From IMG/VR virus record IMGVR_UViG_3300042343_000261, positions 6,988 to 70,987 of that record: a stretch of DNA of 64,000 nucleotides. One strand, given 5' to 3'. The position numbers and the translations under genes were made by a program. The stretch is from a virus. This document shows positions 1 to 64,000 of the stretch, piece after piece. How positions within the stretch are numbered: the stretch's first letter is position 1; every line of letters begins with the position of its first letter. Under the pieces are notes generated by a model that saw nothing but the letters and a program-made list of their open reading frames with translations, did not search any database and was not told where the DNA came from.

Positions 1-202
1 CTGGTGCATCACCTGCACTAGTAGACGCTAACTTTCCTTTTTTCATTCTTTCTTTAGTAGCTTGTATGCTACGTGTTTGATCATCAAACGGACTGACTCC
101 GTGCACCTTCCATGCAGAATCTTCCGCTTCATTAACTATAGTTAATAAATCTCTAATTGATTTAACGGAATTTACCGGCTCTGTTTTTAAAATTCTGTTC
201 AT
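1..202 (-). CDS. Hypothetical protein, runs off the left window edge (possible head-associated protein)
   Basis: Not in the ORF track. ATG at 202 preceded by a GAGGAA SD-like sequence; open frame MNRILKTEPVNSVKSIRDLLTIVNEAEDSAWKVHG... to position 1. Confidence 0.6.
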   Translation of the reverse strand, partial: MNRILKTEPVNSVKSIRDLLTIVNEAEDSAWKVHGVSPFDDQTRSIQATKERMKKGKLASTSAGDAP

Positions 203-2819
203 AATTATTCCTCATTGTTTTACGAATTTTGTGTTTATCTATGCTATCATGACGACGTCTACCACCGTGCCATTGTAACTCTTTCATTAACATACTAATA
301 GTTTGGTCATCGTCGTCATTAGCAAACGCTGAGTCTTGATCTTGAACCCCAGCTAATCGCAATACATCAGATTGTTCTCGATCATCGTCACTCGGATCTA
401 ACCGGTTAACTTTAGTTAATATATATTTTACATCATCTTCTGACGCATTGCTATAATCGCCGTCTTTAAAACTTTTAATAATTTTAATTTTAACTCTAGC
501 TCCGCCAATAGTAAAGTTCTCTTCTTCTTTATTCCAGAATCCTTCAATTGAATTTAGAATTTGTGTTTTGCCATCAAGCTGGTCATCTGATTCTTCTTCA
601 TCTGTATCACATTCGCCAAACCCAGTTTCACACGGAGTTAACCCACTTTCTCTAAGTGCGTCACGAATAGTCATACCTTCTGCAAACATTGTTTCTAATG
701 TTGCACCAGATGCTTTAGCTTTAATAAACATAGCCGTTAGTTTAGCTTTTTTATGATCAACTTCTTCAGTTTCACGAAGTTTTTCAGTAGATGCTTGATA
801 CATACGTTCTTGCTGATCTAAATCTGCTGCATGTCCACCAGATAACGCAATAAACTCTTTTTCGTACTTTGCAATTTGTGCAGGTGTTGCCCCGCTTGTT
901 CTTGCATCTTGTAACCGAGCTCTTGCATTTGCAACTTCCATTGAATGTGGATCTCTAATATAGCGTAGCTGGTCTGGTGTGTATACTTCTTTGCCATCAG
1001 CGGTATATTTCCAGGTGTCGTCTTCTGCTTCATCTTCATGTAACCCAGACAACTTACGAAGTTGTTGCAATTCTTCAGATACCGGCGCCGGAGGAGGTAC
1101 TTCGCTACCCGGCGCTGCAGGAGGAGGTACTTCACTACCTGGTGCTGGAGGTGCGCCTTCTGCGCCCGGTTCACCTTCTGGTGGAACTTCGCCACCTTCT
1201 GGAGGTAATTCGCCGCCCATTGGGGGCATTCCGCCGCCCATTGGGGGCATTCCGCCGCCTAAGTCTGGTTCTGCAGGTGCTGCTCCGCCTGGTGCTGGCT
1301 CGCTATCTGGTGCCGGTGCGCCGTTAGCTACTGGGGGCAAATCAGTGCCGCCTAATTCACCGTCTCCAAATTTTAACTGAATTGCTACACTTGGATCAGC
1401 TTGTGTTACATATTGTTGAATTAACGGACGTAAATCTAAGTCAGGATCAATGTCTTTTAATGAATCTAAAAAATCAGTATCATCAATTAATCCAGCTAAA
1501 CTTTCTATAGCATTAATACCATCAGGTCCGCCGTGTAATTCTTTTTCTAAAATTTTATTTAATTTGTCAATTGCAACTTTTTGAGCGTCTTTATTTGGAC
1601 TAAATAGTTCATCTTTATCTTCAAGCATTATACGATTAATAAATGACTCAAATGCAATTTCCGGATCAAAGCTTTCTTTCTTATGGCTAGTATAACCTTT
1701 GTTTTTCATAGAGTGTGCTAATGCCCAAGGATTATCGATCTCCTTGTGTTTCTTCATTGCTTTAACAGTACCTTCCCAACCTTTAGGTGCTTTTTCATCT
1801 AAGAAGTAATCTGAAGATAATTCACATACTGGTAATTCACTTTCGTCTACAATTTTATATAAAAACGGAAATACTGATCTCATGTCTTCATTAAACGTGC
1901 GTACTGTTAATCGATCAATCCAATCATTCATTACATTTTCTGGAATAACTTGGTCTTCTTTTGCAGTAAATGATTCTGCAAATTGCTGATAATATGCAGG
2001 ACGTTGTAAGCTAACGATTTCTTTTTTAATAGTGTCAATGCGGTCAATTACACGTGATGTAACGTCTCCCATTGCTTCTGATATCTGTGATTGGCGACTG
2101 ACATATCCTTTAAATTTACGCAAACTAGCTAATTCTTCACTAAGTTTGGTAATGTGTTTACCGATATCGTCATACGGAATACCGCCATGTTTAATATGTT
2201 CTGCTAGTGCGCGGGCGCCAGGTAAGTGTTTGTAAGGGTATTTAAATCGTTCGCCGTCTGCATTTTCAATGTATATACATTCAATATGCATAGTGCGACC
2301 TGCAGCTAACTCTGGGTTAATAGGTTGAGTGTGCTTAACTATTAAACGAGCTTCACCTAAGTCTTGGTAACTTATTCTAGAAGTACCAAACATTTTACTT
2401 TCCATCATTGGTTGTTCCTTGGGTTTTGCTTGAAACTGATAGTCTCGTTTGTCTAAGTTGCTTTTTCCAATGTTTTGTACATCAAAGTTTAATAAGCGAT
2501 TTTTAGCAAATTTTCTAAATGATCTTATGAATTTGTATGCACTATGATGAGTAGTATCTGAATCATCATCTACTAGATCTCCACTAACTTGCACTACAAC
2601 TCCGTCGTCTTTATCTAAAGTAATAGCAATAGTTCCAAGTGGCTCACCATCTTCAGTATATTCAAACTCAAAGAATCGTGCTTTTGGAATATCAACTTTT
2701 TTACTTAATACTGCTGCGTTTTCGTCGCCCATTTTAATGTCTGAGAAACGTGTTTCTATTTTGCCATAAAGGTCTTTAGCAATCTTATCTAAATTATTGT
2801 CCATGTTTATATTTATCAC
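162..2819 (-). CDS. Large acidic virion/head-associated hypothetical protein with Pro/Gly-rich linker
   Basis: 885-aa ORF directly downstream of terminase. Likely start MDNN at 2804, just after a GATAAATA motif. Function is inferred from context only. Confidence 0.6.
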   Translation of the reverse strand: MININMDNNLDKIAKDLYGKIETRFSDIKMGDENAAVLSKKVDIPKARFFEFEYTEDGEPLGTIAITLDKDDGVVVQVSGDLVDDDSDTTHHSAYKFIRSFRKFAKNRLLNFDVQNIGKSNLDKRDYQFQAKPKEQPMMESKMFGTSRISYQDLGEARLIVKHTQPINPELAAGRTMHIECIYIENADGERFKYPYKHLPGARALAEHIKHGGIPYDDIGKHITKLSEELASLRKFKGYVSRQSQISEAMGDVTSRVIDRIDTIKKEIVSLQRPAYYQQFAESFTAKEDQVIPENVMNDWIDRLTVRTFNEDMRSVFPFLYKIVDESELPVCELSSDYFLDEKAPKGWEGTVKAMKKHKEIDNPWALAHSMKNKGYTSHKKESFDPEIAFESFINRIMLEDKDELFSPNKDAQKVAIDKLNKILEKELHGGPDGINAIESLAGLIDDTDFLDSLKDIDPDLDLRPLIQQYVTQADPSVAIQLKFGDGELGGTDLPPVANGAPAPDSEPAPGGAAPAEPDLGGGMPPMGGGMPPMGGELPPEGGEVPPEGEPGAEGAPPAPGSEVPPPAAPGSEVPPPAPVSEELQQLRKLSGLHEDEAEDDTWKYTADGKEVYTPDQLRYIRDPHSMEVANARARLQDARTSGATPAQIAKYEKEFIALSGGHAADLDQQERMYQASTEKLRETEEVDHKKAKLTAMFIKAKASGATLETMFAEGMTIRDALRESGLTPCETGFGECDTDEEESDDQLDGKTQILNSIEGFWNKEEENFTIGGARVKIKIIKSFKDGDYSNASEDDVKYILTKVNRLDPSDDDREQSDVLRLAGVQDQDSAFANDDDDQTISMLMKELQWHGGRRRHDSIDKHKIRKTMRNNYEQNFKNRAGKFR
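1081..1330 (-). repeat. GC-rich coding tandem repeats (MPPMGGG x2, 21 bp; APGSEVPPPA x2, 30 bp)
   Basis: Direct repeats visible in DNA and protein. Confidence 0.85.
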
Positions 2820-3925
2820 ATATTAGAGGAAACAAATATTGGTAGAGGTGCTTCCCAGTCCTCAATTCGATCTTCAATCCGCATTCTTTCAAATACTAAT
2901 GGGTCCCACTCTGCTAGTATATCAATCATTCTTACTATTAGTAATAACGCTGCTACTAAGTCGTCGTGTTGCCCTGGTTTACCTTTAAAACTAATGCCGT
3001 GCGCGATGAATGATTTTAATTCAGTAATTAATGGTTTGCTGTTAATTACCATTTTATCTTCTTCAACAAAATATTTTAATTTTGAACACGCTGCAATTTT
3101 ATTATTAAAGGTAGTATTAAATCCTTTGCGGAATTTACGAACATGCCCCTTTCTGCCCGGTTCGCTTACAAATAAACCCGGAAATGTCTCTTCTCCTAAA
3201 TTGTCAATTACTACTAATGCGCTCTCACCTACTGTGTTATTTTCTACTGACCAGTATATTGAATTATATTGATCAGCACCAATCTCGTCTTGAATATATA
3301 ACAATACATCTCTAAATAGCTTTACCTGACCTTGTATTGGAGTAATGTTGTGATGCCATTCTGCTACTTGCACCATAGATGGTAATTCAAATACCGTAAT
3401 AGCAGAATAGTCGCCGCCTGTACCTAAACTAGGATCTAACGCAATTAAATATAAATTACCAGCAGTTGGTGCTTTATACCATCGAACCTGCCCCATTTTC
3501 ATCATTGGTTCTTTACCGTACAGCTCAACTAGTTTCAAACTGTTTATAAGAGTTTCGTCGTATACAAGAAATTCGCAATTTTTGATTAGAACGTTATTTG
3601 CATAATACCTGTGATTCTTTTCAACATTAAACAGATCGTATACTGGTTCTTCATCTAACAGCCACTTAACAGACACGACATTATCAAGTTTGCCATTAAC
3701 TAAAATTTTTTGTTTAGGCAATAATAATCTACCTTCTATTGGTTTAAACCCATTAAGAAAATATTTATGATCAGGAGTGCTTTTAAGTGAATGACGTTGT
3801 GTAGTTACATGAAGTATCTTTTTAACACCTTTAACTAAGATTCCGTCAAACTTGCTCCAGCCGGTGTCAGTTAGCACCGTTAATCCTAACTTATTTTTTA
3901 TTAATTCTTCCGCGTGTAAATCCAT
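2816..3925 (-). CDS. terL: Terminase large subunit, C-terminal (RNase H-like nuclease) part fused behind a split-intein C-fragment
   Basis: N-terminal ~116 aa carry intein motifs (STPDH = TxxH; VYDLFNVEKNHRYYANNVLIKN|C). They are followed by CEFLVYDETLI...IALDPSLGTGGDYSA...VENN...HDDLV, typical of the T4 gp17 nuclease domain. Confidence 0.9.
   Translation of the reverse strand: MDLHAEELIKNKLGLTVLTDTGWSKFDGILVKGVKKILHVTTQRHSLKSTPDHKYFLNGFKPIEGRLLLPKQKILVNGKLDNVVSVKWLLDEEPVYDLFNVEKNHRYYANNVLIKNCEFLVYDETLINSLKLVELYGKEPMMKMGQVRWYKAPTAGNLYLIALDPSLGTGGDYSAITVFELPSMVQVAEWHHNITPIQGQVKLFRDVLLYIQDEIGADQYNSIYWSVENNTVGESALVVIDNLGEETFPGLFVSEPGRKGHVRKFRKGFNTTFNNKIAACSKLKYFVEEDKMVINSKPLITELKSFIAHGISFKGKPGQHDDLVAALLLIVRMIDILAEWDPLVFERMRIEDRIEDWEAPLPIFVSSNM
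3578..3925 (-). mobile_element. Split intein C-fragment (IntC, ~116 aa)
   Basis: Block B TPDH, block F VYDL-NVE-H-YYAN, terminal Asn (3578-3580) followed by Cys+1 (3575-3577). Confidence 0.88.
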
Positions 3926-4685
3926 CAAGTTCTGTTCCTTCTTTAAATTGTTTGTTAATTACTCCATTATTATACCAACACATGCCTCTCTTTGATATTT
4001 GTAATCTAGGAAGTCTTCCCTTAACAAATCCGTCAGGGCATATATCTTTATAGGTCTCAATAACTCCATTATTAAACCATTGTTTGTCTTTTGCTGATCC
4101 AGGTTTTCCTTTTTTGGAGTCACTTATTTTTTTTGCTCTTATAGGACATTTGTTAAACTCATAATAACCTGGTTGGCTTCTAACTAACAGTTGAGTTTCT
4201 CTTTCAGATTCAGACCATTTAGTACCTAATGTACGTCCACCAATTCCTGGACGAGCAATACCTTTATTATATGGAATGGTTCCTTTTCTTTGAATACTCA
4301 TTAATTGTTTGGTTTCTTCAGTATGTTTAAATCCAGTACACCCATCTCCGCCTAGTGTTTTATTTGTTAACGGGCCGGCATGATCAATTAATCGGCCGTA
4401 CTGGTTAATCAGATCAATTTCAAGAGCCTTTGCTGCAGCATCTGTTAACTCAGTTTGATACATTTCTATAACCGGAGTTAGATTTTGCGCAACTAATCTA
4501 GAAATTACCGCAACTTTTAAATGATTACACGTAGTTTCTGCAGTTTCTGATAAATGATCTTTATATCGCCTACCGTGGCCCTTCCCAATATAAAACGGTT
4601 GATTTGCTAAAATACTCATATAACTTACTGTGATGTTAATTGGGGTTTTATAAATATATACATAATACATGCTAGTATTTATCAT
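3891..4685 (-). CDS. Free-standing GIY-YIG homing endonuclease with NUMOD3 motif
   Basis: YYVYIY...PFYIGKG..R..H motif, GFKHTEETKQLMS (NUMOD3-like), duplicated WFNNG/WYNNG...GF..GR C-terminal motif. Lies between the two terL halves. Likely start MYY at 4670. Confidence 0.85.
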   Translation of the reverse strand: MINTSMYYVYIYKTPINITVSYMSILANQPFYIGKGHGRRYKDHLSETAETTCNHLKVAVISRLVAQNLTPVIEMYQTELTDAAAKALEIDLINQYGRLIDHAGPLTNKTLGGDGCTGFKHTEETKQLMSIQRKGTIPYNKGIARPGIGGRTLGTKWSESERETQLLVRSQPGYYEFNKCPIRAKKISDSKKGKPGSAKDKQWFNNGVIETYKDICPDGFVKGRLPRLQISKRGMCWYNNGVINKQFKEGTELDGFTRGRINKK

Positions 4686-4696
4686 TTCGTCATATA

Positions 4697-5623
4697 CTAT
4701 GAACTTAATAATCGCATAATATCGCCCATTGTTAGTTTTTCAATTTTTCCAGATGGCCATTTAACAGTTACAACTGAATCATGCACAATACAACCGTATT
4801 CACGTCTAAATTTTTCCTCACCTATACGACCAAGCTCTTCTTGTTTCCATACTTCATCACGATCTGGATGATCCCACCAATCTGATCTAAATCCAGAAAA
4901 TCCGTTAATACCAACTTTGTCATCTTTTTCATTACCAAATTCGTCAAAATATTGTTGGCTTTCCTTCCATATAGTAGCAAATTGATCTTCGTCACTATTT
5001 GGCGTGGACGTAATAATACAACGTCCACCAGTTGCTAATGTAGGTGATATAGAAGTCCAAAACTCTTCAGCAATATTAGGTTGTAGGAACGCAAACTCGT
5101 CACAATATAATAACGAGATAGACATACCCCGTCCAGTTGTACCTGTAGTAGTCTGACTTACAATACGTGATCCGTTATCAAACTCCATAGAACCTTTATT
5201 ATAACTAATAACGCCAGCACGTAAGAAGTCTGGACATAATTCGTACCCATATCGTATACGTTGCATAATCTCTTGTGCACCTGTATATTTGTGCGCTGCA
5301 ATTAGAATAGTTTGATCCGGATGAAACATTGCAAACCATAATAAGTATGCAGATGCACATGTAGTTTTACCACTTTGGCGTGGTAGCATATTAATATTGA
5401 ACCGATGTGCATGATAACAGTTTAACAAGTTAACTTGATAATCAAACGGTTGAAATAACAATTTCCCTTTTACTGAGTGTTGAATATGGAAGAAATATCT
5501 TGAAAAATAAAGATATCCATCCTCGGGGTCAGAACACATTTGTAAATCAATAATGTGTTGCTCTTCAAATCGTTCAGTTTTGTGAGCTTTTTTAGTTAAA
5601 ACCCCATCTAAACTTTTAGCCAT
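4697..5623 (-). CDS. terL: Terminase large subunit, N-terminal ATPase part ending in a split-intein N-fragment
   Basis: Walker A PRQSGKTT, Walker B LLYCDEFAF, coupling motif ITSTPN, and FRREYG followed by CIVHDSVV... intein block A. Confidence 0.92.
   Translation of the reverse strand: MAKSLDGVLTKKAHKTERFEEQHIIDLQMCSDPEDGYLYFSRYFFHIQHSVKGKLLFQPFDYQVNLLNCYHAHRFNINMLPRQSGKTTCASAYLLWFAMFHPDQTILIAAHKYTGAQEIMQRIRYGYELCPDFLRAGVISYNKGSMEFDNGSRIVSQTTTGTTGRGMSISLLYCDEFAFLQPNIAEEFWTSISPTLATGGRCIITSTPNSDEDQFATIWKESQQYFDEFGNEKDDKVGINGFSGFRSDWWDHPDRDEVWKQEELGRIGEEKFRREYGCIVHDSVVTVKWPSGKIEKLTMGDIMRLLSS
4700..4792 (-). mobile_element. Split intein N-fragment (IntN, 31 aa)
   Basis: CIVHDSVVTVKWPSGKIEKLTMGDIMRLLSS-stop. 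Starts with Cys1 after EYG and resembles intein block A. Confidence 0.85.
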
Positions 5624-5653
5624 ATAATAATCCTTTGTCGTATATGTATTTAC

Positions 5654-5681
5654 AAAAAAAAGCGGACATAATGTCCGCTTT
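5654..5681 (-). terminator. Rho-independent terminator
   Basis: AAAGCGGACA-TAA-TGTCCGCTTT hairpin followed on the minus strand by a T run. Confidence 0.8.
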
Positions 5682-5701
5682 ATGATTATTAAAAGTAGTT
5701 G

Positions 5702-6157
5702 TTACTTGCGAGATTTAATATCTTCGTACAACGCAGCAAGATTTTGAACTAACGATTCAAAATGCGGTTGTGGCTGGCCACCACCATTTACTTTACGTGC
5801 TTCACCGTCTTTTTTATCACCTTGGTGTAATACAGTGTTAATCCCATAAGTGTGCTGCCCGCTGTCGCCGTCTACTTCATTTCCAAAGCTGTCACCGATT
5901 ACGATCTCAGCGTCGTCGTCTGGTTCATCCATAGGCTCATGATGCGAGTCACTACTAATTCCTTTTAAGATATCCATTAAATCGCGAATACCGTCAGCGC
6001 CTTTACTATTAATAGTAACATTCATATTTAATGATTCGTCAGCCGGTGCTCCGCCTTGAATAATAGCAGCAGGCATATCCATACCACATTCGTCAATTGT
6101 TGGTTCACGCCCTTCATCAATTTCTTGCATTGTTTGCATTAATTTTTTAAAATCCAT
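5702..6157 (-). CDS. Acidic hypothetical protein
   Basis: 151-aa ORF in the operon; no recognisable family. Confidence 0.6.
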   Translation of the reverse strand: MDFKKLMQTMQEIDEGREPTIDECGMDMPAAIIQGGAPADESLNMNVTINSKGADGIRDLMDILKGISSDSHHEPMDEPDDDAEIVIGDSFGNEVDGDSGQHTYGINTVLHQGDKKDGEARKVNGGGQPQPHFESLVQNLAALYEDIKSRK

Positions 6158-6158
6158 T

Positions 6159-6785
6159 TTATTTCCCTAAGTTTGCAGTTGGCAATGTAATTTTTTTAGA
6201 ACCAATTGCACTAGTTGTTCCAATTGATGTATTAGTTTTAGCAGATGGTGCTGATTTTTCAACATGCGATTTTTTTGCTAATAGTTGATCGTTAACTCCT
6301 TTATATTGAGTACCTTGATGTTTAACTTTATTAAGTTCTTTTAGCATACTCATTACATGTGACTGCCCTGTTAGATGTTGATTATTTTCTTTATCGTAAT
6401 CTGATCCAATCAATGCTTTGCTGTCATTAAGCTGATCATATTTGTGATTAATGTCGTATTCTTCTACTTCTTTGTTATTTCTAACTTTAATACAACATTC
6501 ACTTACACCTAGTGCATTAGCAGCAAGTTGGCTTACTTGAAAACTAGTTGCTGGATAAGTTAACGTAACATCAAATGATGTAGTATTAGTATTGTGGTGT
6601 TCAGGAAAATCAACTTGTGTTTCCTGGATTGGTGTGCGAGTGCCTTCTGAAAAAGATTCAACTGTAAATCTTTCCAATACACTTTTAAGTTTATCAATTT
6701 GTTCTGATGTAGGTTCTCCTACAACTTTAATTTTAAATTCATAAACTTGTTTTGATTCTAATAAATGCTGTCTAAACGATTTCAT
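6159..6785 (-). CDS. Hypothetical protein (probable virion protein)
   Basis: 208-aa ORF with AAGGA SD and an upstream AATAAATA motif. Confidence 0.6.
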   Translation of the reverse strand: MKSFRQHLLESKQVYEFKIKVVGEPTSEQIDKLKSVLERFTVESFSEGTRTPIQETQVDFPEHHNTNTTSFDVTLTYPATSFQVSQLAANALGVSECCIKVRNNKEVEEYDINHKYDQLNDSKALIGSDYDKENNQHLTGQSHVMSMLKELNKVKHQGTQYKGVNDQLLAKKSHVEKSAPSAKTNTSIGTTSAIGSKKITLPTANLGK

Positions 6786-6806
6786 AATATATCCTTGATA
6801 TTATAT

Positions 6807-7289
6807 TTATTTCATATTCTTTAATTTTTCAATAAGACTGTTTCGGTCTGTAACAATAAATCCTTCACCTGCAATATTAACACCAGTATCTTCTGCGTGA
6901 TTATCGCTATCTAACTTTTGCTTTTTAAGTTGAAGTTCTATCATTTTAAGTTTCTTATCAATTTTTGCCGACTTAGCATCGATTGCATTCTTAAGCATAC
7001 TAGCTGCTACTTCAAATACTCTCCCGCTATATCTAGCCTCAACGTTCATACCTAAATCCATTAAGTCATCATATGCATCAGTTGCACGTTGTGCTAATGC
7101 ATCAAATTCAGAATCACTAACATCGCCTAACCCTTTTACTTGCGGTAATGCAGCTGAAATTTTATCAAATTCGGCTATATCGCGGAATAACGGAGTTGGT
7201 ACCGGTGGCGCAGGGATTGCTACTTCTGTTTCTTTTATGATTGTTTTACTTTCTGGTAAATTTAGGAGTTCCTCTAACTTTTTTGTCAT
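6807..7289 (-). CDS. Helical protein, possible terminase small subunit
   Basis: 160 aa, coiled-coil-like, upstream of terL. Assignment is by size and context only. Confidence 0.4.
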   Translation of the reverse strand: MTKKLEELLNLPESKTIIKETEVAIPAPPVPTPLFRDIAEFDKISAALPQVKGLGDVSDSEFDALAQRATDAYDDLMDLGMNVEARYSGRVFEVAASMLKNAIDAKSAKIDKKLKMIELQLKKQKLDSDNHAEDTGVNIAGEGFIVTDRNSLIEKLKNMK

Positions 7290-7319
7290 AGTATATCCTC
7301 TTATAGTATACTATTTAAG

Positions 7320-7760
7320 TTATTTAGAACCGTTATGGAATAAATCATTTTCGTTTATTACTCTAAATTTAAGACCATTTTGTTTGCAGTAAATAATAGC
7401 TGCTGCCCATTTGGCTTGATTTTTAATAAACTGTGCTTGATTGTATTTGTTTTTACCAACACGTTCAAGTATATGCTGACTTGCTGGTTTTATTTCAATT
7501 ACTTCGTTGTGTATGTGATGGTTTTTATCTACGTATTGGATAAAAAAATCTGGTAGATAAATTGTATTACGATTAGTAAGTGGGTCTCGATACGGTATAG
7601 TAATAGCCTCACTTGCCCATTTTTGAACACTTGGATTTGAATCACAAAATTGCATAAAGCTCATTTCCCAAGAACTTCGATAATATGGAATCTTAGTTCC
7701 TACATATTTTCCTGGATTCTTAGGGACGTATTTGCCTTTAGCAAATTTTCGACTGCTCAT
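7320..7760 (-). CDS. Head completion nuclease (T4 gp4-like, TnsA/PD-(D/E)xK fold)
   Basis: GKYVPKNPGKYVG...YRSSWE..FM..CD...WASE...Y.PDF...IEIKP...N.AKW.AA is the characteristic gp4 pattern. Confidence 0.85.
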   Translation of the reverse strand: MSSRKFAKGKYVPKNPGKYVGTKIPYYRSSWEMSFMQFCDSNPSVQKWASEAITIPYRDPLTNRNTIYLPDFFIQYVDKNHHIHNEVIEIKPASQHILERVGKNKYNQAQFIKNQAKWAAAIIYCKQNGLKFRVINENDLFHNGSK

Positions 7761-8125
7761 ACTAAAATATTTCTCGACTCGTATTCGTTATCATTAACTT
7801 TAACACGATATCCTAATAAACTAGTAGGATCTCTGTAAGAATTTAAGATCTGTGCAACTATTTGGTTTAATTGTAGTGTTGGCAATTGTTTAAGCGAGTC
7901 TAGTAATGTAAACACATGTACCTCTTCTGTTCTTGCTCTATTTAAAAATACAATCGCAGTTGCTTTTGCACTGTTAGCATCAAAGTTTCTTTTTTGAAAA
8001 AACCCAATAACTGCGTCAATCTCTTCACAAGGAAATGATACATCAGTTGTATACGACTTATCAAAAAAATGTTTAATTTCAGCAGCTGCTGAATTAGTGT
8101 CGGATGAAAATGCATTTAAGTTCAT
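7757..8125 (-). CDS. Hypothetical protein
   Basis: 122-aa ORF with 4-bp overlaps on both sides. Confidence 0.6.
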   Translation of the reverse strand: MNLNAFSSDTNSAAAEIKHFFDKSYTTDVSFPCEEIDAVIGFFQKRNFDANSAKATAIVFLNRARTEEVHVFTLLDSLKQLPTLQLNQIVAQILNSYRDPTSLLGYRVKVNDNEYESRNILV

Positions 8126-9123
8126 AGTTTAACTAATGTTCCTGTTTTAGTTGTTATTGGTGATCCAACTGTATTAGTAGTTCCGGTAGTACTTACAGGT
8201 ATTGAAACACCTGATATACTTGTTTTTGCAGTTGAGCCAGTTGTTAGTCCAGTCGTTGATCCGATTGTAGTTGCGCCGGCAGCATTAATTGCTGATGATG
8301 AAGCTGCTGCTGATATAGCATTAGATAGACTAAAATTAGATTTTGCAAATGCCGGATACGACCCACTGTTAGCAGGATAACTACTAGTTAATGTTGACGG
8401 AGATAAGTCGTAATGTGAAGATAAGAAATCCTCCATTTGCCCATCATTAACATAGCCAGTACCATATGATACTGCCTCGTATGCTAATGTCATTTCAAAG
8501 CTGTGCGACTCGCCTGAATGATATGCTAAATTGTTGCCGCCCCAATGTGTAATAAGAGGGTTAACAAGTTTATAACTAACATATTCGTGTCTAGACATTT
8601 GATAAATCATTATATAATTAAAAAATGGCTTAACCCGTCCCATAAAACCATATGGACTAGTTATATATGAAGATTCTTTCATTGCATTTTTAATATATGA
8701 TCCTTTTTTACTAGATACGGTAGGATCGTTATAGTAATATTTGTAATATGTTTGCCATAATTGATTTATAAGACCCATATTATCATCATGAAATGATACC
8801 TTAACATCGTTGTATTTGTGCTGATATTGTACTACTCGTTTTCTATTATATTGGTTTAATGTTTCGGCTGACACTGTATATGTAGGAAGATCGATCGATT
8901 TAACTAATAAATTAATTTCATTTTTAAGAGTGTGTAATAATTTAGCTTCAACAGTTGTTGGATTAATTCCTTGCCAATTAATGTTAAACGCAACATGAAA
9001 TAAAAATTTATCTTTAGGTAGTAATCTAAATTGATCAGTAACAAAAGTTTTAGAGGCATGTTGACGACACCGAAGATTTTCAGTGGGATTAGATGTTAAA
9101 TATTCGTTAGGTGCAAATGACAT
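8122..9123 (-). CDS. Tail-tube-fold baseplate/tube initiator protein (gp48/gp54-like)
   Basis: LVKSIDLP...NQYNRKR...V.FHDD tube-fold pattern; adjacent to tail tube gene; Ser/Thr-rich tail. Confidence 0.6.
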   Translation of the reverse strand: MSFAPNEYLTSNPTENLRCRQHASKTFVTDQFRLLPKDKFLFHVAFNINWQGINPTTVEAKLLHTLKNEINLLVKSIDLPTYTVSAETLNQYNRKRVVQYQHKYNDVKVSFHDDNMGLINQLWQTYYKYYYNDPTVSSKKGSYIKNAMKESSYITSPYGFMGRVKPFFNYIMIYQMSRHEYVSYKLVNPLITHWGGNNLAYHSGESHSFEMTLAYEAVSYGTGYVNDGQMEDFLSSHYDLSPSTLTSSYPANSGSYPAFAKSNFSLSNAISAAASSSAINAAGATTIGSTTGLTTGSTAKTSISGVSIPVSTTGTTNTVGSPITTKTGTLVKL

Positions 9124-9171
9124 ATATATATTTATCCTTTTAATAAACTACGCAGTTTAAAATTTAGTCAT

Positions 9172-9197
9172 AAAAAAGCCCGCACTGCGGGCTTTTT
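9172..9197. terminator. Rho-independent terminator, potentially bidirectional
   Basis: AAAAAAGCCCGCA-C-TGCGGGCTTTTT just downstream of the tail tube gene. Confidence 0.85.
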
Positions 9198-9212
9198 ATT
9201 AATGCGTTAAAC

Positions 9213-9866
9213 TTAACCGCCAGCAACAACAGTTTGTGTGCCGCCTTCAAGTGCTGGTCTATCAGTAGCTTCATAACCAATACCAAAGCTATCAGCACCA
9301 ACAAGTTGTACACAGTTATCAGGTTGAATTGATAAATCAATTGTCATAAATCCTGCGTCACCATATGTTAGTGCATTGTAAGTTGATGACACTAAGTAAC
9401 AACCATAACATTCCCACGATTCTAAAATGTTAACATCTGAGAAGTTATCAGCGTTTGCGCCATCTAACATTTCAATTGTCATTTTGAATTTATAAGACCC
9501 TGCAGCAGCAGCCGAACTTTGTTCAAAAAAGTCAAATTGTTTCTGATTTTGCTCGCCAACTAGTTTATTAACTACGTTAGATTGATCATCACGAATTTTA
9601 ATGCTAATTGCTCCCCATTTAGGTTTGCCTGCGTAATGAATTGTACTATTGTATACATCAATAGTTTTATCGTCAAACGTTAAAGTAGGCCTTGCTGCCT
9701 CAGATACTTGACGAGTTAATTCGGTACCAGTGTCGTTTTCTGATGATCCAAACCCGTCAAACATTACTCTAAACCGATATTTTAATTTCGGCATTAGTAA
9801 CCCACTATTCCCACCACTAGATGTGGTAGGTACTGAGAAATTTGTTAAAGATGCAAATCCTGGCAT
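9213..9866 (-). CDS. Tail tube protein (gp19-like)
   Basis: LLMPKLKYRFRV...YAGK..W..I.I..RDD...ESWECYGC; directly downstream of the sheath gene. Confidence 0.8.
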   Translation of the reverse strand: MPGFASLTNFSVPTTSSGGNSGLLMPKLKYRFRVMFDGFGSSENDTGTELTRQVSEAARPTLTFDDKTIDVYNSTIHYAGKPKWGAISIKIRDDQSNVVNKLVGEQNQKQFDFFEQSSAAAAGSYKFKMTIEMLDGANADNFSDVNILESWECYGCYLVSSTYNALTYGDAGFMTIDLSIQPDNCVQLVGADSFGIGYEATDRPALEGGTQTVVAGG

Positions 9867-9867
9867 T

Positions 9868-12800
9868 TTATCTTGCTCCTAATGTTTTAACTTCACCCGT
9901 ATTTAATAAACGTAACGGGATATAAATAAATTCTACAGCTTTAGTTGGTTCAATTGCAACGTCTAAATACACTTCACCATTATCAATTCTTGTTGGAGTA
10001 TTATTTGAAGTATCACATACTACTGCAAAATCATATAATGCACGTTGTCCCACTAAATCAATTAACATGCTTTCAGCAGCATATTTAATTTGATTACGTG
10101 TTGAACTATCATTTGGTTGGAACAAGTACGGTCTTACAAGTTTTGCAAATTGTCTGCGTAATTGCACAATTAAACGAGCAACGTTAATACGATCTAATGA
10201 ACTTGTTACCGATGAACGAGTAAATTGACCCATGTTAACAACCCCTGAACCAACGATTGAAGTAAGTGGATTAACTTTAACTTTTGCTAACGTATTACGT
10301 TGACCTAAATTTAATGCCACTGTTACAAATTCGCCTGATGTATTAACATAACCAACAGATGTTGCATTGTTAATAACACCTCTAGACGTACCAGCTGGTG
10401 CAAACCATAGATGACTTGATGCATCATTTAATGCAATTGTACGTAACATCATAGCACTTGGTGGAATAACAATGTTATTTCCGCTGTTGTCGCTTGATAA
10501 ACCCCACGGATAAAAGAACGCTAAGTACGGATCAGCAGTTGTTAATCCTTTATCGTTATCTTCAATTGCACCAGCAACGTTACTTCCCCAATTTTCTAAA
10601 GAAGTTGCATCGGGTGTTAATCTTGCAGGAGTATCAGCAATAACAAACGCAGTAATACCGTTGTCATAGTTTAAAATTTTCATTTCACCTACAAGTTCAG
10701 GATAACCAGGACAAGCAATTAAATTAAATTCTCTAACTTCTGTTTCACGAATTTGTTGATTTGAGTTAACTAATGCTTGCAATGCTTGAACTACTACACC
10801 ACGTTGTGCCATGCGACCAAATGCGCCTGCACCGTTTGCTAAATTAGCAGCTTCAGAAACCCAACGATGTGGATAGTAATCAGCCATTGTTTCGCTACTA
10901 AATCTTACATTAAGCGCGTTAGTGTTAACATAATCTTTATGTAATTTTTTAACATTGTAACCACTTCTGCGAAGATTCCACAACAACATACCATTTGGAT
11001 ATAATGCAGGATCTGGTGCATCAAAGTCAACAAAGTCAGCTGCGTCTAATTCTGCTTGTGAAAAGTCATCAAGATTACCACCTAATAATGCAGTAATTGC
11101 AGCAGGTGTACTTGCTGAACCAGAAGTACTCCATCTTGCATCAGCAAATACAATACCGTGTTCGGTAACTTGATCAGTGATGTCAACTTTTTCCCATTTC
11201 TTTTCAAAATTAATATATTTGTATAACGCAGGATAGTTTTCTAAATCTGATGTATCAACCCACAAATCACCGTCGACTAAATTAGTAATGCCGTCCTGTT
11301 GTGTAGTTGGTTTAGATGCAGAAACAATTGGACCTTTTGGGTCAGTTCTAGCAGGTCCGGTTCCGTGGTCTACACTACGATATGCTTTCCATTTTTTATT
11401 ATGGTTAACCATAATATCAACGTCATCAATATTTGCACTATACCATAACAACCCATCAACTGCGCCGCCGGTTAATACCGTGTTACTTGCTGTAATAAAC
11501 GAGACGTCGTTAGTAGCGCCGTGTTCTGACCATAATGTTGCAATATATTTGGTTGTATTGCCGGCAAGTTGTGAGCTTGCATGGTGATAAAAATTAGCAG
11601 TTGCAGTTACACTAAACAACGACAATAACAATCCGTTTACGTCATTAAATTCAATATCACCACCGTGTTCATGTGAAATAGTAATTCTATTGCCAACTCG
11701 AACTGCAGAGACTGCAGTGTTAAGTCTTGCGTTAATTGGTTGCATAATAGCATCAATAATTAACGTAACCTTTTCTGCTTCAGTAGTGTTACTAATAAAT
11801 GTTGGAATTTCAAATACTAATTCTTCACTAGTTGACAACATTGCCGAACTGATAACACTTTCTTGAATGTCGATAGTATAACTACCTGAAGCTATTTTAT
11901 CACTAGTAATTGTTGCAGATGTAATTGAAGTAGCTGATACATCTTTACGACGATATACTTTAAAAGTTGCAACCGGAACTGCAGTTTCGGAATCATTAAA
12001 TTTTACATATACTGAATTTCCAGCAATGTTAATGCCGCCGCCGGTTGAATCAATGCCGTGTAATGCCGCTGCGCCATTTGCATATAATGGTGCAGATTTA
12101 GTAATCCAGGTTGATGATGCAGTTTCGTATTTTTGAATTACCCAATTTGAACCACCATTTACTGAATTTGATTTAATCCAAAGTGAGCCAGTCGGAGCAC
12201 CGATTACTGTATCTACATTATCAGCATCTTTACGTTTATATGTTGGTACTGATGTAGACGATGAAATGGTCAATAACGGAGCAATATATTTAGTTGCATT
12301 AGCTATTGAAATACCAAGTGTTTCTAAAGTTGCAGCTGTTGAATTAACAAGATTAACATCTTCACCAGTTGAGTAAATTACTAATGTGCTACCAACATTT
12401 GCAGCTTTAATTCCGGCATCAGTAATTGTACCTACTGCATTAATTGCAGTTACTAAGGTGTCTAACGATGTAAAACCAGTAACAGCATGCCCATTAATTT
12501 GAAGAGAATCAGAATCGGCTCCTGAATTTGAAAATGTATTAGCACCGACTACAGTGTTGTTGCCTTGAATAGTAGGGATACTTCCTTTCCATTCAGGTGA
12601 TCCAACAAGAACCCAGTTGCCAGCACCTAAAGATGCTGTAGATGATTTATACCAATACGAAATTAAACTCGAAACTGCAGAAATTGCGTATGTTCCAGTT
12701 GAACCAAAACTTTGCAATGGCGCATAGTTAGATGTAAATAAATCTACATGTGCTGTATTTGTAATAACTGTTGGAGTAATGGTTGAGAATTTTTGACCAC

Positions 12801-13281
12801 TTGCAGTGCTTAACGGATCTGAATTCCATGCTGCCATACCCCAATGGGTTGCAATCGTGTTTAACCAAAATGTGTTGTTTGCAGGTACACCTGCAGGTTC
12901 TGCAGAAAGTGGTTTTAATTGATCTAAATCAACATCAGCACGAACTACATATGCCGCGCTACTTACGCCCATATAGCTATAAGCAGCATGTAACCCATAT
13001 TCATTTTGTTCACCAGCATTAACTGGTGTGTTACTCGCATCGGTTTTAAACACTGGTTGACCGAAGGTATCTGTTAATTCTTTTGAGCTAGTAATTTTAA
13101 ATACTTGGCCGTATTTTTTAGATGTTTTTACTGTTCCTGGAGCTAGTCCAGTTTTTGCACTATTTAATTTATTTGCAGCAGTAGCAATAAATATTAAAGG
13201 TACTGTACCGGGAGCTGATGAAGTGTAGAAACTCTCATCTGATACTTCTACACTTACGCCTGGTGAACTAAGTTGAGCCAT
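9868..13281 (-). CDS. Contractile tail sheath protein (gp18-like) with large internal insertion
   Basis: LSSPGVSVEVSDES N-terminus; C-terminal YPW...PPS...WFAPAG..RG...VNP...LDRINVARL...DFAVVCDTSNNTP..ID...IEPTKAVEFIYIPL. GGAG SD favours the start at 13281. Confidence 0.93.
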   Translation of the reverse strand: MAQLSSPGVSVEVSDESFYTSSAPGTVPLIFIATAANKLNSAKTGLAPGTVKTSKKYGQVFKITSSKELTDTFGQPVFKTDASNTPVNAGEQNEYGLHAAYSYMGVSSAAYVVRADVDLDQLKPLSAEPAGVPANNTFWLNTIATHWGMAAWNSDPLSTASGQKFSTITPTVITNTAHVDLFTSNYAPLQSFGSTGTYAISAVSSLISYWYKSSTASLGAGNWVLVGSPEWKGSIPTIQGNNTVVGANTFSNSGADSDSLQINGHAVTGFTSLDTLVTAINAVGTITDAGIKAANVGSTLVIYSTGEDVNLVNSTAATLETLGISIANATKYIAPLLTISSSTSVPTYKRKDADNVDTVIGAPTGSLWIKSNSVNGGSNWVIQKYETASSTWITKSAPLYANGAAALHGIDSTGGGINIAGNSVYVKFNDSETAVPVATFKVYRRKDVSATSITSATITSDKIASGSYTIDIQESVISSAMLSTSEELVFEIPTFISNTTEAEKVTLIIDAIMQPINARLNTAVSAVRVGNRITISHEHGGDIEFNDVNGLLLSLFSVTATANFYHHASSQLAGNTTKYIATLWSEHGATNDVSFITASNTVLTGGAVDGLLWYSANIDDVDIMVNHNKKWKAYRSVDHGTGPARTDPKGPIVSASKPTTQQDGITNLVDGDLWVDTSDLENYPALYKYINFEKKWEKVDITDQVTEHGIVFADARWSTSGSASTPAAITALLGGNLDDFSQAELDAADFVDFDAPDPALYPNGMLLWNLRRSGYNVKKLHKDYVNTNALNVRFSSETMADYYPHRWVSEAANLANGAGAFGRMAQRGVVVQALQALVNSNQQIRETEVREFNLIACPGYPELVGEMKILNYDNGITAFVIADTPARLTPDATSLENWGSNVAGAIEDNDKGLTTADPYLAFFYPWGLSSDNSGNNIVIPPSAMMLRTIALNDASSHLWFAPAGTSRGVINNATSVGYVNTSGEFVTVALNLGQRNTLAKVKVNPLTSIVGSGVVNMGQFTRSSVTSSLDRINVARLIVQLRRQFAKLVRPYLFQPNDSSTRNQIKYAAESMLIDLVGQRALYDFAVVCDTSNNTPTRIDNGEVYLDVAIEPTKAVEFIYIPLRLLNTGEVKTLGAR

Positions 13282-13314
13282 AATTATAATCTCCATATAT
13301 ACAAGTTCTAACTG

Positions 13315-13322
13315 TATTTATA
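13315..13322 (-). promoter_or_regulatory. T4-type late promoter TATAAATA
   Basis: Exact T4 late consensus ~35 bp upstream of the sheath gene. Variants (mostly GATAAATA) precede many other structural genes. Confidence 0.75.
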
Positions 13323-13343
13323 GGAAAATGTAAAATAATGGCG

Positions 13344-13961
13344 TTATATCTTAACTATTTCTGTTACTTTTGCGTATAATGCATTAAGTGTACTATTGTT
13401 ATCAACAGTATAATCTACAGCTAATCCATACCATGCCCACTCACTTTCATGGATACCAAACTCTTTTAACATTAAGATATCATCTATGTTACCAGATAAC
13501 GCACCATTAACATATTGATACCAGTCTGGTTCCGGTCCTCGTGTTACACGAACTATTATACCGCCTGCGTTTTTAATAGCAGCAAACTCATTTGGAAATC
13601 TACAATCGCTAATAACAACATTAGTGTTGATGTTTCTCAATTTGTTTTCTAAGCTAGCAATCCAAATGTCATCATGAAAACTTCTTCTGCATACTTCAGT
13701 TCCCCAGAGTTGTAAAATTAATCGAGGGGTTAGCATTGGTATAGATAATTTATCTGCCCACCATTGATCAACTTGTTCACGCCATGCTCGCGATTCGGTA
13801 GTTTGGCCTTCGAGCAATGTTCTGTCCCATCCAAACACAGCAGAAACTGCATCTTTTAATGTACCTGCAAAACTTTCACGTTTAAAGTTGTGATCATTTA
13901 CTAAATATTCAGCAATTGTATCTTTACCTTCACCTATATTTCCTACAATACCAACTATCAT
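13344..13961 (-). CDS. Deoxynucleoside monophosphate kinase (T4 gp1-like)
   Basis: IVGIVGNIGEGKDT, SFA..LKD, TPR..LQ..GTE..R, VVISDCRFPNE, HESE. Confidence 0.9.
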   Translation of the reverse strand: MIVGIVGNIGEGKDTIAEYLVNDHNFKRESFAGTLKDAVSAVFGWDRTLLEGQTTESRAWREQVDQWWADKLSIPMLTPRLILQLWGTEVCRRSFHDDIWIASLENKLRNINTNVVISDCRFPNEFAAIKNAGGIIVRVTRGPEPDWYQYVNGALSGNIDDILMLKEFGIHESEWAWYGLAVDYTVDNNSTLNALYAKVTEIVKI

Positions 13962-13980
13962 ATTATTCTCCTAAAATTGT

Positions 13981-14009
13981 ATTATACACTAATTTTAGAA
14001 AAATGTCAA
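13981..14009 (-). promoter_or_regulatory. Perfect sigma70-type promoter for dNMP kinase
   Basis: TTGACA-N17-TATAAT on the minus strand, 20 bp upstream of the ATG. Confidence 0.85.
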
Positions 14010-14010
14010 C

Positions 14011-14781
14011 TTATCCTATTATAAAATGATAACCTGTCCCGCCAGATATTAACGTTTCTAACTCTTTATCAAGAGCAATAAGTTCTTCTTTGCCTGCAGA
14101 TTTCATATCGTTACCATTTAATGTAATACCGCCGCCTGGGCCTGCAATAGTTGAAAACAAGCTACGTGCTTCTCCTAACATAATCTTGCAAGTAGCGAGT
14201 GTATAATCACGTAACCATTGTTTAGCATAAATGTCAGTTAGCAATACAAAGTCAGGTCTAAAGTTATGTGATTTAATTAAAATCTGTTCACCTTGTGCAA
14301 ACGGACGTTGTAGGATTGTTAACACATGACTAGTAGGTTTCCATTTAAATTCAATGTAACTACCAAACATTTTACCTACTAATTTTTGATATCCGGCAAA
14401 TAATTCATATGTTGCAAGGCCGCCCATCATACTACCGCTCATCATATACGTGTTAGTATACGCTAAGTTAAATGGTTCAAATAATGTACCGCCTGCACCC
14501 ATACCAGACCGTGACCCAATAGCACGTCTAAATACGCTTTGTACTTCTATAATTTCATCAGGTAATCTGTAATCATTTTGATCTTGTACTAACTCTAAAA
14601 AGCTGTAACTTTCTTCTACAGCATTTGGACTGCGTTGCCTAAAGCGAGTTAACGCTCTATCTAACGCAGTTTCGTAATGGATTGGATCCAAATCTATGTC
14701 AATCATACCTTCGCCAAGTAGAGTTCTAACATATTCAAATACTTTATTTCGTTCTATCAATGAGGATGTGTCGTCAGACAT
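14011..14781 (-). CDS. Neck protein (gp13-like)
   Basis: LG...IDIDL...W.RDYTLA..K..LGE.R..F....PGGGITLNG pattern. Confidence 0.8.
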   Translation of the reverse strand: MSDDTSSLIERNKVFEYVRTLLGEGMIDIDLDPIHYETALDRALTRFRQRSPNAVEESYSFLELVQDQNDYRLPDEIIEVQSVFRRAIGSRSGMGAGGTLFEPFNLAYTNTYMMSGSMMGGLATYELFAGYQKLVGKMFGSYIEFKWKPTSHVLTILQRPFAQGEQILIKSHNFRPDFVLLTDIYAKQWLRDYTLATCKIMLGEARSLFSTIAGPGGGITLNGNDMKSAGKEELIALDKELETLISGGTGYHFIIG

Positions 14782-14874
14782 AATCTTGCTCCGTAATAAT
14801 TCTGTGATAAATAAAAATGTAGTTCACGGAACGGCAATTCCCAACTACCTTAATGTCAAAGGAGGACATCAACA

Positions 14875-15660
14875 ATGATATTTATCAATAATAAATATAC
14901 CAACATCTATTTTAATATAATCAAATCAGCACAAATACGAGATCCGTTATCCGGTTATTCTGAAAGACATCATATTATACCAAAATGTTTAGGCGGGTCT
15001 AATAAAAAAGATAATTTAGTTACACTAACAGCTAGAGAACATTTTGTATGTCATCACTTACTTACTAAAATGGTAAATTCTACCAGAGAAAAATTTCAAT
15101 TAAGTAAAGCATTTAATTGTATGCTATACATGACTTCACCGGTGCAAGATCGTTATAAAGTATCTAGTAGGAAGTTTGAAAGTTTTAAAACGAATTATTC
15201 AAAAATGTTTAGCGAACAACAGAGAGGTGATAAGAATCACATGTATGGAAAGACCCATACTCCTGAAACGTTAGCAAAAATTGCAATTGCACGGGCAAAC
15301 TCAAATTATATAATTACTGACGAAACTCGAGCTAAACTAAGTGCTGCTAATAAAGGAAAAAATGTTTCAGACGAAACTCGAGCTAAAATCTCAAAAGCAA
15401 ATAAAGGAAGATTAGCAGGTGAAAATAACCCAATGTATGGCAATACTCATACAGAAGAAGCTAGAAAGAAAATATCAGAAAACGCACAAGGTAGAACACC
15501 ATGGAACCTAGGTGTTACTCATACTGATGAAGTAAAACAGAAAATGTCAAAACTAGCATTACAACGACCAAAGTACAAGTGTGAGCATTGCGGTGTAGAA
15601 TGTGTTAAATGTAATTATAATAGATGGCACGGAGCGAACTGTAAATCTATCGTAAGATAA
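14875..15660 (+). CDS. Free-standing HNH homing endonuclease with NUMOD3 repeats
   Basis: ERHHIIPKCLGGSN..DNLV.LTAREHF.CH, repeated NPMYG.THT.E / SDETRAK.S, C-terminal CxxC...RWHG.NC. Confidence 0.88.
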   Translation: MIFINNKYTNIYFNIIKSAQIRDPLSGYSERHHIIPKCLGGSNKKDNLVTLTAREHFVCHHLLTKMVNSTREKFQLSKAFNCMLYMTSPVQDRYKVSSRKFESFKTNYSKMFSEQQRGDKNHMYGKTHTPETLAKIAIARANSNYIITDETRAKLSAANKGKNVSDETRAKISKANKGRLAGENNPMYGNTHTEEARKKISENAQGRTPWNLGVTHTDEVKQKMSKLALQRPKYKCEHCGVECVKCNYNRWHGANCKSIVR

Positions 15661-15688
15661 ATATGATAATACCCAAGGAGAATCCTAA

Positions 15689-17122
15689 ATGCCTAGACTT
15701 TCAATGTACCATCCTGAGAAAGGCAATAATTATAGATTTATCGATCGTCAAATATCACGGATGTTTCAAGTCGGATGCACTGATGTACATTTGCACAAGT
15801 ACCTCGGTCCTAAATTACAAGATACCGGAACTGCCGATCAGCCAATTTATGATGTAGTAAAAGAAACAAATATTCAAGATTTATTATTTTTAGAAAATCG
15901 TGATCGCAAATACGAATCGGAAATTTATCGTCTTAGGGGCCATTACCAAGTTCAAAATTTAGATTTTAACCTAAGCCAATTTGGTTTGTTTATTGATAAC
16001 GATACAGTGTTTATGACTGTACATATTAACGACTTTGTTGAAGCAATTGGTCGCAAACCATTAGACGGTGATGTTATTGAGTTGCCTCACTTACGTGATG
16101 ATTTTGCATTAAACGATTTTGATGTTAGTGTTCCTAGATTTTTTGTTATTGAAGATGTTGGTCGTGCTAGTGAAGGATATAGTGCAACATGGTATCCTCA
16201 TTTGTATAGAATAAAACTTAAAAAGATTGCAGACAGCCAACAGTATGCAGATATACTTGACCAACCTGCAGGCGACGACGCACCGTATGCGTTACGTGAT
16301 TTATTAAGTACCCGTAAAAAAGAATTAGAAATAAACGATGCAATCGTAAGTCAAGCTGAAATCGACGCACCTAAATGCGGATACGAAACTCGACAATTTT
16401 ATACATTAGCAACTGATCCGGTAACTGGTAGAACAGAGTTAATTACTGTAGATTCAGATGTGTACACTGCTAACTATCAAAGTCAATTAATTAACGGCGA
16501 ATCTAATGTAAATGCAAGTAGTCTTAATGCAATACCATTGCGAACTGGTTATACTGGATTTTTAGTAGGTGACGGTTATCCGTATAATGGCTATGTATTT
16601 GGTCAGGGAATTGAGTTTCCTACCAGCGTAGCAAAAGATGATTTCTTTTTAAGATTAGATTTTGTTCCAAATCGATTATTTAGATTTGACGGCCGTAAAT
16701 GGCATAAAGTAGAAGATGCAGTCAGAATGACATTAACTAACACTGATACTAGACACACTAGACGAGTTAGCTTTATTAATAACAGCAAATTTACATATAA
16801 TGATGAAATTGCAACTGATTACGTAAGAGTAGCTGTTGGTGCAATTTTACTTGATACTAATATTGATTTTGAAATAACTGCACCATACATTGTATTAAAA
16901 TTTGATACTACTAGATTAGAGTTTGTAGTTAATGATTTTGAAAATTTATTAGAATCGTACGATGTAAACGGTGTTGCTAAAATTAGAATTAATTTACCAG
17001 AAGTTGATAATTTGCAAGTAACAATTCCGTACGACGGCGCGTGGCGAGTTAGTTTATTTACTTACAGAGAGGCTGAACGTCAAGGCATATCTAAAGTACT
17101 TAAACCTCGTGCTGATTTTTAA
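15689..17122 (+). CDS. Neck/head-closure protein (gp14-like), extended
   Basis: IQDLLFLENRDRKY...LSQFGLF...GRKP..GDVIELP; located between gp13-like and gp15-like genes. Confidence 0.7.
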   Translation: MPRLSMYHPEKGNNYRFIDRQISRMFQVGCTDVHLHKYLGPKLQDTGTADQPIYDVVKETNIQDLLFLENRDRKYESEIYRLRGHYQVQNLDFNLSQFGLFIDNDTVFMTVHINDFVEAIGRKPLDGDVIELPHLRDDFALNDFDVSVPRFFVIEDVGRASEGYSATWYPHLYRIKLKKIADSQQYADILDQPAGDDAPYALRDLLSTRKKELEINDAIVSQAEIDAPKCGYETRQFYTLATDPVTGRTELITVDSDVYTANYQSQLINGESNVNASSLNAIPLRTGYTGFLVGDGYPYNGYVFGQGIEFPTSVAKDDFFLRLDFVPNRLFRFDGRKWHKVEDAVRMTLTNTDTRHTRRVSFINNSKFTYNDEIATDYVRVAVGAILLDTNIDFEITAPYIVLKFDTTRLEFVVNDFENLLESYDVNGVAKIRINLPEVDNLQVTIPYDGAWRVSLFTYREAERQGISKVLKPRADF

Positions 17123-17166
17123 TTTCATAAGAAGTGCAGTACTAAATACTGAAATAGGAGAAAGTA

Positions 17167-18645
17167 ATGCAACATTTTTATGACGGTGCTATACGTAGAT
17201 ATATCACTCAAACAATTAGGCTTTTTAGTGAATTCTCAGTGCGATATGGCGATGGAACATTACATCGAGTACCAGTAGCATACGGTGATGCTGACAGACA
17301 GGCTACTAGTATTATTCGACAAAATTCTGAAAATACAATTAACTCAGTTCCAAAAATAAGCGTGTATATACATAGTTTAGACTTAGACAAAGATCGATTA
17401 GCAGATTCAACGTTTGTTAGCAAAGTATTAGTTCGTGAACGAGATGTTGACAAGGCATCTAATAAGTATACATCTAATCGAGGTAGACAATATACAGTTG
17501 AACGACTAATGCCAACTCCATTTAAGTTAACTTTTAAAGTTGACATATGGACTGCAAACACAGACCAAAAACTTCAAATATTAGAACAAATATTAATGTT
17601 GTTTAATCCTAGTTTAGATATTCAAACTACTGATAATTATTTAGACTGGACAAGCTTATCTGTAATTTATTTAGAAAGTGTAGCATGGTCTAGTAAAGCA
17701 ATTCCTGTAGGAACTGATACCCCAATTGACATTGCAACGTTAACTTTTGCTACTCCGATATGGATTAGTCCGCCTGCTAAAGTTAAACAATTAGGAGTAA
17801 TTACAAAAATTATTACTGGATTATTTGACGGTAATACTACCCTTAGTGAACCAATTTTTGGATCAGATTATTTAGACCCATCTTCAAAGTTTACCGATGC
17901 TGGTGCTGCGTTTTTAACAGATATAGTTACAGTAATTGAAGATTATTCAGTTGAAATTTATAATAATCAAGTAGTGTTACTAGATCCTAATTATAATGTT
18001 GAATATGAAGAATCACCGTATGAAATACCTGATAGGTTTGGAATGGAAGTTAAATGGGCAGAATTATTTGAAAAATATCCTAAAAAGTTCATACCTGGAT
18101 TTAGTAGAATTATCGTAACGCAGCTTGGTGGAGTTGAAATAGTTGGTACATTAACTGCAAATACAGACGATGAAACTATTTTAAATGTTAATTGGGACGA
18201 AGATACATTAAGACGTAACACATTGATTGATAGTCAAGGTTATTTAGAATCAGACGTTACTTATTTTAATTTATCAACATGTAATAGATTGTCACCTGGA
18301 ACATTTGATGCAATTATTAATCCGTATACATTTAATCCATACGATTACGACCTTAGAACAGGCACTCGATATTTAATAATTGAAGATATCGGTTCAGTTG
18401 ATAATACTGATGGTGCGCTAGCATGGAAATCTACATCCGAAGATGATTTAATCGCACATGCTAATGATATAGTTGAATGGAACGGTAGCAGTTGGCATAT
18501 TATATTTGATTCAGTTAACGAGACTGACACTATAATATGGCAAACAAATTTAATGAATGGTATACAATTTATGTGGAACGGTGTGTCTTGGACTAAAAGT
18601 TTTGAAGGATTCTATAGGACAACTAAATGGCGACTGGAATTGTAA
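17167..18645 (+). CDS. Tail sheath stabiliser/terminator (gp15-like), extended
   Basis: HFYD..IRRY...F...VPV.YG...MPTPFKL...IW...QKLQILEQI..LFNPS. Confidence 0.8.
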   Translation: MQHFYDGAIRRYITQTIRLFSEFSVRYGDGTLHRVPVAYGDADRQATSIIRQNSENTINSVPKISVYIHSLDLDKDRLADSTFVSKVLVRERDVDKASNKYTSNRGRQYTVERLMPTPFKLTFKVDIWTANTDQKLQILEQILMLFNPSLDIQTTDNYLDWTSLSVIYLESVAWSSKAIPVGTDTPIDIATLTFATPIWISPPAKVKQLGVITKIITGLFDGNTTLSEPIFGSDYLDPSSKFTDAGAAFLTDIVTVIEDYSVEIYNNQVVLLDPNYNVEYEESPYEIPDRFGMEVKWAELFEKYPKKFIPGFSRIIVTQLGGVEIVGTLTANTDDETILNVNWDEDTLRRNTLIDSQGYLESDVTYFNLSTCNRLSPGTFDAIINPYTFNPYDYDLRTGTRYLIIEDIGSVDNTDGALAWKSTSEDDLIAHANDIVEWNGSSWHIIFDSVNETDTIIWQTNLMNGIQFMWNGVSWTKSFEGFYRTTKWRLEL

Positions 18646-19076
18646 AAGATCAAATAATTTGCAGTGGTGCATTAATATACTCACAAGCTACTCATAGATT
18701 TCTTTTGATTCAAAAATCCTCAGGTAAACACCAAGGTACTTGGGGATTAGTTGGTGGCACTAACCTTGCTAACGAAAATCCATGGCAAGGTCTTACAAGA
18801 GAAATAGAAGAAGAAATTGGTTTTCTTCCAATCATTAAAAAAACACTACCATTAGAAAAGTTTGTATCTAACGATAGTGTTTTTAATTTTCATACATATT
18901 TCTGTTTAGTAGAAAACGAATTTGTTCCAACTCTTAGCGACGAACACATTGCATGGGGATGGTTTAGTTTAGTTGCTCTACCAAAACCTATACATCGCGG
19001 ACTAAATCTCAGTTTGCGTAATAAAATTATTCAAACTAAGATCCAAACCGTTATTGATATTATTGATAGTTTGTAA
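18627..19076 (+). CDS. Nudix hydrolase
   Basis: Nudix box GGTNLANENPWQGLTREIEEEIGF; SDEH..W.W. Confidence 0.9.
   Translation: MATGIVKDQIICSGALIYSQATHRFLLIQKSSGKHQGTWGLVGGTNLANENPWQGLTREIEEEIGFLPIIKKTLPLEKFVSNDSVFNFHTYFCLVENEFVPTLSDEHIAWGWFSLVALPKPIHRGLNLSLRNKIIQTKIQTVIDIIDSL
18780..19076 (+). repeat. 297-bp direct repeat, copy 1 (3' part of Nudix gene)
   Basis: Aligns without gaps to 58744-59040; about 33 mismatches by manual count. Confidence 0.95.
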
Positions 19077-19472
19077 GTATTTGATAATTTGTGTAGACCA
19101 GTAAACACTATGTTTACTGTCTACTCTAACATTAAAATCTACAGGAGGATGAAATAGACAATTAGTATCATTATACTTGCTAACAGATATAGTATCAACA
19201 AATACAGTAAAATCTGCATTAAATAGTTTCCTAATTTCGTTAGTAGGTGCAATAAAATCACAAATAACATAATTAGATTTAGAATTTTCAGCTAACTGTT
19301 TCATTCTACTACATTGTCTTAATCGTCCTTCTGTACTAAAATCCCAATCGTTGTATTGTTCTCTTATTATATCAGCATTAAACCATTCAACCGAATCTAA
19401 AAGTTTAACTAGCTCAGTTGCTAGAGTTGTTTTACCAGATCCAGGCAATCCCATTATTAAAATTTTCATCAT
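19002..19472 (-). CDS. cysC: Adenylyl-sulfate (APS) kinase-like protein
   Basis: IMGLPGSGKTTLA P-loop, NAD..R, DWDFS.EGR.RQ, VICDFIAP; last gene of an operon that begins with a sulfotransferase. Confidence 0.72.
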   Translation of the reverse strand: MMKILIMGLPGSGKTTLATELVKLLDSVEWFNADIIREQYNDWDFSTEGRLRQCSRMKQLAENSKSNYVICDFIAPTNEIRKLFNADFTVFVDTISVSKYNDTNCLFHPPVDFNVRVDSKHSVYWSTQIIKYLQTINNINNGLDLSLNNFITQTEI

Positions 19473-19975
19473 TCAGGTAAAACTGCATTTAATAAAAATA
19501 ATTGAGTTAGTTTAGTTGGTTCTAAACTATACCAGATCCAAGGTCTAATATAAATGTAATCATTCTTTTTTAAATTAATACTATTAACTGTTGACCATTT
19601 ACTAGGATCGTAACAATTATCCGCAATAAATGTATCTAATTTATCTATAACATCAAATACAGTTTTTACGGTATCTTGTTCATGGATTGTCAACACAGTA
19701 TCTTCCATTGCAACTACAACTAACCATAGTGAATGCTGATAAAAATGTTCTACATGAATTATATCAGATGGTTTTCTAAAAATACCTGTATCTTGTTGTA
19801 TAGTAACATCAGAATTAATTTCATGTTTAAAAAATTCTTGTAATTCAGCTGGAACATAATTGAAATTTATAATTTCTTCGCCAAATAATGTTCGTTCAAA
19901 TTCCATTGAAGACATTAACATTTGTAATTGTTCTGAATTATTATACAACCCAGAACAATGAATAAAATTTTGCAT
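19469..19975 (-). CDS. Hypothetical protein, possibly a degenerate 2OG-Fe(II)/cupin-like fold
   Basis: 168-aa ORF coupled to its neighbours; only weak resemblance to the fold. Confidence 0.4.
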   Translation of the reverse strand: MQNFIHCSGLYNNSEQLQMLMSSMEFERTLFGEEIINFNYVPAELQEFFKHEINSDVTIQQDTGIFRKPSDIIHVEHFYQHSLWLVVVAMEDTVLTIHEQDTVKTVFDVIDKLDTFIADNCYDPSKWSTVNSINLKKNDYIYIRPWIWYSLEPTKLTQLFLLNAVLPE

Positions 19976-19979
19976 ATTT

Positions 19980-22784
19980 TTACCTTTTATATGTACTTAA
20001 ATATTTAAAAAAGAAATCTCTTTCAGTTTCTTCATCTAGGACATAAAATTCAATAACCTCGCCATTAACATTTTGAAATGCTAATTTTTCTGGTAATTTA
20101 CCTTTATACGCGATATTATTGATAGCGCAATAACTATAAAAATGTTGCACTACACCTAAAGATAATCTGATAGTCCAATCATCGCCGCAATTTTTTAATT
20201 CTTTATGCCACATCTCCATTCCGCGTTCAAGCCAAGTAAAGTCAGGTTTTGGATGATCTGTTATAAATTTACTCCAATAATCAACTAAGATATAATGTTT
20301 AGCAAAAACTCTATCTGGATATGTTCTAACATTTTTATAAATTAAATCAGAATTTCTACCTATAGATTTTCTTTTTAATAATTCATGATTAGCTAAACCA
20401 TAATGTAAAATCCAAGCATAATCTTGCCAAAACATTTTACCTAAGAAATGCTCACCGTCTTTAGATGGATATTCATGCACAACACCGGTAAATCTAATTT
20501 TACCTCGTTTAAATAATCTATCGTGCATCACATCAACGTTAATACCCATTTTATGAGAATCAAGTGACATACATTGCTTTTGTTTTAGTAACATACCATC
20601 ATAATAATCGCTAGTAATGTACTTAAATAGATTTTTCCAACTTTCAACTTGTTCGTCGGCGTCAATCCAAAAGATATAATCTCCAGATGCTTGATCAATA
20701 GAATAATTTCTAGCTCTAGAAAAATTACCTAACCCATCTTCTTCTAACCATTCTAAATCATAAATTTTATCTGTATATTTTTCAACAATTCGTTTAGTAT
20801 CATCAGTAGAACCGGTATCAACGACAATAATTTCATCTACAAATCCATCTAACGATTTTAAACAACGAGAAATATTATCTTCTTCATTTCTAACAATTAT
20901 GCAAGCAGAAATAGATTTATATGGTCTAGTTTTCATCCATTTTTCGTTATAATCAATTTTACCAAATTCAATATTATCGCCTTTAGAAGAATTAAACCAA
21001 AAAGAAATATTGCTACACGGTTCGTTTCTTCTACCTAACACATTGGCAGATGAGTGAATTAAAGTAAAATCTATGTTTTTTAATAATTGTTTAATATCAG
21101 ATCTTTCAAAATGATGAACGTGATTAAGTTCTACTTTATTCATTGTCATATTATCCCACGGTCCTGTTGGAGTAGTAAAATAAAATAACGTATCAAGTTG
21201 AGCTAATTTAGTTACTGTATTAAGAAATTCGTCAGTATCCTCAATATGTTCCATTACCTCGCCAAGAATAACTACATCGGGTTTAATATCATAATTTAAA
21301 ATATTAAATACAGAATCGCAAATAAATTTTAATTGAGGATATTTAGATTTATACTTTTTTTCAACAAAATCTAACACAGGCTTATAAGTATCAACTAATG
21401 TCATTTCTGAAATATTAAGAGAAAATCGTTTCAGTAATGGTAATGATAATACACCATCATTACTTCCTATGTCAACAATTTTTAATTTTTTACTAGGAGC
21501 TTTTTTAATAATATCATCAACTAAATTTATTAGATGAGTACCCCTTTCATCTAACATAAAATCTTCGTCTGAGTTATAATCTTCTCTAACTAATACAACA
21601 TTTTTATTGTAATAATCAGCATTATCTAACAATTTTCTATATTTTTCATCTCCTGTTAATTTATAAGCAGCTACTATATCTGAATTATAAACTAACTGGT
21701 CTAAAATTTTAGATTTATATTTTTCAAATCTTTTATTAAACATAGAATCAATTTCTCTGTTCCAAGATTTGGCTACGTTTTGCCAAGAATATTTTTCAAT
21801 ATCTACTCGCGCCTTATCTACAGCTTGATCATACAAATCTTTATCTTGATATTTTTTTACTAATGATAAAAATTCATCAAAATATTCTTGTGTATCGTAT
21901 TTTGATTTAACTGTAGTTTGAGATTTAACAGTTTCTGATAATGCAAAATTATGTGTAGCAATAATCATACATTCATTATATTGAGCTTCAATAGCATTAA
22001 TACAACTAATTTCAGGAAAATCTGTTGGATATAGCATGTATGCGCAATTAGAAAGTAATTCATAATATTCGCGTTTAGGTAAATTACCTATCATTTTAAC
22101 ATTAGTTGAATACTCTAATAATTCTTCAACCTCATTATAAATTTTTTGAACTTCTTCCGGAGTTCCTAGTGTATGCTCATATCCGCATAAATGTAATATT
22201 GCATCAGGATTAATATCTAACACTTCTGGCCATATTTTTTCAAGTAGATATTTCAATCCTCGTTCGGGTCTAGAAGCATAGATATAATTATTTTTCTTTT
22301 CTTCAAATGATTTTTTTGTTGTTATAATTGACTGATCATAACCATTAGAAGTTTTCCAAATATAATTAGTTGGTTCAATAGTATAATTGTTAACAAATAA
22401 CGATTTATGATATTCACTTAAACAAAATACTCTATCTGCTACGCCCATAGCATCACGAAAATTATTAGAATCAATATCATGACACCAAAGAACGTTAAGT
22501 TTTGAATCTAATGGAACTGCTAGAAAATCTGTAAATCTACTTACAATTACAACATCAAATTGAGAAATATCATCTGCCATATATTTTTCTAATGGTCGAT
22601 AATCAACATTATCATAAATTCCAGGTTTATCGCATTTACAATAAACTGTTACTTCATGACCTAAGGCTGCAGTTTCTTTAGCCATATAGATCAAGGCTGA
22701 TTCTGACCCACCTAACGCTTTTTCGTAAACTGAATTACCATTAAATTCTAATCCAGCAGTTACAAAACAAATACTTTTATTCAT
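19980..22784 (-). CDS. Three-domain enzyme: GT4-like glycosyltransferase + SAM methyltransferase + GT2 glycosyltransferase
   Basis: GT-B: LGGSE, YASRPERGL, FPEISCINAIEAQ. MTase: VDIGSNDG, GEVMEHIED. GT-A: SACIIVRNEE, VDTGSTDDT, NFSRARN, WIDADE. Confidence 0.88.
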   Translation of the reverse strand: MNKSICFVTAGLEFNGNSVYEKALGGSESALIYMAKETAALGHEVTVYCKCDKPGIYDNVDYRPLEKYMADDISQFDVVIVSRFTDFLAVPLDSKLNVLWCHDIDSNNFRDAMGVADRVFCLSEYHKSLFVNNYTIEPTNYIWKTSNGYDQSIITTKKSFEEKKNNYIYASRPERGLKYLLEKIWPEVLDINPDAILHLCGYEHTLGTPEEVQKIYNEVEELLEYSTNVKMIGNLPKREYYELLSNCAYMLYPTDFPEISCINAIEAQYNECMIIATHNFALSETVKSQTTVKSKYDTQEYFDEFLSLVKKYQDKDLYDQAVDKARVDIEKYSWQNVAKSWNREIDSMFNKRFEKYKSKILDQLVYNSDIVAAYKLTGDEKYRKLLDNADYYNKNVVLVREDYNSDEDFMLDERGTHLINLVDDIIKKAPSKKLKIVDIGSNDGVLSLPLLKRFSLNISEMTLVDTYKPVLDFVEKKYKSKYPQLKFICDSVFNILNYDIKPDVVILGEVMEHIEDTDEFLNTVTKLAQLDTLFYFTTPTGPWDNMTMNKVELNHVHHFERSDIKQLLKNIDFTLIHSSANVLGRRNEPCSNISFWFNSSKGDNIEFGKIDYNEKWMKTRPYKSISACIIVRNEEDNISRCLKSLDGFVDEIIVVDTGSTDDTKRIVEKYTDKIYDLEWLEEDGLGNFSRARNYSIDQASGDYIFWIDADEQVESWKNLFKYITSDYYDGMLLKQKQCMSLDSHKMGINVDVMHDRLFKRGKIRFTGVVHEYPSKDGEHFLGKMFWQDYAWILHYGLANHELLKRKSIGRNSDLIYKNVRTYPDRVFAKHYILVDYWSKFITDHPKPDFTWLERGMEMWHKELKNCGDDWTIRLSLGVVQHFYSYCAINNIAYKGKLPEKLAFQNVNGEVIEFYVLDEETERDFFFKYLSTYKR

Positions 22785-22786
22785 AA

Positions 22787-23398
22787 TTAATTTACTCTCT
22801 TATAGGCTTTTTTATGTTTAGATATAGCAAATATTTCAAATCCGCCTGTTAACATTTTATCTTCAATTTGTTGATGATCGTAATATGGAATATCATCAAA
22901 TATTATAATTCCATTCATAGAGAGTCTAGGAATAAAAAAATCTGCTTCTAGCAATACGGCATCTGTACAGTGAGGACCGTCAATAAATACTAAAGCATAG
23001 TTGGATTCGATTGTTTTAACTTGATTATACACTGGAATACCGTCAGAATATCTAGAGAAAAATTCAGTATCTTCTAAATTAAAAAATTGAAAATTAAATC
23101 CTAAATCAGTTATATAAGAAAATAAATTAGGAATCGTTTCGTCTCTCATACGATTATTATAATCAAATTTTATAGCTAAATGCAAATCGCTAGAAGCATA
23201 ATCTATATTTCCGTAAGGATCAACACAAACAAATACTCTATTAGTATCTTCAAATCGTTCTAAAGAATCTGCGATTAGTATTGCAGATCCACCTTTTCGA
23301 GTCCCTAACTCTATTATATTTCCAAAGATATTATTTTTTGAAATATATTCACAAGCATCATTTAATATTTCATAATCTATACTATCAGTTTCAAACAT
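22787..23398 (-). CDS. Class I SAM O-methyltransferase (TylF/Methyltransf_24-like)
   Basis: IIELGTRKGGS, VDPYG, LVFIDGPH, GIIIFDD. Confidence 0.82.
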   Translation of the reverse strand: MFETDSIDYEILNDACEYISKNNIFGNIIELGTRKGGSAILIADSLERFEDTNRVFVCVDPYGNIDYASSDLHLAIKFDYNNRMRDETIPNLFSYITDLGFNFQFFNLEDTEFFSRYSDGIPVYNQVKTIESNYALVFIDGPHCTDAVLLEADFFIPRLSMNGIIIFDDIPYYDHQQIEDKMLTGGFEIFAISKHKKAYKRVN

Positions 23399-24821
23399 TA
23401 TATTTTTCCTTTAATACAGCTTTTAGTTCGTCATATACTTCATTCCAAATTTCCGGAGTAACTTGTCTAATTAACCTTACGTTTTCTCCATACCAACTAG
23501 AATTTGGTTTACCTTCGGCCCAGACATAATATTCCATGATAGGAATTAATATAATAACTTGTTTACCTAGCGCAGCCGCTGCATGTGCAACTGAAGTACA
23601 CGAAGTTATTACTAAATCTAGGTTATGGATTACACCTAGTAAATCTTCAAATGTACTTAACTCAAATTGCAAATCAACAACTTCATTATGATTTTCTAAT
23701 TGCGCTAACCCAACATCTCGTTGAATAGAATATAAACTCCAGTTATTGCCTTCTGGTAAGGAATTTATAACTTCTGTTAAATTAACGCTGCGATGTAATT
23801 CATGATCATATCTTGGATTGCCTGCCCATCGCAACCCAACTTTAAATTCTCCAGATAATTTATGTTTCTCAATATAGTCAGGTTTAGCTTGTAAATAAGG
23901 GCCGTACCATAAATCGTTAGCATCAATTCCTAATGTTTTTGGTAATGCCATCATTGGAGTCCAACAATCATAATCTTCTTTTTTATAGTCTGAAATATCA
24001 ATAATTTTTTCAAATGGTAAATGATTGTAAATTGTATGTACTTTATGAGTAGTCATAATAGAAACTTTCATACCAAGATCTCTTAAATGTTTTACAAATC
24101 TAACATTAATAATCTCGTCGCCAATGCCGCCTTCACCTACTATTAATATATGTAAATTTGGTTTTGGTTTACCGTTCCATTCAGGGATATCCCAAACTTT
24201 AGAATATGATCCAAATACATTTAACTTTCTACCAATGTAAAGGTGTTCCATACCTTTTTTAAAATCTCCATCTTGAATATAATGCACTCCAAGATTAAAT
24301 AAGATCGAATCCGCTTCTCGTTGATCGTATTTCCATAAATTTTCTTCCATTGATTTAACAATATCATAAGATTCTTGTTTTTTATTACACGCAAATAATG
24401 CAGCTGAATAATCTAATAGATAGCGATCATTATCTTGAATATTATCCATAACAAATTCATAATATTCTACAGATTTAGTTGGCTTATTTGCTGACAAATA
24501 AATTTTAGCTAAATTAGACTTAATTGCTACAGTTTGTTCAATAGCTTTAGATAGCGATAATGCTTTTTCGCCATATTCTATAGCAGTAACAAATCTTTTT
24601 GCTTTATCATAAGAATAACTATATAAATCATAACCTAAAATATCAAGAGGAACTATTTTATTTTTTTCAAATAGTTCCATTAAATTTACTATTTCGTCTA
24701 ATAAATCCGATCTTGATAAAATATCAACTGTTTGCTTTACTGCATCATAATCTGTAGCCATTATTTTCCAATTCCAAAATAAACTCGTATTCCGATGATG
24801 ATAATTTTTCTTCAGGAACAC
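23391..24821 (-). CDS. TPR-containing glycosyltransferase (GT9-like C-terminus)
   Basis: Helical TPR-like N-terminus; W.G...GEGGIGDEI...R, VGLRWAGNP, LDLVITSCTSVAHAAAALGK, W...SSWY. True start may be MATD at 24761. Confidence 0.8.
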   Translation of the reverse strand: MFLKKNYHHRNTSLFWNWKIMATDYDAVKQTVDILSRSDLLDEIVNLMELFEKNKIVPLDILGYDLYSYSYDKAKRFVTAIEYGEKALSLSKAIEQTVAIKSNLAKIYLSANKPTKSVEYYEFVMDNIQDNDRYLLDYSAALFACNKKQESYDIVKSMEENLWKYDQREADSILFNLGVHYIQDGDFKKGMEHLYIGRKLNVFGSYSKVWDIPEWNGKPKPNLHILIVGEGGIGDEIINVRFVKHLRDLGMKVSIMTTHKVHTIYNHLPFEKIIDISDYKKEDYDCWTPMMALPKTLGIDANDLWYGPYLQAKPDYIEKHKLSGEFKVGLRWAGNPRYDHELHRSVNLTEVINSLPEGNNWSLYSIQRDVGLAQLENHNEVVDLQFELSTFEDLLGVIHNLDLVITSCTSVAHAAAALGKQVIILIPIMEYYVWAEGKPNSSWYGENVRLIRQVTPEIWNEVYDELKAVLKEKYNV

Positions 24822-25563
24822 AAATAAAATTTATATCCAAAACAAAAGTTTTATAACCTAACGATTCAATTAACGTTTTTAGTTCAGTTGCACCGTTATA
24901 TTGCTTATAATATTCAATATACATTAGTGGTCTGTGCTTGTTAATTGTAGCAACAGCACCATTAACTACGTCTAGTTCCATCCCTTCAACATCAACTTTA
25001 ATAATAGAAATATTTTCTATATCTTTAAAGTATTCATCAATAACAATTTGATCAACAATTTCGCCATTACCAAAATCTAGATCTTGGCCAACATCATCAA
25101 ATTCTCCAGTAAGACCTACACTACCAAAACTAGCCGGTTTATAATAATCTACTTTAGGTACAGTTATCGGTTTAGTAGACGATCCGACTGCAGTTTTTTC
25201 CGCATATACGTTATCTACGCTGTTTAATGCTAAGTTACCACATAGCATTTGATAGATCTGACGTTGCGGTTCAAATGCATACACAGTTCCGTTTGCTGGT
25301 AAAATTGCATCAGCAACTTGGACAGAGAACGCGCCGATGTTAGCACCAACATCAATCACTGCAGGATACTTTTTATCTTTAAGATACTGGCGTAAGATCC
25401 ACATTAATTCCATATTTTCTGAACCCATGTTCATTAAATGATATCCAACTCCGGGAAAATTTTCTGTAGGATTATAATCAAATCGGTTTACTATCATCAT
25501 ACCAAACTCAGTTGGTATTATAACATTTCTTCTCGGTTTTCCTATCATTTCATGTTCTTCCAA
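24745..25563 (-). CDS. FkbM-family methyltransferase
   Basis: VIDVGANIG, VYAFEPQ, IKVDVEGME..V..GA...I...RP. Confidence 0.9.
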   Translation of the reverse strand: MEEHEMIGKPRRNVIIPTEFGMMIVNRFDYNPTENFPGVGYHLMNMGSENMELMWILRQYLKDKKYPAVIDVGANIGAFSVQVADAILPANGTVYAFEPQRQIYQMLCGNLALNSVDNVYAEKTAVGSSTKPITVPKVDYYKPASFGSVGLTGEFDDVGQDLDFGNGEIVDQIVIDEYFKDIENISIIKVDVEGMELDVVNGAVATINKHRPLMYIEYYKQYNGATELKTLIESLGYKTFVLDINFICVPEEKLSSSEYEFILELENNGYRL

Positions 25564-26324
25564 AAATCCATTTCTTCTAAATGGTTAAATAAATCTGGCG
25601 GAAGAATTGTTTGACGTTCTTTAAATTGAACTTTATTTCTAACGTGATGTAACCCTTTAATGTTCATATCAAAATCAAATTCGTCGTAATCACCAACTAC
25701 ATTATCAAAATCATGATCAAACCAAGATTCTCCAATAAATTCATAAATTTTCTTCATGACTAATTTAGGATTCTTAGCCAATTGATCATATTGCACTACC
25801 ATAACATTTTCTTTTTTTGCACCAAATAACGCTTCTTTAACACCATTATATGCAAACCCAACAAATGAACTAGGGTCTGTTAAATACTGTGCTCTAGAGT
25901 AAACAGACATTCCTGCTCCTTCCGGAAACATAGACGGAACATCGTATGGATTTTTAGCAAATAAAGTTTCAAATGAATCTACAATCCACGGAATTGATCG
26001 TATACAAACAATAATTTTTGCATCTGGATATAAATCAGCCAATAACGGCGTTAGATAAGTCCAACCTCGATTAGTATCAAACACTACGTCATTTGAATCT
26101 TTATAGTAAGTTTCTGTAACAGAATGGATTAATTCTTTGCGTTTTTCTGGAGGGCATTGGAATCTATATCCGCCCTGTGATTGACTTTCTTGAATAATAG
26201 CTCGTGTAAATCTAGCAAGTGGACCAGAAATACTTGCTCCAAAATTTGGATTTTGGTGTAAAATGGAGGAAAGAAGGGTTGTTCCAGAACGAGGCAACCC
26301 TGAGATAAAATGAATTTTTTGCAT
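25545..26324 (-). CDS. PAPS-dependent sulfotransferase
   Basis: 5'-PSB loop FISGLPRSGTTLL; 3'-PB-like IIVCIR.......S; YDQL..NP...M..IY.FIG. Confidence 0.88.
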   Translation of the reverse strand: MQKIHFISGLPRSGTTLLSSILHQNPNFGASISGPLARFTRAIIQESQSQGGYRFQCPPEKRKELIHSVTETYYKDSNDVVFDTNRGWTYLTPLLADLYPDAKIIVCIRSIPWIVDSFETLFAKNPYDVPSMFPEGAGMSVYSRAQYLTDPSSFVGFAYNGVKEALFGAKKENVMVVQYDQLAKNPKLVMKKIYEFIGESWFDHDFDNVVGDYDEFDFDMNIKGLHHVRNKVQFKERQTILPPDLFNHLEEMDFWKNMK

Positions 26325-26356
26325 ATTGGCCTTTTTAAATAGTTTAATAAAACATA

Positions 26357-26385
26357 ATTTTACTATACTTAGTTCAAAAAGTCAA
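26357..26385 (-). promoter_or_regulatory. Sigma70-type promoter heading the modification operon
   Basis: TTGACT-N17-TAAAAT upstream of the sulfotransferase ATG. Confidence 0.65.
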
Positions 26386-26388
26386 GTG

Positions 26389-27021
26389 TTATTTTTTTTC
26401 TAAATCATATTCACGTAATTCAACTGTTGTTTGAATAGCATTAATTTCAGCAGTTTTTGTAGATTCCCAATTAAAACAATCTTGAATATGCGTCATTATA
26501 GAATTTACAATTAATTGTAAATCAGTTTTATTAATTACAAAAAACCCTTCTGGGAATTTCCATTCAGCAGAGTAATCATCATTCGTTAATAATAATGCTT
26601 GAGAATACATTACTCTAGTTTCTCTATCAGTATACAAAGTTAATATTTTTCCATTAATATCTCTTGTAATCGGAGTTGTTTCTTTAATCCAACGTAAGTT
26701 TGCCAATGCGGCTTTTAAATTAACTTTTATAGATTCTATAGGAAATTCTTGCGCGTAAAATTCTGCTATGTGATTATTAGATTCATCATAATAGAATTTT
26801 GGTCCAGCTATTTGATCAAATGTGTCATTAAGTTCTGTTGGATTAACAATTTGCGTTGGAACTAATTTTAAAGATTCATTAAAAATTAATGGTTCGCTTG
26901 GCGGATGTTCTATAGTAACTCGTTGATTTAATTCTTCAGAAACAAAGTGTTCAAAATATGCTTGATGCCAATCTCTCGGACCTGTTATTATATTTTCGTT
27001 TTTTAATAATGTGTATGCCAT
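26389..27021 (-). CDS. Tail fibre assembly-type protein (DUF4376-like)
   Basis: LA..RW.KE...TDRETR...WKF...HIQ.CF.WE pattern; located at the end of the fibre cluster. Confidence 0.6.
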   Translation of the reverse strand: MAYTLLKNENIITGPRDWHQAYFEHFVSEELNQRVTIEHPPSEPLIFNESLKLVPTQIVNPTELNDTFDQIAGPKFYYDESNNHIAEFYAQEFPIESIKVNLKAALANLRWIKETTPITRDINGKILTLYTDRETRVMYSQALLLTNDDYSAEWKFPEGFFVINKTDLQLIVNSIMTHIQDCFNWESTKTAEINAIQTTVELREYDLEKK

Positions 27022-27030
27022 TTTTTAACC

Positions 27031-28155
27031 TTATATTATTTTTAATGCTAATGTATAATACTGACCAGCACTAACTTGTCTCCAGTCACTTAAAGTTCCG
27101 ACTTGCGTTGGGCTGAATATATTGGTGGTATTTGATAATCCTAGTTGGCCATTGCCATTATACCCCCAGGTCCATAATGTTCCGTCTGTTTTGATCGCTG
27201 CTGTATAAAATACCCCGCCAGCAACTTGACTCCAACTACTTAAAGTGCCAACTTGTACTGGGCTACTTCTGTCAGCCGTATCAGATAACCCTAATCCTCC
27301 AAAACTATTATATCCCCAATTCCATAATGTTCCGTCTGTTTTAATCGCTGCTGTATGCATATATCCAGCAGCAACTTTGCTCCAATTGGACAAAGTTCCA
27401 ACTTGTACTGGGCTTGATCTGTGCGCGGTATCCGATAGTCCTAGTTGACCACTATTATTATAACCACACGCCCATAATGTTCCGTCTGTCTTACTTGCTA
27501 TTGTGTGCTTATATCCACAAGAAACTTGATTCCAGTTACTTAAAGTTCCAACTTGTACTGGACTACTTCTATTTGTTAAATCAGATAATCCTAGTTGACC
27601 TGTATTATTTAAACCCCAAGTCCATAATGTGTTATCTGTTTTAATCGCGGTTGTGTGCATTCCACTCCCGCTAGCAACTCGACTCCAGTTACTTAAAGTT
27701 CCAACTTGTACTGGACTACTTCTATTTGTTAAATCAGATAATCCTAAGTTACCTTGACCATTATAACCGCAAGCCCATAATGTTCCGTCTGTCTTAATCA
27801 ATGCTGTATGATACTTTCCAAGAGCAACGTTACTCCAGTTACTTAAAGTTCCAACTTGTACCGGGCTTGATCTAGCAACTGTATTTGATAATCCTAATGC
27901 ACCAAAAAGATTATAACCCCACGCCCATAATGTTCCGTCTGTCTTAATTGCTACTGTATGTCGGTATCCAACAACAACTTGATTCCAGTTAGATGCAGTC
28001 CCGATTTGTACCGGACTACTTCTATTTGTTAAATCAGATAATCCTAGTTGGCCAGCATCATTATTCCCCCAAGCATACATATTCCCAGTTGCCTTAAACA
28101 TAGCCGTAGACATATATCTTGTTTGTAATTTTGTTCCAGTTACTTTATAAGTCAT
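27031..28155 (-). CDS. RCC1-repeat beta-propeller protein (~7 blades)
   Basis: 50-aa repeats [19 protein letters not shown]....RSSPVQVG. Confidence 0.92.
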
Positions 28156-31088
28156 AATAGTGAAGCCAAAGTTGTATTATCCATTGCATAAACGCTAACG
28201 TATGTATTTAGCGTTCCGACTTGTACAGGGCTACTTGTATTAGTATAGTTTTCCTGACCTAATTGACCGGAACTATTTAAACCCCACGCCCAAAGAGTTC
28301 CATCCGTTTTTATAGCAACAGAATGATAGTTACTTGCTGCAATTTTGCTCCAATTAGATAAATTACCAATTTGCGTTATACTTGAACGATGAGTTACATC
28401 TCCTAATCCCAATTGACCATAACTATTATTACCTATAGACCAAAGAGTTCCATTAGTTTTTAAAAATAATCCATACGTTAATCCAGCAACGACTTTAGAC
28501 CAACCAGTATTTAACGATATTTGAATAGGGGAATACACGTTAGAACTAGATCTACCTAACCCGCCAAAATTATTATTTCCCCAAGCCCATAATGTATTAT
28601 CTGTTTTAATAGATAATGTGTGATAATATCCGCAAGAAACTTGACTCCAGTTACTTAAAGTACCAACTTGTACTGGGCTTGATCTATTTGTTTGATCAGA
28701 TAATCCTAATTGACCGGCAGCATTACTACCCCAAGCCCATAATGTTCCATCTATCTTAATCGATGCTGTATAAGTTAAGCCGCCGATGACTCGACTCCAG
28801 TTACTTAAAGTTCCGACTTGAACTAGGTTACTTCTATTCGCTATATCCGATAACCCTAATTGACCATTAGTATTATAACCGCACATCCATAATGTTCCAT
28901 CTGTTTTTACTGCTGCTATATGATGCCTGCCACCCGCTACTTGACTCCAGTTAGATAGAGTGCCAACTTGTACTGGGCTATATCTAAATGTTAAATCTCC
29001 TGATCCTAATTGACCCCAAGAATTATAACCCCAAGTCCATAATGTTCCATCGGTTTTAATCGCTGCTGTATGATAACCTCCTGTAACAATTTGACTCCAG
29101 TTAGATAAAGTTCCGACTTGTACTGGGCTTGATCTATCGGTTGTATCAGATAATCCTAATTGACCAGAACTATTCCGACCCCAAGTCCATAATGTTCCGT
29201 CTGTGTTTACTGCTGCTGTATGATACTGTCCACAAGCAACTTTACTCCAATTAGATAGAGTTCCAACTTGTACTGGACTCGATCTATGGGTTAAATTAGA
29301 TAATCCTAATTGACCATAACTATTATTTCCCCAAGCCCATAATGTATTATCTGTTTTAATAGATAATGTGTGATAATATCCGCAAGAAACTTGACTCCAG
29401 TTGGTTAAAGTTCCAACTTGCACTGGACTAGAATAATTTGTTATATTGTTAGTTCCTAATTGACCATAACTATTATTACCCCAAGTCCATAATGTTCCGT
29501 TTGTCTTGATCGCTAATGTATGGTAGAGTCCACTCGAAAATTTAGTATAAGTTGTGGCATTATATAACCCCGGATACGAAGGTAGTACAACTTTTTGAAC
29601 AACAGGATCAATACCAACTTGACCAAAACTATTTAACCCCCAACTCCAAAGCGTAGTATCTGATTTAATATAATAACCAAATCTATCGCCAAACGATGCT
29701 TCTATTGCAGCATCAATTACAACTGGCGCAGCAATAATAATTCCGTTTAATGACGAATTAACTTCACTCGGATTTATTGATGAATAATCAAAATGAGATT
29801 TTGCAGTTAACAAATAATCTGCATTATTACCAAATGCATACAAATTGCCATCAGACTTGATAGCAGCACCCCACGCAGTATTTTGAGTGCCTGTTGGGAA
29901 TTTGCTCCAATTGGCAGAAGACACTACTTGATTAAGATCAACACGGTATGAAGTAAGATTGTACCCTAGTTGACCAAAATTATTCAAACCCCAAATCCGC
30001 GTTCCGTCTGTGTTAATTGCTATTATATGATCAGCTCCGCAAGCAACTTTACTCCAGTTAGCTGCAATTCTGACTTGCACTGGGCTTGATCTACTGGCAG
30101 TATCTCCGAGTCCTAATTGACCATAAGCATTATAACCGCAAACCCATAATGTTCCGTCTGTCTTGATTGCTGCTATATGACGGTTACCACAAAAAATTTG
30201 GCTCCAGTTACTTAAAGTTCCGACTTGTACTGGACTTGATTTACTATTAAATGACTCGCCTATTCCTAATTGACCATAAAAATTATAACCACAAGTCCAT
30301 AATTGTCCATTTGAATTAATTGCTGCGGTAAGGTGATATCCGCAACTAACTTTACTCCAGTTATTTAAAGTTCCAACTTGTACTGGGCTTGATCTAGTTG
30401 CAGTATCAGATAACCCTAAGTTTCCATACAAATTATAACCCCAAGTCCACAATGTTCCATCTGTTTTAATTGCTGATGTATGGCGATATCCGCAAGAAAT
30501 TTGGCTCCAGTTGGTTAAAGTTCCGACTTGTACTGGGCTTGATCTATTTGTTAAATCAGATAATCCTAATTGACCAGAACTATTCCGACCCCAAGTCCAT
30601 AATGTTCCGTCTGTTTTTACCGCTGATGTATGATAATGTCCACTAGCAATTTTACTCCAGTTGGTTAAAGTTCCGACTTGTACTGGGCTTGATCTATGAG
30701 TTAAATTAGATAATCCTAATTGACCATAACTATTATTACCCCAAGTCCATAATGTTCCGTCTGTTTTAATTGCTGCTGCATGATAATATCCTTTGCCAGC
30801 AACTTGACTCCAGTTACTTAACGTTCCGACTTGTACTGGGCTTGATTTATTATATATATCGCCTAATCCTAATGCACCGAAACTATTCAAACCCCAAATC
30901 CATAATGTTCCGTCTGTCTTGATCGCTGCTGTATTAAGTAATCCGCAAGCAACTTGACTCCATGGTATATTACCAATTGAGGTTGGAGCTGAAGTTAAAA
31001 ACCGATAATTCCTACCAACTTCCCAAAGTGAGTTATCATTTTTTATTACATAATTTGAATTATTTTTTATACCATAATATTGAGCCAT
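28152..31088 (-). CDS. RCC1-repeat protein, 978 aa, multiple propellers
   Basis: Two tracts of near-identical 50-aa RCC1 repeats separated by degenerate blades. Confidence 0.92.
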
Positions 31089-32540
31089 TTATATTCCGTA
31101 AACTACTTTTGTAGGTAAAGGTGTTGTATCTACTAACCCTAATTGACCATACCCATTATCACCCCAAGTCCATAATGTTCCGTCTGTTTTAATTGCTGCT
31201 ACATAAAACATTCCAGAATAAATTTGACTCCAGTTACTTAAGGTTCCAACTTGTACTGGGCTTGATCTATTGACTTGATCAGATAACCCTAATTGACCAT
31301 ACACATTATTTCCCCAAGTCCAAAATGTTCCATCTGTTTTAATCGCTGTAGTCAGGCGATATCCGCAAGCAATTTTACTCCAGTCACTTAAAGTTCCAAC
31401 TTGTACTGGGATTGATCTAGGCGCGGTATCCGATAATCCTAATTGACCATAAAAATTATAACCACAAGTCCATAATGTTCCGTCTGTTTTAATTGCTGCT
31501 GTATGATAATACCCGCAAGAAATTTGACTCCAGTTACTTAAAGTTCCGACTTGCACTGGGCTGGATCTATTTGCGGTATCAGATAACCCTAAGTTTCCAT
31601 ACACATTCCACCCCCAAGCCCATAATGTTCCATTTGATTTAATCGATGCTGTATAATATCGCCCACAAGCAATTTTGCTCCAGTTACTTAAAGTTCCAAC
31701 TTGTACTGGGCTTGATCTATGAGTTAAATCAGATAATCCTAATGCACCAAAAAGATTTTGCCCCCAAGTCCATAATGTTCCATCTGTTTTAATTGCTGCT
31801 ACCAACTCTGATCCGCTAGCAATTTTACTCCAGTTACTTAACGTTCCAACTTGTACTGGACTTGATCTATGAGTTAAATTAGATAATCCCAATTGACCAT
31901 AAGAATTAATCCCCCACGTCCATAATGTGTTATCTGTTTTAATTGCCAATGAATGTTGAAATCCACCAGCAATTTTACTCCAGTTACTTAAAGTTCCGAC
32001 TTGTACTGGGCTTGATCTATTGGCAGTATCCGATAACCCTAATGCACCATAACCATTCCAACCCCAAGTCCATAATGTTCCGTTTGGGTTGATTGCTGCT
32101 GTATGATACAAACCTCCACTAACGATACCCCAGTTACTTAAAGTACCAACTGGTACTGGGGTGTATATGGTTGATGTAATAGCAAATGCAGTCCATGCAA
32201 GAGATTGAGGAGTATTTTCTAAAGCTCCAAAGGCTCCCCGAATATACGTTTTTGAAGTATTAGCTCTATCTGAAAATATTATTGCGCTCGGTAATACAGC
32301 AACTATATCGGCAAAATTATCTAAATCAAGTTTTGGAACATTAAATGTTCCAAAACTTGAATTAAATGCATTACCTACATTTAACGCGTAATATCCAGAA
32401 GAACTAATATTATTTTGACCAAATACAACAGTTTTTCTACTAGAAATTTTTAACGTTTCTATTGGAAAATAATTTATATCATCTGCTTTAATATATGTAT
32501 AATCTAAATCAACAGAATTTAGTTTATAATTAGAACTCAT
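31089..32540 (-). CDS. RCC1-repeat protein, 483 aa
   Basis: Unique N-terminus followed by 7 RCC1 repeats with exact 150-bp period. Confidence 0.92.
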   Translation of the reverse strand: MSSNYKLNSVDLDYTYIKADDINYFPIETLKISSRKTVVFGQNNISSSGYYALNVGNAFNSSFGTFNVPKLDLDNFADIVAVLPSAIIFSDRANTSKTYIRGAFGALENTPQSLAWTAFAITSTIYTPVPVGTLSNWGIVSGGLYHTAAINPNGTLWTWGWNGYGALGLSDTANRSSPVQVGTLSNWSKIAGGFQHSLAIKTDNTLWTWGINSYGQLGLSNLTHRSSPVQVGTLSNWSKIASGSELVAAIKTDGTLWTWGQNLFGALGLSDLTHRSSPVQVGTLSNWSKIACGRYYTASIKSNGTLWAWGWNVYGNLGLSDTANRSSPVQVGTLSNWSQISCGYYHTAAIKTDGTLWTCGYNFYGQLGLSDTAPRSIPVQVGTLSDWSKIACGYRLTTAIKTDGTFWTWGNNVYGQLGLSDQVNRSSPVQVGTLSNWSQIYSGMFYVAAIKTDGTLWTWGDNGYGQLGLVDTTPLPTKVVYGI

Positions 32541-35500
32541 TTAAATATCACTCCTGCTGAATAAGCTTTAACTTCTACTTTAACAGCAGTATTTATCGAT
32601 CCAATTCTAACTGGGCTACTTTTATTTGCTGTATCTCCTGTTCCTAATTGACCATAACCATTATAACCTAATGCCCATATACTTCCATCTGTTTTTGTAA
32701 ATAAAGTTGCATCTAAATTTGTAGAAACTGAATTCCAAGTATCTCCAGTAACTGATTTTTTTACTGGATTAGTATATTGTACAAAATCTCCTAATTGACC
32801 ATTATTATTAAAACCCCAAGTCCATAATGTTCCGTCTGTCTTACTTGCTATTGTGTGCATATATCCAGCAGAAATTTGGCTCCAGTTACTTAAAGTTCCG
32901 ACTTGCGTTGGACTTAATCTATTTGTTAAATCAGATAATCCTAATTGACCAGAACTATTCCGACCCCAAGTCCATAATGTTCCGTCTGTTTTGATTGCCG
33001 CTGTATAATATTCACGAGCAGAAACGTTACTCCAGTTACTTAAAGTTCCGACTTGTACTGGGCTTGATCTATGAGTTAAATTAGATAATCCTAATTGACC
33101 ATAACTATTATCACCCCAAGTCCATAATGTTCCGTCTGTTTTAATTGCAGTTGTGTAAGATCTCCCACAAGCAATTTTACTCCAGTTACTTAAAGTACCA
33201 ACTTGTACTGGGCTTGATCTATTGGCAGTATCTGATAATCCCAATTGACCAATATTATTATTTCCCCAAGTCCAAAATGTTCCATCTGTTTTAATTGCTG
33301 ATGTATGGCGATACCCGCAAGCAATTTGACTCCAGTCACTTAAAGTTCCAACTTGTACTGGGCTTGATCTATTGGCAGTATCTGATAATCCCAATTGACC
33401 ATTAATATTAAAACCCCAAGTCCATAATGTTCCGGCTGTTTTAATTACTGCTGTATGATAATATCCGCAAGCAATTTTACTCCAGTCACTTAAAGTTCCG
33501 ACTTGCACTGGACTCGATCTACTGTTTATATCTGATAATCCTAATGCACCATAAAAATTAGCTCCCCAAGTCCATACTGTTCCATCTGTTTTAATCGATG
33601 CTGTAGACCACCCTCCGCAAGAAATTTGGCTCCAGTTACTTAAAGTTCCGACTTGCGTTGGACCTGATCTATTTGTTAAATCAGATAACCCTAATACACC
33701 ATAACTCGCAGTATTACCCCAAGTCCATAATGTTCCGTCTGTCTTACTTGCTATTGTGTGCATATATCCAGCAGAAATTTGGCTCCAATTGGACAAAGTA
33801 CCAACTTGTACTGGGCTTGATCTATTGAATTGACCATTTGGAAAATTATTTGAATTATATCTACCAGCTTCCCATATAGCATTAGTTGTATCAACTATCC
33901 ATATATTATCATCATCCATACTAGCAGTAGATATCGATATACCGCCTATTTGTACCGGACTACTTCTATGAGTTTGATCTGATAATCCTAATTGACCGTA
34001 ATTGTTTTTACCAAATACATATCCACCATAACTTTTATCTACTAACATTGCTCCATAATCTGAACAATATACTTTAGTCCAATCGCTACGAGTTCCAATT
34101 TGAACTAAACTTGAACGATAAGTTGTATCTGATATGCCTAATTGACCATAAGAATTATTACCTACAGACCAAGCTGTACCATTAGTTTTAATTCCAACAA
34201 AATGATTTCTACCAACATCAAATGTGATCCAAGTAGATGTATAATCGCTCCAAGGTATATCATCTGACAATCCTACAGGATATATACTATTGTTTATGTC
34301 TAAACAGAAAAAATCTGTATCGCTTGAAGAAATCTGTTTAAATGTTTTAGAAGTTGTTGCTTTAACAGGTACGCTAGTGTTCGCACCATCGAATGGACGA
34401 GAAATTCCCAATTGACCAAAACTATTCAAACCCCAAGACCATAATGTTCCGGCTGTCTTGATCGATGCTGTATGATATTGCCCGCAAGCAATTTTACTCC
34501 AGTTACTTAAAGTTCCGACTTGTACTGGGCTTGATCTATTGGCAGTATCCGATAACCCTAATGCACCATAACCATTATAACCGCAAGTCCATAATGTTCC
34601 GTCTGTTTTAATCGCTGCTATATGAGAATACCCGCTAGCAACTTGACTCCAGTCACTTAACGTTCCAACTTGTACTGGGCTTGATCTACTGACTGTATCT
34701 GATAATCCTAATTGACCATAAATATTACGACCCCAAGACCATAATGTTCCGTCTGTCTTGATCGATGCTGTATGATACTGCCCGCATGCAACTTGACTCC
34801 AGCCACTTAAAGTTCCGACTTGTACTGGGCTTGATCTAGTTGCAGTATCAGATAACCCTAATTGACCGGAAGTATTTAAACCGCAAGTCCATAATGTTCC
34901 GTCTGTTTTAATCGCTGCTGTATGCCCATAACCGCAAGCAACTTGACTCCAGTCACTTAAAGTTCCAACTTGCGTTGGGCTTAATCTATTTGTTAAATCA
35001 GATAATCCTAATTGCCCAGTATTATTACGACCCCAAGACCGTAATGTTCCATTTGAATTAATCGCTGCTGTATGCCCATAACCGCAAGAAATTTGGCTCC
35101 AGTTATTTAAAGTTCCAACTTGTACTGGGCTATATCTATCTGTTTGATCAGATAATCCTAATGCACCAAAAAAATTACGACCCCAAGTCCATAATGTGTT
35201 ATCTGTTTTGATCGCTACTGTATGACGATATCCGCTAGCAACTTTACTCCAGTTACTTAAAGTTCCAACTTGTACTGGGCTTGATCTATTGGTTATATCT
35301 GATAACCCTAATCCTCCAAAAAAACTATTATATCCCCAAGTCCATAGTGTTCCGTCTGTTTTAATCGCTGCTGTATTCATATATCCAGCAGCAACTTTGC
35401 TCCAATTGGTTAAAGTACCAACTTGCATTAAAAAACTTCTATTGGCTAAATCAATAATACTTCCAGATGTATATAATTGATTTCTTTCATTTAAAAATGC

Positions 35501-35716
35501 TGTAGAGGCTCCACTACGAATTATACTAATACTAGTCCAATTGTATGCACTAGATATAACAACCGGGCTTGATCTAGCAACTGTATTTGATAATCCTAAT
35601 TGACCATAAGCATTATTACCAAACATTTGAACTCCGCCTAATGGAAGATAAAATGCATAATCTGAAATTTTTGCTAGATACTGAAATGGATCATTTCCGC
35701 CTTCTTTGAATGCCAT
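32537..35716 (-). CDS. RCC1-repeat protein, 1059 aa, multiple propellers
   Basis: Two tracts of conserved RCC1 repeats plus degenerate blades. Confidence 0.92.
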   Translation of the reverse strand: MAFKEGGNDPFQYLAKISDYAFYLPLGGVQMFGNNAYGQLGLSNTVARSSPVVISSAYNWTSISIIRSGASTAFLNERNQLYTSGSIIDLANRSFLMQVGTLTNWSKVAAGYMNTAAIKTDGTLWTWGYNSFFGGLGLSDITNRSSPVQVGTLSNWSKVASGYRHTVAIKTDNTLWTWGRNFFGALGLSDQTDRYSPVQVGTLNNWSQISCGYGHTAAINSNGTLRSWGRNNTGQLGLSDLTNRLSPTQVGTLSDWSQVACGYGHTAAIKTDGTLWTCGLNTSGQLGLSDTATRSSPVQVGTLSGWSQVACGQYHTASIKTDGTLWSWGRNIYGQLGLSDTVSRSSPVQVGTLSDWSQVASGYSHIAAIKTDGTLWTCGYNGYGALGLSDTANRSSPVQVGTLSNWSKIACGQYHTASIKTAGTLWSWGLNSFGQLGISRPFDGANTSVPVKATTSKTFKQISSSDTDFFCLDINNSIYPVGLSDDIPWSDYTSTWITFDVGRNHFVGIKTNGTAWSVGNNSYGQLGISDTTYRSSLVQIGTRSDWTKVYCSDYGAMLVDKSYGGYVFGKNNYGQLGLSDQTHRSSPVQIGGISISTASMDDDNIWIVDTTNAIWEAGRYNSNNFPNGQFNRSSPVQVGTLSNWSQISAGYMHTIASKTDGTLWTWGNTASYGVLGLSDLTNRSGPTQVGTLSNWSQISCGGWSTASIKTDGTVWTWGANFYGALGLSDINSRSSPVQVGTLSDWSKIACGYYHTAVIKTAGTLWTWGFNINGQLGLSDTANRSSPVQVGTLSDWSQIACGYRHTSAIKTDGTFWTWGNNNIGQLGLSDTANRSSPVQVGTLSNWSKIACGRSYTTAIKTDGTLWTWGDNSYGQLGLSNLTHRSSPVQVGTLSNWSNVSAREYYTAAIKTDGTLWTWGRNSSGQLGLSDLTNRLSPTQVGTLSNWSQISAGYMHTIASKTDGTLWTWGFNNNGQLGDFVQYTNPVKKSVTGDTWNSVSTNLDATLFTKTDGSIWALGYNGYGQLGTGDTANKSSPVRIGSINTAVKVEVKAYSAGVIFK

Positions 35717-36747
35717 TACTTATTCTCCAATTTTTCATTTAACTCTTTAATAGCTTCTAATAAAATTCCTATCAATGCAGTATAAGCGATAGATTTAACA
35801 CCATCAACTGTATTAACTAATTCCGGCAATACGGTTTCTAATTCTTGAGCAATTAAACCGTAACTTTTATTTCCAGTAGATTTCCAATTAAAACTTACAC
35901 CTTGCAATTTAGTTAAAATATCCAAAGAATTATCAATTTTTTGAATATTCTCTTTTAAATTTATATCAGAAGCAGTGTTAAAATTAGTTGCATATAATGT
36001 ATTATCCCCTGAAGTATAATATAAATTTCCAGTATCTACTCTAGCATCTGTCCATGTACTTGTTGAATTAGCAGAAAGACCGATATAATATGTTGTAGAT
36101 GCTGCTACACTAGATAAGGTAGCTCCACCGGATAGCGTAGACCAAGCAAATGCACTGCCAGTCCAATTTAAATATCCAGTTGATGGTGTAAGAAAACCGG
36201 TAGTGCTTGCACCTGTTTGGTATAAAATTTGATTAGCAGACCCGCCTGCGATATTAGTTGCGTTGTCACCGCCAATTGCGCCCCATACGGTACCATTGTA
36301 TCCTTCAAATTTTAATGTTGAAGTGTTAAAACGTAAATTACCCTGCGCTGGTGATGAAGGTAATGTTGATGTTGTTGGTAAAACTAATGATGATGAAAAT
36401 TTTGCAGACGATACTTGTAATCTGTTAGTTCCATCGTCAGTTCCGGTACCAATTAATACGTTACCGCCATATTGTGCTAGTTTTACTAAACCAGTATCTA
36501 ATACTTCTATACTTGGAATACCAGATACATCGTTAGCTGCAAAAATTGTACCAGTTAAACTATTAGTAACGGAAAGTAATTGTCCGGCAGATCCATCAAA
36601 ACTAAGCATACCATTTAAAGTTGGGTATGCAGTTAATGTAATATTCTGAGCTGCAGTACTTGCGTCTGCCCCAGAAAATACAATCTTAGGGTCGCCTGCT
36701 GCGCTTATATTTGGTGTAATAACTATATTTTTATCAGCTAATGCCAT
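35716..36747 (-). CDS. Tail fibre-like protein with C-terminal intramolecular chaperone (peptidase S74-like)
   Basis: SDINLKENI...L.GVSFNWK...GLIAQELE.VLPELV...Y..LI..L.EAIKEL. Confidence 0.85.
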   Translation of the reverse strand: MALADKNIVITPNISAAGDPKIVFSGADASTAAQNITLTAYPTLNGMLSFDGSAGQLLSVTNSLTGTIFAANDVSGIPSIEVLDTGLVKLAQYGGNVLIGTGTDDGTNRLQVSSAKFSSSLVLPTTSTLPSSPAQGNLRFNTSTLKFEGYNGTVWGAIGGDNATNIAGGSANQILYQTGASTTGFLTPSTGYLNWTGSAFAWSTLSGGATLSSVAASTTYYIGLSANSTSTWTDARVDTGNLYYTSGDNTLYATNFNTASDINLKENIQKIDNSLDILTKLQGVSFNWKSTGNKSYGLIAQELETVLPELVNTVDGVKSIAYTALIGILLEAIKELNEKLENK

Positions 36748-36776
36748 TATGTGTCCTTCATATTATTATGTATTTA

Positions 36777-37997
36777 TTAAATACCAAATCTGCCTCTTAG
36801 GGCATTAAAATTTTGTAATACTTCTGCTGCAGTTAGTGCGCGGTTATACATTTTTGAGTTTGCAATAGAACATTTAGGATAATAATTATAACTTCCACCG
36901 CCACTACCATTATTTCCAAATCCGCCTATAGAAATATCATTAGTCGTTCCAATTCCAGTTACTGCAGTAGCGGTCGTTGACCCTGTACCTAACGGTGCAC
37001 CATTAACATAAGGAGTAAACACATCTCCAGTTCTTACCACTACAACTTGATACCATGATCCTTGATTTATTTGTGCTCCACTTGTTGCAATTGTCCAAGA
37101 CGCACAAGCTGGTAATGTTGATAAACCATTCCAAACATAATAATACAAAGTTGTTGATGTATATTCAAACGACGTATGATAACCTCGATATCCTATAATA
37201 TTACTCATTTGTTCCGTTGCATCATATGCTGCTGGATTAATATCATTTATTTTAAACCATACTTCCCAAGTATGATTGTTATACATGAAGTTTGCAACAG
37301 TTAAATTACCAGTTGCAGTTAAGTACATATTTGGACCATATTTTGGCGTAGATGCACTTCTTGTAAACGTTATACTATCGTCGTTTACTGTAGCAAATTG
37401 ATTACGATACAGATTCATAGTATAACCGCCAACTGTATCTTTAAATGGCATTGGCGCATTAGTAGTATCATTTTCTACTTTTACACCCCAAAAATCTAAT
37501 ACATAATCAGTAGTATTATTGTCTAAAATATCAAAAAATGTTTTAGCAGTAGCAGTAGTTGTATTAGAATATGAAATGCGCACCCATTTACCAGTTACTA
37601 ATTGAGATGAATATTCTAGTGATGGGGTTACATCGTGTAAACCACTCCAAATTTGATTACTGTCTAATATCGTTCCGCTTATTTTTCTAACATAAAAACT
37701 AATAATATAAGTATCAGTTGTATTTGGAGTAAAGCTAGTAAAACTTATTCTAAGTAAGCTTTGACCAGAAGTTCTACATGACATCCTAACAGCAGTCATA
37801 CTACCATCAGGCGCATCTATACCAGTTGTTAATGTAGCATTTGCTGAGAATATATTTGACCAAGTTGATGAATTATAATTTGGATTTTGTACTAAATTTC
37901 CAGTACCTAAAGTAGAAGTAAACTTTTTAGGATTTTTAAAATCTAAATTTAACAGTAAACTATCAGTAACTATATTTGGGCTGTGTGTTAAACTCAT
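36777..37997 (-). CDS. LamG/concanavalin A-like lectin domain virion protein
   Basis: IVTDSLLLNLD N-terminus; W.QVVV...YVNG...YNRALTAAEVLQNFNALRGRFGI C-terminus. Confidence 0.8.
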   Translation of the reverse strand: MSLTHSPNIVTDSLLLNLDFKNPKKFTSTLGTGNLVQNPNYNSSTWSNIFSANATLTTGIDAPDGSMTAVRMSCRTSGQSLLRISFTSFTPNTTDTYIISFYVRKISGTILDSNQIWSGLHDVTPSLEYSSQLVTGKWVRISYSNTTTATAKTFFDILDNNTTDYVLDFWGVKVENDTTNAPMPFKDTVGGYTMNLYRNQFATVNDDSITFTRSASTPKYGPNMYLTATGNLTVANFMYNNHTWEVWFKINDINPAAYDATEQMSNIIGYRGYHTSFEYTSTTLYYYVWNGLSTLPACASWTIATSGAQINQGSWYQVVVVRTGDVFTPYVNGAPLGTGSTTATAVTGIGTTNDISIGGFGNNGSGGGSYNYYPKCSIANSKMYNRALTAAEVLQNFNALRGRFGI

Positions 37998-39205
37998 AAT
38001 CCGTACCTCGCTTTAGTTGCATAAAAAATTTGATTAAGTTCTGCAAGTGATAACTGTCTATTATAAATCATTGCCGCTCCGATACTTCCTTTAAACCATC
38101 TACCAAAGTAATCAGTAGATCCGATAGTTAAATGAGAACTTGCAAGATTTAATGGAGTAGCATAACTTGACGAACTGCCAGTTACTGAATTTATACCAGA
38201 TGAATTACCACAGTATAATGTTGTATTGTTTACAACACCGTCTCCTAATGTAGTTATTGCAACCATATTCCATTCTGCCTTATTTACAACTACTGTAGAT
38301 GGAGTGTAATCATTATTCCAATATGCAGAAGTAGCGTAAAAGGTGGATCCGCTAGTATTAATTGACAGCAATGCCCCGCCTGATGCAGATCTAGCACCGT
38401 AAGCGATTAGACCGGTATATGCATCAGCATTAACTTGTGTAGTATCTGGTTTACACCAACATATCATAGTGCGATTTGATGATCCTAATGGTAGATTTAC
38501 AGGAGTAAGTGAATAAATTGCACTACTCGTACCATTAAAACTAAACGATCCATCACTTGCAAAAGTTACATTTGATGTTAATGTAGTATTACCTGTTATA
38601 TCTAAAAATGCTTGTGTTGTAGAACGAGCACCTGATACAAATGGAGTTGCATATGACCCAGATTCTAATTGAAATCCACAAAAATCTATAACATATCCAC
38701 CGGTTGTTGCACCAGAGTGTATGATAAAAATATCTAATCCGCTGTTAGTAGCATCACCGGTTAAAGTATATCTTTTCCATGAACTTGTAAAAGTTGGATT
38801 CCAATCACCTGTTGGTGTAATATCACTTATACCAGATTTACGCCAAATTTGTGCTAGACTTAATCCAGCAGATGGAGCTGCAACTATTCTAGCATAATAT
38901 GAAAATGTATAAGTTCCGGTAGTTAAATTTGTGCCAGGTATAGTTATTGACCAATATTTGTAACCAGTTGACCCTGACGAATATCTTAACACGCCGGGAG
39001 AGTTAATTGGATTAGACACACTAGTTACATACGAATATGTGTGCGTACTTGTAGCATCGTAATTATACGATGGCATTGAAAATGCAGAACCGGTATAATT
39101 TGCATACGGATAAGTTACATAATTTGTAGTAGGAGCACCTTTATATGATTTTGCAGTATTAGACGGATCTAAATAGAATGCCAATCCATTAGTTACTATA
39201 CTCAT
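37994..39205 (-). CDS. LamG/concanavalin A-like lectin domain virion protein
   Basis: IVTNGLAFYLD...FNGTSS...FKGSIG...IYNRQLS. Confidence 0.8.
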   Translation of the reverse strand: MSIVTNGLAFYLDPSNTAKSYKGAPTTNYVTYPYANYTGSAFSMPSYNYDATSTHTYSYVTSVSNPINSPGVLRYSSGSTGYKYWSITIPGTNLTTGTYTFSYYARIVAAPSAGLSLAQIWRKSGISDITPTGDWNPTFTSSWKRYTLTGDATNSGLDIFIIHSGATTGGYVIDFCGFQLESGSYATPFVSGARSTTQAFLDITGNTTLTSNVTFASDGSFSFNGTSSAIYSLTPVNLPLGSSNRTMICWCKPDTTQVNADAYTGLIAYGARSASGGALLSINTSGSTFYATSAYWNNDYTPSTVVVNKAEWNMVAITTLGDGVVNNTTLYCGNSSGINSVTGSSSSYATPLNLASSHLTIGSTDYFGRWFKGSIGAAMIYNRQLSLAELNQIFYATKARYGL

Positions 39206-40431
39206 ATTCCGTATCTCCCTCTAATTGCATTAAAGTTTTGTTGTACTTCAGTTGCGGTTAATGCTTTATTATAAATTCTAGTTGCAGAAATTCTACCAGT
39301 AAAGTTTGTAGCAGCACTTGGTGTAGATCCTAACATACCAATGGTTGTCACTGCAGCAGTATTTGTTATAGACCCCGTAGATGAATCTGATGACACAAAT
39401 GCTCCGTTACGATACAAAGATACATTGTATCCGTCATAAGTTCCTACAATATGATGCCATGAATTAAGTGATATTACCGAACTTATAATCGTAGTGTACC
39501 CAGTACCAGTACCTGCACCTGCAACAAACCGTTCAAATGCAAAGTTTGTATCAGTAGTAGCACTACCATGGAATAATAAGTTATATCCATCTCTACCAGG
39601 TCCTGGATTGCTTTCTCTACAAATAATTCCAGGAAATCCGCCTGCACCTGGATTAGTTGTTGGATAAACCCATGCTTCAAATGAACATGGTAACACACCT
39701 AAAAACTGTAAATTTGAAACAGATGCTAAACTAATGTAATGTGATGATTCTGCGGTATAAGTTAAGTAGCCTGCTGCGCTGTAAATTGGATTATTAGTAA
39801 GTGTTCCGTTATTAGAGGTATTACTAGTGTCAGTTACTAAGACATTATTAACATTTGTATTTGGATTAAATGCAGTCATACTAGAACTACGTTCTAATTG
39901 CAATCCATCCCACCACATAGTAATACCTGTGCCGCTAGTGTCTGTGCCATCTAATCTACACTGAACATATGCAGTTGATGCATTTGAAAACGTAGAGGTG
40001 TACGATATTCTAGTCCAATTAGTAGTAACAGCTAATCCTGCTGTTCCAGCTGCAATATAACTTCCACTTGAATTTGCCTCCATTATAAAAAGTTGACAAG
40101 TTGTAGAAACACTAGCTTTAACCCAAACACTAACTGTCCAAGTTTGTCCATTTGCTGCTGGCGCCATATTCCAAGTTGATGTATTGTAGGTTGGAATGTA
40201 TGGATCATTACCTGTAATTACCATCTTTAATGGTCTATTTAAATTACCAACTGGAGATCTAGTTGTAGTATCAACTGATAGAGTACAGTTGTAACCAGTA
40301 GGAGTATTAATCCAAGAATATAAATCTAGTGGTTTTGGATGTACATTTGGACTATAACTTTTTTGGTTTGCAATATCAAAATTACAAACCAACCCGTTAG
40401 TAACAATTTGTGGATTATAACTAACTCCCAT
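39202..40431 (-). CDS. LamG/concanavalin A-like lectin domain virion protein with a CBM-like insert
   Basis: IVTNGL; WHHIVGTYDG..V.LY.NG; RIYNKALTATEVQQNFNAIRGRYGI. Confidence 0.82.
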   Translation of the reverse strand: MGVSYNPQIVTNGLVCNFDIANQKSYSPNVHPKPLDLYSWINTPTGYNCTLSVDTTTRSPVGNLNRPLKMVITGNDPYIPTYNTSTWNMAPAANGQTWTVSVWVKASVSTTCQLFIMEANSSGSYIAAGTAGLAVTTNWTRISYTSTFSNASTAYVQCRLDGTDTSGTGITMWWDGLQLERSSSMTAFNPNTNVNNVLVTDTSNTSNNGTLTNNPIYSAAGYLTYTAESSHYISLASVSNLQFLGVLPCSFEAWVYPTTNPGAGGFPGIICRESNPGPGRDGYNLLFHGSATTDTNFAFERFVAGAGTGTGYTTIISSVISLNSWHHIVGTYDGYNVSLYRNGAFVSSDSSTGSITNTAAVTTIGMLGSTPSAATNFTGRISATRIYNKALTATEVQQNFNAIRGRYGI

Positions 40432-40433
40432 AA

Positions 40434-42986
40434 TTAAAATTCCACAATTAATTTTTCAACATCTTTACGTTCTGCAAACACAGTATAGAAACAGTTGATA
40501 TTATTTCCACCAACAATTACTGTATTATCTACAATATCTTCAACCCATAAATCTTGTGATTTACCAATAGCAGTTAAGTTTACTGTAATAGTATCTTCAT
40601 GGACCAATTCAGTCCAATAATCTGGTAATTCTATAACATTAGAATCTTTTAATCTACCACGAATATACACACCATTTTCTGGTCCCTCTAAACTACCATA
40701 ACGTAGTTTCATATCTGGTTTAGTTGGATGGTCAATTACGAATGATTTAGTAGTAGCAGCAAATGAACCGTTTACTTGAAGTTTGTAGTTAACAGTTGCC
40801 CCAGTTCCAATACCAACATTACCTGTTGTAGTAATACGCATCCATTCATTTATAGCATATATATTTCCAAATACTATCGGTGCTGCAGATCCACTAGAAA
40901 GTATAGCACCGGATTGTATATAATTAGTACCACTAGTCGCCATTATTCTAAGCATAGAATTAGCATCTTGTATTATTTGGGTAGTATCAGCTGCTGTATA
41001 TACATGTAACTTTGCAGATGGACTAGTTGTTCCAATACCAACATTACCGGCAGAATCAATACGCATACGTTCAGTTGATACACCTGACGAGTTGGAAGTT
41101 ACAAATGCTAATCTGCCAGGCACAACTCCGGTGCTAACAGTGCCATCAACTGAGCCTCTAACATACGCTGCAGTAACAAAGTTAGTAGCATCGTCTCCAA
41201 AAAACCCAATTTCACCTATAGAATCGTTAACAACTACTGCTGCTCGTGTACCAACTGCAGCGCCTCTAGATTTACCAAGAATTAACGCGGGTGGAAATGC
41301 ATTAGCACTCCATCTTGTTGAATTTACATATGAGCTGGAACTAGTACCATGCACTTGCAATCCTGCAACACCGGCCACAGTGTATGCTGTAGAAGTACCA
41401 ATTAGTACGTTACCGCTAGAATCAATACGCATGCGTTCAGAAACGGCTTGTGGCGATACTGTACTATTTCCAGTTCCCCAAGCTATACCGCCTGGATTTC
41501 CGTTACCGTTAAATTGCTGCCATGCCATCCAGGTAGTATCAATTTTTTGCTGCAATCGCGTACCAACTGTAGTCCAATCTGTACCGGCTGCATCTCTAAA
41601 ATGTGAGATATCAAGTAGACCACCGTTACCAGAATATGTACTAAAAAATCTTGCTGCAATCTCTTGACTACCTAGTGTGCCACCTAATGCTGTATTATTT
41701 GCTTGAAAACCAATATTACTAACCCATCTATTTTCAGCAAATGTCCAGTATAATGTCTTATCAGCTGCAGCTTTTATAGTAATACCGGCACCGTTTGCAG
41801 TTACGTCACTATTTCCAGTAGTTGTAATATTAGTAACTGTACCTGCAGTTGGCGTAGTTCCACCGGTTACGGTGTACGTAATACTAGTTGAACTAACAAT
41901 AGTAGCAACGGCAATAGAAGTCGGTGATCCGCCGTATAACGTTCCAGTTCCTGCGGTTGCAGAAATTGATGAACCTGGAATTAATCCAGAAGTAGTTGTC
42001 ATATTTGTGATAGTAGCAGTCCATGGTCCAGTTCCGGTAATAGAACCAACTGTACCAGTAGTACTTATTGTTCCTGATGTAACTGCACCAAGTTCAATAT
42101 TTTTATCATCAATTGATAATGTTGTTGAATTAATGCTAGTTGTAGTACCATTAACTGTTAAGTTTCCAGAAATAACGGTATCACCGGTAACGGTTAACGT
42201 TCCGGTAACAGTTGGACTAACAGACAACACAGCAGACCCGGTTCCAGTAGTACTAGTTGCTCCGCCTACTATCCAACTTTTCGCACCGGTTGATGAAACA
42301 TAATACTGGCTTTGCGGAATATTTACCTGTCCTGGTAACCATTTAAACGAACTGTCGTCACCATTTCTTGCAGCAATACATATCCATCCTGGACCCGGAA
42401 CCCAAGTTGAGTTTTGATAACTTACGACTCTAAACTTTGTTTGGTCCGATGTTGCTGACTGGCCTTCAGTAATTTGATAATAAAGTGCTTCCCATGCAAG
42501 TAACGGAATACCATTAGATGTACAAGTGGTTGTAGTGGTAACATTGCTTGGATTATAATATACAACTGTTCCCGAAATTGGACAACTTATGTCAAAAAAA
42601 CCACTTGCGCTTTCTTCTGGCATTTCAACCGGAATAGCAATAACCCTAGTTGACCACAAAATATTAGTAGTTGTAGTTGTAACAGTACCGCCACCTTGTA
42701 ACGCATATTGTGCAGTAAGATTTTTCCAATCAACTACTAAACTTCCGCTAGCAGTAGCAAACGATGTTGCTTGTAATGTCCCAGTACTTGGAGTATATTT
42801 TAATTTTGATAACGACGTTTTAACTAACGCACCGTTAGTTGGATCTGTAAACAACGGATAACACGACGAAGTAGTTGCATTATCATCAGTAAGAGATAAT
42901 GCATCTTGAAATGCCATTTTGCCTAAATCAGAATTTGTTGGGATTTGGTTGGGTTTAGTGCCAAGCAAATTTAACAATTTAGACAT
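40434..42986 (-). CDS. Tail fibre protein
   Basis: ERMRIDS.GNV.IGT repeats, Thr/Gly/Ser-rich; C-terminal KSFVIDHP...LRYGSLEGPE..VY.RG domain. Confidence 0.8.
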   Translation of the reverse strand: MSKLLNLLGTKPNQIPTNSDLGKMAFQDALSLTDDNATTSSCYPLFTDPTNGALVKTSLSKLKYTPSTGTLQATSFATASGSLVVDWKNLTAQYALQGGGTVTTTTTNILWSTRVIAIPVEMPEESASGFFDISCPISGTVVYYNPSNVTTTTTCTSNGIPLLAWEALYYQITEGQSATSDQTKFRVVSYQNSTWVPGPGWICIAARNGDDSSFKWLPGQVNIPQSQYYVSSTGAKSWIVGGATSTTGTGSAVLSVSPTVTGTLTVTGDTVISGNLTVNGTTTSINSTTLSIDDKNIELGAVTSGTISTTGTVGSITGTGPWTATITNMTTTSGLIPGSSISATAGTGTLYGGSPTSIAVATIVSSTSITYTVTGGTTPTAGTVTNITTTGNSDVTANGAGITIKAAADKTLYWTFAENRWVSNIGFQANNTALGGTLGSQEIAARFFSTYSGNGGLLDISHFRDAAGTDWTTVGTRLQQKIDTTWMAWQQFNGNGNPGGIAWGTGNSTVSPQAVSERMRIDSSGNVLIGTSTAYTVAGVAGLQVHGTSSSSYVNSTRWSANAFPPALILGKSRGAAVGTRAAVVVNDSIGEIGFFGDDATNFVTAAYVRGSVDGTVSTGVVPGRLAFVTSNSSGVSTERMRIDSAGNVGIGTTSPSAKLHVYTAADTTQIIQDANSMLRIMATSGTNYIQSGAILSSGSAAPIVFGNIYAINEWMRITTTGNVGIGTGATVNYKLQVNGSFAATTKSFVIDHPTKPDMKLRYGSLEGPENGVYIRGRLKDSNVIELPDYWTELVHEDTITVNLTAIGKSQDLWVEDIVDNTVIVGGNNINCFYTVFAERKDVEKLIVEF

Positions 42987-43309
42987 TATTCACCCGCCCA
43001 TTTTCTATGTGGAGTAGTTGGAGCATCTATAAGTGGTAACGCTGCTTCTTGCGCTGCAGTTAATTCTGCTTTTGCATTTGCATGCCAACCATCGATTGGT
43101 AACATTTCTGGATATTGTAATCCATCTTCTGAAAGCAACGTTTCTCCAGTTGGTTTGTAAATTAAACCAATAACGTCTAAAATGATATTTGGTACAAACT
43201 GTGTATCACTTTTAGTACCATAAACAGGTTGAATTGATCCTAATCCTAAGTTAATAAATGTTTCTTCTAACTCAGCTTGATCAGTAAATTTTAAATAATA
43301 ATTTTTCAT
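42986..43309 (-). CDS. Small fibre-associated hypothetical protein
   Basis: 107 aa, LDVIG.IY...GWHAN...P.TP.R.W; lies between fibre genes. Confidence 0.55.
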   Translation of the reverse strand: MKNYYLKFTDQAELEETFINLGLGSIQPVYGTKSDTQFVPNIILDVIGLIYKPTGETLLSEDGLQYPEMLPIDGWHANAKAELTAAQEAALPLIDAPTTPHRKWAGE

Positions 43310-43320
43310 GTTGTATTCCT

Positions 43321-45402
43321 TTAAAGTGTAATTGTTTGTAATTCAGTGTTACTTAGCCGTTTTGGATAATAGGCAATTTTTGCAATTTGTCCATTTAGCA
43401 CACCGTAACTAGTTGTTGAATAACCAATTGTTAATCTATGAACAATAGGCGGAACTTGTCCAGCACTATCAGTAATTATATCGTAGTTATTTAACGAATG
43501 CGCAAAATTATCAGTTTTATAACCATACGCAGTTTTATTTACTGAAGTTAGTGATATCGTACCGGAATACATATCTGCATTTGTTATACCACCTGGGCTA
43601 TGTGTTCCGCATGTTACAGAATTTGTGCTAGTTTGAAGTAATTGATAATGGTTGTAGTTCCAGTCATTTAAATAATTTAGTTCAGTAATAGTTGGGTAAT
43701 TTGCAGTTGCAGTAATAGCGTATGGACGACTAAATGACGTTACAATAGTTCCTTCAGATTGTTTATACCAGCTAGAAAAGTTAGTACCTGATATTAATGG
43801 TTGATCTGCGATACGAGTAACTGACGTAGTTGCAATTACTGTATCAGCAACTCTTGACGACGTTCCAGTTAATACATTTGGAATATAACTTGACACCCGA
43901 TATGAATTTTCTTCAAATTGCGCACCCCATGCATACACATAATCAGATGTAGTATTACTTGTTCCTTGGTCTCTTACATATATTCTGCATGCAACACTAG
44001 TTGATGCATTACCGGCTAATGATGTACTAAGCCTAACCCAACCGTTAACAGATGAGATTGCAGAATATGCAAAACAACCGGTAGAATCTATAACTGTATT
44101 AGTATCAAAATTATACGTTAGTACTGATTGGGTAAATGGAGATCCATTATATAAATTTAAAGTAACGACAGGCACACTGCCTCTTTTTACATAAGCTGAC
44201 CAAGTATTTGAAGTACGATTTGCAGTTACAGTTATGGTTTGATGTATAAACCCAGTATTTACAGTACTAGCTAAAGTAGTTTGTATTTTATCAGCAGTTT
44301 GAGAGCCATCAGGTGATATAATTTGATTTGCAGTTACTGAGACATTAGCTCCGCCTGTAGTCCATGCACCGTTAGAAAAATCTTCACTATACGTAGCTGA
44401 ATTTGTACTAGCCGCTTCTGTTAATAATCTAGATCCTAAACTTAAATTATTAGGATTATAATCGTACCGTGCTACTCCAGATGCAGCAGTTGTCATATAT
44501 CCAGTTGATCCAAAATACGTTGCAGTAGACGCTCTTGATGAAAATGTTAAATAATTCGGTATATAACTAGTTGCAAATGAATTAACTTCTACTTGAGCAC
44601 CCCAAACGTAAATACTAGATATGTTATCGCCGGTATAAGTATTAACTAAATCTTTAATTAATCCAATCTGCATATTATTAGTAGTATTCACTGCTGCTTT
44701 AGTAGTAGTAATTGAGCATCTATACCACCCATTTCCTACTGGTGTAATAGTTGATGTTGGTGCAGTATAATCTGCACTTGCTGCATCTGCATTTAATATA
44801 GTACCGGTTTGTAAGTCAAATCTTACACCAGTTGAAGCACTAGCAAAATTGCTCATTCGTATTTCAAATTGAGGTCTAGAAGATGCTACTAATTTAGCAT
44901 ACACTGACGCAGTAACAGTTTCGTTTGATCCGGATCTAGTAAGGTAAATAAAATGGCCAACTGACGCAGTGCTATCTTCAACTAACATATCAGCTGTCCA
45001 AAATCCATCAGGCGCTAATGCAACATTAGGAATAACTCGCAAGTTATAAGTAGTCCACGCGTTAAAGTCTTCACTTATAGTTACTACATTAGTACGCTGT
45101 TCTTCAACTAATAGTCCAAGAGATTCGCCGGTAACTGGATTATGATCAAAACGAGGAATTCCGCTTGCAGCTATTTTTAAAATACCATCAGAGTCATAAT
45201 ATGATCCTATAGATGGTCTAGTAAACGTAATCCTAGGATCAAGCATTTTAGAATTTGCAAAATCTAGGTTTAAAGATGGTTTTATAGATGCACGAGTTAT
45301 GTCTCCTAAATCAGGGACATAATTATCAGCATCTTCATATGCCATTGTTCCTAAATCAGCATTTGTTGGTATTTGATTTGGATTTGTTCCTATTAATCCC
45401 AT
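43321..45402 (-). CDS. Fibre/spike protein with tandem carbohydrate-binding-like domains
   Basis: PSLNLDFAN..LD.RITFTR, PRFDH.P...GLL.EEQRTN, GNGWYRC, WGAQ.E repeats. Confidence 0.75.
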   Translation of the reverse strand: MGLIGTNPNQIPTNADLGTMAYEDADNYVPDLGDITRASIKPSLNLDFANSKMLDPRITFTRPSIGSYYDSDGILKIAASGIPRFDHNPVTGESLGLLVEEQRTNVVTISEDFNAWTTYNLRVIPNVALAPDGFWTADMLVEDSTASVGHFIYLTRSGSNETVTASVYAKLVASSRPQFEIRMSNFASASTGVRFDLQTGTILNADAASADYTAPTSTITPVGNGWYRCSITTTKAAVNTTNNMQIGLIKDLVNTYTGDNISSIYVWGAQVEVNSFATSYIPNYLTFSSRASTATYFGSTGYMTTAASGVARYDYNPNNLSLGSRLLTEAASTNSATYSEDFSNGAWTTGGANVSVTANQIISPDGSQTADKIQTTLASTVNTGFIHQTITVTANRTSNTWSAYVKRGSVPVVTLNLYNGSPFTQSVLTYNFDTNTVIDSTGCFAYSAISSVNGWVRLSTSLAGNASTSVACRIYVRDQGTSNTTSDYVYAWGAQFEENSYRVSSYIPNVLTGTSSRVADTVIATTSVTRIADQPLISGTNFSSWYKQSEGTIVTSFSRPYAITATANYPTITELNYLNDWNYNHYQLLQTSTNSVTCGTHSPGGITNADMYSGTISLTSVNKTAYGYKTDNFAHSLNNYDIITDSAGQVPPIVHRLTIGYSTTSYGVLNGQIAKIAYYPKRLSNTELQTITL

Positions 45403-45412
45403 ATATTTTTCC

Positions 45413-48400
45413 TTATTGTGTTGTTATAGATTGCAATTCAGCATTTGTTAAGCGTTTTGGGTAATATGCTAGTTTGAGTATGTGTAAGTTTTGATTAGAT
45501 CCGATTAACATTCTACTCATACCTTGTCCAACCGCAGCAGACGTATCAGTTTCAACTGTGTTACCAGAAACTGAAAGTGCAATGTCATTAGTTGCGTATG
45601 CAAGTGCGCATGATATTACAGTTTGTGATGTAACAGCAGTTCCATTTAAATCCCATTGAGAAACACTGTTATTATATCCGTACGAATCAATAACTGCACC
45701 GCCGCTACCGCTCACATATCTTAATGAAATAAGTGTAATTGCACCGCCTGCACCCGTATCTACCCATGCCATAGTCGGAACCGATACTGCAGTAGTAGTT
45801 GACATTAATCTTGAAGTTGCATGCAATGTGCCTTCATCTTGTCTGTACCAATTTAAAAAGTTAGTGCCTGTCATTGCAGCAAATTCACCAATTCTAGTAT
45901 ATAACGATGCAGAATACAAATCAGCAGATCGGTTAACAGTACTAGAAGCAGTCTTAATATACGAAGATGCAATTGCTCCGGATTCTACTTGTGCTCCCCA
46001 GATAAACAATCCAGAACCAACGGTTCCGATATAATTGTTTAATCCGCCGCCGGCGTTATCCCAATTTACATAATAAAAACTACCATTTGTATTAGTTTTT
46101 GTAAATGTTGCACAGCATCTATACCATCCATTGCCAACTGCGGTCATAGTTGCCTGTGATGCACCTTGGAATATTGTACCTGCAACTAAATCAAATACAA
46201 TATATGCTTCGGCATTTGCAGTTACTGAAATACAAGTTCGTTCGCCTGCCTTTGCATAAATGCTCGAAGTATATACAGATCCAACTGATACAGTTCCAAT
46301 TGATTGTACAATTAAATGCTGAATAGCTGATCCAGTAACAGTTTCGGTCATTTTATCAGCAGTAGTAGTACCGTCCGGCGCTACTGTTGCATTTGCTGTA
46401 AAACTAACTGCGCTAGTTGTCCAGTATGAAGTATTATCAAATTGTTCACTATAATAAAATAAGTTAGCAGATGAAGTTTCTAACAATAACTTTGGAGCTA
46501 ATTTTAAATTAGCTGGATTATATGTATACCGTGCAGCATTTGCTGATGCATATTTAATTAACCCGGTTGAATCATAATATGACCCAAAACTTGCGCGAGA
46601 TGTAAATGTTTCAGATGACGGAATATAACTTGACATAAATGGAAATGCTTCAAGTTGCGCACCCCATATGTATATACCACTTGTTCCGTTGCCGGTACCT
46701 TGCATTCTACCAATTTGAATTTGATTGTTAGTCATATCAAAACCACTAGAAAATGTTCTAGTTATATAGCACCGATACCACCCATTTCCTACCGGAACTA
46801 CACCGTAATCGTCTGGAGATCCGGCAACATTTGATTTTCCTCCGGTAGATAAATTAGCTTTAAATTGAATATCACTTGCACCATTAGTAAAAATATCAGG
46901 ATAAGTTTCAGTAAATTCAGCAGCTTTAGCATAATATGATAACGTGTAAGTAGTATTTGCAGATAGTCCGCCATATGATGCCAAGTAGCCGTATGGACTA
47001 CCACTATTCAATATGATTTTACTAGCAGTAAATGTGCCGTCTGGAGCAACTGCAGCATTTGGTACTATTGTACAGTTTGCTTTGCCCCACACTGTGTTAT
47101 CAAAAAACGGTTCAGAACATTTTAATAAATTTTGCCGTTGTTCTTCCATTAACAATCCAAGTGATTGTTTAGTAATCGGATCATGATCAAATCTTGGTTG
47201 ATTAGTTGCTACTACTTCAATTAATCCATCTTGATTATAGCGTGTTGCAATACTAGCTCTAGCAAATGTAATTCTTTTATCTAATCTTTTAGTATTAGCA
47301 AAATTTAATAACAACGATGGTCTAACAGATGCTCCGGTATAAGTAAGTCCGGTTGCATCACCTATAAACGCAGCTGCTTTAATTTTTCCGGTTGCTAAAA
47401 TTGACCATGCATTTGTTAACGTGCTATTTGTACCCGCAACGGGTGCTGCAACATATAGATTAGCAGCATCGGTAATTGTTATTGCATTTGTGCTTGCAAA
47501 CGTTGGAGCTGATATCGCGTTAATATAACTACTTGCAACTGTACCAGCTAGACTTGATGTATCTGTGTAAGTACGTGCTTGTAATTTTAAATTAACGCCA
47601 GCTGTTGTCCATGCTGCAGCACTAATTGCAGTAGTTGTTGTAGTTATATTACCGTTAATTATTGTTGATAACACAGACGAATTACCAATTGTAACAGTAT
47701 TTGATCCAGAACCAATTGCATTATAGCCAATTACTGTTTCGTTAGTAACACCTGCTGCGGCTGATGCTCGTGTAGTATGGCCAAGATATGTTGAACTGTT
47801 TATTGATGTTACTTGTGTATTACCGTTTGTTAAATATCTCCCAGCGCCATCTCCAATTGCTAAATTGTATGTTCCAGAAGATACGGCATTTAATGCAGCA
47901 GCACCAATTGCAATAGTTGGCCCAGTAAGTGCAGCTTGTGCTGCACCATTACCAATAGCTATATTGTTATCACTAGTTAAATTAGCCTGAAGACTGCTGA
48001 CACCAATAGCTACATTACTACTACCAGAAGTGTTACTAAACATACTACTGGTACCAGTAGCTACATTATTACTTCCAGTAGTGTTAGCCTGAAGAGCTCG
48101 CTGACCGCTAGCTGTATTGTTTTGGCCAATAGTATTAGCATTTAAACTGTATGAACCAATAGATACGTTTGAATCACCTGAAAACAATGTAGCAGGACCA
48201 ACAAGAAACCCAGATCCAGCGCCACCGATTAACGATGCAGTTGCAGTCATAACAGTGCTAGTATCTTTAAATCCAGAACCATAGGTAACAAATGTACAAG
48301 CAGTCACTGCGCCACCTGATACTGTTATATTTGCAGTTGGATATGTTGTTGCAGCTGATCCAGATACATATGTTAATTGAACATTTGAGTAAGTGCCAGT

Positions 48401-51400
48401 ACCGGTATATCCAGTTCCTCCAGATAATATTGATGATGATTTAGTAACAGTTGTATTGTTATATAACGCATTAAACCCGACTGCAGTGTTATTAGAACCA
48501 GCAGTATTAGTATACATACTAGAATGACCGGCAACTACGTTGTTATTGCCAGTTGTATTAGAAAGAAGACTATTAGCACCAACAGAAATATTATAACCTC
48601 CTTCTGTATTAGAGAAAAGACTTTGATATCCAAGTGCTTGATTATATTGGCCAAGTGTATTAGCATACAAACTTAGTGCCCCAACTGATACGTTATAATT
48701 ACCAGCTGATATACTAGAAACAGGAATAAGGAATCCGGAACCCCCGCCACCAATTAACGATGCAGTTGCAGTCATAACAGTGCTAGTATCTTTAAATCCA
48801 GAACCGTTACTTACTAACGTGCAGGAAGTAACTTGACCACCTGATACTGTTATATTTGCAGTTGGATATGTTGTTGCAGCTGATCCAGACACAGGTGTTA
48901 ATTGAACATTATAATAAGTTCCAGTGCCGGTATATCCAGAGCCACCGGTAATTGTTCCAAAACTACTAACACCAGTTGTATTTTTGTACAGACTTTGAAA
49001 ACCAATTGCAATATTAGAAGCGCCAGTAATATTGCTTTGAAGACTATAAGAACCAATAGCTGTATTATAAATGCCGGTTGTATTTTTTTGAAGACTACTA
49101 TAACCGCTAGCAGTATTGTTACCACCAATTGTATTATTTTGAAGACTACCAAAACCAATAGCAGTGTTAGAACTGCCGGACGAAAACGAGCTAGCTAAAA
49201 TACTAAATCCAGAACCGGTGCCACCAATTGATGCCGAATCAATTGTAAATGCGGTACTTGATACAGTTGAGTAAGCATAGGAACCAGGTGTAACTAATGC
49301 ACATGCACTTACGTTGCCGGTTGCATTAACTGTTATATTTACTATTGGATATGACCCAAACACTGCACCATATAGACCTGATAACGTTACATATTTATAT
49401 GTACCAGGTGTATACCCGGTGCCACCGGTAATTGTACCAAATGCGCCAATACCGGTTGTAGTACTGTACATTGCAAGTGCTCCAATTGCAACATTGCCGG
49501 TACTAGCCGTAGCTGTATACATACTTTGATACCCAATTGCTGTATTATTATTTGCAACTGTATTATTAAATAACGCACTTGCACCTACTGCAGTATTAGA
49601 ACTTCCAATATTAGCATATAAACTTTTATACCCAACAGCTACATTTGAGTCACTAGATGCTACTGACCCAATAGAAATTAGCAATCCGGATCCAGTTCCG
49701 CCAATTGACGCTGAGTCTGCACTCATAACAGTACTAGAATTTTTAAATCCAGTCCCATAGGTAAGTAGTGTACACGATGTAACTGCACCATTTGTTACTG
49801 TTATGTTAGCAGTTGGATATGTAATTGCAGTTGATCCAGAAACATATGTTAACTGAACATTAGTGTACATTAGTGTAGCGGCTGTCGGAGTATACCCAGT
49901 TCCGCCTGCAGATATTGTAATTGAAATTACTCTTGCAGTAGTACTAAAAAGACTTTGAGTACCAACAGCAGTATTCCAATTGCTAGTTGTGTTAGTGGCA
50001 AGTGCAGAATAGCCTACTGCAGTATTAGCACTTCCAGTTGTATTAGAATTAAGTGCCGTATCACCTACTGCAGTGTTGTCTGCAACGCCTCCGGCACCTT
50101 TGCCAACAATGATACTGTTAATGCTCGCATCCCCACCTAATGTTAACACATTAGTAAACGGGTTAAATCTAAAACCAGAAGTAACTACATTTGCAATAGT
50201 TAATAATCCGGTAGTTGCAGAGCTAAATATTGGATAAAATGTAGCATTTGTAGTAGTTGCTGTTACAGTTGCTCCGGGGGTACCGGTACCTAGTTGTCCC
50301 CCTGCACCTATCGTTACATACCCAGATGAACCAACAGCTGGTAATTTAATTGTACCATTTGCAACAATTGTACCTGTACTAGCTCCAATATTAATTGTAG
50401 CAGTTGTAATATTAGTCCATTCATTAATAGTACCAGTTGTTACATCAGATGTTAAATTAACGGTACCTGCAGCAGTACCTGCAATTTTTAATACATTACC
50501 TGTAATTGCACCACCTACTGTAGTAGTTGATAGTGTAGTAGAATTTGTTCCTAATCCAATTGTAGTAGTACTTGTACCGCCAACTGTAACACCTGTTGCA
50601 GATGCTAACACTTGCGCGTTATCTAATACAGTTACATTGTTAATCTTATACGATTTACCTGTAGCAATGTTCCAGTGTTCACTAGATGTCCAATTAGTAT
50701 TAGTAGAATCCCAAATAATTGTTTTATTAGTAGCACCGGTGAGTGTAATACCGCCACCATTTGCAGTTACATCAGTTGCGCCACCAATCGATAATGTTGC
50801 TCCAGGTGCAGAACCTGTACCTGTAAATGCTGCACTTAACGTGATTTGCGTAGCACTATCAATTGATAATACGGTTACACTAGCTGGCAAAGTAACCGTA
50901 CCGGCTCCACTTAATACAGGTGAAACTGCTGATCCGACTATAATGTTAGCAGTACTTGATAATGCAGAAACAACTGCTGATCCTGCAGTAATACTACCAG
51001 TCGGTGTAACTGCTGCCACTGATCCCAATTCTAAGTTTTTATCATCAACCGTAATCGTTGATGAATTTACTGTCGTTGTAAAACCATTAACTGTTAAATT
51101 TCCGCCAATGGTTAAATTAGTACCAACATATAACTGTTTAGCAATAGCCGCACCACCTGCTACTGTTAATGCGCCACCGGTGGTGTTATTAGTTGCGTCT
51201 GTAGTATATGGTAATTTTAACCCACCGTAAATTGTTGTAGCAATTACAGACGAATTACCAATTACAGTAGTGTTATTACCTAACCCAACTGCTGTATACC
51301 CGATTACAGTTTCGTTAGTAACTCCAGAAGCTGCTGATGCTTTTGTATTATAGCCAATATATATTGAGTTGTTAACTTCAATAACAGGAGTAGTTCCGTT

Positions 51401-51706
51401 TGGCATATAGCTGCCTGCAAAATATCCTAAACTAGCATTGTTACTTCCAGTTCTGTTAGCAGAAAGACTACCGTATCCAATACCAGTGTTTGCACTACCA
51501 GTTGTATTACCTTGAAGACTATCATACCCAACAGCGGTATTTTGAACACCGATAGTATTATTTTTAAGTGATAACGCACCAACTGCAGTGTTAAATGAAA
51601 TATTACCTGCACCTCTACCTACAGTAATACCGTTAATCGTAAGATCTTTAGTAAAATAGTATATTTTATGTTGTGCGTCTTTTAACGCTGGTAAATTAGG
51701 ACGCAT
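45413..51706 (-). CDS. Giant tail fibre/adhesin (2097 aa) with beta-helix-like N.A.G..SL..NTTG repeats
   Basis: 14-residue NTAVG..AL..NTTG repeats; GGxGYT insert domains; C-terminal module paralogous to 43321-45402. Confidence 0.8.
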   Translation of the reverse strand: MRPNLPALKDAQHKIYYFTKDLTINGITVGRGAGNISFNTAVGALSLKNNTIGVQNTAVGYDSLQGNTTGSANTGIGYGSLSANRTGSNNASLGYFAGSYMPNGTTPVIEVNNSIYIGYNTKASAASGVTNETVIGYTAVGLGNNTTVIGNSSVIATTIYGGLKLPYTTDATNNTTGGALTVAGGAAIAKQLYVGTNLTIGGNLTVNGFTTTVNSSTITVDDKNLELGSVAAVTPTGSITAGSAVVSALSSTANIIVGSAVSPVLSGAGTVTLPASVTVLSIDSATQITLSAAFTGTGSAPGATLSIGGATDVTANGGGITLTGATNKTIIWDSTNTNWTSSEHWNIATGKSYKINNVTVLDNAQVLASATGVTVGGTSTTTIGLGTNSTTLSTTTVGGAITGNVLKIAGTAAGTVNLTSDVTTGTINEWTNITTATINIGASTGTIVANGTIKLPAVGSSGYVTIGAGGQLGTGTPGATVTATTTNATFYPIFSSATTGLLTIANVVTSGFRFNPFTNVLTLGGDASINSIIVGKGAGGVADNTAVGDTALNSNTTGSANTAVGYSALATNTTSNWNTAVGTQSLFSTTARVISITISAGGTGYTPTAATLMYTNVQLTYVSGSTAITYPTANITVTNGAVTSCTLLTYGTGFKNSSTVMSADSASIGGTGSGLLISIGSVASSDSNVAVGYKSLYANIGSSNTAVGASALFNNTVANNNTAIGYQSMYTATASTGNVAIGALAMYSTTTGIGAFGTITGGTGYTPGTYKYVTLSGLYGAVFGSYPIVNITVNATGNVSACALVTPGSYAYSTVSSTAFTIDSASIGGTGSGFSILASSFSSGSSNTAIGFGSLQNNTIGGNNTASGYSSLQKNTTGIYNTAIGSYSLQSNITGASNIAIGFQSLYKNTTGVSSFGTITGGSGYTGTGTYYNVQLTPVSGSAATTYPTANITVSGGQVTSCTLVSNGSGFKDTSTVMTATASLIGGGGSGFLIPVSSISAGNYNVSVGALSLYANTLGQYNQALGYQSLFSNTEGGYNISVGANSLLSNTTGNNNVVAGHSSMYTNTAGSNNTAVGFNALYNNTTVTKSSSILSGGTGYTGTGTYSNVQLTYVSGSAATTYPTANITVSGGAVTACTFVTYGSGFKDTSTVMTATASLIGGAGSGFLVGPATLFSGDSNVSIGSYSLNANTIGQNNTASGQRALQANTTGSNNVATGTSSMFSNTSGSSNVAIGVSSLQANLTSDNNIAIGNGAAQAALTGPTIAIGAAALNAVSSGTYNLAIGDGAGRYLTNGNTQVTSINSSTYLGHTTRASAAAGVTNETVIGYNAIGSGSNTVTIGNSSVLSTIINGNITTTTTAISAAAWTTAGVNLKLQARTYTDTSSLAGTVASSYINAISAPTFASTNAITITDAANLYVAAPVAGTNSTLTNAWSILATGKIKAAAFIGDATGLTYTGASVRPSLLLNFANTKRLDKRITFARASIATRYNQDGLIEVVATNQPRFDHDPITKQSLGLLMEEQRQNLLKCSEPFFDNTVWGKANCTIVPNAAVAPDGTFTASKIILNSGSPYGYLASYGGLSANTTYTLSYYAKAAEFTETYPDIFTNGASDIQFKANLSTGGKSNVAGSPDDYGVVPVGNGWYRCYITRTFSSGFDMTNNQIQIGRMQGTGNGTSGIYIWGAQLEAFPFMSSYIPSSETFTSRASFGSYYDSTGLIKYASANAARYTYNPANLKLAPKLLLETSSANLFYYSEQFDNTSYWTTSAVSFTANATVAPDGTTTADKMTETVTGSAIQHLIVQSIGTVSVGSVYTSSIYAKAGERTCISVTANAEAYIVFDLVAGTIFQGASQATMTAVGNGWYRCCATFTKTNTNGSFYYVNWDNAGGGLNNYIGTVGSGLFIWGAQVESGAIASSYIKTASSTVNRSADLYSASLYTRIGEFAAMTGTNFLNWYRQDEGTLHATSRLMSTTTAVSVPTMAWVDTGAGGAITLISLRYVSGSGGAVIDSYGYNNSVSQWDLNGTAVTSQTVISCALAYATNDIALSVSGNTVETDTSAAVGQGMSRMLIGSNQNLHILKLAYYPKRLTNAELQSITTQ

Positions 51707-52119
51707 TAGTAATCCATCCCACGCGCATATACTTGTATATTAGCGGCTACACCGGTTGCAACGTATAATTTTTCAGTAGCTTTTAACCTTAGTGGATAAT
51801 CTTCTGTATAATTTGTAAAAGTTGATATTGTTATGCCGGCAGTAGTACTTAATGTTTGCGCTGGCATTGTAATAGAATCAATTAATTTTAATGCAGTTGT
51901 ATCAGACCCTGTAGTTGTAAACAAATAAAGGGCAGTTGCAGTTACGGTAGCACGAGGAATTGCAGTAATTGAAGTTATTGCCGACCCTTCTAATCCTGCT
52001 GTGAAAAGTAATACTGCAGTCGAGACTGAATCACCTGAGACTGCAGAGGTTGCTGCTGTTATGTTGCAATTTGAATTGTTTACCGCTTGTACAAACGGTG
52101 CTGTGAATGTTTTTGCCAT
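51706..52119 (-). CDS. Small structural hypothetical protein
   Basis: 137 aa, Thr/Ala-rich, coupled to fibre genes. Confidence 0.55.
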   Translation of the reverse strand: MAKTFTAPFVQAVNNSNCNITAATSAVSGDSVSTAVLLFTAGLEGSAITSITAIPRATVTATALYLFTTTGSDTTALKLIDSITMPAQTLSTTAGITISTFTNYTEDYPLRLKATEKLYVATGVAANIQVYARGMDY

Positions 52120-52120
52120 G

Positions 52121-55100
52121 TTAAATTCCTGTATATGCTAAACTGTATGCGTGTAATTGTGAGAGTAAGTTTAACGGTGCGCTTACCCAGGTAGTTCCGT
52201 CCGATGTTAATACATTTCCTGCAGTGCCGGCACTTGATAATCCAGTACCGCCATGTGTTGCTGGTAACACGTTAACCCATGCCGGAACATTTGACGAAAC
52301 TGTTAAAATTGCTCCATTTGTGCCAATTGCTAATTTTGATAATACAGTTGATCCACTTGCATATAAAATATCACCAGTGGTATATGTTGTAATATCAGTG
52401 CCGCCTTTTGATACTGGTATAGCAGAACTAAAATGAGTTGGATCTAAAAAATATGTAGAATCATGAGAATCTAAAGTTGCTGCATCTAATACACCATTTT
52501 TAAGTTGTACTTGTCCTGAAAGTAAACTATCGCCAGTACCTACTGAGAATTGAGTAGTATTAAAACTCGCAGCACCTAGTGTTGAAAATAAACCAACTCC
52601 GCCAGTTTTATCAACACTAACCATATCAACTGTTACTGCACCGTATTTAGCACCAGTTCCAGACCCCGTAATAGTTAACGCTGCATTAGTAGATTGGATA
52701 GACGATACCGCCGGAGACCATGAAGAATCTCCTCGTAAAAATGTATTACTGTTAGCAGCACCAGAAACTGCTAATCTTGTAGTATCAATAACGCCTGATA
52801 TAATATTAGCTGCATCTATACTTGAGGTTGCAATTAAACCCCAACTTGATGCAACTCTACTACTTGTGTTAATTACACCAATTATATTAACTTGGTCAGT
52901 GATAAATGTACATGTTCCTGATCCAATTGCTGTAATATTTATTGCTGCAATGATCGAACCGTTAATGCTTTGTAATGCATCAGATCGAAGTGTATGCAGT
53001 GTAAATGTATTAGTAGTAACTGATCCTACAAAGAATGTTTCTCGATCTGGTATTACGTGACCATAACTAGATGGTAGCGAAGACCCAGTGATTGTAACTG
53101 CAGTACCATTTGTTATACCATGTGCAGGTGCATAGAATCTATCATTATCTAAATTTACAACATGTAAATAAAAGAAATGTATGCCAGATGAACTTGATCC
53201 AAATATTACCTTATTTGCAGAAGATGCTGTATAATCTGTATATAATTCAATTACATCATTTGAAATTTTCTTAACAAAATAAGATAACGCAATTAATCCG
53301 CTAATCGGAGGATTAAATGAAGAATCATATGTTATTGAATCACCAGTACTTAATCCGTGTCCAACAATCGTTATTTGGTTTAGTACATAGTTAACGTCAC
53401 CGCCTATATCAATCGAGGTTGCATTAAATGACTTAGTTGTTATATCAGTTAATGTTAGTGTTTTAGTAATACTTAAATTATCTGCTACAAAATCAGGTGA
53501 CGCTTCTGATCCAATAAATGCAACACCTGAAATAATATCTAAATATACTCGGGTTTCAACACTAGATACTTTAACATTAAATAAACTACCAGTTCCACCT
53601 AAATATGTATTTGATGCAGATAATATATCATCAATTGCATATCCAATACCGCCATATGTTATATCAACTGTAGTAACACTACCTAATGTTACCGTAATGT
53701 TAGCAACTGCGCCTGATCCAGTTCCGGTAGATGAGATTAGTGGAACATGAATATATGTTCCTGATACGTATGAACTTCCTCCAACTATTGTTAAATTATT
53801 AACTGTAGTAATTACGCCAGATTTTAATTCAGTTACTTCGCCATCTGCATGGTTATTTACTGCTGTAATAATTGACCGAACAGTACCAGTTGCGTTAATA
53901 GGAGTTATAAATGTTAATGTTGATATTAAATTTTCAGGGATTGACGATAATTCAGGAAATGTTATTGTAAACTCGCGTGGATTAACCCCCATATTAACAT
54001 TAGTAATAATAGAACCTGGTGGAATATCTCCACCGAACACATAATCGCCATTATTAATAGTTCCTGTTAAATTCGATGATGTAACAGTACCGGTTGTAGT
54101 AGTTGAATTAACTGCTGCATTTACTATTGCACCTTGATATGCAGTAAACGTAGTTGATGTAGTCGAAACACCAGTTTTATTAAATTTAAACCTAGTAGTA
54201 CTTATTATCGATGGGTATGAGATTCCGTTATACTCAGCAATTGATGACGTAGTTTTAATATGAGAAACCGAAGTTAACCCATGAGGTGCAGCTGTAGTAA
54301 CATATACTACATTATTGTATCTCAATATTTTAGCAACAGAACTAATAGTATACGAATATGAACTAGTATTTGGTAATATTACATATTGACTAACATTTGT
54401 AGTTCTAAGTATGTGATTTTCAACCACATTTGCAACTGCACTAATTGTCATACAGTATGCAGTAGTTATAGTAGATCCAATTGTTAAAGTGTCAAGCGAT
54501 GATATAGTAGTAAATGGAGTTTTAAATGTATCGTAATCACTTGCTATTATAATAACTGACGAATCAACATAATTTCCTTTTATTATACCGATCGCATTTG
54601 TATTAGCCTGGACTACAATGTCGCCATCTGATGCAGTTACTAAAGAACTTAATGATACTGAAATAGATTGATATTCTTCTGAACTAGTATCACCTGCTAG
54701 AAATTCAACAGCCGGAATATCATCAGCAGCACGTAGTCTTGACGAATATCCGTATGTTACAACAGATGTAACAGTGCGCTGTGGCGGAATTAAATCAGTA
54801 TTAATTTGCCCAACTGAGTTTAACTGTACTATTGCACCCGGAATTGAGTTAGTGCTAACTCCTTTGTCAATAAAATCGCCTAATCGATCTTGAAGATAAG
54901 ACCAAGTTGCTAATTGTGTGCTTAATGCATTGTTTGACGGTCCTGATATTTCGTTTTCGCCTAACCCTATATCTGTACTAATACTACTAATAGCAATATC
55001 ACTAAATGATAATTTTAAAACCGATAGTTCTTGAATATCAACACGATTTTTAAATGTAATATTTCCAGTTCTATTATATGCAGTAATAAAATTACCAACT

Positions 55101-58100
55101 TTAAAATCACCTAATTCATTTGTACCAGAGGTATAAACTCGACCTGCAAGTTCTTGTACTTGTTCAAATGCAGGAACAGTTTGTCCGCCATTTTGAGGTA
55201 ATGCGTTATAGTCAATACCGGATCCGGCATATTCCCATGTATGTCCAGATGAGTTAACAACACTCGGACGATGAAAAAATATTTTTTTACCAATTAATGC
55301 TGTTACATTTTGCAATCCACCGCCTGTTATAGTTGGTTTAATCGAAAATGTACTAGTGTATAAATCAGTTCTTAAAGAAACTGAGCTAATTAACACATTA
55401 ATAACAAATGATCCTGCTTTAGTAATTCTAGAGTTAGGAATGAATAATGTTTGGGTTGGTGTAGATCCATTTTGTGGTATTAAATAATCAATACTTACAA
55501 TTAATGTGTTAGGGGCTGTAAATTTGTATACATACGCACGGGTAGGAGAACCGCTTACAGTTCCTTCAATAACTTGTCCGGTAGTAAATACAAATGCATT
55601 TGATATCAATGTAAGAGTTTGATATTTGTTGTGCGACTGTACTACTGAATCAACACATAGTTCATAATCTTGTTTAGTAAACGAATGAGTTCCTATGCTA
55701 AGAGACGTAATATCAATTAAAATTGACAATCCTTCGTCTTGTGCTAACTTAAATTGAGTTGGACTAATATATGCAATGTAATAATCACTACCGGTAAATA
55801 AACCACCTAACGGTACATTACCGTTACTATTGTATGTTACTGATTCGTTATTTAAAAAACCATGTGGCGATGAAAACGTAAACACATTTGGAGGAACTTC
55901 AGTACTTAATGTAACTGCAGTTGTTGCATTAAATGAAACACTTATATAACTCGATGATTGTAATTTATAAGTAGATGTTACATCAGTGCTAGAGTACAAT
56001 GGATTATTGTTTATAAAATCAGTAACAAACCCTGCAATTGCAGATTTATCAGTTACTAACATAGTGTATTGTGCAATAGATACAGGAGATGCCCAAGCAG
56101 TACTAGGTGAAATGACTGACGGTGTATTTCCAGAATTAATAGTATTGTGGATTTCTTGAAATCTCGCTTTAGCAAAAATAACTGCATCAGTTGAGGCAGG
56201 GTTTAAATTAACTTGTTGAATATCAGTATTGCCTGTTGACTTTGTCCAACTTGATGTGTTGTTAGTAATAATATATTCAATTATATCACGTAATCGAAGT
56301 TGAACTGCAAGTGCTGCTGGTTTTTCGGCAGCAAGTTCGACAAATGTTCCAAACGAATAATATGCTCGAGCAGCAACTATTGTTTCTAAATTACCGCCAG
56401 TAAGAATATCATATTGTATTGCATCTATAATATATCCAATATCTCGTGTACATTTATTTTTCTGTAATACAGACAAACCATTCCATACAGATGTAAATGC
56501 AGATTCCATATAGGCAGATATTTCAGATTGTACGAACGATTTATTTGCAGCAATCAATACAGCAGCATTTGCAAATCCGGAAGTAATAGTCGGTGGACTT
56601 GGCATTACTATAGTCGGTAACGGGGAAATAAGACCAGTTGTACTGCTACTAGACCCATCCCTTACTAAATTTATAATAATATCCATGTTATCACTAACTG
56701 ATGTTACTAGTACAGGGTCTCCGCCGATGTTATTAACTAAGTAATTTTTTAAATAAGTAAATGCATTAACAGTAGCTGCACGTTGAGCACCTAATACTAT
56801 AGATGCTTGTGCTTCAAAATATGACATAGCTGCTTTTATTGATCTAAAGTTACAATTAAACATCATATCATAACCAATTGCATCAATGACGTAGCCGATA
56901 TCACGCTGGCAAACATCAACTTTGTAAACTAATTCGTTATTACTTCTAAAACGAATAACAAATTCGTTAACTGGGCCGCCTTCGCGTAATGTACCAAGTG
57001 AGGTAATTGTAGTAGAAGTTCCTGATGACCCTGAACTTGCAACAAATCCTTTGTCAAACGTAAATGCATAAGGTGAATATCCCGACGATCTTAACGCATA
57101 CTTACCAAAGTTAGTTGCAGAGTTAGTAATAGACGCGTAACCGCCACTTTGTGTATACACACCGTTTAATAAAAATAATTGGAAACATGATACTATCTGT
57201 ACATAAGCATCGTTAATAACTCTCCAGCCAGTTCCGCCAAAACTAACCATAGTAAATGCACTACCAATCATTGATTTACACTGAACTGGCGCTATTCCTG
57301 CAGGATTTAATTCAACTTCAGAAATGTTGTCCGGAACGTTTGGAGAAGAAACTTTATTACCGTCAACTAAACATCCATTTCCGCCTAAAAAGCTAAGTAT
57401 AGATACTGTTAAAATGTACGGCGATAATGTCATTATTGATTTAGAAGTTGGTAAGTTTGTATAGCCAACCCTGCTTACAGTAGTGTCTGCAACATCATCA
57501 AATGCAATTGCATAATCCCATGTAAACGACGGAACACCTACTGCATTTACTCCATCTCTAAATGTAAAGTTATTCATGTAGCAGCCGTTTCTAACTCTAA
57601 ACATATCTTTATGTGCATTTAGCGGACGTACAATACATGATCTTAAACTATCACCAACTAAGCTAACAAAATCAGGAACAATAATTGGGTTGTCTTCAGA
57701 ATAATCACCGGATGCTAATTGTACAATAACACGAGAGCCATTAACAACTTTAGCCGAAGTGTATACTAAACTAGCTGCAATTTGCATCGCTCGTTTAATT
57801 GTTTTTACTGGTTGAGAAATCCCGTCGTTTGCATCGTTACCAAATTTAGCAGAAACAAATATACGATTTCCGCCTTGATCAAAATTAACAAATTCAAGTT
57901 TTCCGTCTCCGGTGGCTGATAACAGTTGACCTGGATTACCTATATCATTAGGTAATTCTAATGAATAGTTATTTAAAATAGAAGCAGGTGACTTAATACT
58001 AATATAGTTACTACCATTAGCTGGATCTTCGTATAATCTAATTTCTCCATCTTCGATGCTAATCTCGGTAAATTTACCTGTACTAGGAGTAGTTGATCCA

Positions 58101-58621
58101 ATTGGAGTATTTTGAATACTATCTGCAATAAATGGAACATTACTTGTCCAAGCACCTGTGCTCATATTCCATACGATAGTTTTATTAGTAGTACCTTTTA
58201 AAGTAATACCGCCCATATTAGCTGTTGAGTCGCTAGGAAAATCAACTGAACCTAATTCAATATTTTTATCGTCAACGCTTATTGTAGTTGAATTAACAGT
58301 TGTAGTAGTACCGTTTACTGTTAAATTACCTTGAATAGCAACATTGTTGTTGAATACAGTATTGCCAGATGATGAGCCAATGTTAAGACTAGTTGCTGCT
58401 CCTGCAAAATTTACAGTAGTTGCTGCTCCTGCAAAATTTACAGTAAGCGCAGAGGTGTTAAGTAAATCAAAACTAGTGCTAGTAGTGGTTAATGATGTTA
58501 AAATATTAGGACTTGTTGATAAAACAAGACTGCCGGTCCCAGTTGATGTAGATGTTCCAGTACCACCTACATTAACAGGTAATATTCCACTTTTAAGTAA
58601 ACTTGAAAGAGTAATCGCCAT
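52121..58621 (-). CDS. Giant virion structural/fibre protein (2166 aa)
   Basis: LPVNVGGTG fibre motifs; FVS...GND.NDG...P.KTI..A beta-helix lid; C.RDIGY.IDA repeats; HG...G..VTY repeats. Confidence 0.75.
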   Translation of the reverse strand: MAITLSSLLKSGILPVNVGGTGTSTSTGTGSLVLSTSPNILTSLTTTSTSFDLLNTSALTVNFAGAATTVNFAGAATSLNIGSSSGNTVFNNNVAIQGNLTVNGTTTTVNSTTISVDDKNIELGSVDFPSDSTANMGGITLKGTTNKTIVWNMSTGAWTSNVPFIADSIQNTPIGSTTPSTGKFTEISIEDGEIRLYEDPANGSNYISIKSPASILNNYSLELPNDIGNPGQLLSATGDGKLEFVNFDQGGNRIFVSAKFGNDANDGISQPVKTIKRAMQIAASLVYTSAKVVNGSRVIVQLASGDYSEDNPIIVPDFVSLVGDSLRSCIVRPLNAHKDMFRVRNGCYMNNFTFRDGVNAVGVPSFTWDYAIAFDDVADTTVSRVGYTNLPTSKSIMTLSPYILTVSILSFLGGNGCLVDGNKVSSPNVPDNISEVELNPAGIAPVQCKSMIGSAFTMVSFGGTGWRVINDAYVQIVSCFQLFLLNGVYTQSGGYASITNSATNFGKYALRSSGYSPYAFTFDKGFVASSGSSGTSTTITSLGTLREGGPVNEFVIRFRSNNELVYKVDVCQRDIGYVIDAIGYDMMFNCNFRSIKAAMSYFEAQASIVLGAQRAATVNAFTYLKNYLVNNIGGDPVLVTSVSDNMDIIINLVRDGSSSSTTGLISPLPTIVMPSPPTITSGFANAAVLIAANKSFVQSEISAYMESAFTSVWNGLSVLQKNKCTRDIGYIIDAIQYDILTGGNLETIVAARAYYSFGTFVELAAEKPAALAVQLRLRDIIEYIITNNTSSWTKSTGNTDIQQVNLNPASTDAVIFAKARFQEIHNTINSGNTPSVISPSTAWASPVSIAQYTMLVTDKSAIAGFVTDFINNNPLYSSTDVTSTYKLQSSSYISVSFNATTAVTLSTEVPPNVFTFSSPHGFLNNESVTYNSNGNVPLGGLFTGSDYYIAYISPTQFKLAQDEGLSILIDITSLSIGTHSFTKQDYELCVDSVVQSHNKYQTLTLISNAFVFTTGQVIEGTVSGSPTRAYVYKFTAPNTLIVSIDYLIPQNGSTPTQTLFIPNSRITKAGSFVINVLISSVSLRTDLYTSTFSIKPTITGGGLQNVTALIGKKIFFHRPSVVNSSGHTWEYAGSGIDYNALPQNGGQTVPAFEQVQELAGRVYTSGTNELGDFKVGNFITAYNRTGNITFKNRVDIQELSVLKLSFSDIAISSISTDIGLGENEISGPSNNALSTQLATWSYLQDRLGDFIDKGVSTNSIPGAIVQLNSVGQINTDLIPPQRTVTSVVTYGYSSRLRAADDIPAVEFLAGDTSSEEYQSISVSLSSLVTASDGDIVVQANTNAIGIIKGNYVDSSVIIIASDYDTFKTPFTTISSLDTLTIGSTITTAYCMTISAVANVVENHILRTTNVSQYVILPNTSSYSYTISSVAKILRYNNVVYVTTAAPHGLTSVSHIKTTSSIAEYNGISYPSIISTTRFKFNKTGVSTTSTTFTAYQGAIVNAAVNSTTTTGTVTSSNLTGTINNGDYVFGGDIPPGSIITNVNMGVNPREFTITFPELSSIPENLISTLTFITPINATGTVRSIITAVNNHADGEVTELKSGVITTVNNLTIVGGSSYVSGTYIHVPLISSTGTGSGAVANITVTLGSVTTVDITYGGIGYAIDDILSASNTYLGGTGSLFNVKVSSVETRVYLDIISGVAFIGSEASPDFVADNLSITKTLTLTDITTKSFNATSIDIGGDVNYVLNQITIVGHGLSTGDSITYDSSFNPPISGLIALSYFVKKISNDVIELYTDYTASSANKVIFGSSSSGIHFFYLHVVNLDNDRFYAPAHGITNGTAVTITGSSLPSSYGHVIPDRETFFVGSVTTNTFTLHTLRSDALQSINGSIIAAINITAIGSGTCTFITDQVNIIGVINTSSRVASSWGLIATSSIDAANIISGVIDTTRLAVSGAANSNTFLRGDSSWSPAVSSIQSTNAALTITGSGTGAKYGAVTVDMVSVDKTGGVGLFSTLGAASFNTTQFSVGTGDSLLSGQVQLKNGVLDAATLDSHDSTYFLDPTHFSSAIPVSKGGTDITTYTTGDILYASGSTVLSKLAIGTNGAILTVSSNVPAWVNVLPATHGGTGLSSAGTAGNVLTSDGTTWVSAPLNLLSQLHAYSLAYTGI

Positions 58622-58648
58622 TTATAAATCCTTTGTTATAGTTGTAAG

Positions 58649-58656
58649 TATTTATC
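58649..58656 (-). promoter_or_regulatory. Late-promoter-like GATAAATA heading the fibre block
   Basis: Same octamer at 2810, 4676, 9129, 61773 (minus) and 14806, 15656 (plus), each just upstream of a start codon. Confidence 0.65.
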
Positions 58657-58743
58657 TGTATGGCGTTACTGTATTTCGTTAGCGGTAATTGTTATAGGTA
58701 ATTTTGGTTGTTTTCTTTTTGTAAATCCATTTTCTATAAAACC

Positions 58744-59040
58744 CCATGGCAAGGTCTTACTAGAGAAATAGAAGAAGAAATTGGATTTCTTCCAGTCATT
58801 AAAAAAACACTACCGTTAGAAAAATTTGTATCTAACGATAGTGTCTTTAATTTTCATACATATTTTTGTTTAGTAGAAAATGAATTTGTACCAACATTAA
58901 GTGATGAGCATATTGCTTGGGGTTGGTTTAGTTTAGTTGCACTACCGAAACCAATACATCGCGGGTTAAATCTTAGCTTGCGTAACAAGATTATCCAAAC
59001 TAAGATTCAAACTGTTATTGATATTATTGATAGCCTCTAA
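58744..59040 (+). pseudogene. 5'-truncated second copy of the Nudix gene (direct repeat copy 2)
   Basis: 97 of 98 aa identical to the C-terminal part of 18627-19076. It lacks the first 51 codons, including half of the Nudix box, and the only in-frame start is a TTG in unrelated sequence. Confidence 0.85.
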
Positions 59041-59124
59041 TCCTGCGTCATTGCTAATTACAACATTAGTATGAATAATCCCTGCCTCTAATGCGTAGTA
59101 TAAGATATGTACCTAGTTATTGTA

Positions 59125-59529
59125 TTATACAATTGCGTCTAATTCGTCGTGTGTTGTTGCTAATGAAATAGCGTTAAGTTTAGCAATCATATCTGCTTTA
59201 GCGTGTTCTACTGCAGCAGCATCATAAACTTCAGAATTATCTGAAATTGCATTGTGTGCCTGTTGATTTGTAATTCGTAAGAATAGACTTTTTGCCTTGT
59301 TTTTTTCATTAGATTTTCTTTCAGCCAATGATGCTTCTATAATAGAATATGAAACTTGTATTGGGGTTTTTAACAAATCGTATTGCGGAATTGCTATCTG
59401 TCTTGTAGTAAGTGTAGGTTCTTTTTCAGTTAAAACTGCATCTCTCCAAGTAGAATCTGGTTCTTGTGGAAGTTTCCACAAGTTAATTGAACCGTCTTCA
59501 TTTATTTTCACTTTAACTATAGTATTCAT
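59125..59529 (-). CDS. Hypothetical protein, possibly fibre-assembly type
   Basis: 134 aa, GGAG SD, exact TATAAATA at 59590-59597; C-terminal AISLATTHDELDAI resembles the end of 26389-27021. Confidence 0.5.
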   Translation of the reverse strand: MNTIVKVKINEDGSINLWKLPQEPDSTWRDAVLTEKEPTLTTRQIAIPQYDLLKTPIQVSYSIIEASLAERKSNEKNKAKSLFLRITNQQAHNAISDNSEVYDAAAVEHAKADMIAKLNAISLATTHDELDAIV

Positions 59530-59622
59530 TTTTAATCTCCTTTAGATGTAATTGATTTCTGTTGTTTTCTTCACCCAACTATATTGTAGTATTTATACAA
59601 TTAGTCAGGTATGGTTATATGA

Positions 59623-60375
59623 TTAAAGGTAAGTTATATCAGTTGTTTTCTTTTGATATATCCATTTTCTATAAAAGCCGGGAGATTTTGTTCGGTAAGT
59701 AAAGTTAGCTAACCCGGTCTCTTTCTGATTTATTAATCCAACTTCGGCTGTAATGTCTTCTCGTTTATACGGAATAACATGCAACATTGGAGTACCTGCA
59801 TATATTTTAACACGCATTTCTCTTAATGGTGAAAACATAACATTAATTGTATGGTAATGATCATAATCGTTTATTCCCGGATATAAAAATAAATCTCTTA
59901 AAAATGGAGAATGATATAACGCAGGCATAACAAATGCAGAATATCCCGGTTTAGTAAATACTTTCCACGGGCACGGTAATTTTAATGCGTGATGCGCAAT
60001 ATCATCATCAATATTTGCAGATCCAGTGACTACACGATAATCCATTTGTTCAAACGGTTTGCAAACAAAACTAGTAGAATTACCAATAATAATGTTTGCC
60101 TTTGTTTTATCGACAATTATTTCAAAATCTTCCCAGGCTGGAATAATATACCCAATTCTATAATAATCATGCATTCCGGGGCACGATGAAAACTTATGAG
60201 TTTTATTTTTTTCAGCAGTTTTAAGTTGGTCAATTAACCAGTCTGGTTTTACATCCATTGCACGCCGAACCGGTTGGCCAACTTCATATCCCGGGATATC
60301 GCATTTAAATCTAATCATAGGTGTTGGATTTACCGTTTCATTAAATATTGACTTAATTTTAGATAATATAGACAT
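59623..60375 (-). CDS. Hypothetical protein (DUF6065-like/beta-clip fold), paralogue of the next gene
   Basis: CPGM.DY...GYIIPAW.D, PW...T.PGYS, PG..D.D.Y, AGTP...IP.KR. Confidence 0.55.
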   Translation of the reverse strand: MSILSKIKSIFNETVNPTPMIRFKCDIPGYEVGQPVRRAMDVKPDWLIDQLKTAEKNKTHKFSSCPGMHDYYRIGYIIPAWEDFEIIVDKTKANIIIGNSTSFVCKPFEQMDYRVVTGSANIDDDIAHHALKLPCPWKVFTKPGYSAFVMPALYHSPFLRDLFLYPGINDYDHYHTINVMFSPLREMRVKIYAGTPMLHVIPYKREDITAEVGLINQKETGLANFTYRTKSPGFYRKWIYQKKTTDITYL

Positions 60376-61094
60376 TATTTTTTTACTCTAAGATTTTTAA
60401 CATAATAGCTTGATTGGTTTGATTGCTTTAATCGAGTAACTTCTCGGTTATGCCATTCTTCAGGTGTATATGGTCGTACTTTATAGTTTTCAATAGTAGT
60501 ACTACGTTTGAATGGAATACATTGAATTATAGGAGTTCCGGCTAACACAGTATCATCGTAATTATTAGCCAGCCAAACTGTAGGAAAATTTATTTCTCTA
60601 TCGTACTTATCGGTGTCAACTACTGCACCTAATGTTATAAACCTAGATTCTAAGTGATTAATTGGTGATGTGAACATACAAGAATATCCAGGTGGAGTTT
60701 TTATTACAAAATGATTAATAAACTTAATCAAATGTTTCTTAGGAAATGGAAAATTAGGACTTACTTGATCTTGGGAGTGTTCTTCTGTTTGTTTAATAAA
60801 TTGATTTTCAGTAATATCAATTAATGACGCATCTTCGTTTGTTCTAATATGAACATCACCGGCTAATGGAATAATGAACCCATGTGTCATTGCATCCATC
60901 ATTGGCAAACATTTTTTAGCAGTCATAGCCGGCGCGCCGGACACATCTCTATTAGATTTAGAATGTGACGGGATAGATTTATACCAATCTGGGATAAACT
61001 TATTAGCAGGTGCTGGTGGTATCAATACCTCTGCAAATTCTTCTGTTGTTAAGAATTCAATTACTGGAGATTTAAAAATAGAAATTAGCGACAT
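60375..61094 (-). CDS. Hypothetical protein (DUF6065-like/beta-clip fold)
   Basis: KKC.P..DAM..G.IIPL, IKTPPGYS, VDTD.Y, AGTPI.Q.IPFKR. Confidence 0.55.
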   Translation of the reverse strand: MSLISIFKSPVIEFLTTEEFAEVLIPPAPANKFIPDWYKSIPSHSKSNRDVSGAPAMTAKKCLPMMDAMTHGFIIPLAGDVHIRTNEDASLIDITENQFIKQTEEHSQDQVSPNFPFPKKHLIKFINHFVIKTPPGYSCMFTSPINHLESRFITLGAVVDTDKYDREINFPTVWLANNYDDTVLAGTPIIQCIPFKRSTTIENYKVRPYTPEEWHNREVTRLKQSNQSSYYVKNLRVKK

Positions 61095-61107
61095 ATACCC
61101 TTCTGTG

Positions 61108-61707
61108 TTATTTAAATTTTGAACCGAGAACCCAACATACTAAACTTTTACGTTTACCTGATAAGACTTCAGTTACTTGATGTGGTACAAATGAAGGAAA
61201 GAACAGTATATCTCCTTTATTAACTTCTATACTTTTTACTTGGTCTGGATTTCCTTCAGGTATAATTTGAAATTTTCCACCTGTAAATTCAGTCTCCGGA
61301 TCTGATAATACTACTGATACTCCTAATTTTCTATGATGTGGCCCAAACGTATCTTTAACAGCGCCGTCAATATGCCATTTATAATATTCACCTTCTGTAT
61401 ACGTTGTATATTGAAATGAATCTATGTGCGATAACTCAAATTGGAATTTATCAGTATTAACTCTAGCAACAATTTCTACCATTTTGTTAAACAACCAACC
61501 AGTTTGGTCATTAGGACGAATCCACGATACCGAACTTTTTCTAACTGTATCATCTGTACTGCCTTTACTTTGATTTCCAACTTTAGCTTGCTGAAATTCT
61601 AAATTATCACCAATTTTAATAATTTCTTCAATATCGTTGTCTGTAAGTGCACCTGACCAACAAACAATTGGTTCAAGTGCTGAATGAATATCTGGTATTG
61701 TAAACAT
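61108..61707 (-). CDS. 2OG-Fe(II) oxygenase (prolyl-4-hydroxylase/PKHD-like)
   Basis: Y.WHID (HxD), RKL...V.LS, F.GG.F, FPSF..H.VT.V..G.RKSLV.W. Confidence 0.9.
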   Translation of the reverse strand: MFTIPDIHSALEPIVCWSGALTDNDIEEIIKIGDNLEFQQAKVGNQSKGSTDDTVRKSSVSWIRPNDQTGWLFNKMVEIVARVNTDKFQFELSHIDSFQYTTYTEGEYYKWHIDGAVKDTFGPHHRKLGVSVVLSDPETEFTGGKFQIIPEGNPDQVKSIEVNKGDILFFPSFVPHQVTEVLSGKRKSLVCWVLGSKFK

Positions 61708-61729
61708 AAAACTATCTTTTAAATAATGT

Positions 61730-61755
61730 TAACATCACCTACATAGGTGATGTTA
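61730..61755. other. Intergenic perfect hairpin
   Basis: TAACATCACCT-ACAT-AGGTGATGTTA between a GATAAATA motif and the oxygenase start. Confidence 0.6.
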
Positions 61756-61819
61756 TTAATATAATGTAAAAATATTTATCAATCGTCAAAGTACAACATT
61801 ACAAATCTGAGAGACATAT

Positions 61820-63490
61820 CTAAGTATTATATGTTAATAATAAATAATCACACACTGTATATTGGATACTATAATTAAGTTGTGTAACATAATCGATTAA
61901 TTCATTTCTCTGTGTTTTATAAAATTGAGCATCCCAACACTCGATTAATATAATTGGTTGTGATTCTTTAATTAAGTTAACTGCGCCTTTTAAAACCTTA
62001 ATATCTGTACCACCTACACTAATTTTTATAAGATTAGGTCTTGGTAAATCGAGATCATCTAATGCAAACTGATCAATAGTATATGTAGTATCATAATACA
62101 CATTACCTTGAGAGTTTGCTAATCTAATATTAGTATCTAAAGTATATGCACCGTAATTTGAACTATTAACGTAATCAAGATCATTAACTTGTATTATTTG
62201 TGATTCTGCGCCAACTGCTACATTAATTGGTAAAATATTAAATGCTTGATTAAGTGCAATATTAGCACATAACTGATAGAATACTAATCGTTGGACTTCG
62301 AAACTAAAAATTTCACTAGTAGGTAATATTTTTGCCAACGGTAAACTGAATGTTCCAAAGTTACAGCCTATATCATATATAACAGGTGAGTCTATATTAG
62401 CTAATAACGAAACTACTTTAGAATATCGAGATTCTCCAAATACACCATACTCTCTTATTTCATTAGAAATTATATCACTAGATTCAGTAAGTAAAAATGT
62501 AAGACCGTGTTCGGTAGAGTGTAACCAAAATGAAGGGTATGATTGATTTTGATAACATTGGTTTAATGATATGTGTCCTAAAAAATCACATAATGATTGC
62601 TCGTCGATATGATTATTTTTATAATCAACACCGCTATATTCATAAAATCGTTGTAAATCATCATTTGATATAGAATTAATATATTCATTAAAAAAATTTA
62701 TAGAGTCTGTTTCTAATTTTAACAGATCGTCATCTGATATAACCGGCTCAACATGCAATTTAGTGAGATATGTATTATTATTGTATGTGAGATGATAATT
62801 ATGAATAGACGTGTGATGCACTAACTTATAATCATTAAAAAATGCAGATAATGTAAGATATTGTTCTTCTCCTGTAAAAAATAAATGCGGGCAAATACCT
62901 ACAGTTGATATAAACTCAGAGTGTGTAAAAAAATTACCTCCGTATAAATGAATTGCTGGAATAATACGATCTGTGCAATTATAATAGTACGAATGAACTG
63001 ACAAATGTTTGTTAGTTTCTGATAATATTGGTTTTCGAGTATACTTAGCAATTAACACCTCTGTAGGTGAAAAAGTAGTATCTTTTGTTGCGACACCGTC
63101 GATCATCGAAAAAGAATGACATGCACTTGACATTGCAATCTTTGAAGTCAAATATTCTGCTTTATATGCAAGGTAATCATCAATTAAATATAAGTCCCAA
63201 TTTTTATCAAAAATAGCATGAGAGTCAATTTGATAATAAAAATCTTCATTAGTTAAATTTAATGAATTTTGATGCCTTGCCCAACCTACACCTTTTGAAA
63301 ATTTAGGATCAATTTGATTATATATAATACAAGGATGAGATATAGAAAACGTATCATATGATTGATCAAGAATTGAAATAGTAATTTCGTTGTAATTTGA
63401 TAAATTATCAATTAATGAGTGTACAGTTTGTTCTAATACTGCATCTCTATAAGATACAATACTAACAAATATTTTATATTGTTTAGTCAT
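61820..63490 (-). CDS. GT60/Gnt1-like GlcNAc transferase fused to an FkbM-family methyltransferase
   Basis: GT60-like: IFVSIVSYRD...SKGVGWAR...YYQIDSH..F.KNWD...FFTGEE. FkbM-like: YDIGCNFG, FSFEVQ, LIKI.V.G....VL.GA. Confidence 0.78.
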   Translation of the reverse strand: MTKQYKIFVSIVSYRDAVLEQTVHSLIDNLSNYNEITISILDQSYDTFSISHPCIIYNQIDPKFSKGVGWARHQNSLNLTNEDFYYQIDSHAIFDKNWDLYLIDDYLAYKAEYLTSKIAMSSACHSFSMIDGVATKDTTFSPTEVLIAKYTRKPILSETNKHLSVHSYYYNCTDRIIPAIHLYGGNFFTHSEFISTVGICPHLFFTGEEQYLTLSAFFNDYKLVHHTSIHNYHLTYNNNTYLTKLHVEPVISDDDLLKLETDSINFFNEYINSISNDDLQRFYEYSGVDYKNNHIDEQSLCDFLGHISLNQCYQNQSYPSFWLHSTEHGLTFLLTESSDIISNEIREYGVFGESRYSKVVSLLANIDSPVIYDIGCNFGTFSLPLAKILPTSEIFSFEVQRLVFYQLCANIALNQAFNILPINVAVGAESQIIQVNDLDYVNSSNYGAYTLDTNIRLANSQGNVYYDTTYTIDQFALDDLDLPRPNLIKISVGGTDIKVLKGAVNLIKESQPIILIECWDAQFYKTQRNELIDYVTQLNYSIQYTVCDYLLLTYNT

Positions 63491-63498
63491 AAATGCCT

Positions 63499-64000
63499 TT
63501 AACGAGTAAATTTAATTGTAACATACCCACCAGTAGGTACTGTTATTGAAATTGGAGTTGTACTATATGCTGGAACCGATGTTGCAAGTGTATCCGGTGT
63601 ATCTAGAGCAACTCCATACGTTCCGCCTGGTAGTGTAACACCAAACAGTGATGTACTAGCTCCGGTGTATGAGGCAGGATAATTAGTTGCTGAATTTGTA
63701 TATGCTGCATTGTATTGTTGTGTGTTGCCCAAATATGCTGCATTGTATTGTTGGTTGGTACCAGAATATGCTGCATTGTATTGTTGGTTGGTACCAGAAT
63801 ATGCTGCATTGTATTGTTGGTTGGTACCAGAATATTCTGCATTGTATTGTCGGTTGTTACCAGAATATGCTGCATTGTATTGTTGGTTGGTACCAGAATA
63901 TGCTGCATTGTATTGTTGGTTGGTACCAGAATATGCTGCATTGTATTGTTGGTTGGTACCAGAATATTCTGCATTGTATTGTCGGTTGTTACCAGAATAT
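63499..64000 (-). CDS. 3' end of a repeat-containing probable virion protein (start outside the window)
   Basis: The frame of 63499-63732 stays open through the repeat to the window edge: (YSGTNQQYNAA)n...ITVPTGGYVTIKFTR. Confidence 0.7.
   Translation of the reverse strand, partial: YSGNNRQYNAEYSGTNQQYNAAYSGTNQQYNAAYSGTNQQYNAAYSGNNRQYNAEYSGTNQQYNAAYSGTNQQYNAAYSGTNQQYNAAYLGNTQQYNAAYTNSATNYPASYTGASTSLFGVTLPGGTYGVALDTPDTLATSVPAYSTTPISITVPTGGYVTIKFTR
63700..64000. repeat. 33-bp tandem repeat, ~9 copies in window
   Basis: Unit ATATGCTGCATTGTATTGTTGGTTGGTACCAGA with a recurring variant encoding YSGNNRQYNAE. Confidence 0.95.

Follow-up and report, generated by a model that had tools for sequence, protein, structure and literature searches.

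Phage genomes are mosaics in the sense of Hendrix and Juhala: novel joints arise with little or no homology near gene borders, the needed genes stay intact, and the stumps decay later. In T4-type phages, variable genes cluster in hyperplastic regions between conserved core blocks, and in their PeSL-mediated modular shuffling, direct repeats at the borders mediate insertion, deletion and replacement (PMC2839356). A repeated gene end is known from icd of E. coli, where e14 (and phage 21) is associated with a 3′ pseudogene, icdC, at the far end of the block (PMC13626634, citing Hill et al. 1989); in the same account, recombination or excision between the copies restores a working chimeric gene, and in the LTEE deletions between diverged paralogous direct repeats at cpsG create chimeric genes (PMC13626634). 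Among large phages, the “moraphage” paper deals with genomes of up to 307 kbp, and the accessible part of its text does not mention Nudix (PMC12619734). No paper linking jumbo phages with both illegitimate recombination and gene remnants emerged from our literature search.

Here, we analyse a window of 64,000 nt from the 70,987-bp virus record IMGVR_UViG_3300042343_000261, in which the last 297 nt of a Nudix hydrolase gene occur twice. Copy 1 (18,780–19,076) and copy 2 (58,744–59,040, plus strand; all coordinates refer to the window) are gap-free direct repeats with a spacing of 39,964 bp (repeat family D17); the record contains exactly two Nudix copies, and this coding piece was the only long-range repeat in the repeat scan. 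The copies differ at 33 sites (88.9% identity), 29 of them at codon position 3 and four at position 1, and their translations differ by a single I>V change. The Nei-Gojobori method gave 30 synonymous and 3 non-synonymous differences (the latter count results from path averaging over two-step codon changes), with dS = 0.80, dN = 0.013 and a ratio of ~0.016; perfect matches between the copies reach at most 23 nt. The edges of homology are sharp, with 19/60 nt matching to the left of the repeats and 17/60 nt to the right, where the edge is the Nudix stop codon. Copy 2 starts with CCATGGCAAGG, which corresponds to codon 52 of 149, and the 5′ third of the gene is missing. The first-pass annotation had described the same repeats and spacing, about 33 substitutions with one amino acid exchange, and an abrupt start of copy 2 lacking a 5′ part; realignment and flank comparison bore this out, and the dN/dS that it had proposed to compute is the ratio given above.

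The intact gene (18,627–19,076, plus strand, 149 aa) matches PF00293 with 57.2 bits (cut-off 21.1) over positions 7–122 of the 134-position profile, i.e., it encodes a full domain. Copy 2, comprising codons 52–149 and the stop codon, covers only positions 43–122 and is a Nudix fragment, not a member gene of PF00293. Just upstream of the intact gene lies a gene for a T4 gp15-like tail sheath stabiliser (17,167–18,645, plus strand; PF16724, E = 3.6e-28), which forms the conserved side of the boundary: it adjoins Nudix wherever the 80 related loci extend far enough upstream, and annotations of PA5oct-like phages show these genes side by side as well. Searches of cultured-phage DNA with both flanks yielded at most a 75-nt match, within gp15, to PA5oct-like phages, and by these searches the phage has no close cultured relative. 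About 3 kb upstream of Nudix there is an HNH and NUMOD3 homing-endonuclease-like gene (14,875–15,660, plus strand; NUMOD3, E = 8e-34), which some relatives carry and others lack and which may stimulate local recombination.

On the opposite strand, immediately adjoining copy 2 at its left edge, we found a relic of a second gene that the first-pass annotation had missed. This relic (58,679–58,741, minus strand) consists of the last 20 codons, FYRKWIYKKKTTKITYNNYR, and a stop codon, and is cut off at the junction. Its minus-strand reading matches the C terminus of an intact 250-aa gene 0.9 kb to its right (59,623–60,375, minus strand; phrog_7084; hereafter the 59623 family), the counterpart being the 3′ end at 59,623–59,676, which encodes FYRKWIYQKKTTDITYL and the stop codon. 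The relic and the intact gene of the window are distinct alleles: the relic agrees with that gene at 32/36 nt, but with the allele of loci L180 and L094 at 35/35 nt (and at 40/43 nt). A 25-mer scan with the relic yielded a single match in 2.9 million viral contigs, which fell precisely on the 3′ terminus of a 59623 homologue; such homologues were found at 10 loci in one search, and in addition in L004 and L007–L010. The two truncated genes abut at 58,741|CC|58,744, with their intact copies (59,623–60,375 and 18,627–19,076) in the order expected for unequal recombination, and point to one unequal illegitimate crossover. The two C residues at 58,742–58,743 are unassignable in the parental alignments, and the sequence shared at the junction amounts to at most 7 nt. 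AAAA-N-CC is present at the junction point in both presumed parents; a crossover within A4NCC predicts three C, whereas the window has four, so the microhomology fit is inexact. The spacer between the start of the adjacent 2166-aa gene and the stop codon of the relic (58,622–58,678) would, from sequence and frame reading, be native to one of the parents (P1 below).

We therefore consider it probable (roughly 0.8) that the repeated Nudix end is the scar of a single unequal (illegitimate) recombination event in which two related freshwater jumbo phages of ~360 kb took part. One parent, P1, would have had the order gp15, Nudix, ~40-kb fibre block and 59623 module, as the type is seen in G003 and G011, and the other, P2, the order gp15, Nudix, 59125 gene and 59623 module with no block between, as in L007–L010. 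P1 would have broken 20 codons short of the end of its gene of the 59623 family and P2 at Nudix codon 52, and the crossover would have joined the two at a short A4NCC-like patch. The recombinant would then have the left part of P1 (intact Nudix and block) and the right part of P2, with the abutting stumps of the 59623-family gene (58,679–58,741) and of the Nudix 3′ end (58,744–59,040) as its product. The net gain relative to P1 would be ~1 kb (the Nudix stump and the 59125 gene), not 40 kb. Import of a patch, with a second homologous crossover further to the right, would produce the same picture. The relics, the joint and both types of gene order are observed, whereas we infer that a crossover took place, that it followed co-infection and which way it went. 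A RecA-family gene is present in both near-complete relatives (2/2).

To the right of copy 2 the module begins with a 134-aa gene (59,125–59,529, minus strand), which lies between Nudix and the 59623 homologue and whose product has no Pfam family match. Its homologue in L007–L010 is 41% identical and starts 19 nt past the Nudix stop codon; a protein search of viral contigs and metagenome contigs retrieved no confirmed relative. The module continues beyond the 59623-family gene with genes for a DUF6065 protein (60,375–61,094) and a 2OG-Fe(II) oxygenase (61,108–61,707; both minus strand by Pfam-annotated ORFs), which are collinear in L004, L007–L010 and L090–L099. Both parental gene orders exist among the relatives. 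In L007–L010 Nudix is followed directly by homologues of the genes at 59,125, 59,623, 60,375 and 61,108, and in L004 it lies beside the module homologues in a different gene order, so that Nudix directly adjoins the module in 5 of 80 loci. In G003 and G011 a block of ~31 kb separates Nudix from the module, and there is no relic. The exact P1 and P2 parents were absent among the loci examined: none of the fetched relatives has a 59623 gene directly against a gene of the 2166-aa type, and the searches of viral and metagenome contigs with the 59125 protein brought up no contig that pairs a full Nudix gene identical to copy 2 with the 59125 gene.

At the allele level, nucleotides 1–146 of copy 2 are 100% identical to the intact Nudix gene of L007, and its last 151 nt are only ~90% identical to any fetched allele. 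Copy 2 has no private base against 62 alleles, its protein is identical at 98/98 residues to the C-terminal part of L003–L006, and pairs of intact Nudix alleles likewise combine a high dS with a tiny dN. By these alignments copy 2 looks like a functional allele, and the first-pass suggestion that the two 3′ ends come from two functional alleles holds, both having worked until recently. The synonymous-only divergence would have accumulated while both alleles were intact in separate lineages. Copy 2 itself looks like a non-functional, very young relic of the second allele, its youth being indicated by the 146 nt shared with another phage's working gene. Its undecayed state fits recency, although selection on the stump would by itself also be compatible with it. 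The truncated gene could in principle have been kept by selection, either as a 110-aa protein starting from TTG at 58,708 or as an antisense or regulatory element in the minus-strand fibre operon, and the open frame at 58,708–59,040, free of private substitutions and of amino acid changes relative to L003–L006, would agree with this. However, the fragment lacks positions 1–42 of the Nudix-fold profile and the first 9 residues of the Nudix box, and it contains no ATG. Promoter-like sites in 58,300–59,700 occur at the shuffle level (7 vs a mean of 6.4), and the same interval contains 0 terminator-like sites. Furthermore, comparable relics in other lineages have decayed: the Nudix remnant of L015–L017 starts at about codon 8 and has an internal deletion and a 6-nt insertion, and the fragment of L018 spans codons 70–145 at 34% identity with an in-frame TGA (read by eye). 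With 146 nt identical to L007, youth alone suffices to explain the lack of decay. Maintenance by selection appears highly improbable.

In a barely credible alternative, the two copies never occur in one real genome, and the repeat arose when sequences of two co-occurring strains were fused during assembly. Such a chimera would agree with the origin of the record in a metagenome assembly, with the presence of many Nudix alleles at much higher depths (up to ~430–500) in the same samples and with short-read contigs that break inside the repeat; the co-occurrence of many alleles also provides opportunity for co-infection. Against a chimera, the junction joins non-homologous sequence whose at most 7 shared nucleotides we judged too short for assembler k-mers. 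Moreover, the 1.4-kb junction stretch is present in 24 lake-water runs, 18 of which contain at least half of its sampled words. In X4 and X5, two runs not flagged as possible sources, error-free contigs (57,106–58,773 and 56,500–58,772) extend beyond the junction by 30 and 29 nt, an overhang just below the 31 nt set for counting a contig as a bridge, and the reads of these runs must therefore contain junction-spanning 31-mers. Contig depths left and right of the junction agree (8.53/8.3 in X4, 17.2/19.5 in X5 and 4.1/4.2 in X14, where parts of the stretch lack contig cover and were not counted as evidence). Thus, the junction recurs in independent lake metagenomes and is no assembly artefact. 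The junction 30-mer was not found in other viral contigs, a set that perhaps lacks near-identical records, and a 26-mer across the copy-2 stop codon had no match in metagenome contigs. One contig of run X20 contains a joint 58,741>61,105 that includes 40 intervening letters (depth 4.4, side 45, likeness 90); its interpretation as a variant without 58,742–61,104 was dropped after L180 had been found, as the 40 extra letters match the L180 gene body at 35/40 positions (compared by eye in this one low-depth contig). The contig, which is the sole hint of a 59623 gene lying against a gene of the 2166-aa type, would rather represent a relative whose 59623-family gene continues past 58,741, with a doubtful right-hand match.

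The copies enclose a fibre and glycan-modification block of 22 co-directional genes (19,002–58,621, minus strand; ORF list and Pfam scans), which spans from the gene of the 2166-aa protein (start at 58,621) to a kinase-like gene; the 3′ ends of the latter and of Nudix overlap by 75 nt. It encodes the kinase-like protein, glycosyl-, methyl- and sulfotransferases, a DUF4376 protein, four RCC1-repeat proteins, a fibre with an S74 chaperone, three LamG lectin-like proteins and giant proteins of 850, 693, 2097 and 2166 aa. With ORFs of at least 80 aa taken as genes, all between 19,002 and 58,621 lie on the minus strand, in line with the earlier description of one minus-strand unit of fibre, lectin, RCC1 and modification genes. 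The adjacency of Nudix and the kinase-like gene recurs in L027–L036, L043, L048, L050 and L051, and beyond it the blocks downstream of Nudix vary widely among relatives; this region is a hypervariable fibre locus. A block set apart by its base composition was rejected, as its GC content is 35.1% vs 35.5% on the left and 31.8% on the right. A search with the N terminus of the 2166-aa protein returned 422 loci, of which 80 were kept; most of them share only the common fibre anchor domain (aa 24–164). L100, the best match to this protein (64% over the full length), was tried as a guide to the P1 junction and set aside, as it has another fibre gene upstream and leaves the junction undefined.

The first-pass annotation had interpreted this block as an exchangeable or excisable cassette that integrated into Nudix with its own replacement 3′ end and could be lost again via the repeats. 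The geometry fits, with an intact gene, a block and a 5′-truncated 3′ copy that differs almost only synonymously. Widely differing blocks follow Nudix in relatives, Nudix relics exist in the two further lineages L015–L017 and L018, and the predicted arrangement after block loss, with Nudix next to the module, is the one found in L004 and L007–L010, where it is equally expected as the parental arrangement. An integrating cassette does not, however, predict the 59623-family relic abutting copy 2. Tyrosine (PF00589) or serine (PF00239) recombinases were detected in 0 of 3 records: the window's own record of 71 kb, which represents ~20% of a genome, G001 (372 kb, with terminal repeats) and G002 (356 kb); the same profiles were positive in 14/14 and 12/14 control genomes. 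The remark that no recombinase is visible in the window thus extends to these records. The breakpoints of the Nudix relics vary (codon 52 in the window, ~8 in L015–L017, ~70 in L018), G003 and G011 have block and module without a relic, two near-complete relatives contain a single Nudix copy, and perfect identity between the copies does not exceed 23 nt. Of the checks proposed for a cassette, the comparison of coverage gave equal contig depth on either side of the copy-2 junction in X4, X5 and X14, and the search for a junction of the Nudix 5′ half with copy 2 gave no such joint among Logan contigs, in which rare variants are invisible. Given the 59623-family relic, the lack of recombinases in the three records and the variable breakpoints, entry of the block with a replacement 3′ end is not supported, and we regard a cassette as very unlikely.

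More broadly, the Nudix 3′ edge could be a preferred recombination anchor in this group of lake jumbo phages. Relatives infecting the same cell would then gain, swap or lose fibre modules there by unequal crossing over, for which breaks made by the nearby homing endonucleases might be the trigger. Each event would duplicate a Nudix piece, the repeats would allow an occasional loss of 40 kb with no dedicated recombinase involved, and the three independent relics in the window, in L015–L017 and in L018 would be traces of a mechanism that adds and removes cassettes at the level of the population. This extension is tentative, and we assign it a low probability. The relics were compiled from 80 of the 396 loci with Nudix relatives in viral contigs, many of them with short flanks, and further codon-52 relics could have escaped notice.

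A single unequal crossover is an ordinary type of event, though it is unusually legible here. With both stumps, the joint and both parental gene orders visible, the locus offers a readable snapshot of how a host-range locus is rebuilt in giant phages, and bears witness to exchange between lake jumbo phages that live side by side, at the point where the conserved gp15-Nudix genes meet the variable fibre region. A direct repeat with synonymous-only divergence around a large block does not imply a mobile element; one unequal crossover with a gain of ~1 kb suffices. For annotation, 58,708–59,040 should be labelled as a gene fragment.

Compared with the described systems, the locus resembles e14/icd in that the 3′ end of an intact gene adjoins a block with a 5′-truncated 3′ copy at its far end, and a truncated 3′ duplicate and empty sites are both found here. 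For its excision, e14 relies on a site-specific system of its own that is induced by the SOS response (PMC13626634), whereas no integrase or resolvase was found in the three records searched here, the breakpoint is not recurrent but varies among lineages, and the stump of a second gene lies at the junction. PeSL-mediated shuffling (PMC2839356) involves a repeated cassette of promoter and stem-loop terminator at module borders; none was found at the junction or elsewhere in 58,300–59,700, and the repeat is instead a piece of a coding gene. As in the cpsG deletions of the LTEE (PMC13626634), homologous recombination between the two Nudix 3′ ends would remove 40 kb and yield a gene that is chimeric but intact. 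No such deletion product was observed among the contigs here, and perfect identity between these copies extends over no more than 23 nt. The locus also resembles the mosaicism of Hendrix and Juhala, as here, too, a joint with little or no homology lies near gene borders. The differences are that both stumps and both types of parental arrangement are still recognisable, and that the event concerns an uncultured jumbo phage of ~360 kb from lakes, in which it borders on a very large fibre locus.

The 297-bp match between 18780-19076 (copy 1) and 58744-59040 (copy 2) is gap-free and has sharp edges, with identities of only 19/60 in the 60 nt to its left and 17/60 in the 60 nt to its right. Copy 1 is the end of an intact Nudix gene (18627-19076, 149 aa; PF00293, 57.2 bits), whereas copy 2 starts at codon 52 and covers only profile positions 43-122 of 134. 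The 33 mismatches between them fall on third (29) and first (4) codon positions and change a single residue (I>V); by the Nei-Gojobori method, 30 are synonymous and 3 non-synonymous (dS 0.80, dN 0.013). The repeat is thus exactly as the first-pass annotation had described it. A repeat finder returned the pair as family D17 (spacing 39,964), the sole long-range repeat of the window outside the internal repeats of the fibre and RCC1 genes.

A second gene remnant adjoins copy 2. The 25-mer just to its left had one match in the viral-contig collection, in the related locus L180, at the 3′ end of a homologue of gene 59623 (named, like other genes here, by its window start). Read from 58741, the minus strand gives FYRKWIYKKKTTKITYNNYR and a stop. 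Because this resembles the end of the intact 59623 protein, FYRKWIYQKKTTDITYL and a stop, 58679-58741 (minus strand) is a second gene of the 59623 family reduced to its final 20 codons and stop, and its truncation point is exactly where the Nudix stump starts. It represents another allele than the window's own 59623, matching the end of that gene at 32/36 nt vs 35/35 and 40/43 nt for L180/L094. With up to 7 substitutions allowed, a 35-mer of this relic occurred in the window only at the relic itself and at the intact 59623 end, and its counterpart in the relatives checked (L004, L007-L010, L180) was the 3′ end of the 59623 homologue.

The source record (70,987 bp, of which the window is bases 6988-70987) was rated about 20% complete; since relatives measure 372 kb (one with terminal repeats) and 356 kb, it belongs to a jumbo phage of about 360 kb. 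A Nudix protein search of viral contigs yielded 396 confirmed loci, and all window ORFs were mapped on the best 80 of these. The upstream side of the Nudix gene (477-aa structural protein, gp15) was conserved in every locus extending that far; downstream of the stop codon, the sequence was highly variable among the best 80 of 396 loci. In L007-L010, homologues of 59125, 59623, 60375 and 61108 come after an intact Nudix gene, from +19 onwards, and are ordered as in the window; in L004 they lie beside Nudix in a different order, making 5 of the 80 loci. A kinase homologue lay downstream in 18/80 loci (within 1 kb in 14 of the 18), often preceding a sulfotransferase and fibres, an order also found where the window's block of fibre and modification genes begins on the left. 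Neither gene set was seen in the available sequence of the remaining 57, many of which have short flanks. Ten loci were recovered with the 59623 protein as query. In the 176-kb record G003 and in G011, the 35-kb contig behind L019 and L096, the module of 59623 and its neighbours lies ~31 kb from Nudix and is oriented relative to it as in the window, and no Nudix fragment was found in either. Whole-record searches recovered a single Nudix copy in all 5 large records and in all 21 further Nudix-bearing records, the exceptions being L015-17 and L018.

One unequal crossover between two relatives of different gene arrangement would produce just such a pair of stumps, from different genes on opposite strands, meeting at 58741 and 58744 with CC between them. 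Both have intact copies elsewhere, in the order Nudix, 59125, 59623. One parent (P1) would have carried the order Nudix-block-59623 module and the other (P2) the order Nudix-59125-59623 module. The part left of the joint, intact Nudix copy 1 plus block, would stem from P1, and the part to the right, beginning at Nudix codon 52, from P2. The extra P2 stretch would span 58744-59676 (933 nt), so that, relative to a P1-type genome, the event would have added about 1 kb (Nudix stump and 59125) and would not have been a 40-kb insertion. A single crossover and a patch closed by another, homologous crossover to the right would account for it alike. Representatives of both inferred parents have AAAA-N-CC at the break (AAAAACC in L180, AAAACCC in the L007 Nudix gene); microhomology at the joint is only plausible, because a clean crossover in this motif would yield one C fewer than the product contains. 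Both large relatives encode a RecA-family gene, and general recombination is therefore available. Most likely, the repeat is a fresh recombination scar, situated where the conserved gp15-Nudix genes meet the hypervariable fibre region.

Window positions 58200-59600 were contained in 24 runs from 24 studies, all lake-water metagenomes, with at least half of the sampled words present in 18 of them. Logan contigs of four runs, none among the three possible source runs, were placed on 56500-61500 at 90% likeness. Two runs gave error-free contigs, 57106-58773 in X4 and 56500-58772 in X5, which extend 30 and 29 nt into the Nudix stump, one or two letters below the criterion for a bridge. They end there because other Nudix alleles share the sequence and the 31-mer graph must branch; crossing the joint by this length nevertheless requires reads that contain it. 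At 58744 and 58747, the loose ends belong to other alleles, in X5 including copy 1 itself; they are Nudix 5′ halves. Nudix bins in X4 had depths of ~440-500, so far more abundant relatives occur in the same sample. Contig depths left and right of the joint were alike (8.53/8.3 in X4, 17.2/19.5 in X5, 4.1/4.2 in X14). None of the contigs listed for the four runs connected the 5′ half of a Nudix gene with the exact copy-2 allele and 59125; rare forms may escape contigs. In X20, a low-depth contig runs past 58741 by 40 letters, 35 of which match the L180 59623 gene body by eye, a hint that the P1 arrangement exists there.

Over its first 146 nt, copy 2 is identical to the intact L007 gene (146/146), and over the remaining 151 nt it reaches only ~90% identity to the best alleles; the Nudix alleles thus have a mosaic makeup of their own. 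Copy 2 has no private bases relative to 62 other sequences (61 intact genes without gaps and copy 1; 39 distinct segments in all), and the protein it encodes matches the C-terminal part of L003-L006 at all 98 residues. Pairs of intact alleles share the signature of high dS and tiny dN (e.g., 0.66 and 0.004 for L003 vs copy 1), so the synonymous-only divergence predates truncation. This bears out the earlier proposal that the two 3′ ends come from two functional alleles, and the stump is so young that decay has not yet set in. Decay is seen in older stumps of relatives. In L015-17, a full Nudix gene is followed by two fibre genes of 1453 and 332 aa, after which comes a Nudix remnant adjoining a kinase (L015 7749-14166; L016 and L017 alike); the remnant starts at about codon 8, contains an insertion of 6 nt and lacks the gene middle, lost between two GATTCAAA-like patches. 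The 3′ flank of that kinase is near-identical to window 19077-19116. In L018, a fragment of codons 70-145 (10493-10711, 34% identity) with an in-frame TGA, read by eye, lies 46 nt past the intact gene; it precedes a Gly-rich fibre-like gene on the other strand. The window, L015-17 and L018 stumps represent three independent events, each with its own breakpoint.

The first-pass annotation had suggested that the block could be an exchangeable or excisable cassette of about 40 kb that brought a replacement Nudix 3′ end. This mobile-cassette reading is not supported. Neither a recombinase nor a fixed site was found; the own record and the 372-kb and 356-kb relatives gave no tyrosine or serine recombinase domains, with positive controls. 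Deletion of the block by recombination between the repeats, also envisaged there, is possible but should be rare, as the longest perfect matches are 23 and 20 nt and 23 nt of perfect identity is near the lower limit for efficient homologous exchange. Around copy 2, there were no terminator-like sites, and promoter-like sites were at chance level.

Conserved virion genes (tail sheath, tube, adaptor and a terminase gene in two pieces) occupy the region to the left of Nudix, with a T4 gp15-like sheath stabiliser directly upstream. By protein search, its nearest cultured relatives are from the jumbo phages Phosso, Atu_ph07, SCTP-2 and the PA5oct group (29-37% identity), the last with an annotated MutT/NUDIX gene beside the gp15 homologue. 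The large terminase ORFs (2816-5623, minus strand) correspond to TerL PHROG positions 434-629 (4697-5623) and 626-861 (2816-3928) and enclose a GIY-YIG + NUMOD3 endonuclease-like ORF (3891-4685); the arrangement may reflect a split gene or an intron-like insertion. An HNH + NUMOD3 homing-endonuclease-like gene between adaptor and structural genes (14875-15660, plus strand) varies among relatives (present, e.g., in L003, L015, L017, L027 and L029; absent there in L005, L007 and L009). A small ORF among the tail genes (7320-7760, minus strand) has a TnsA-like endonuclease N-terminal domain (E 2e-21).

All genes in 19002-58621 are on the minus strand. The first, kinase-like (19002-19472), overlaps the Nudix 3′ end tail to tail by 75 nt (19002-19076), as in L030 and L031; other relatives have a gap of 17-977 nt. 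This APS-kinase-like P-loop protein, a sulfotransferase, a 934-aa glycosyl/methyltransferase and further methyltransferases cluster beside fibre genes (19002-26324), which suggests sulfated or methylated glycan modification of virion or host surface molecules. A DUF4376 protein and an S74-chaperone fibre are also encoded, as are four adjacent RCC1-repeat proteins (26971-35355; 374, 978, 483 and 1059 aa) made of 30-40 copies of a 150-nt unit (60-87% identity), followed by three LamG paralogues (36777-40431). Large and giant proteins have 850, 693, 2097 and 2166 aa; three giant fibre genes share a 94-nt segment (42081-42174, 51017-51110, 58244-58337; 71-77%), and the N-terminal domain of the 2166-aa protein (aa 24-164) was found in 422 viral-contig loci. 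Right of copy 2 follow, all on the minus strand, 59125 (134 aa), 59623 (250 aa), a DUF6065 gene, a 2OG-Fe(II) oxygenase and a glycosyl/methyltransferase. A 33-nt unit repeated 8 times in tandem (63634-64000, up to 95% identity) reaches the record's very end and probably explains the assembly stop.

The geometry of repeat and block resembles that of e14, a prophage between icd and the C-terminal icdC pseudogene whose excision gives a working chimera (PMC13626634); for the recombinase and fixed site that define e14, no counterpart was found here. T4-type hyperplastic regions with PeSL cassettes share repeat-mediated module shuffling but differ in the kind of repeat (PMC2839356). A narrow literature search found no paper combining jumbo phage, illegitimate recombination and gene remnant, from which we do not claim absence. 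Among the systems compared, the best fit is classical phage mosaicism, i.e., illegitimate recombination with selection afterwards, and the scar would be a new, unusually clean example of this known kind of event.
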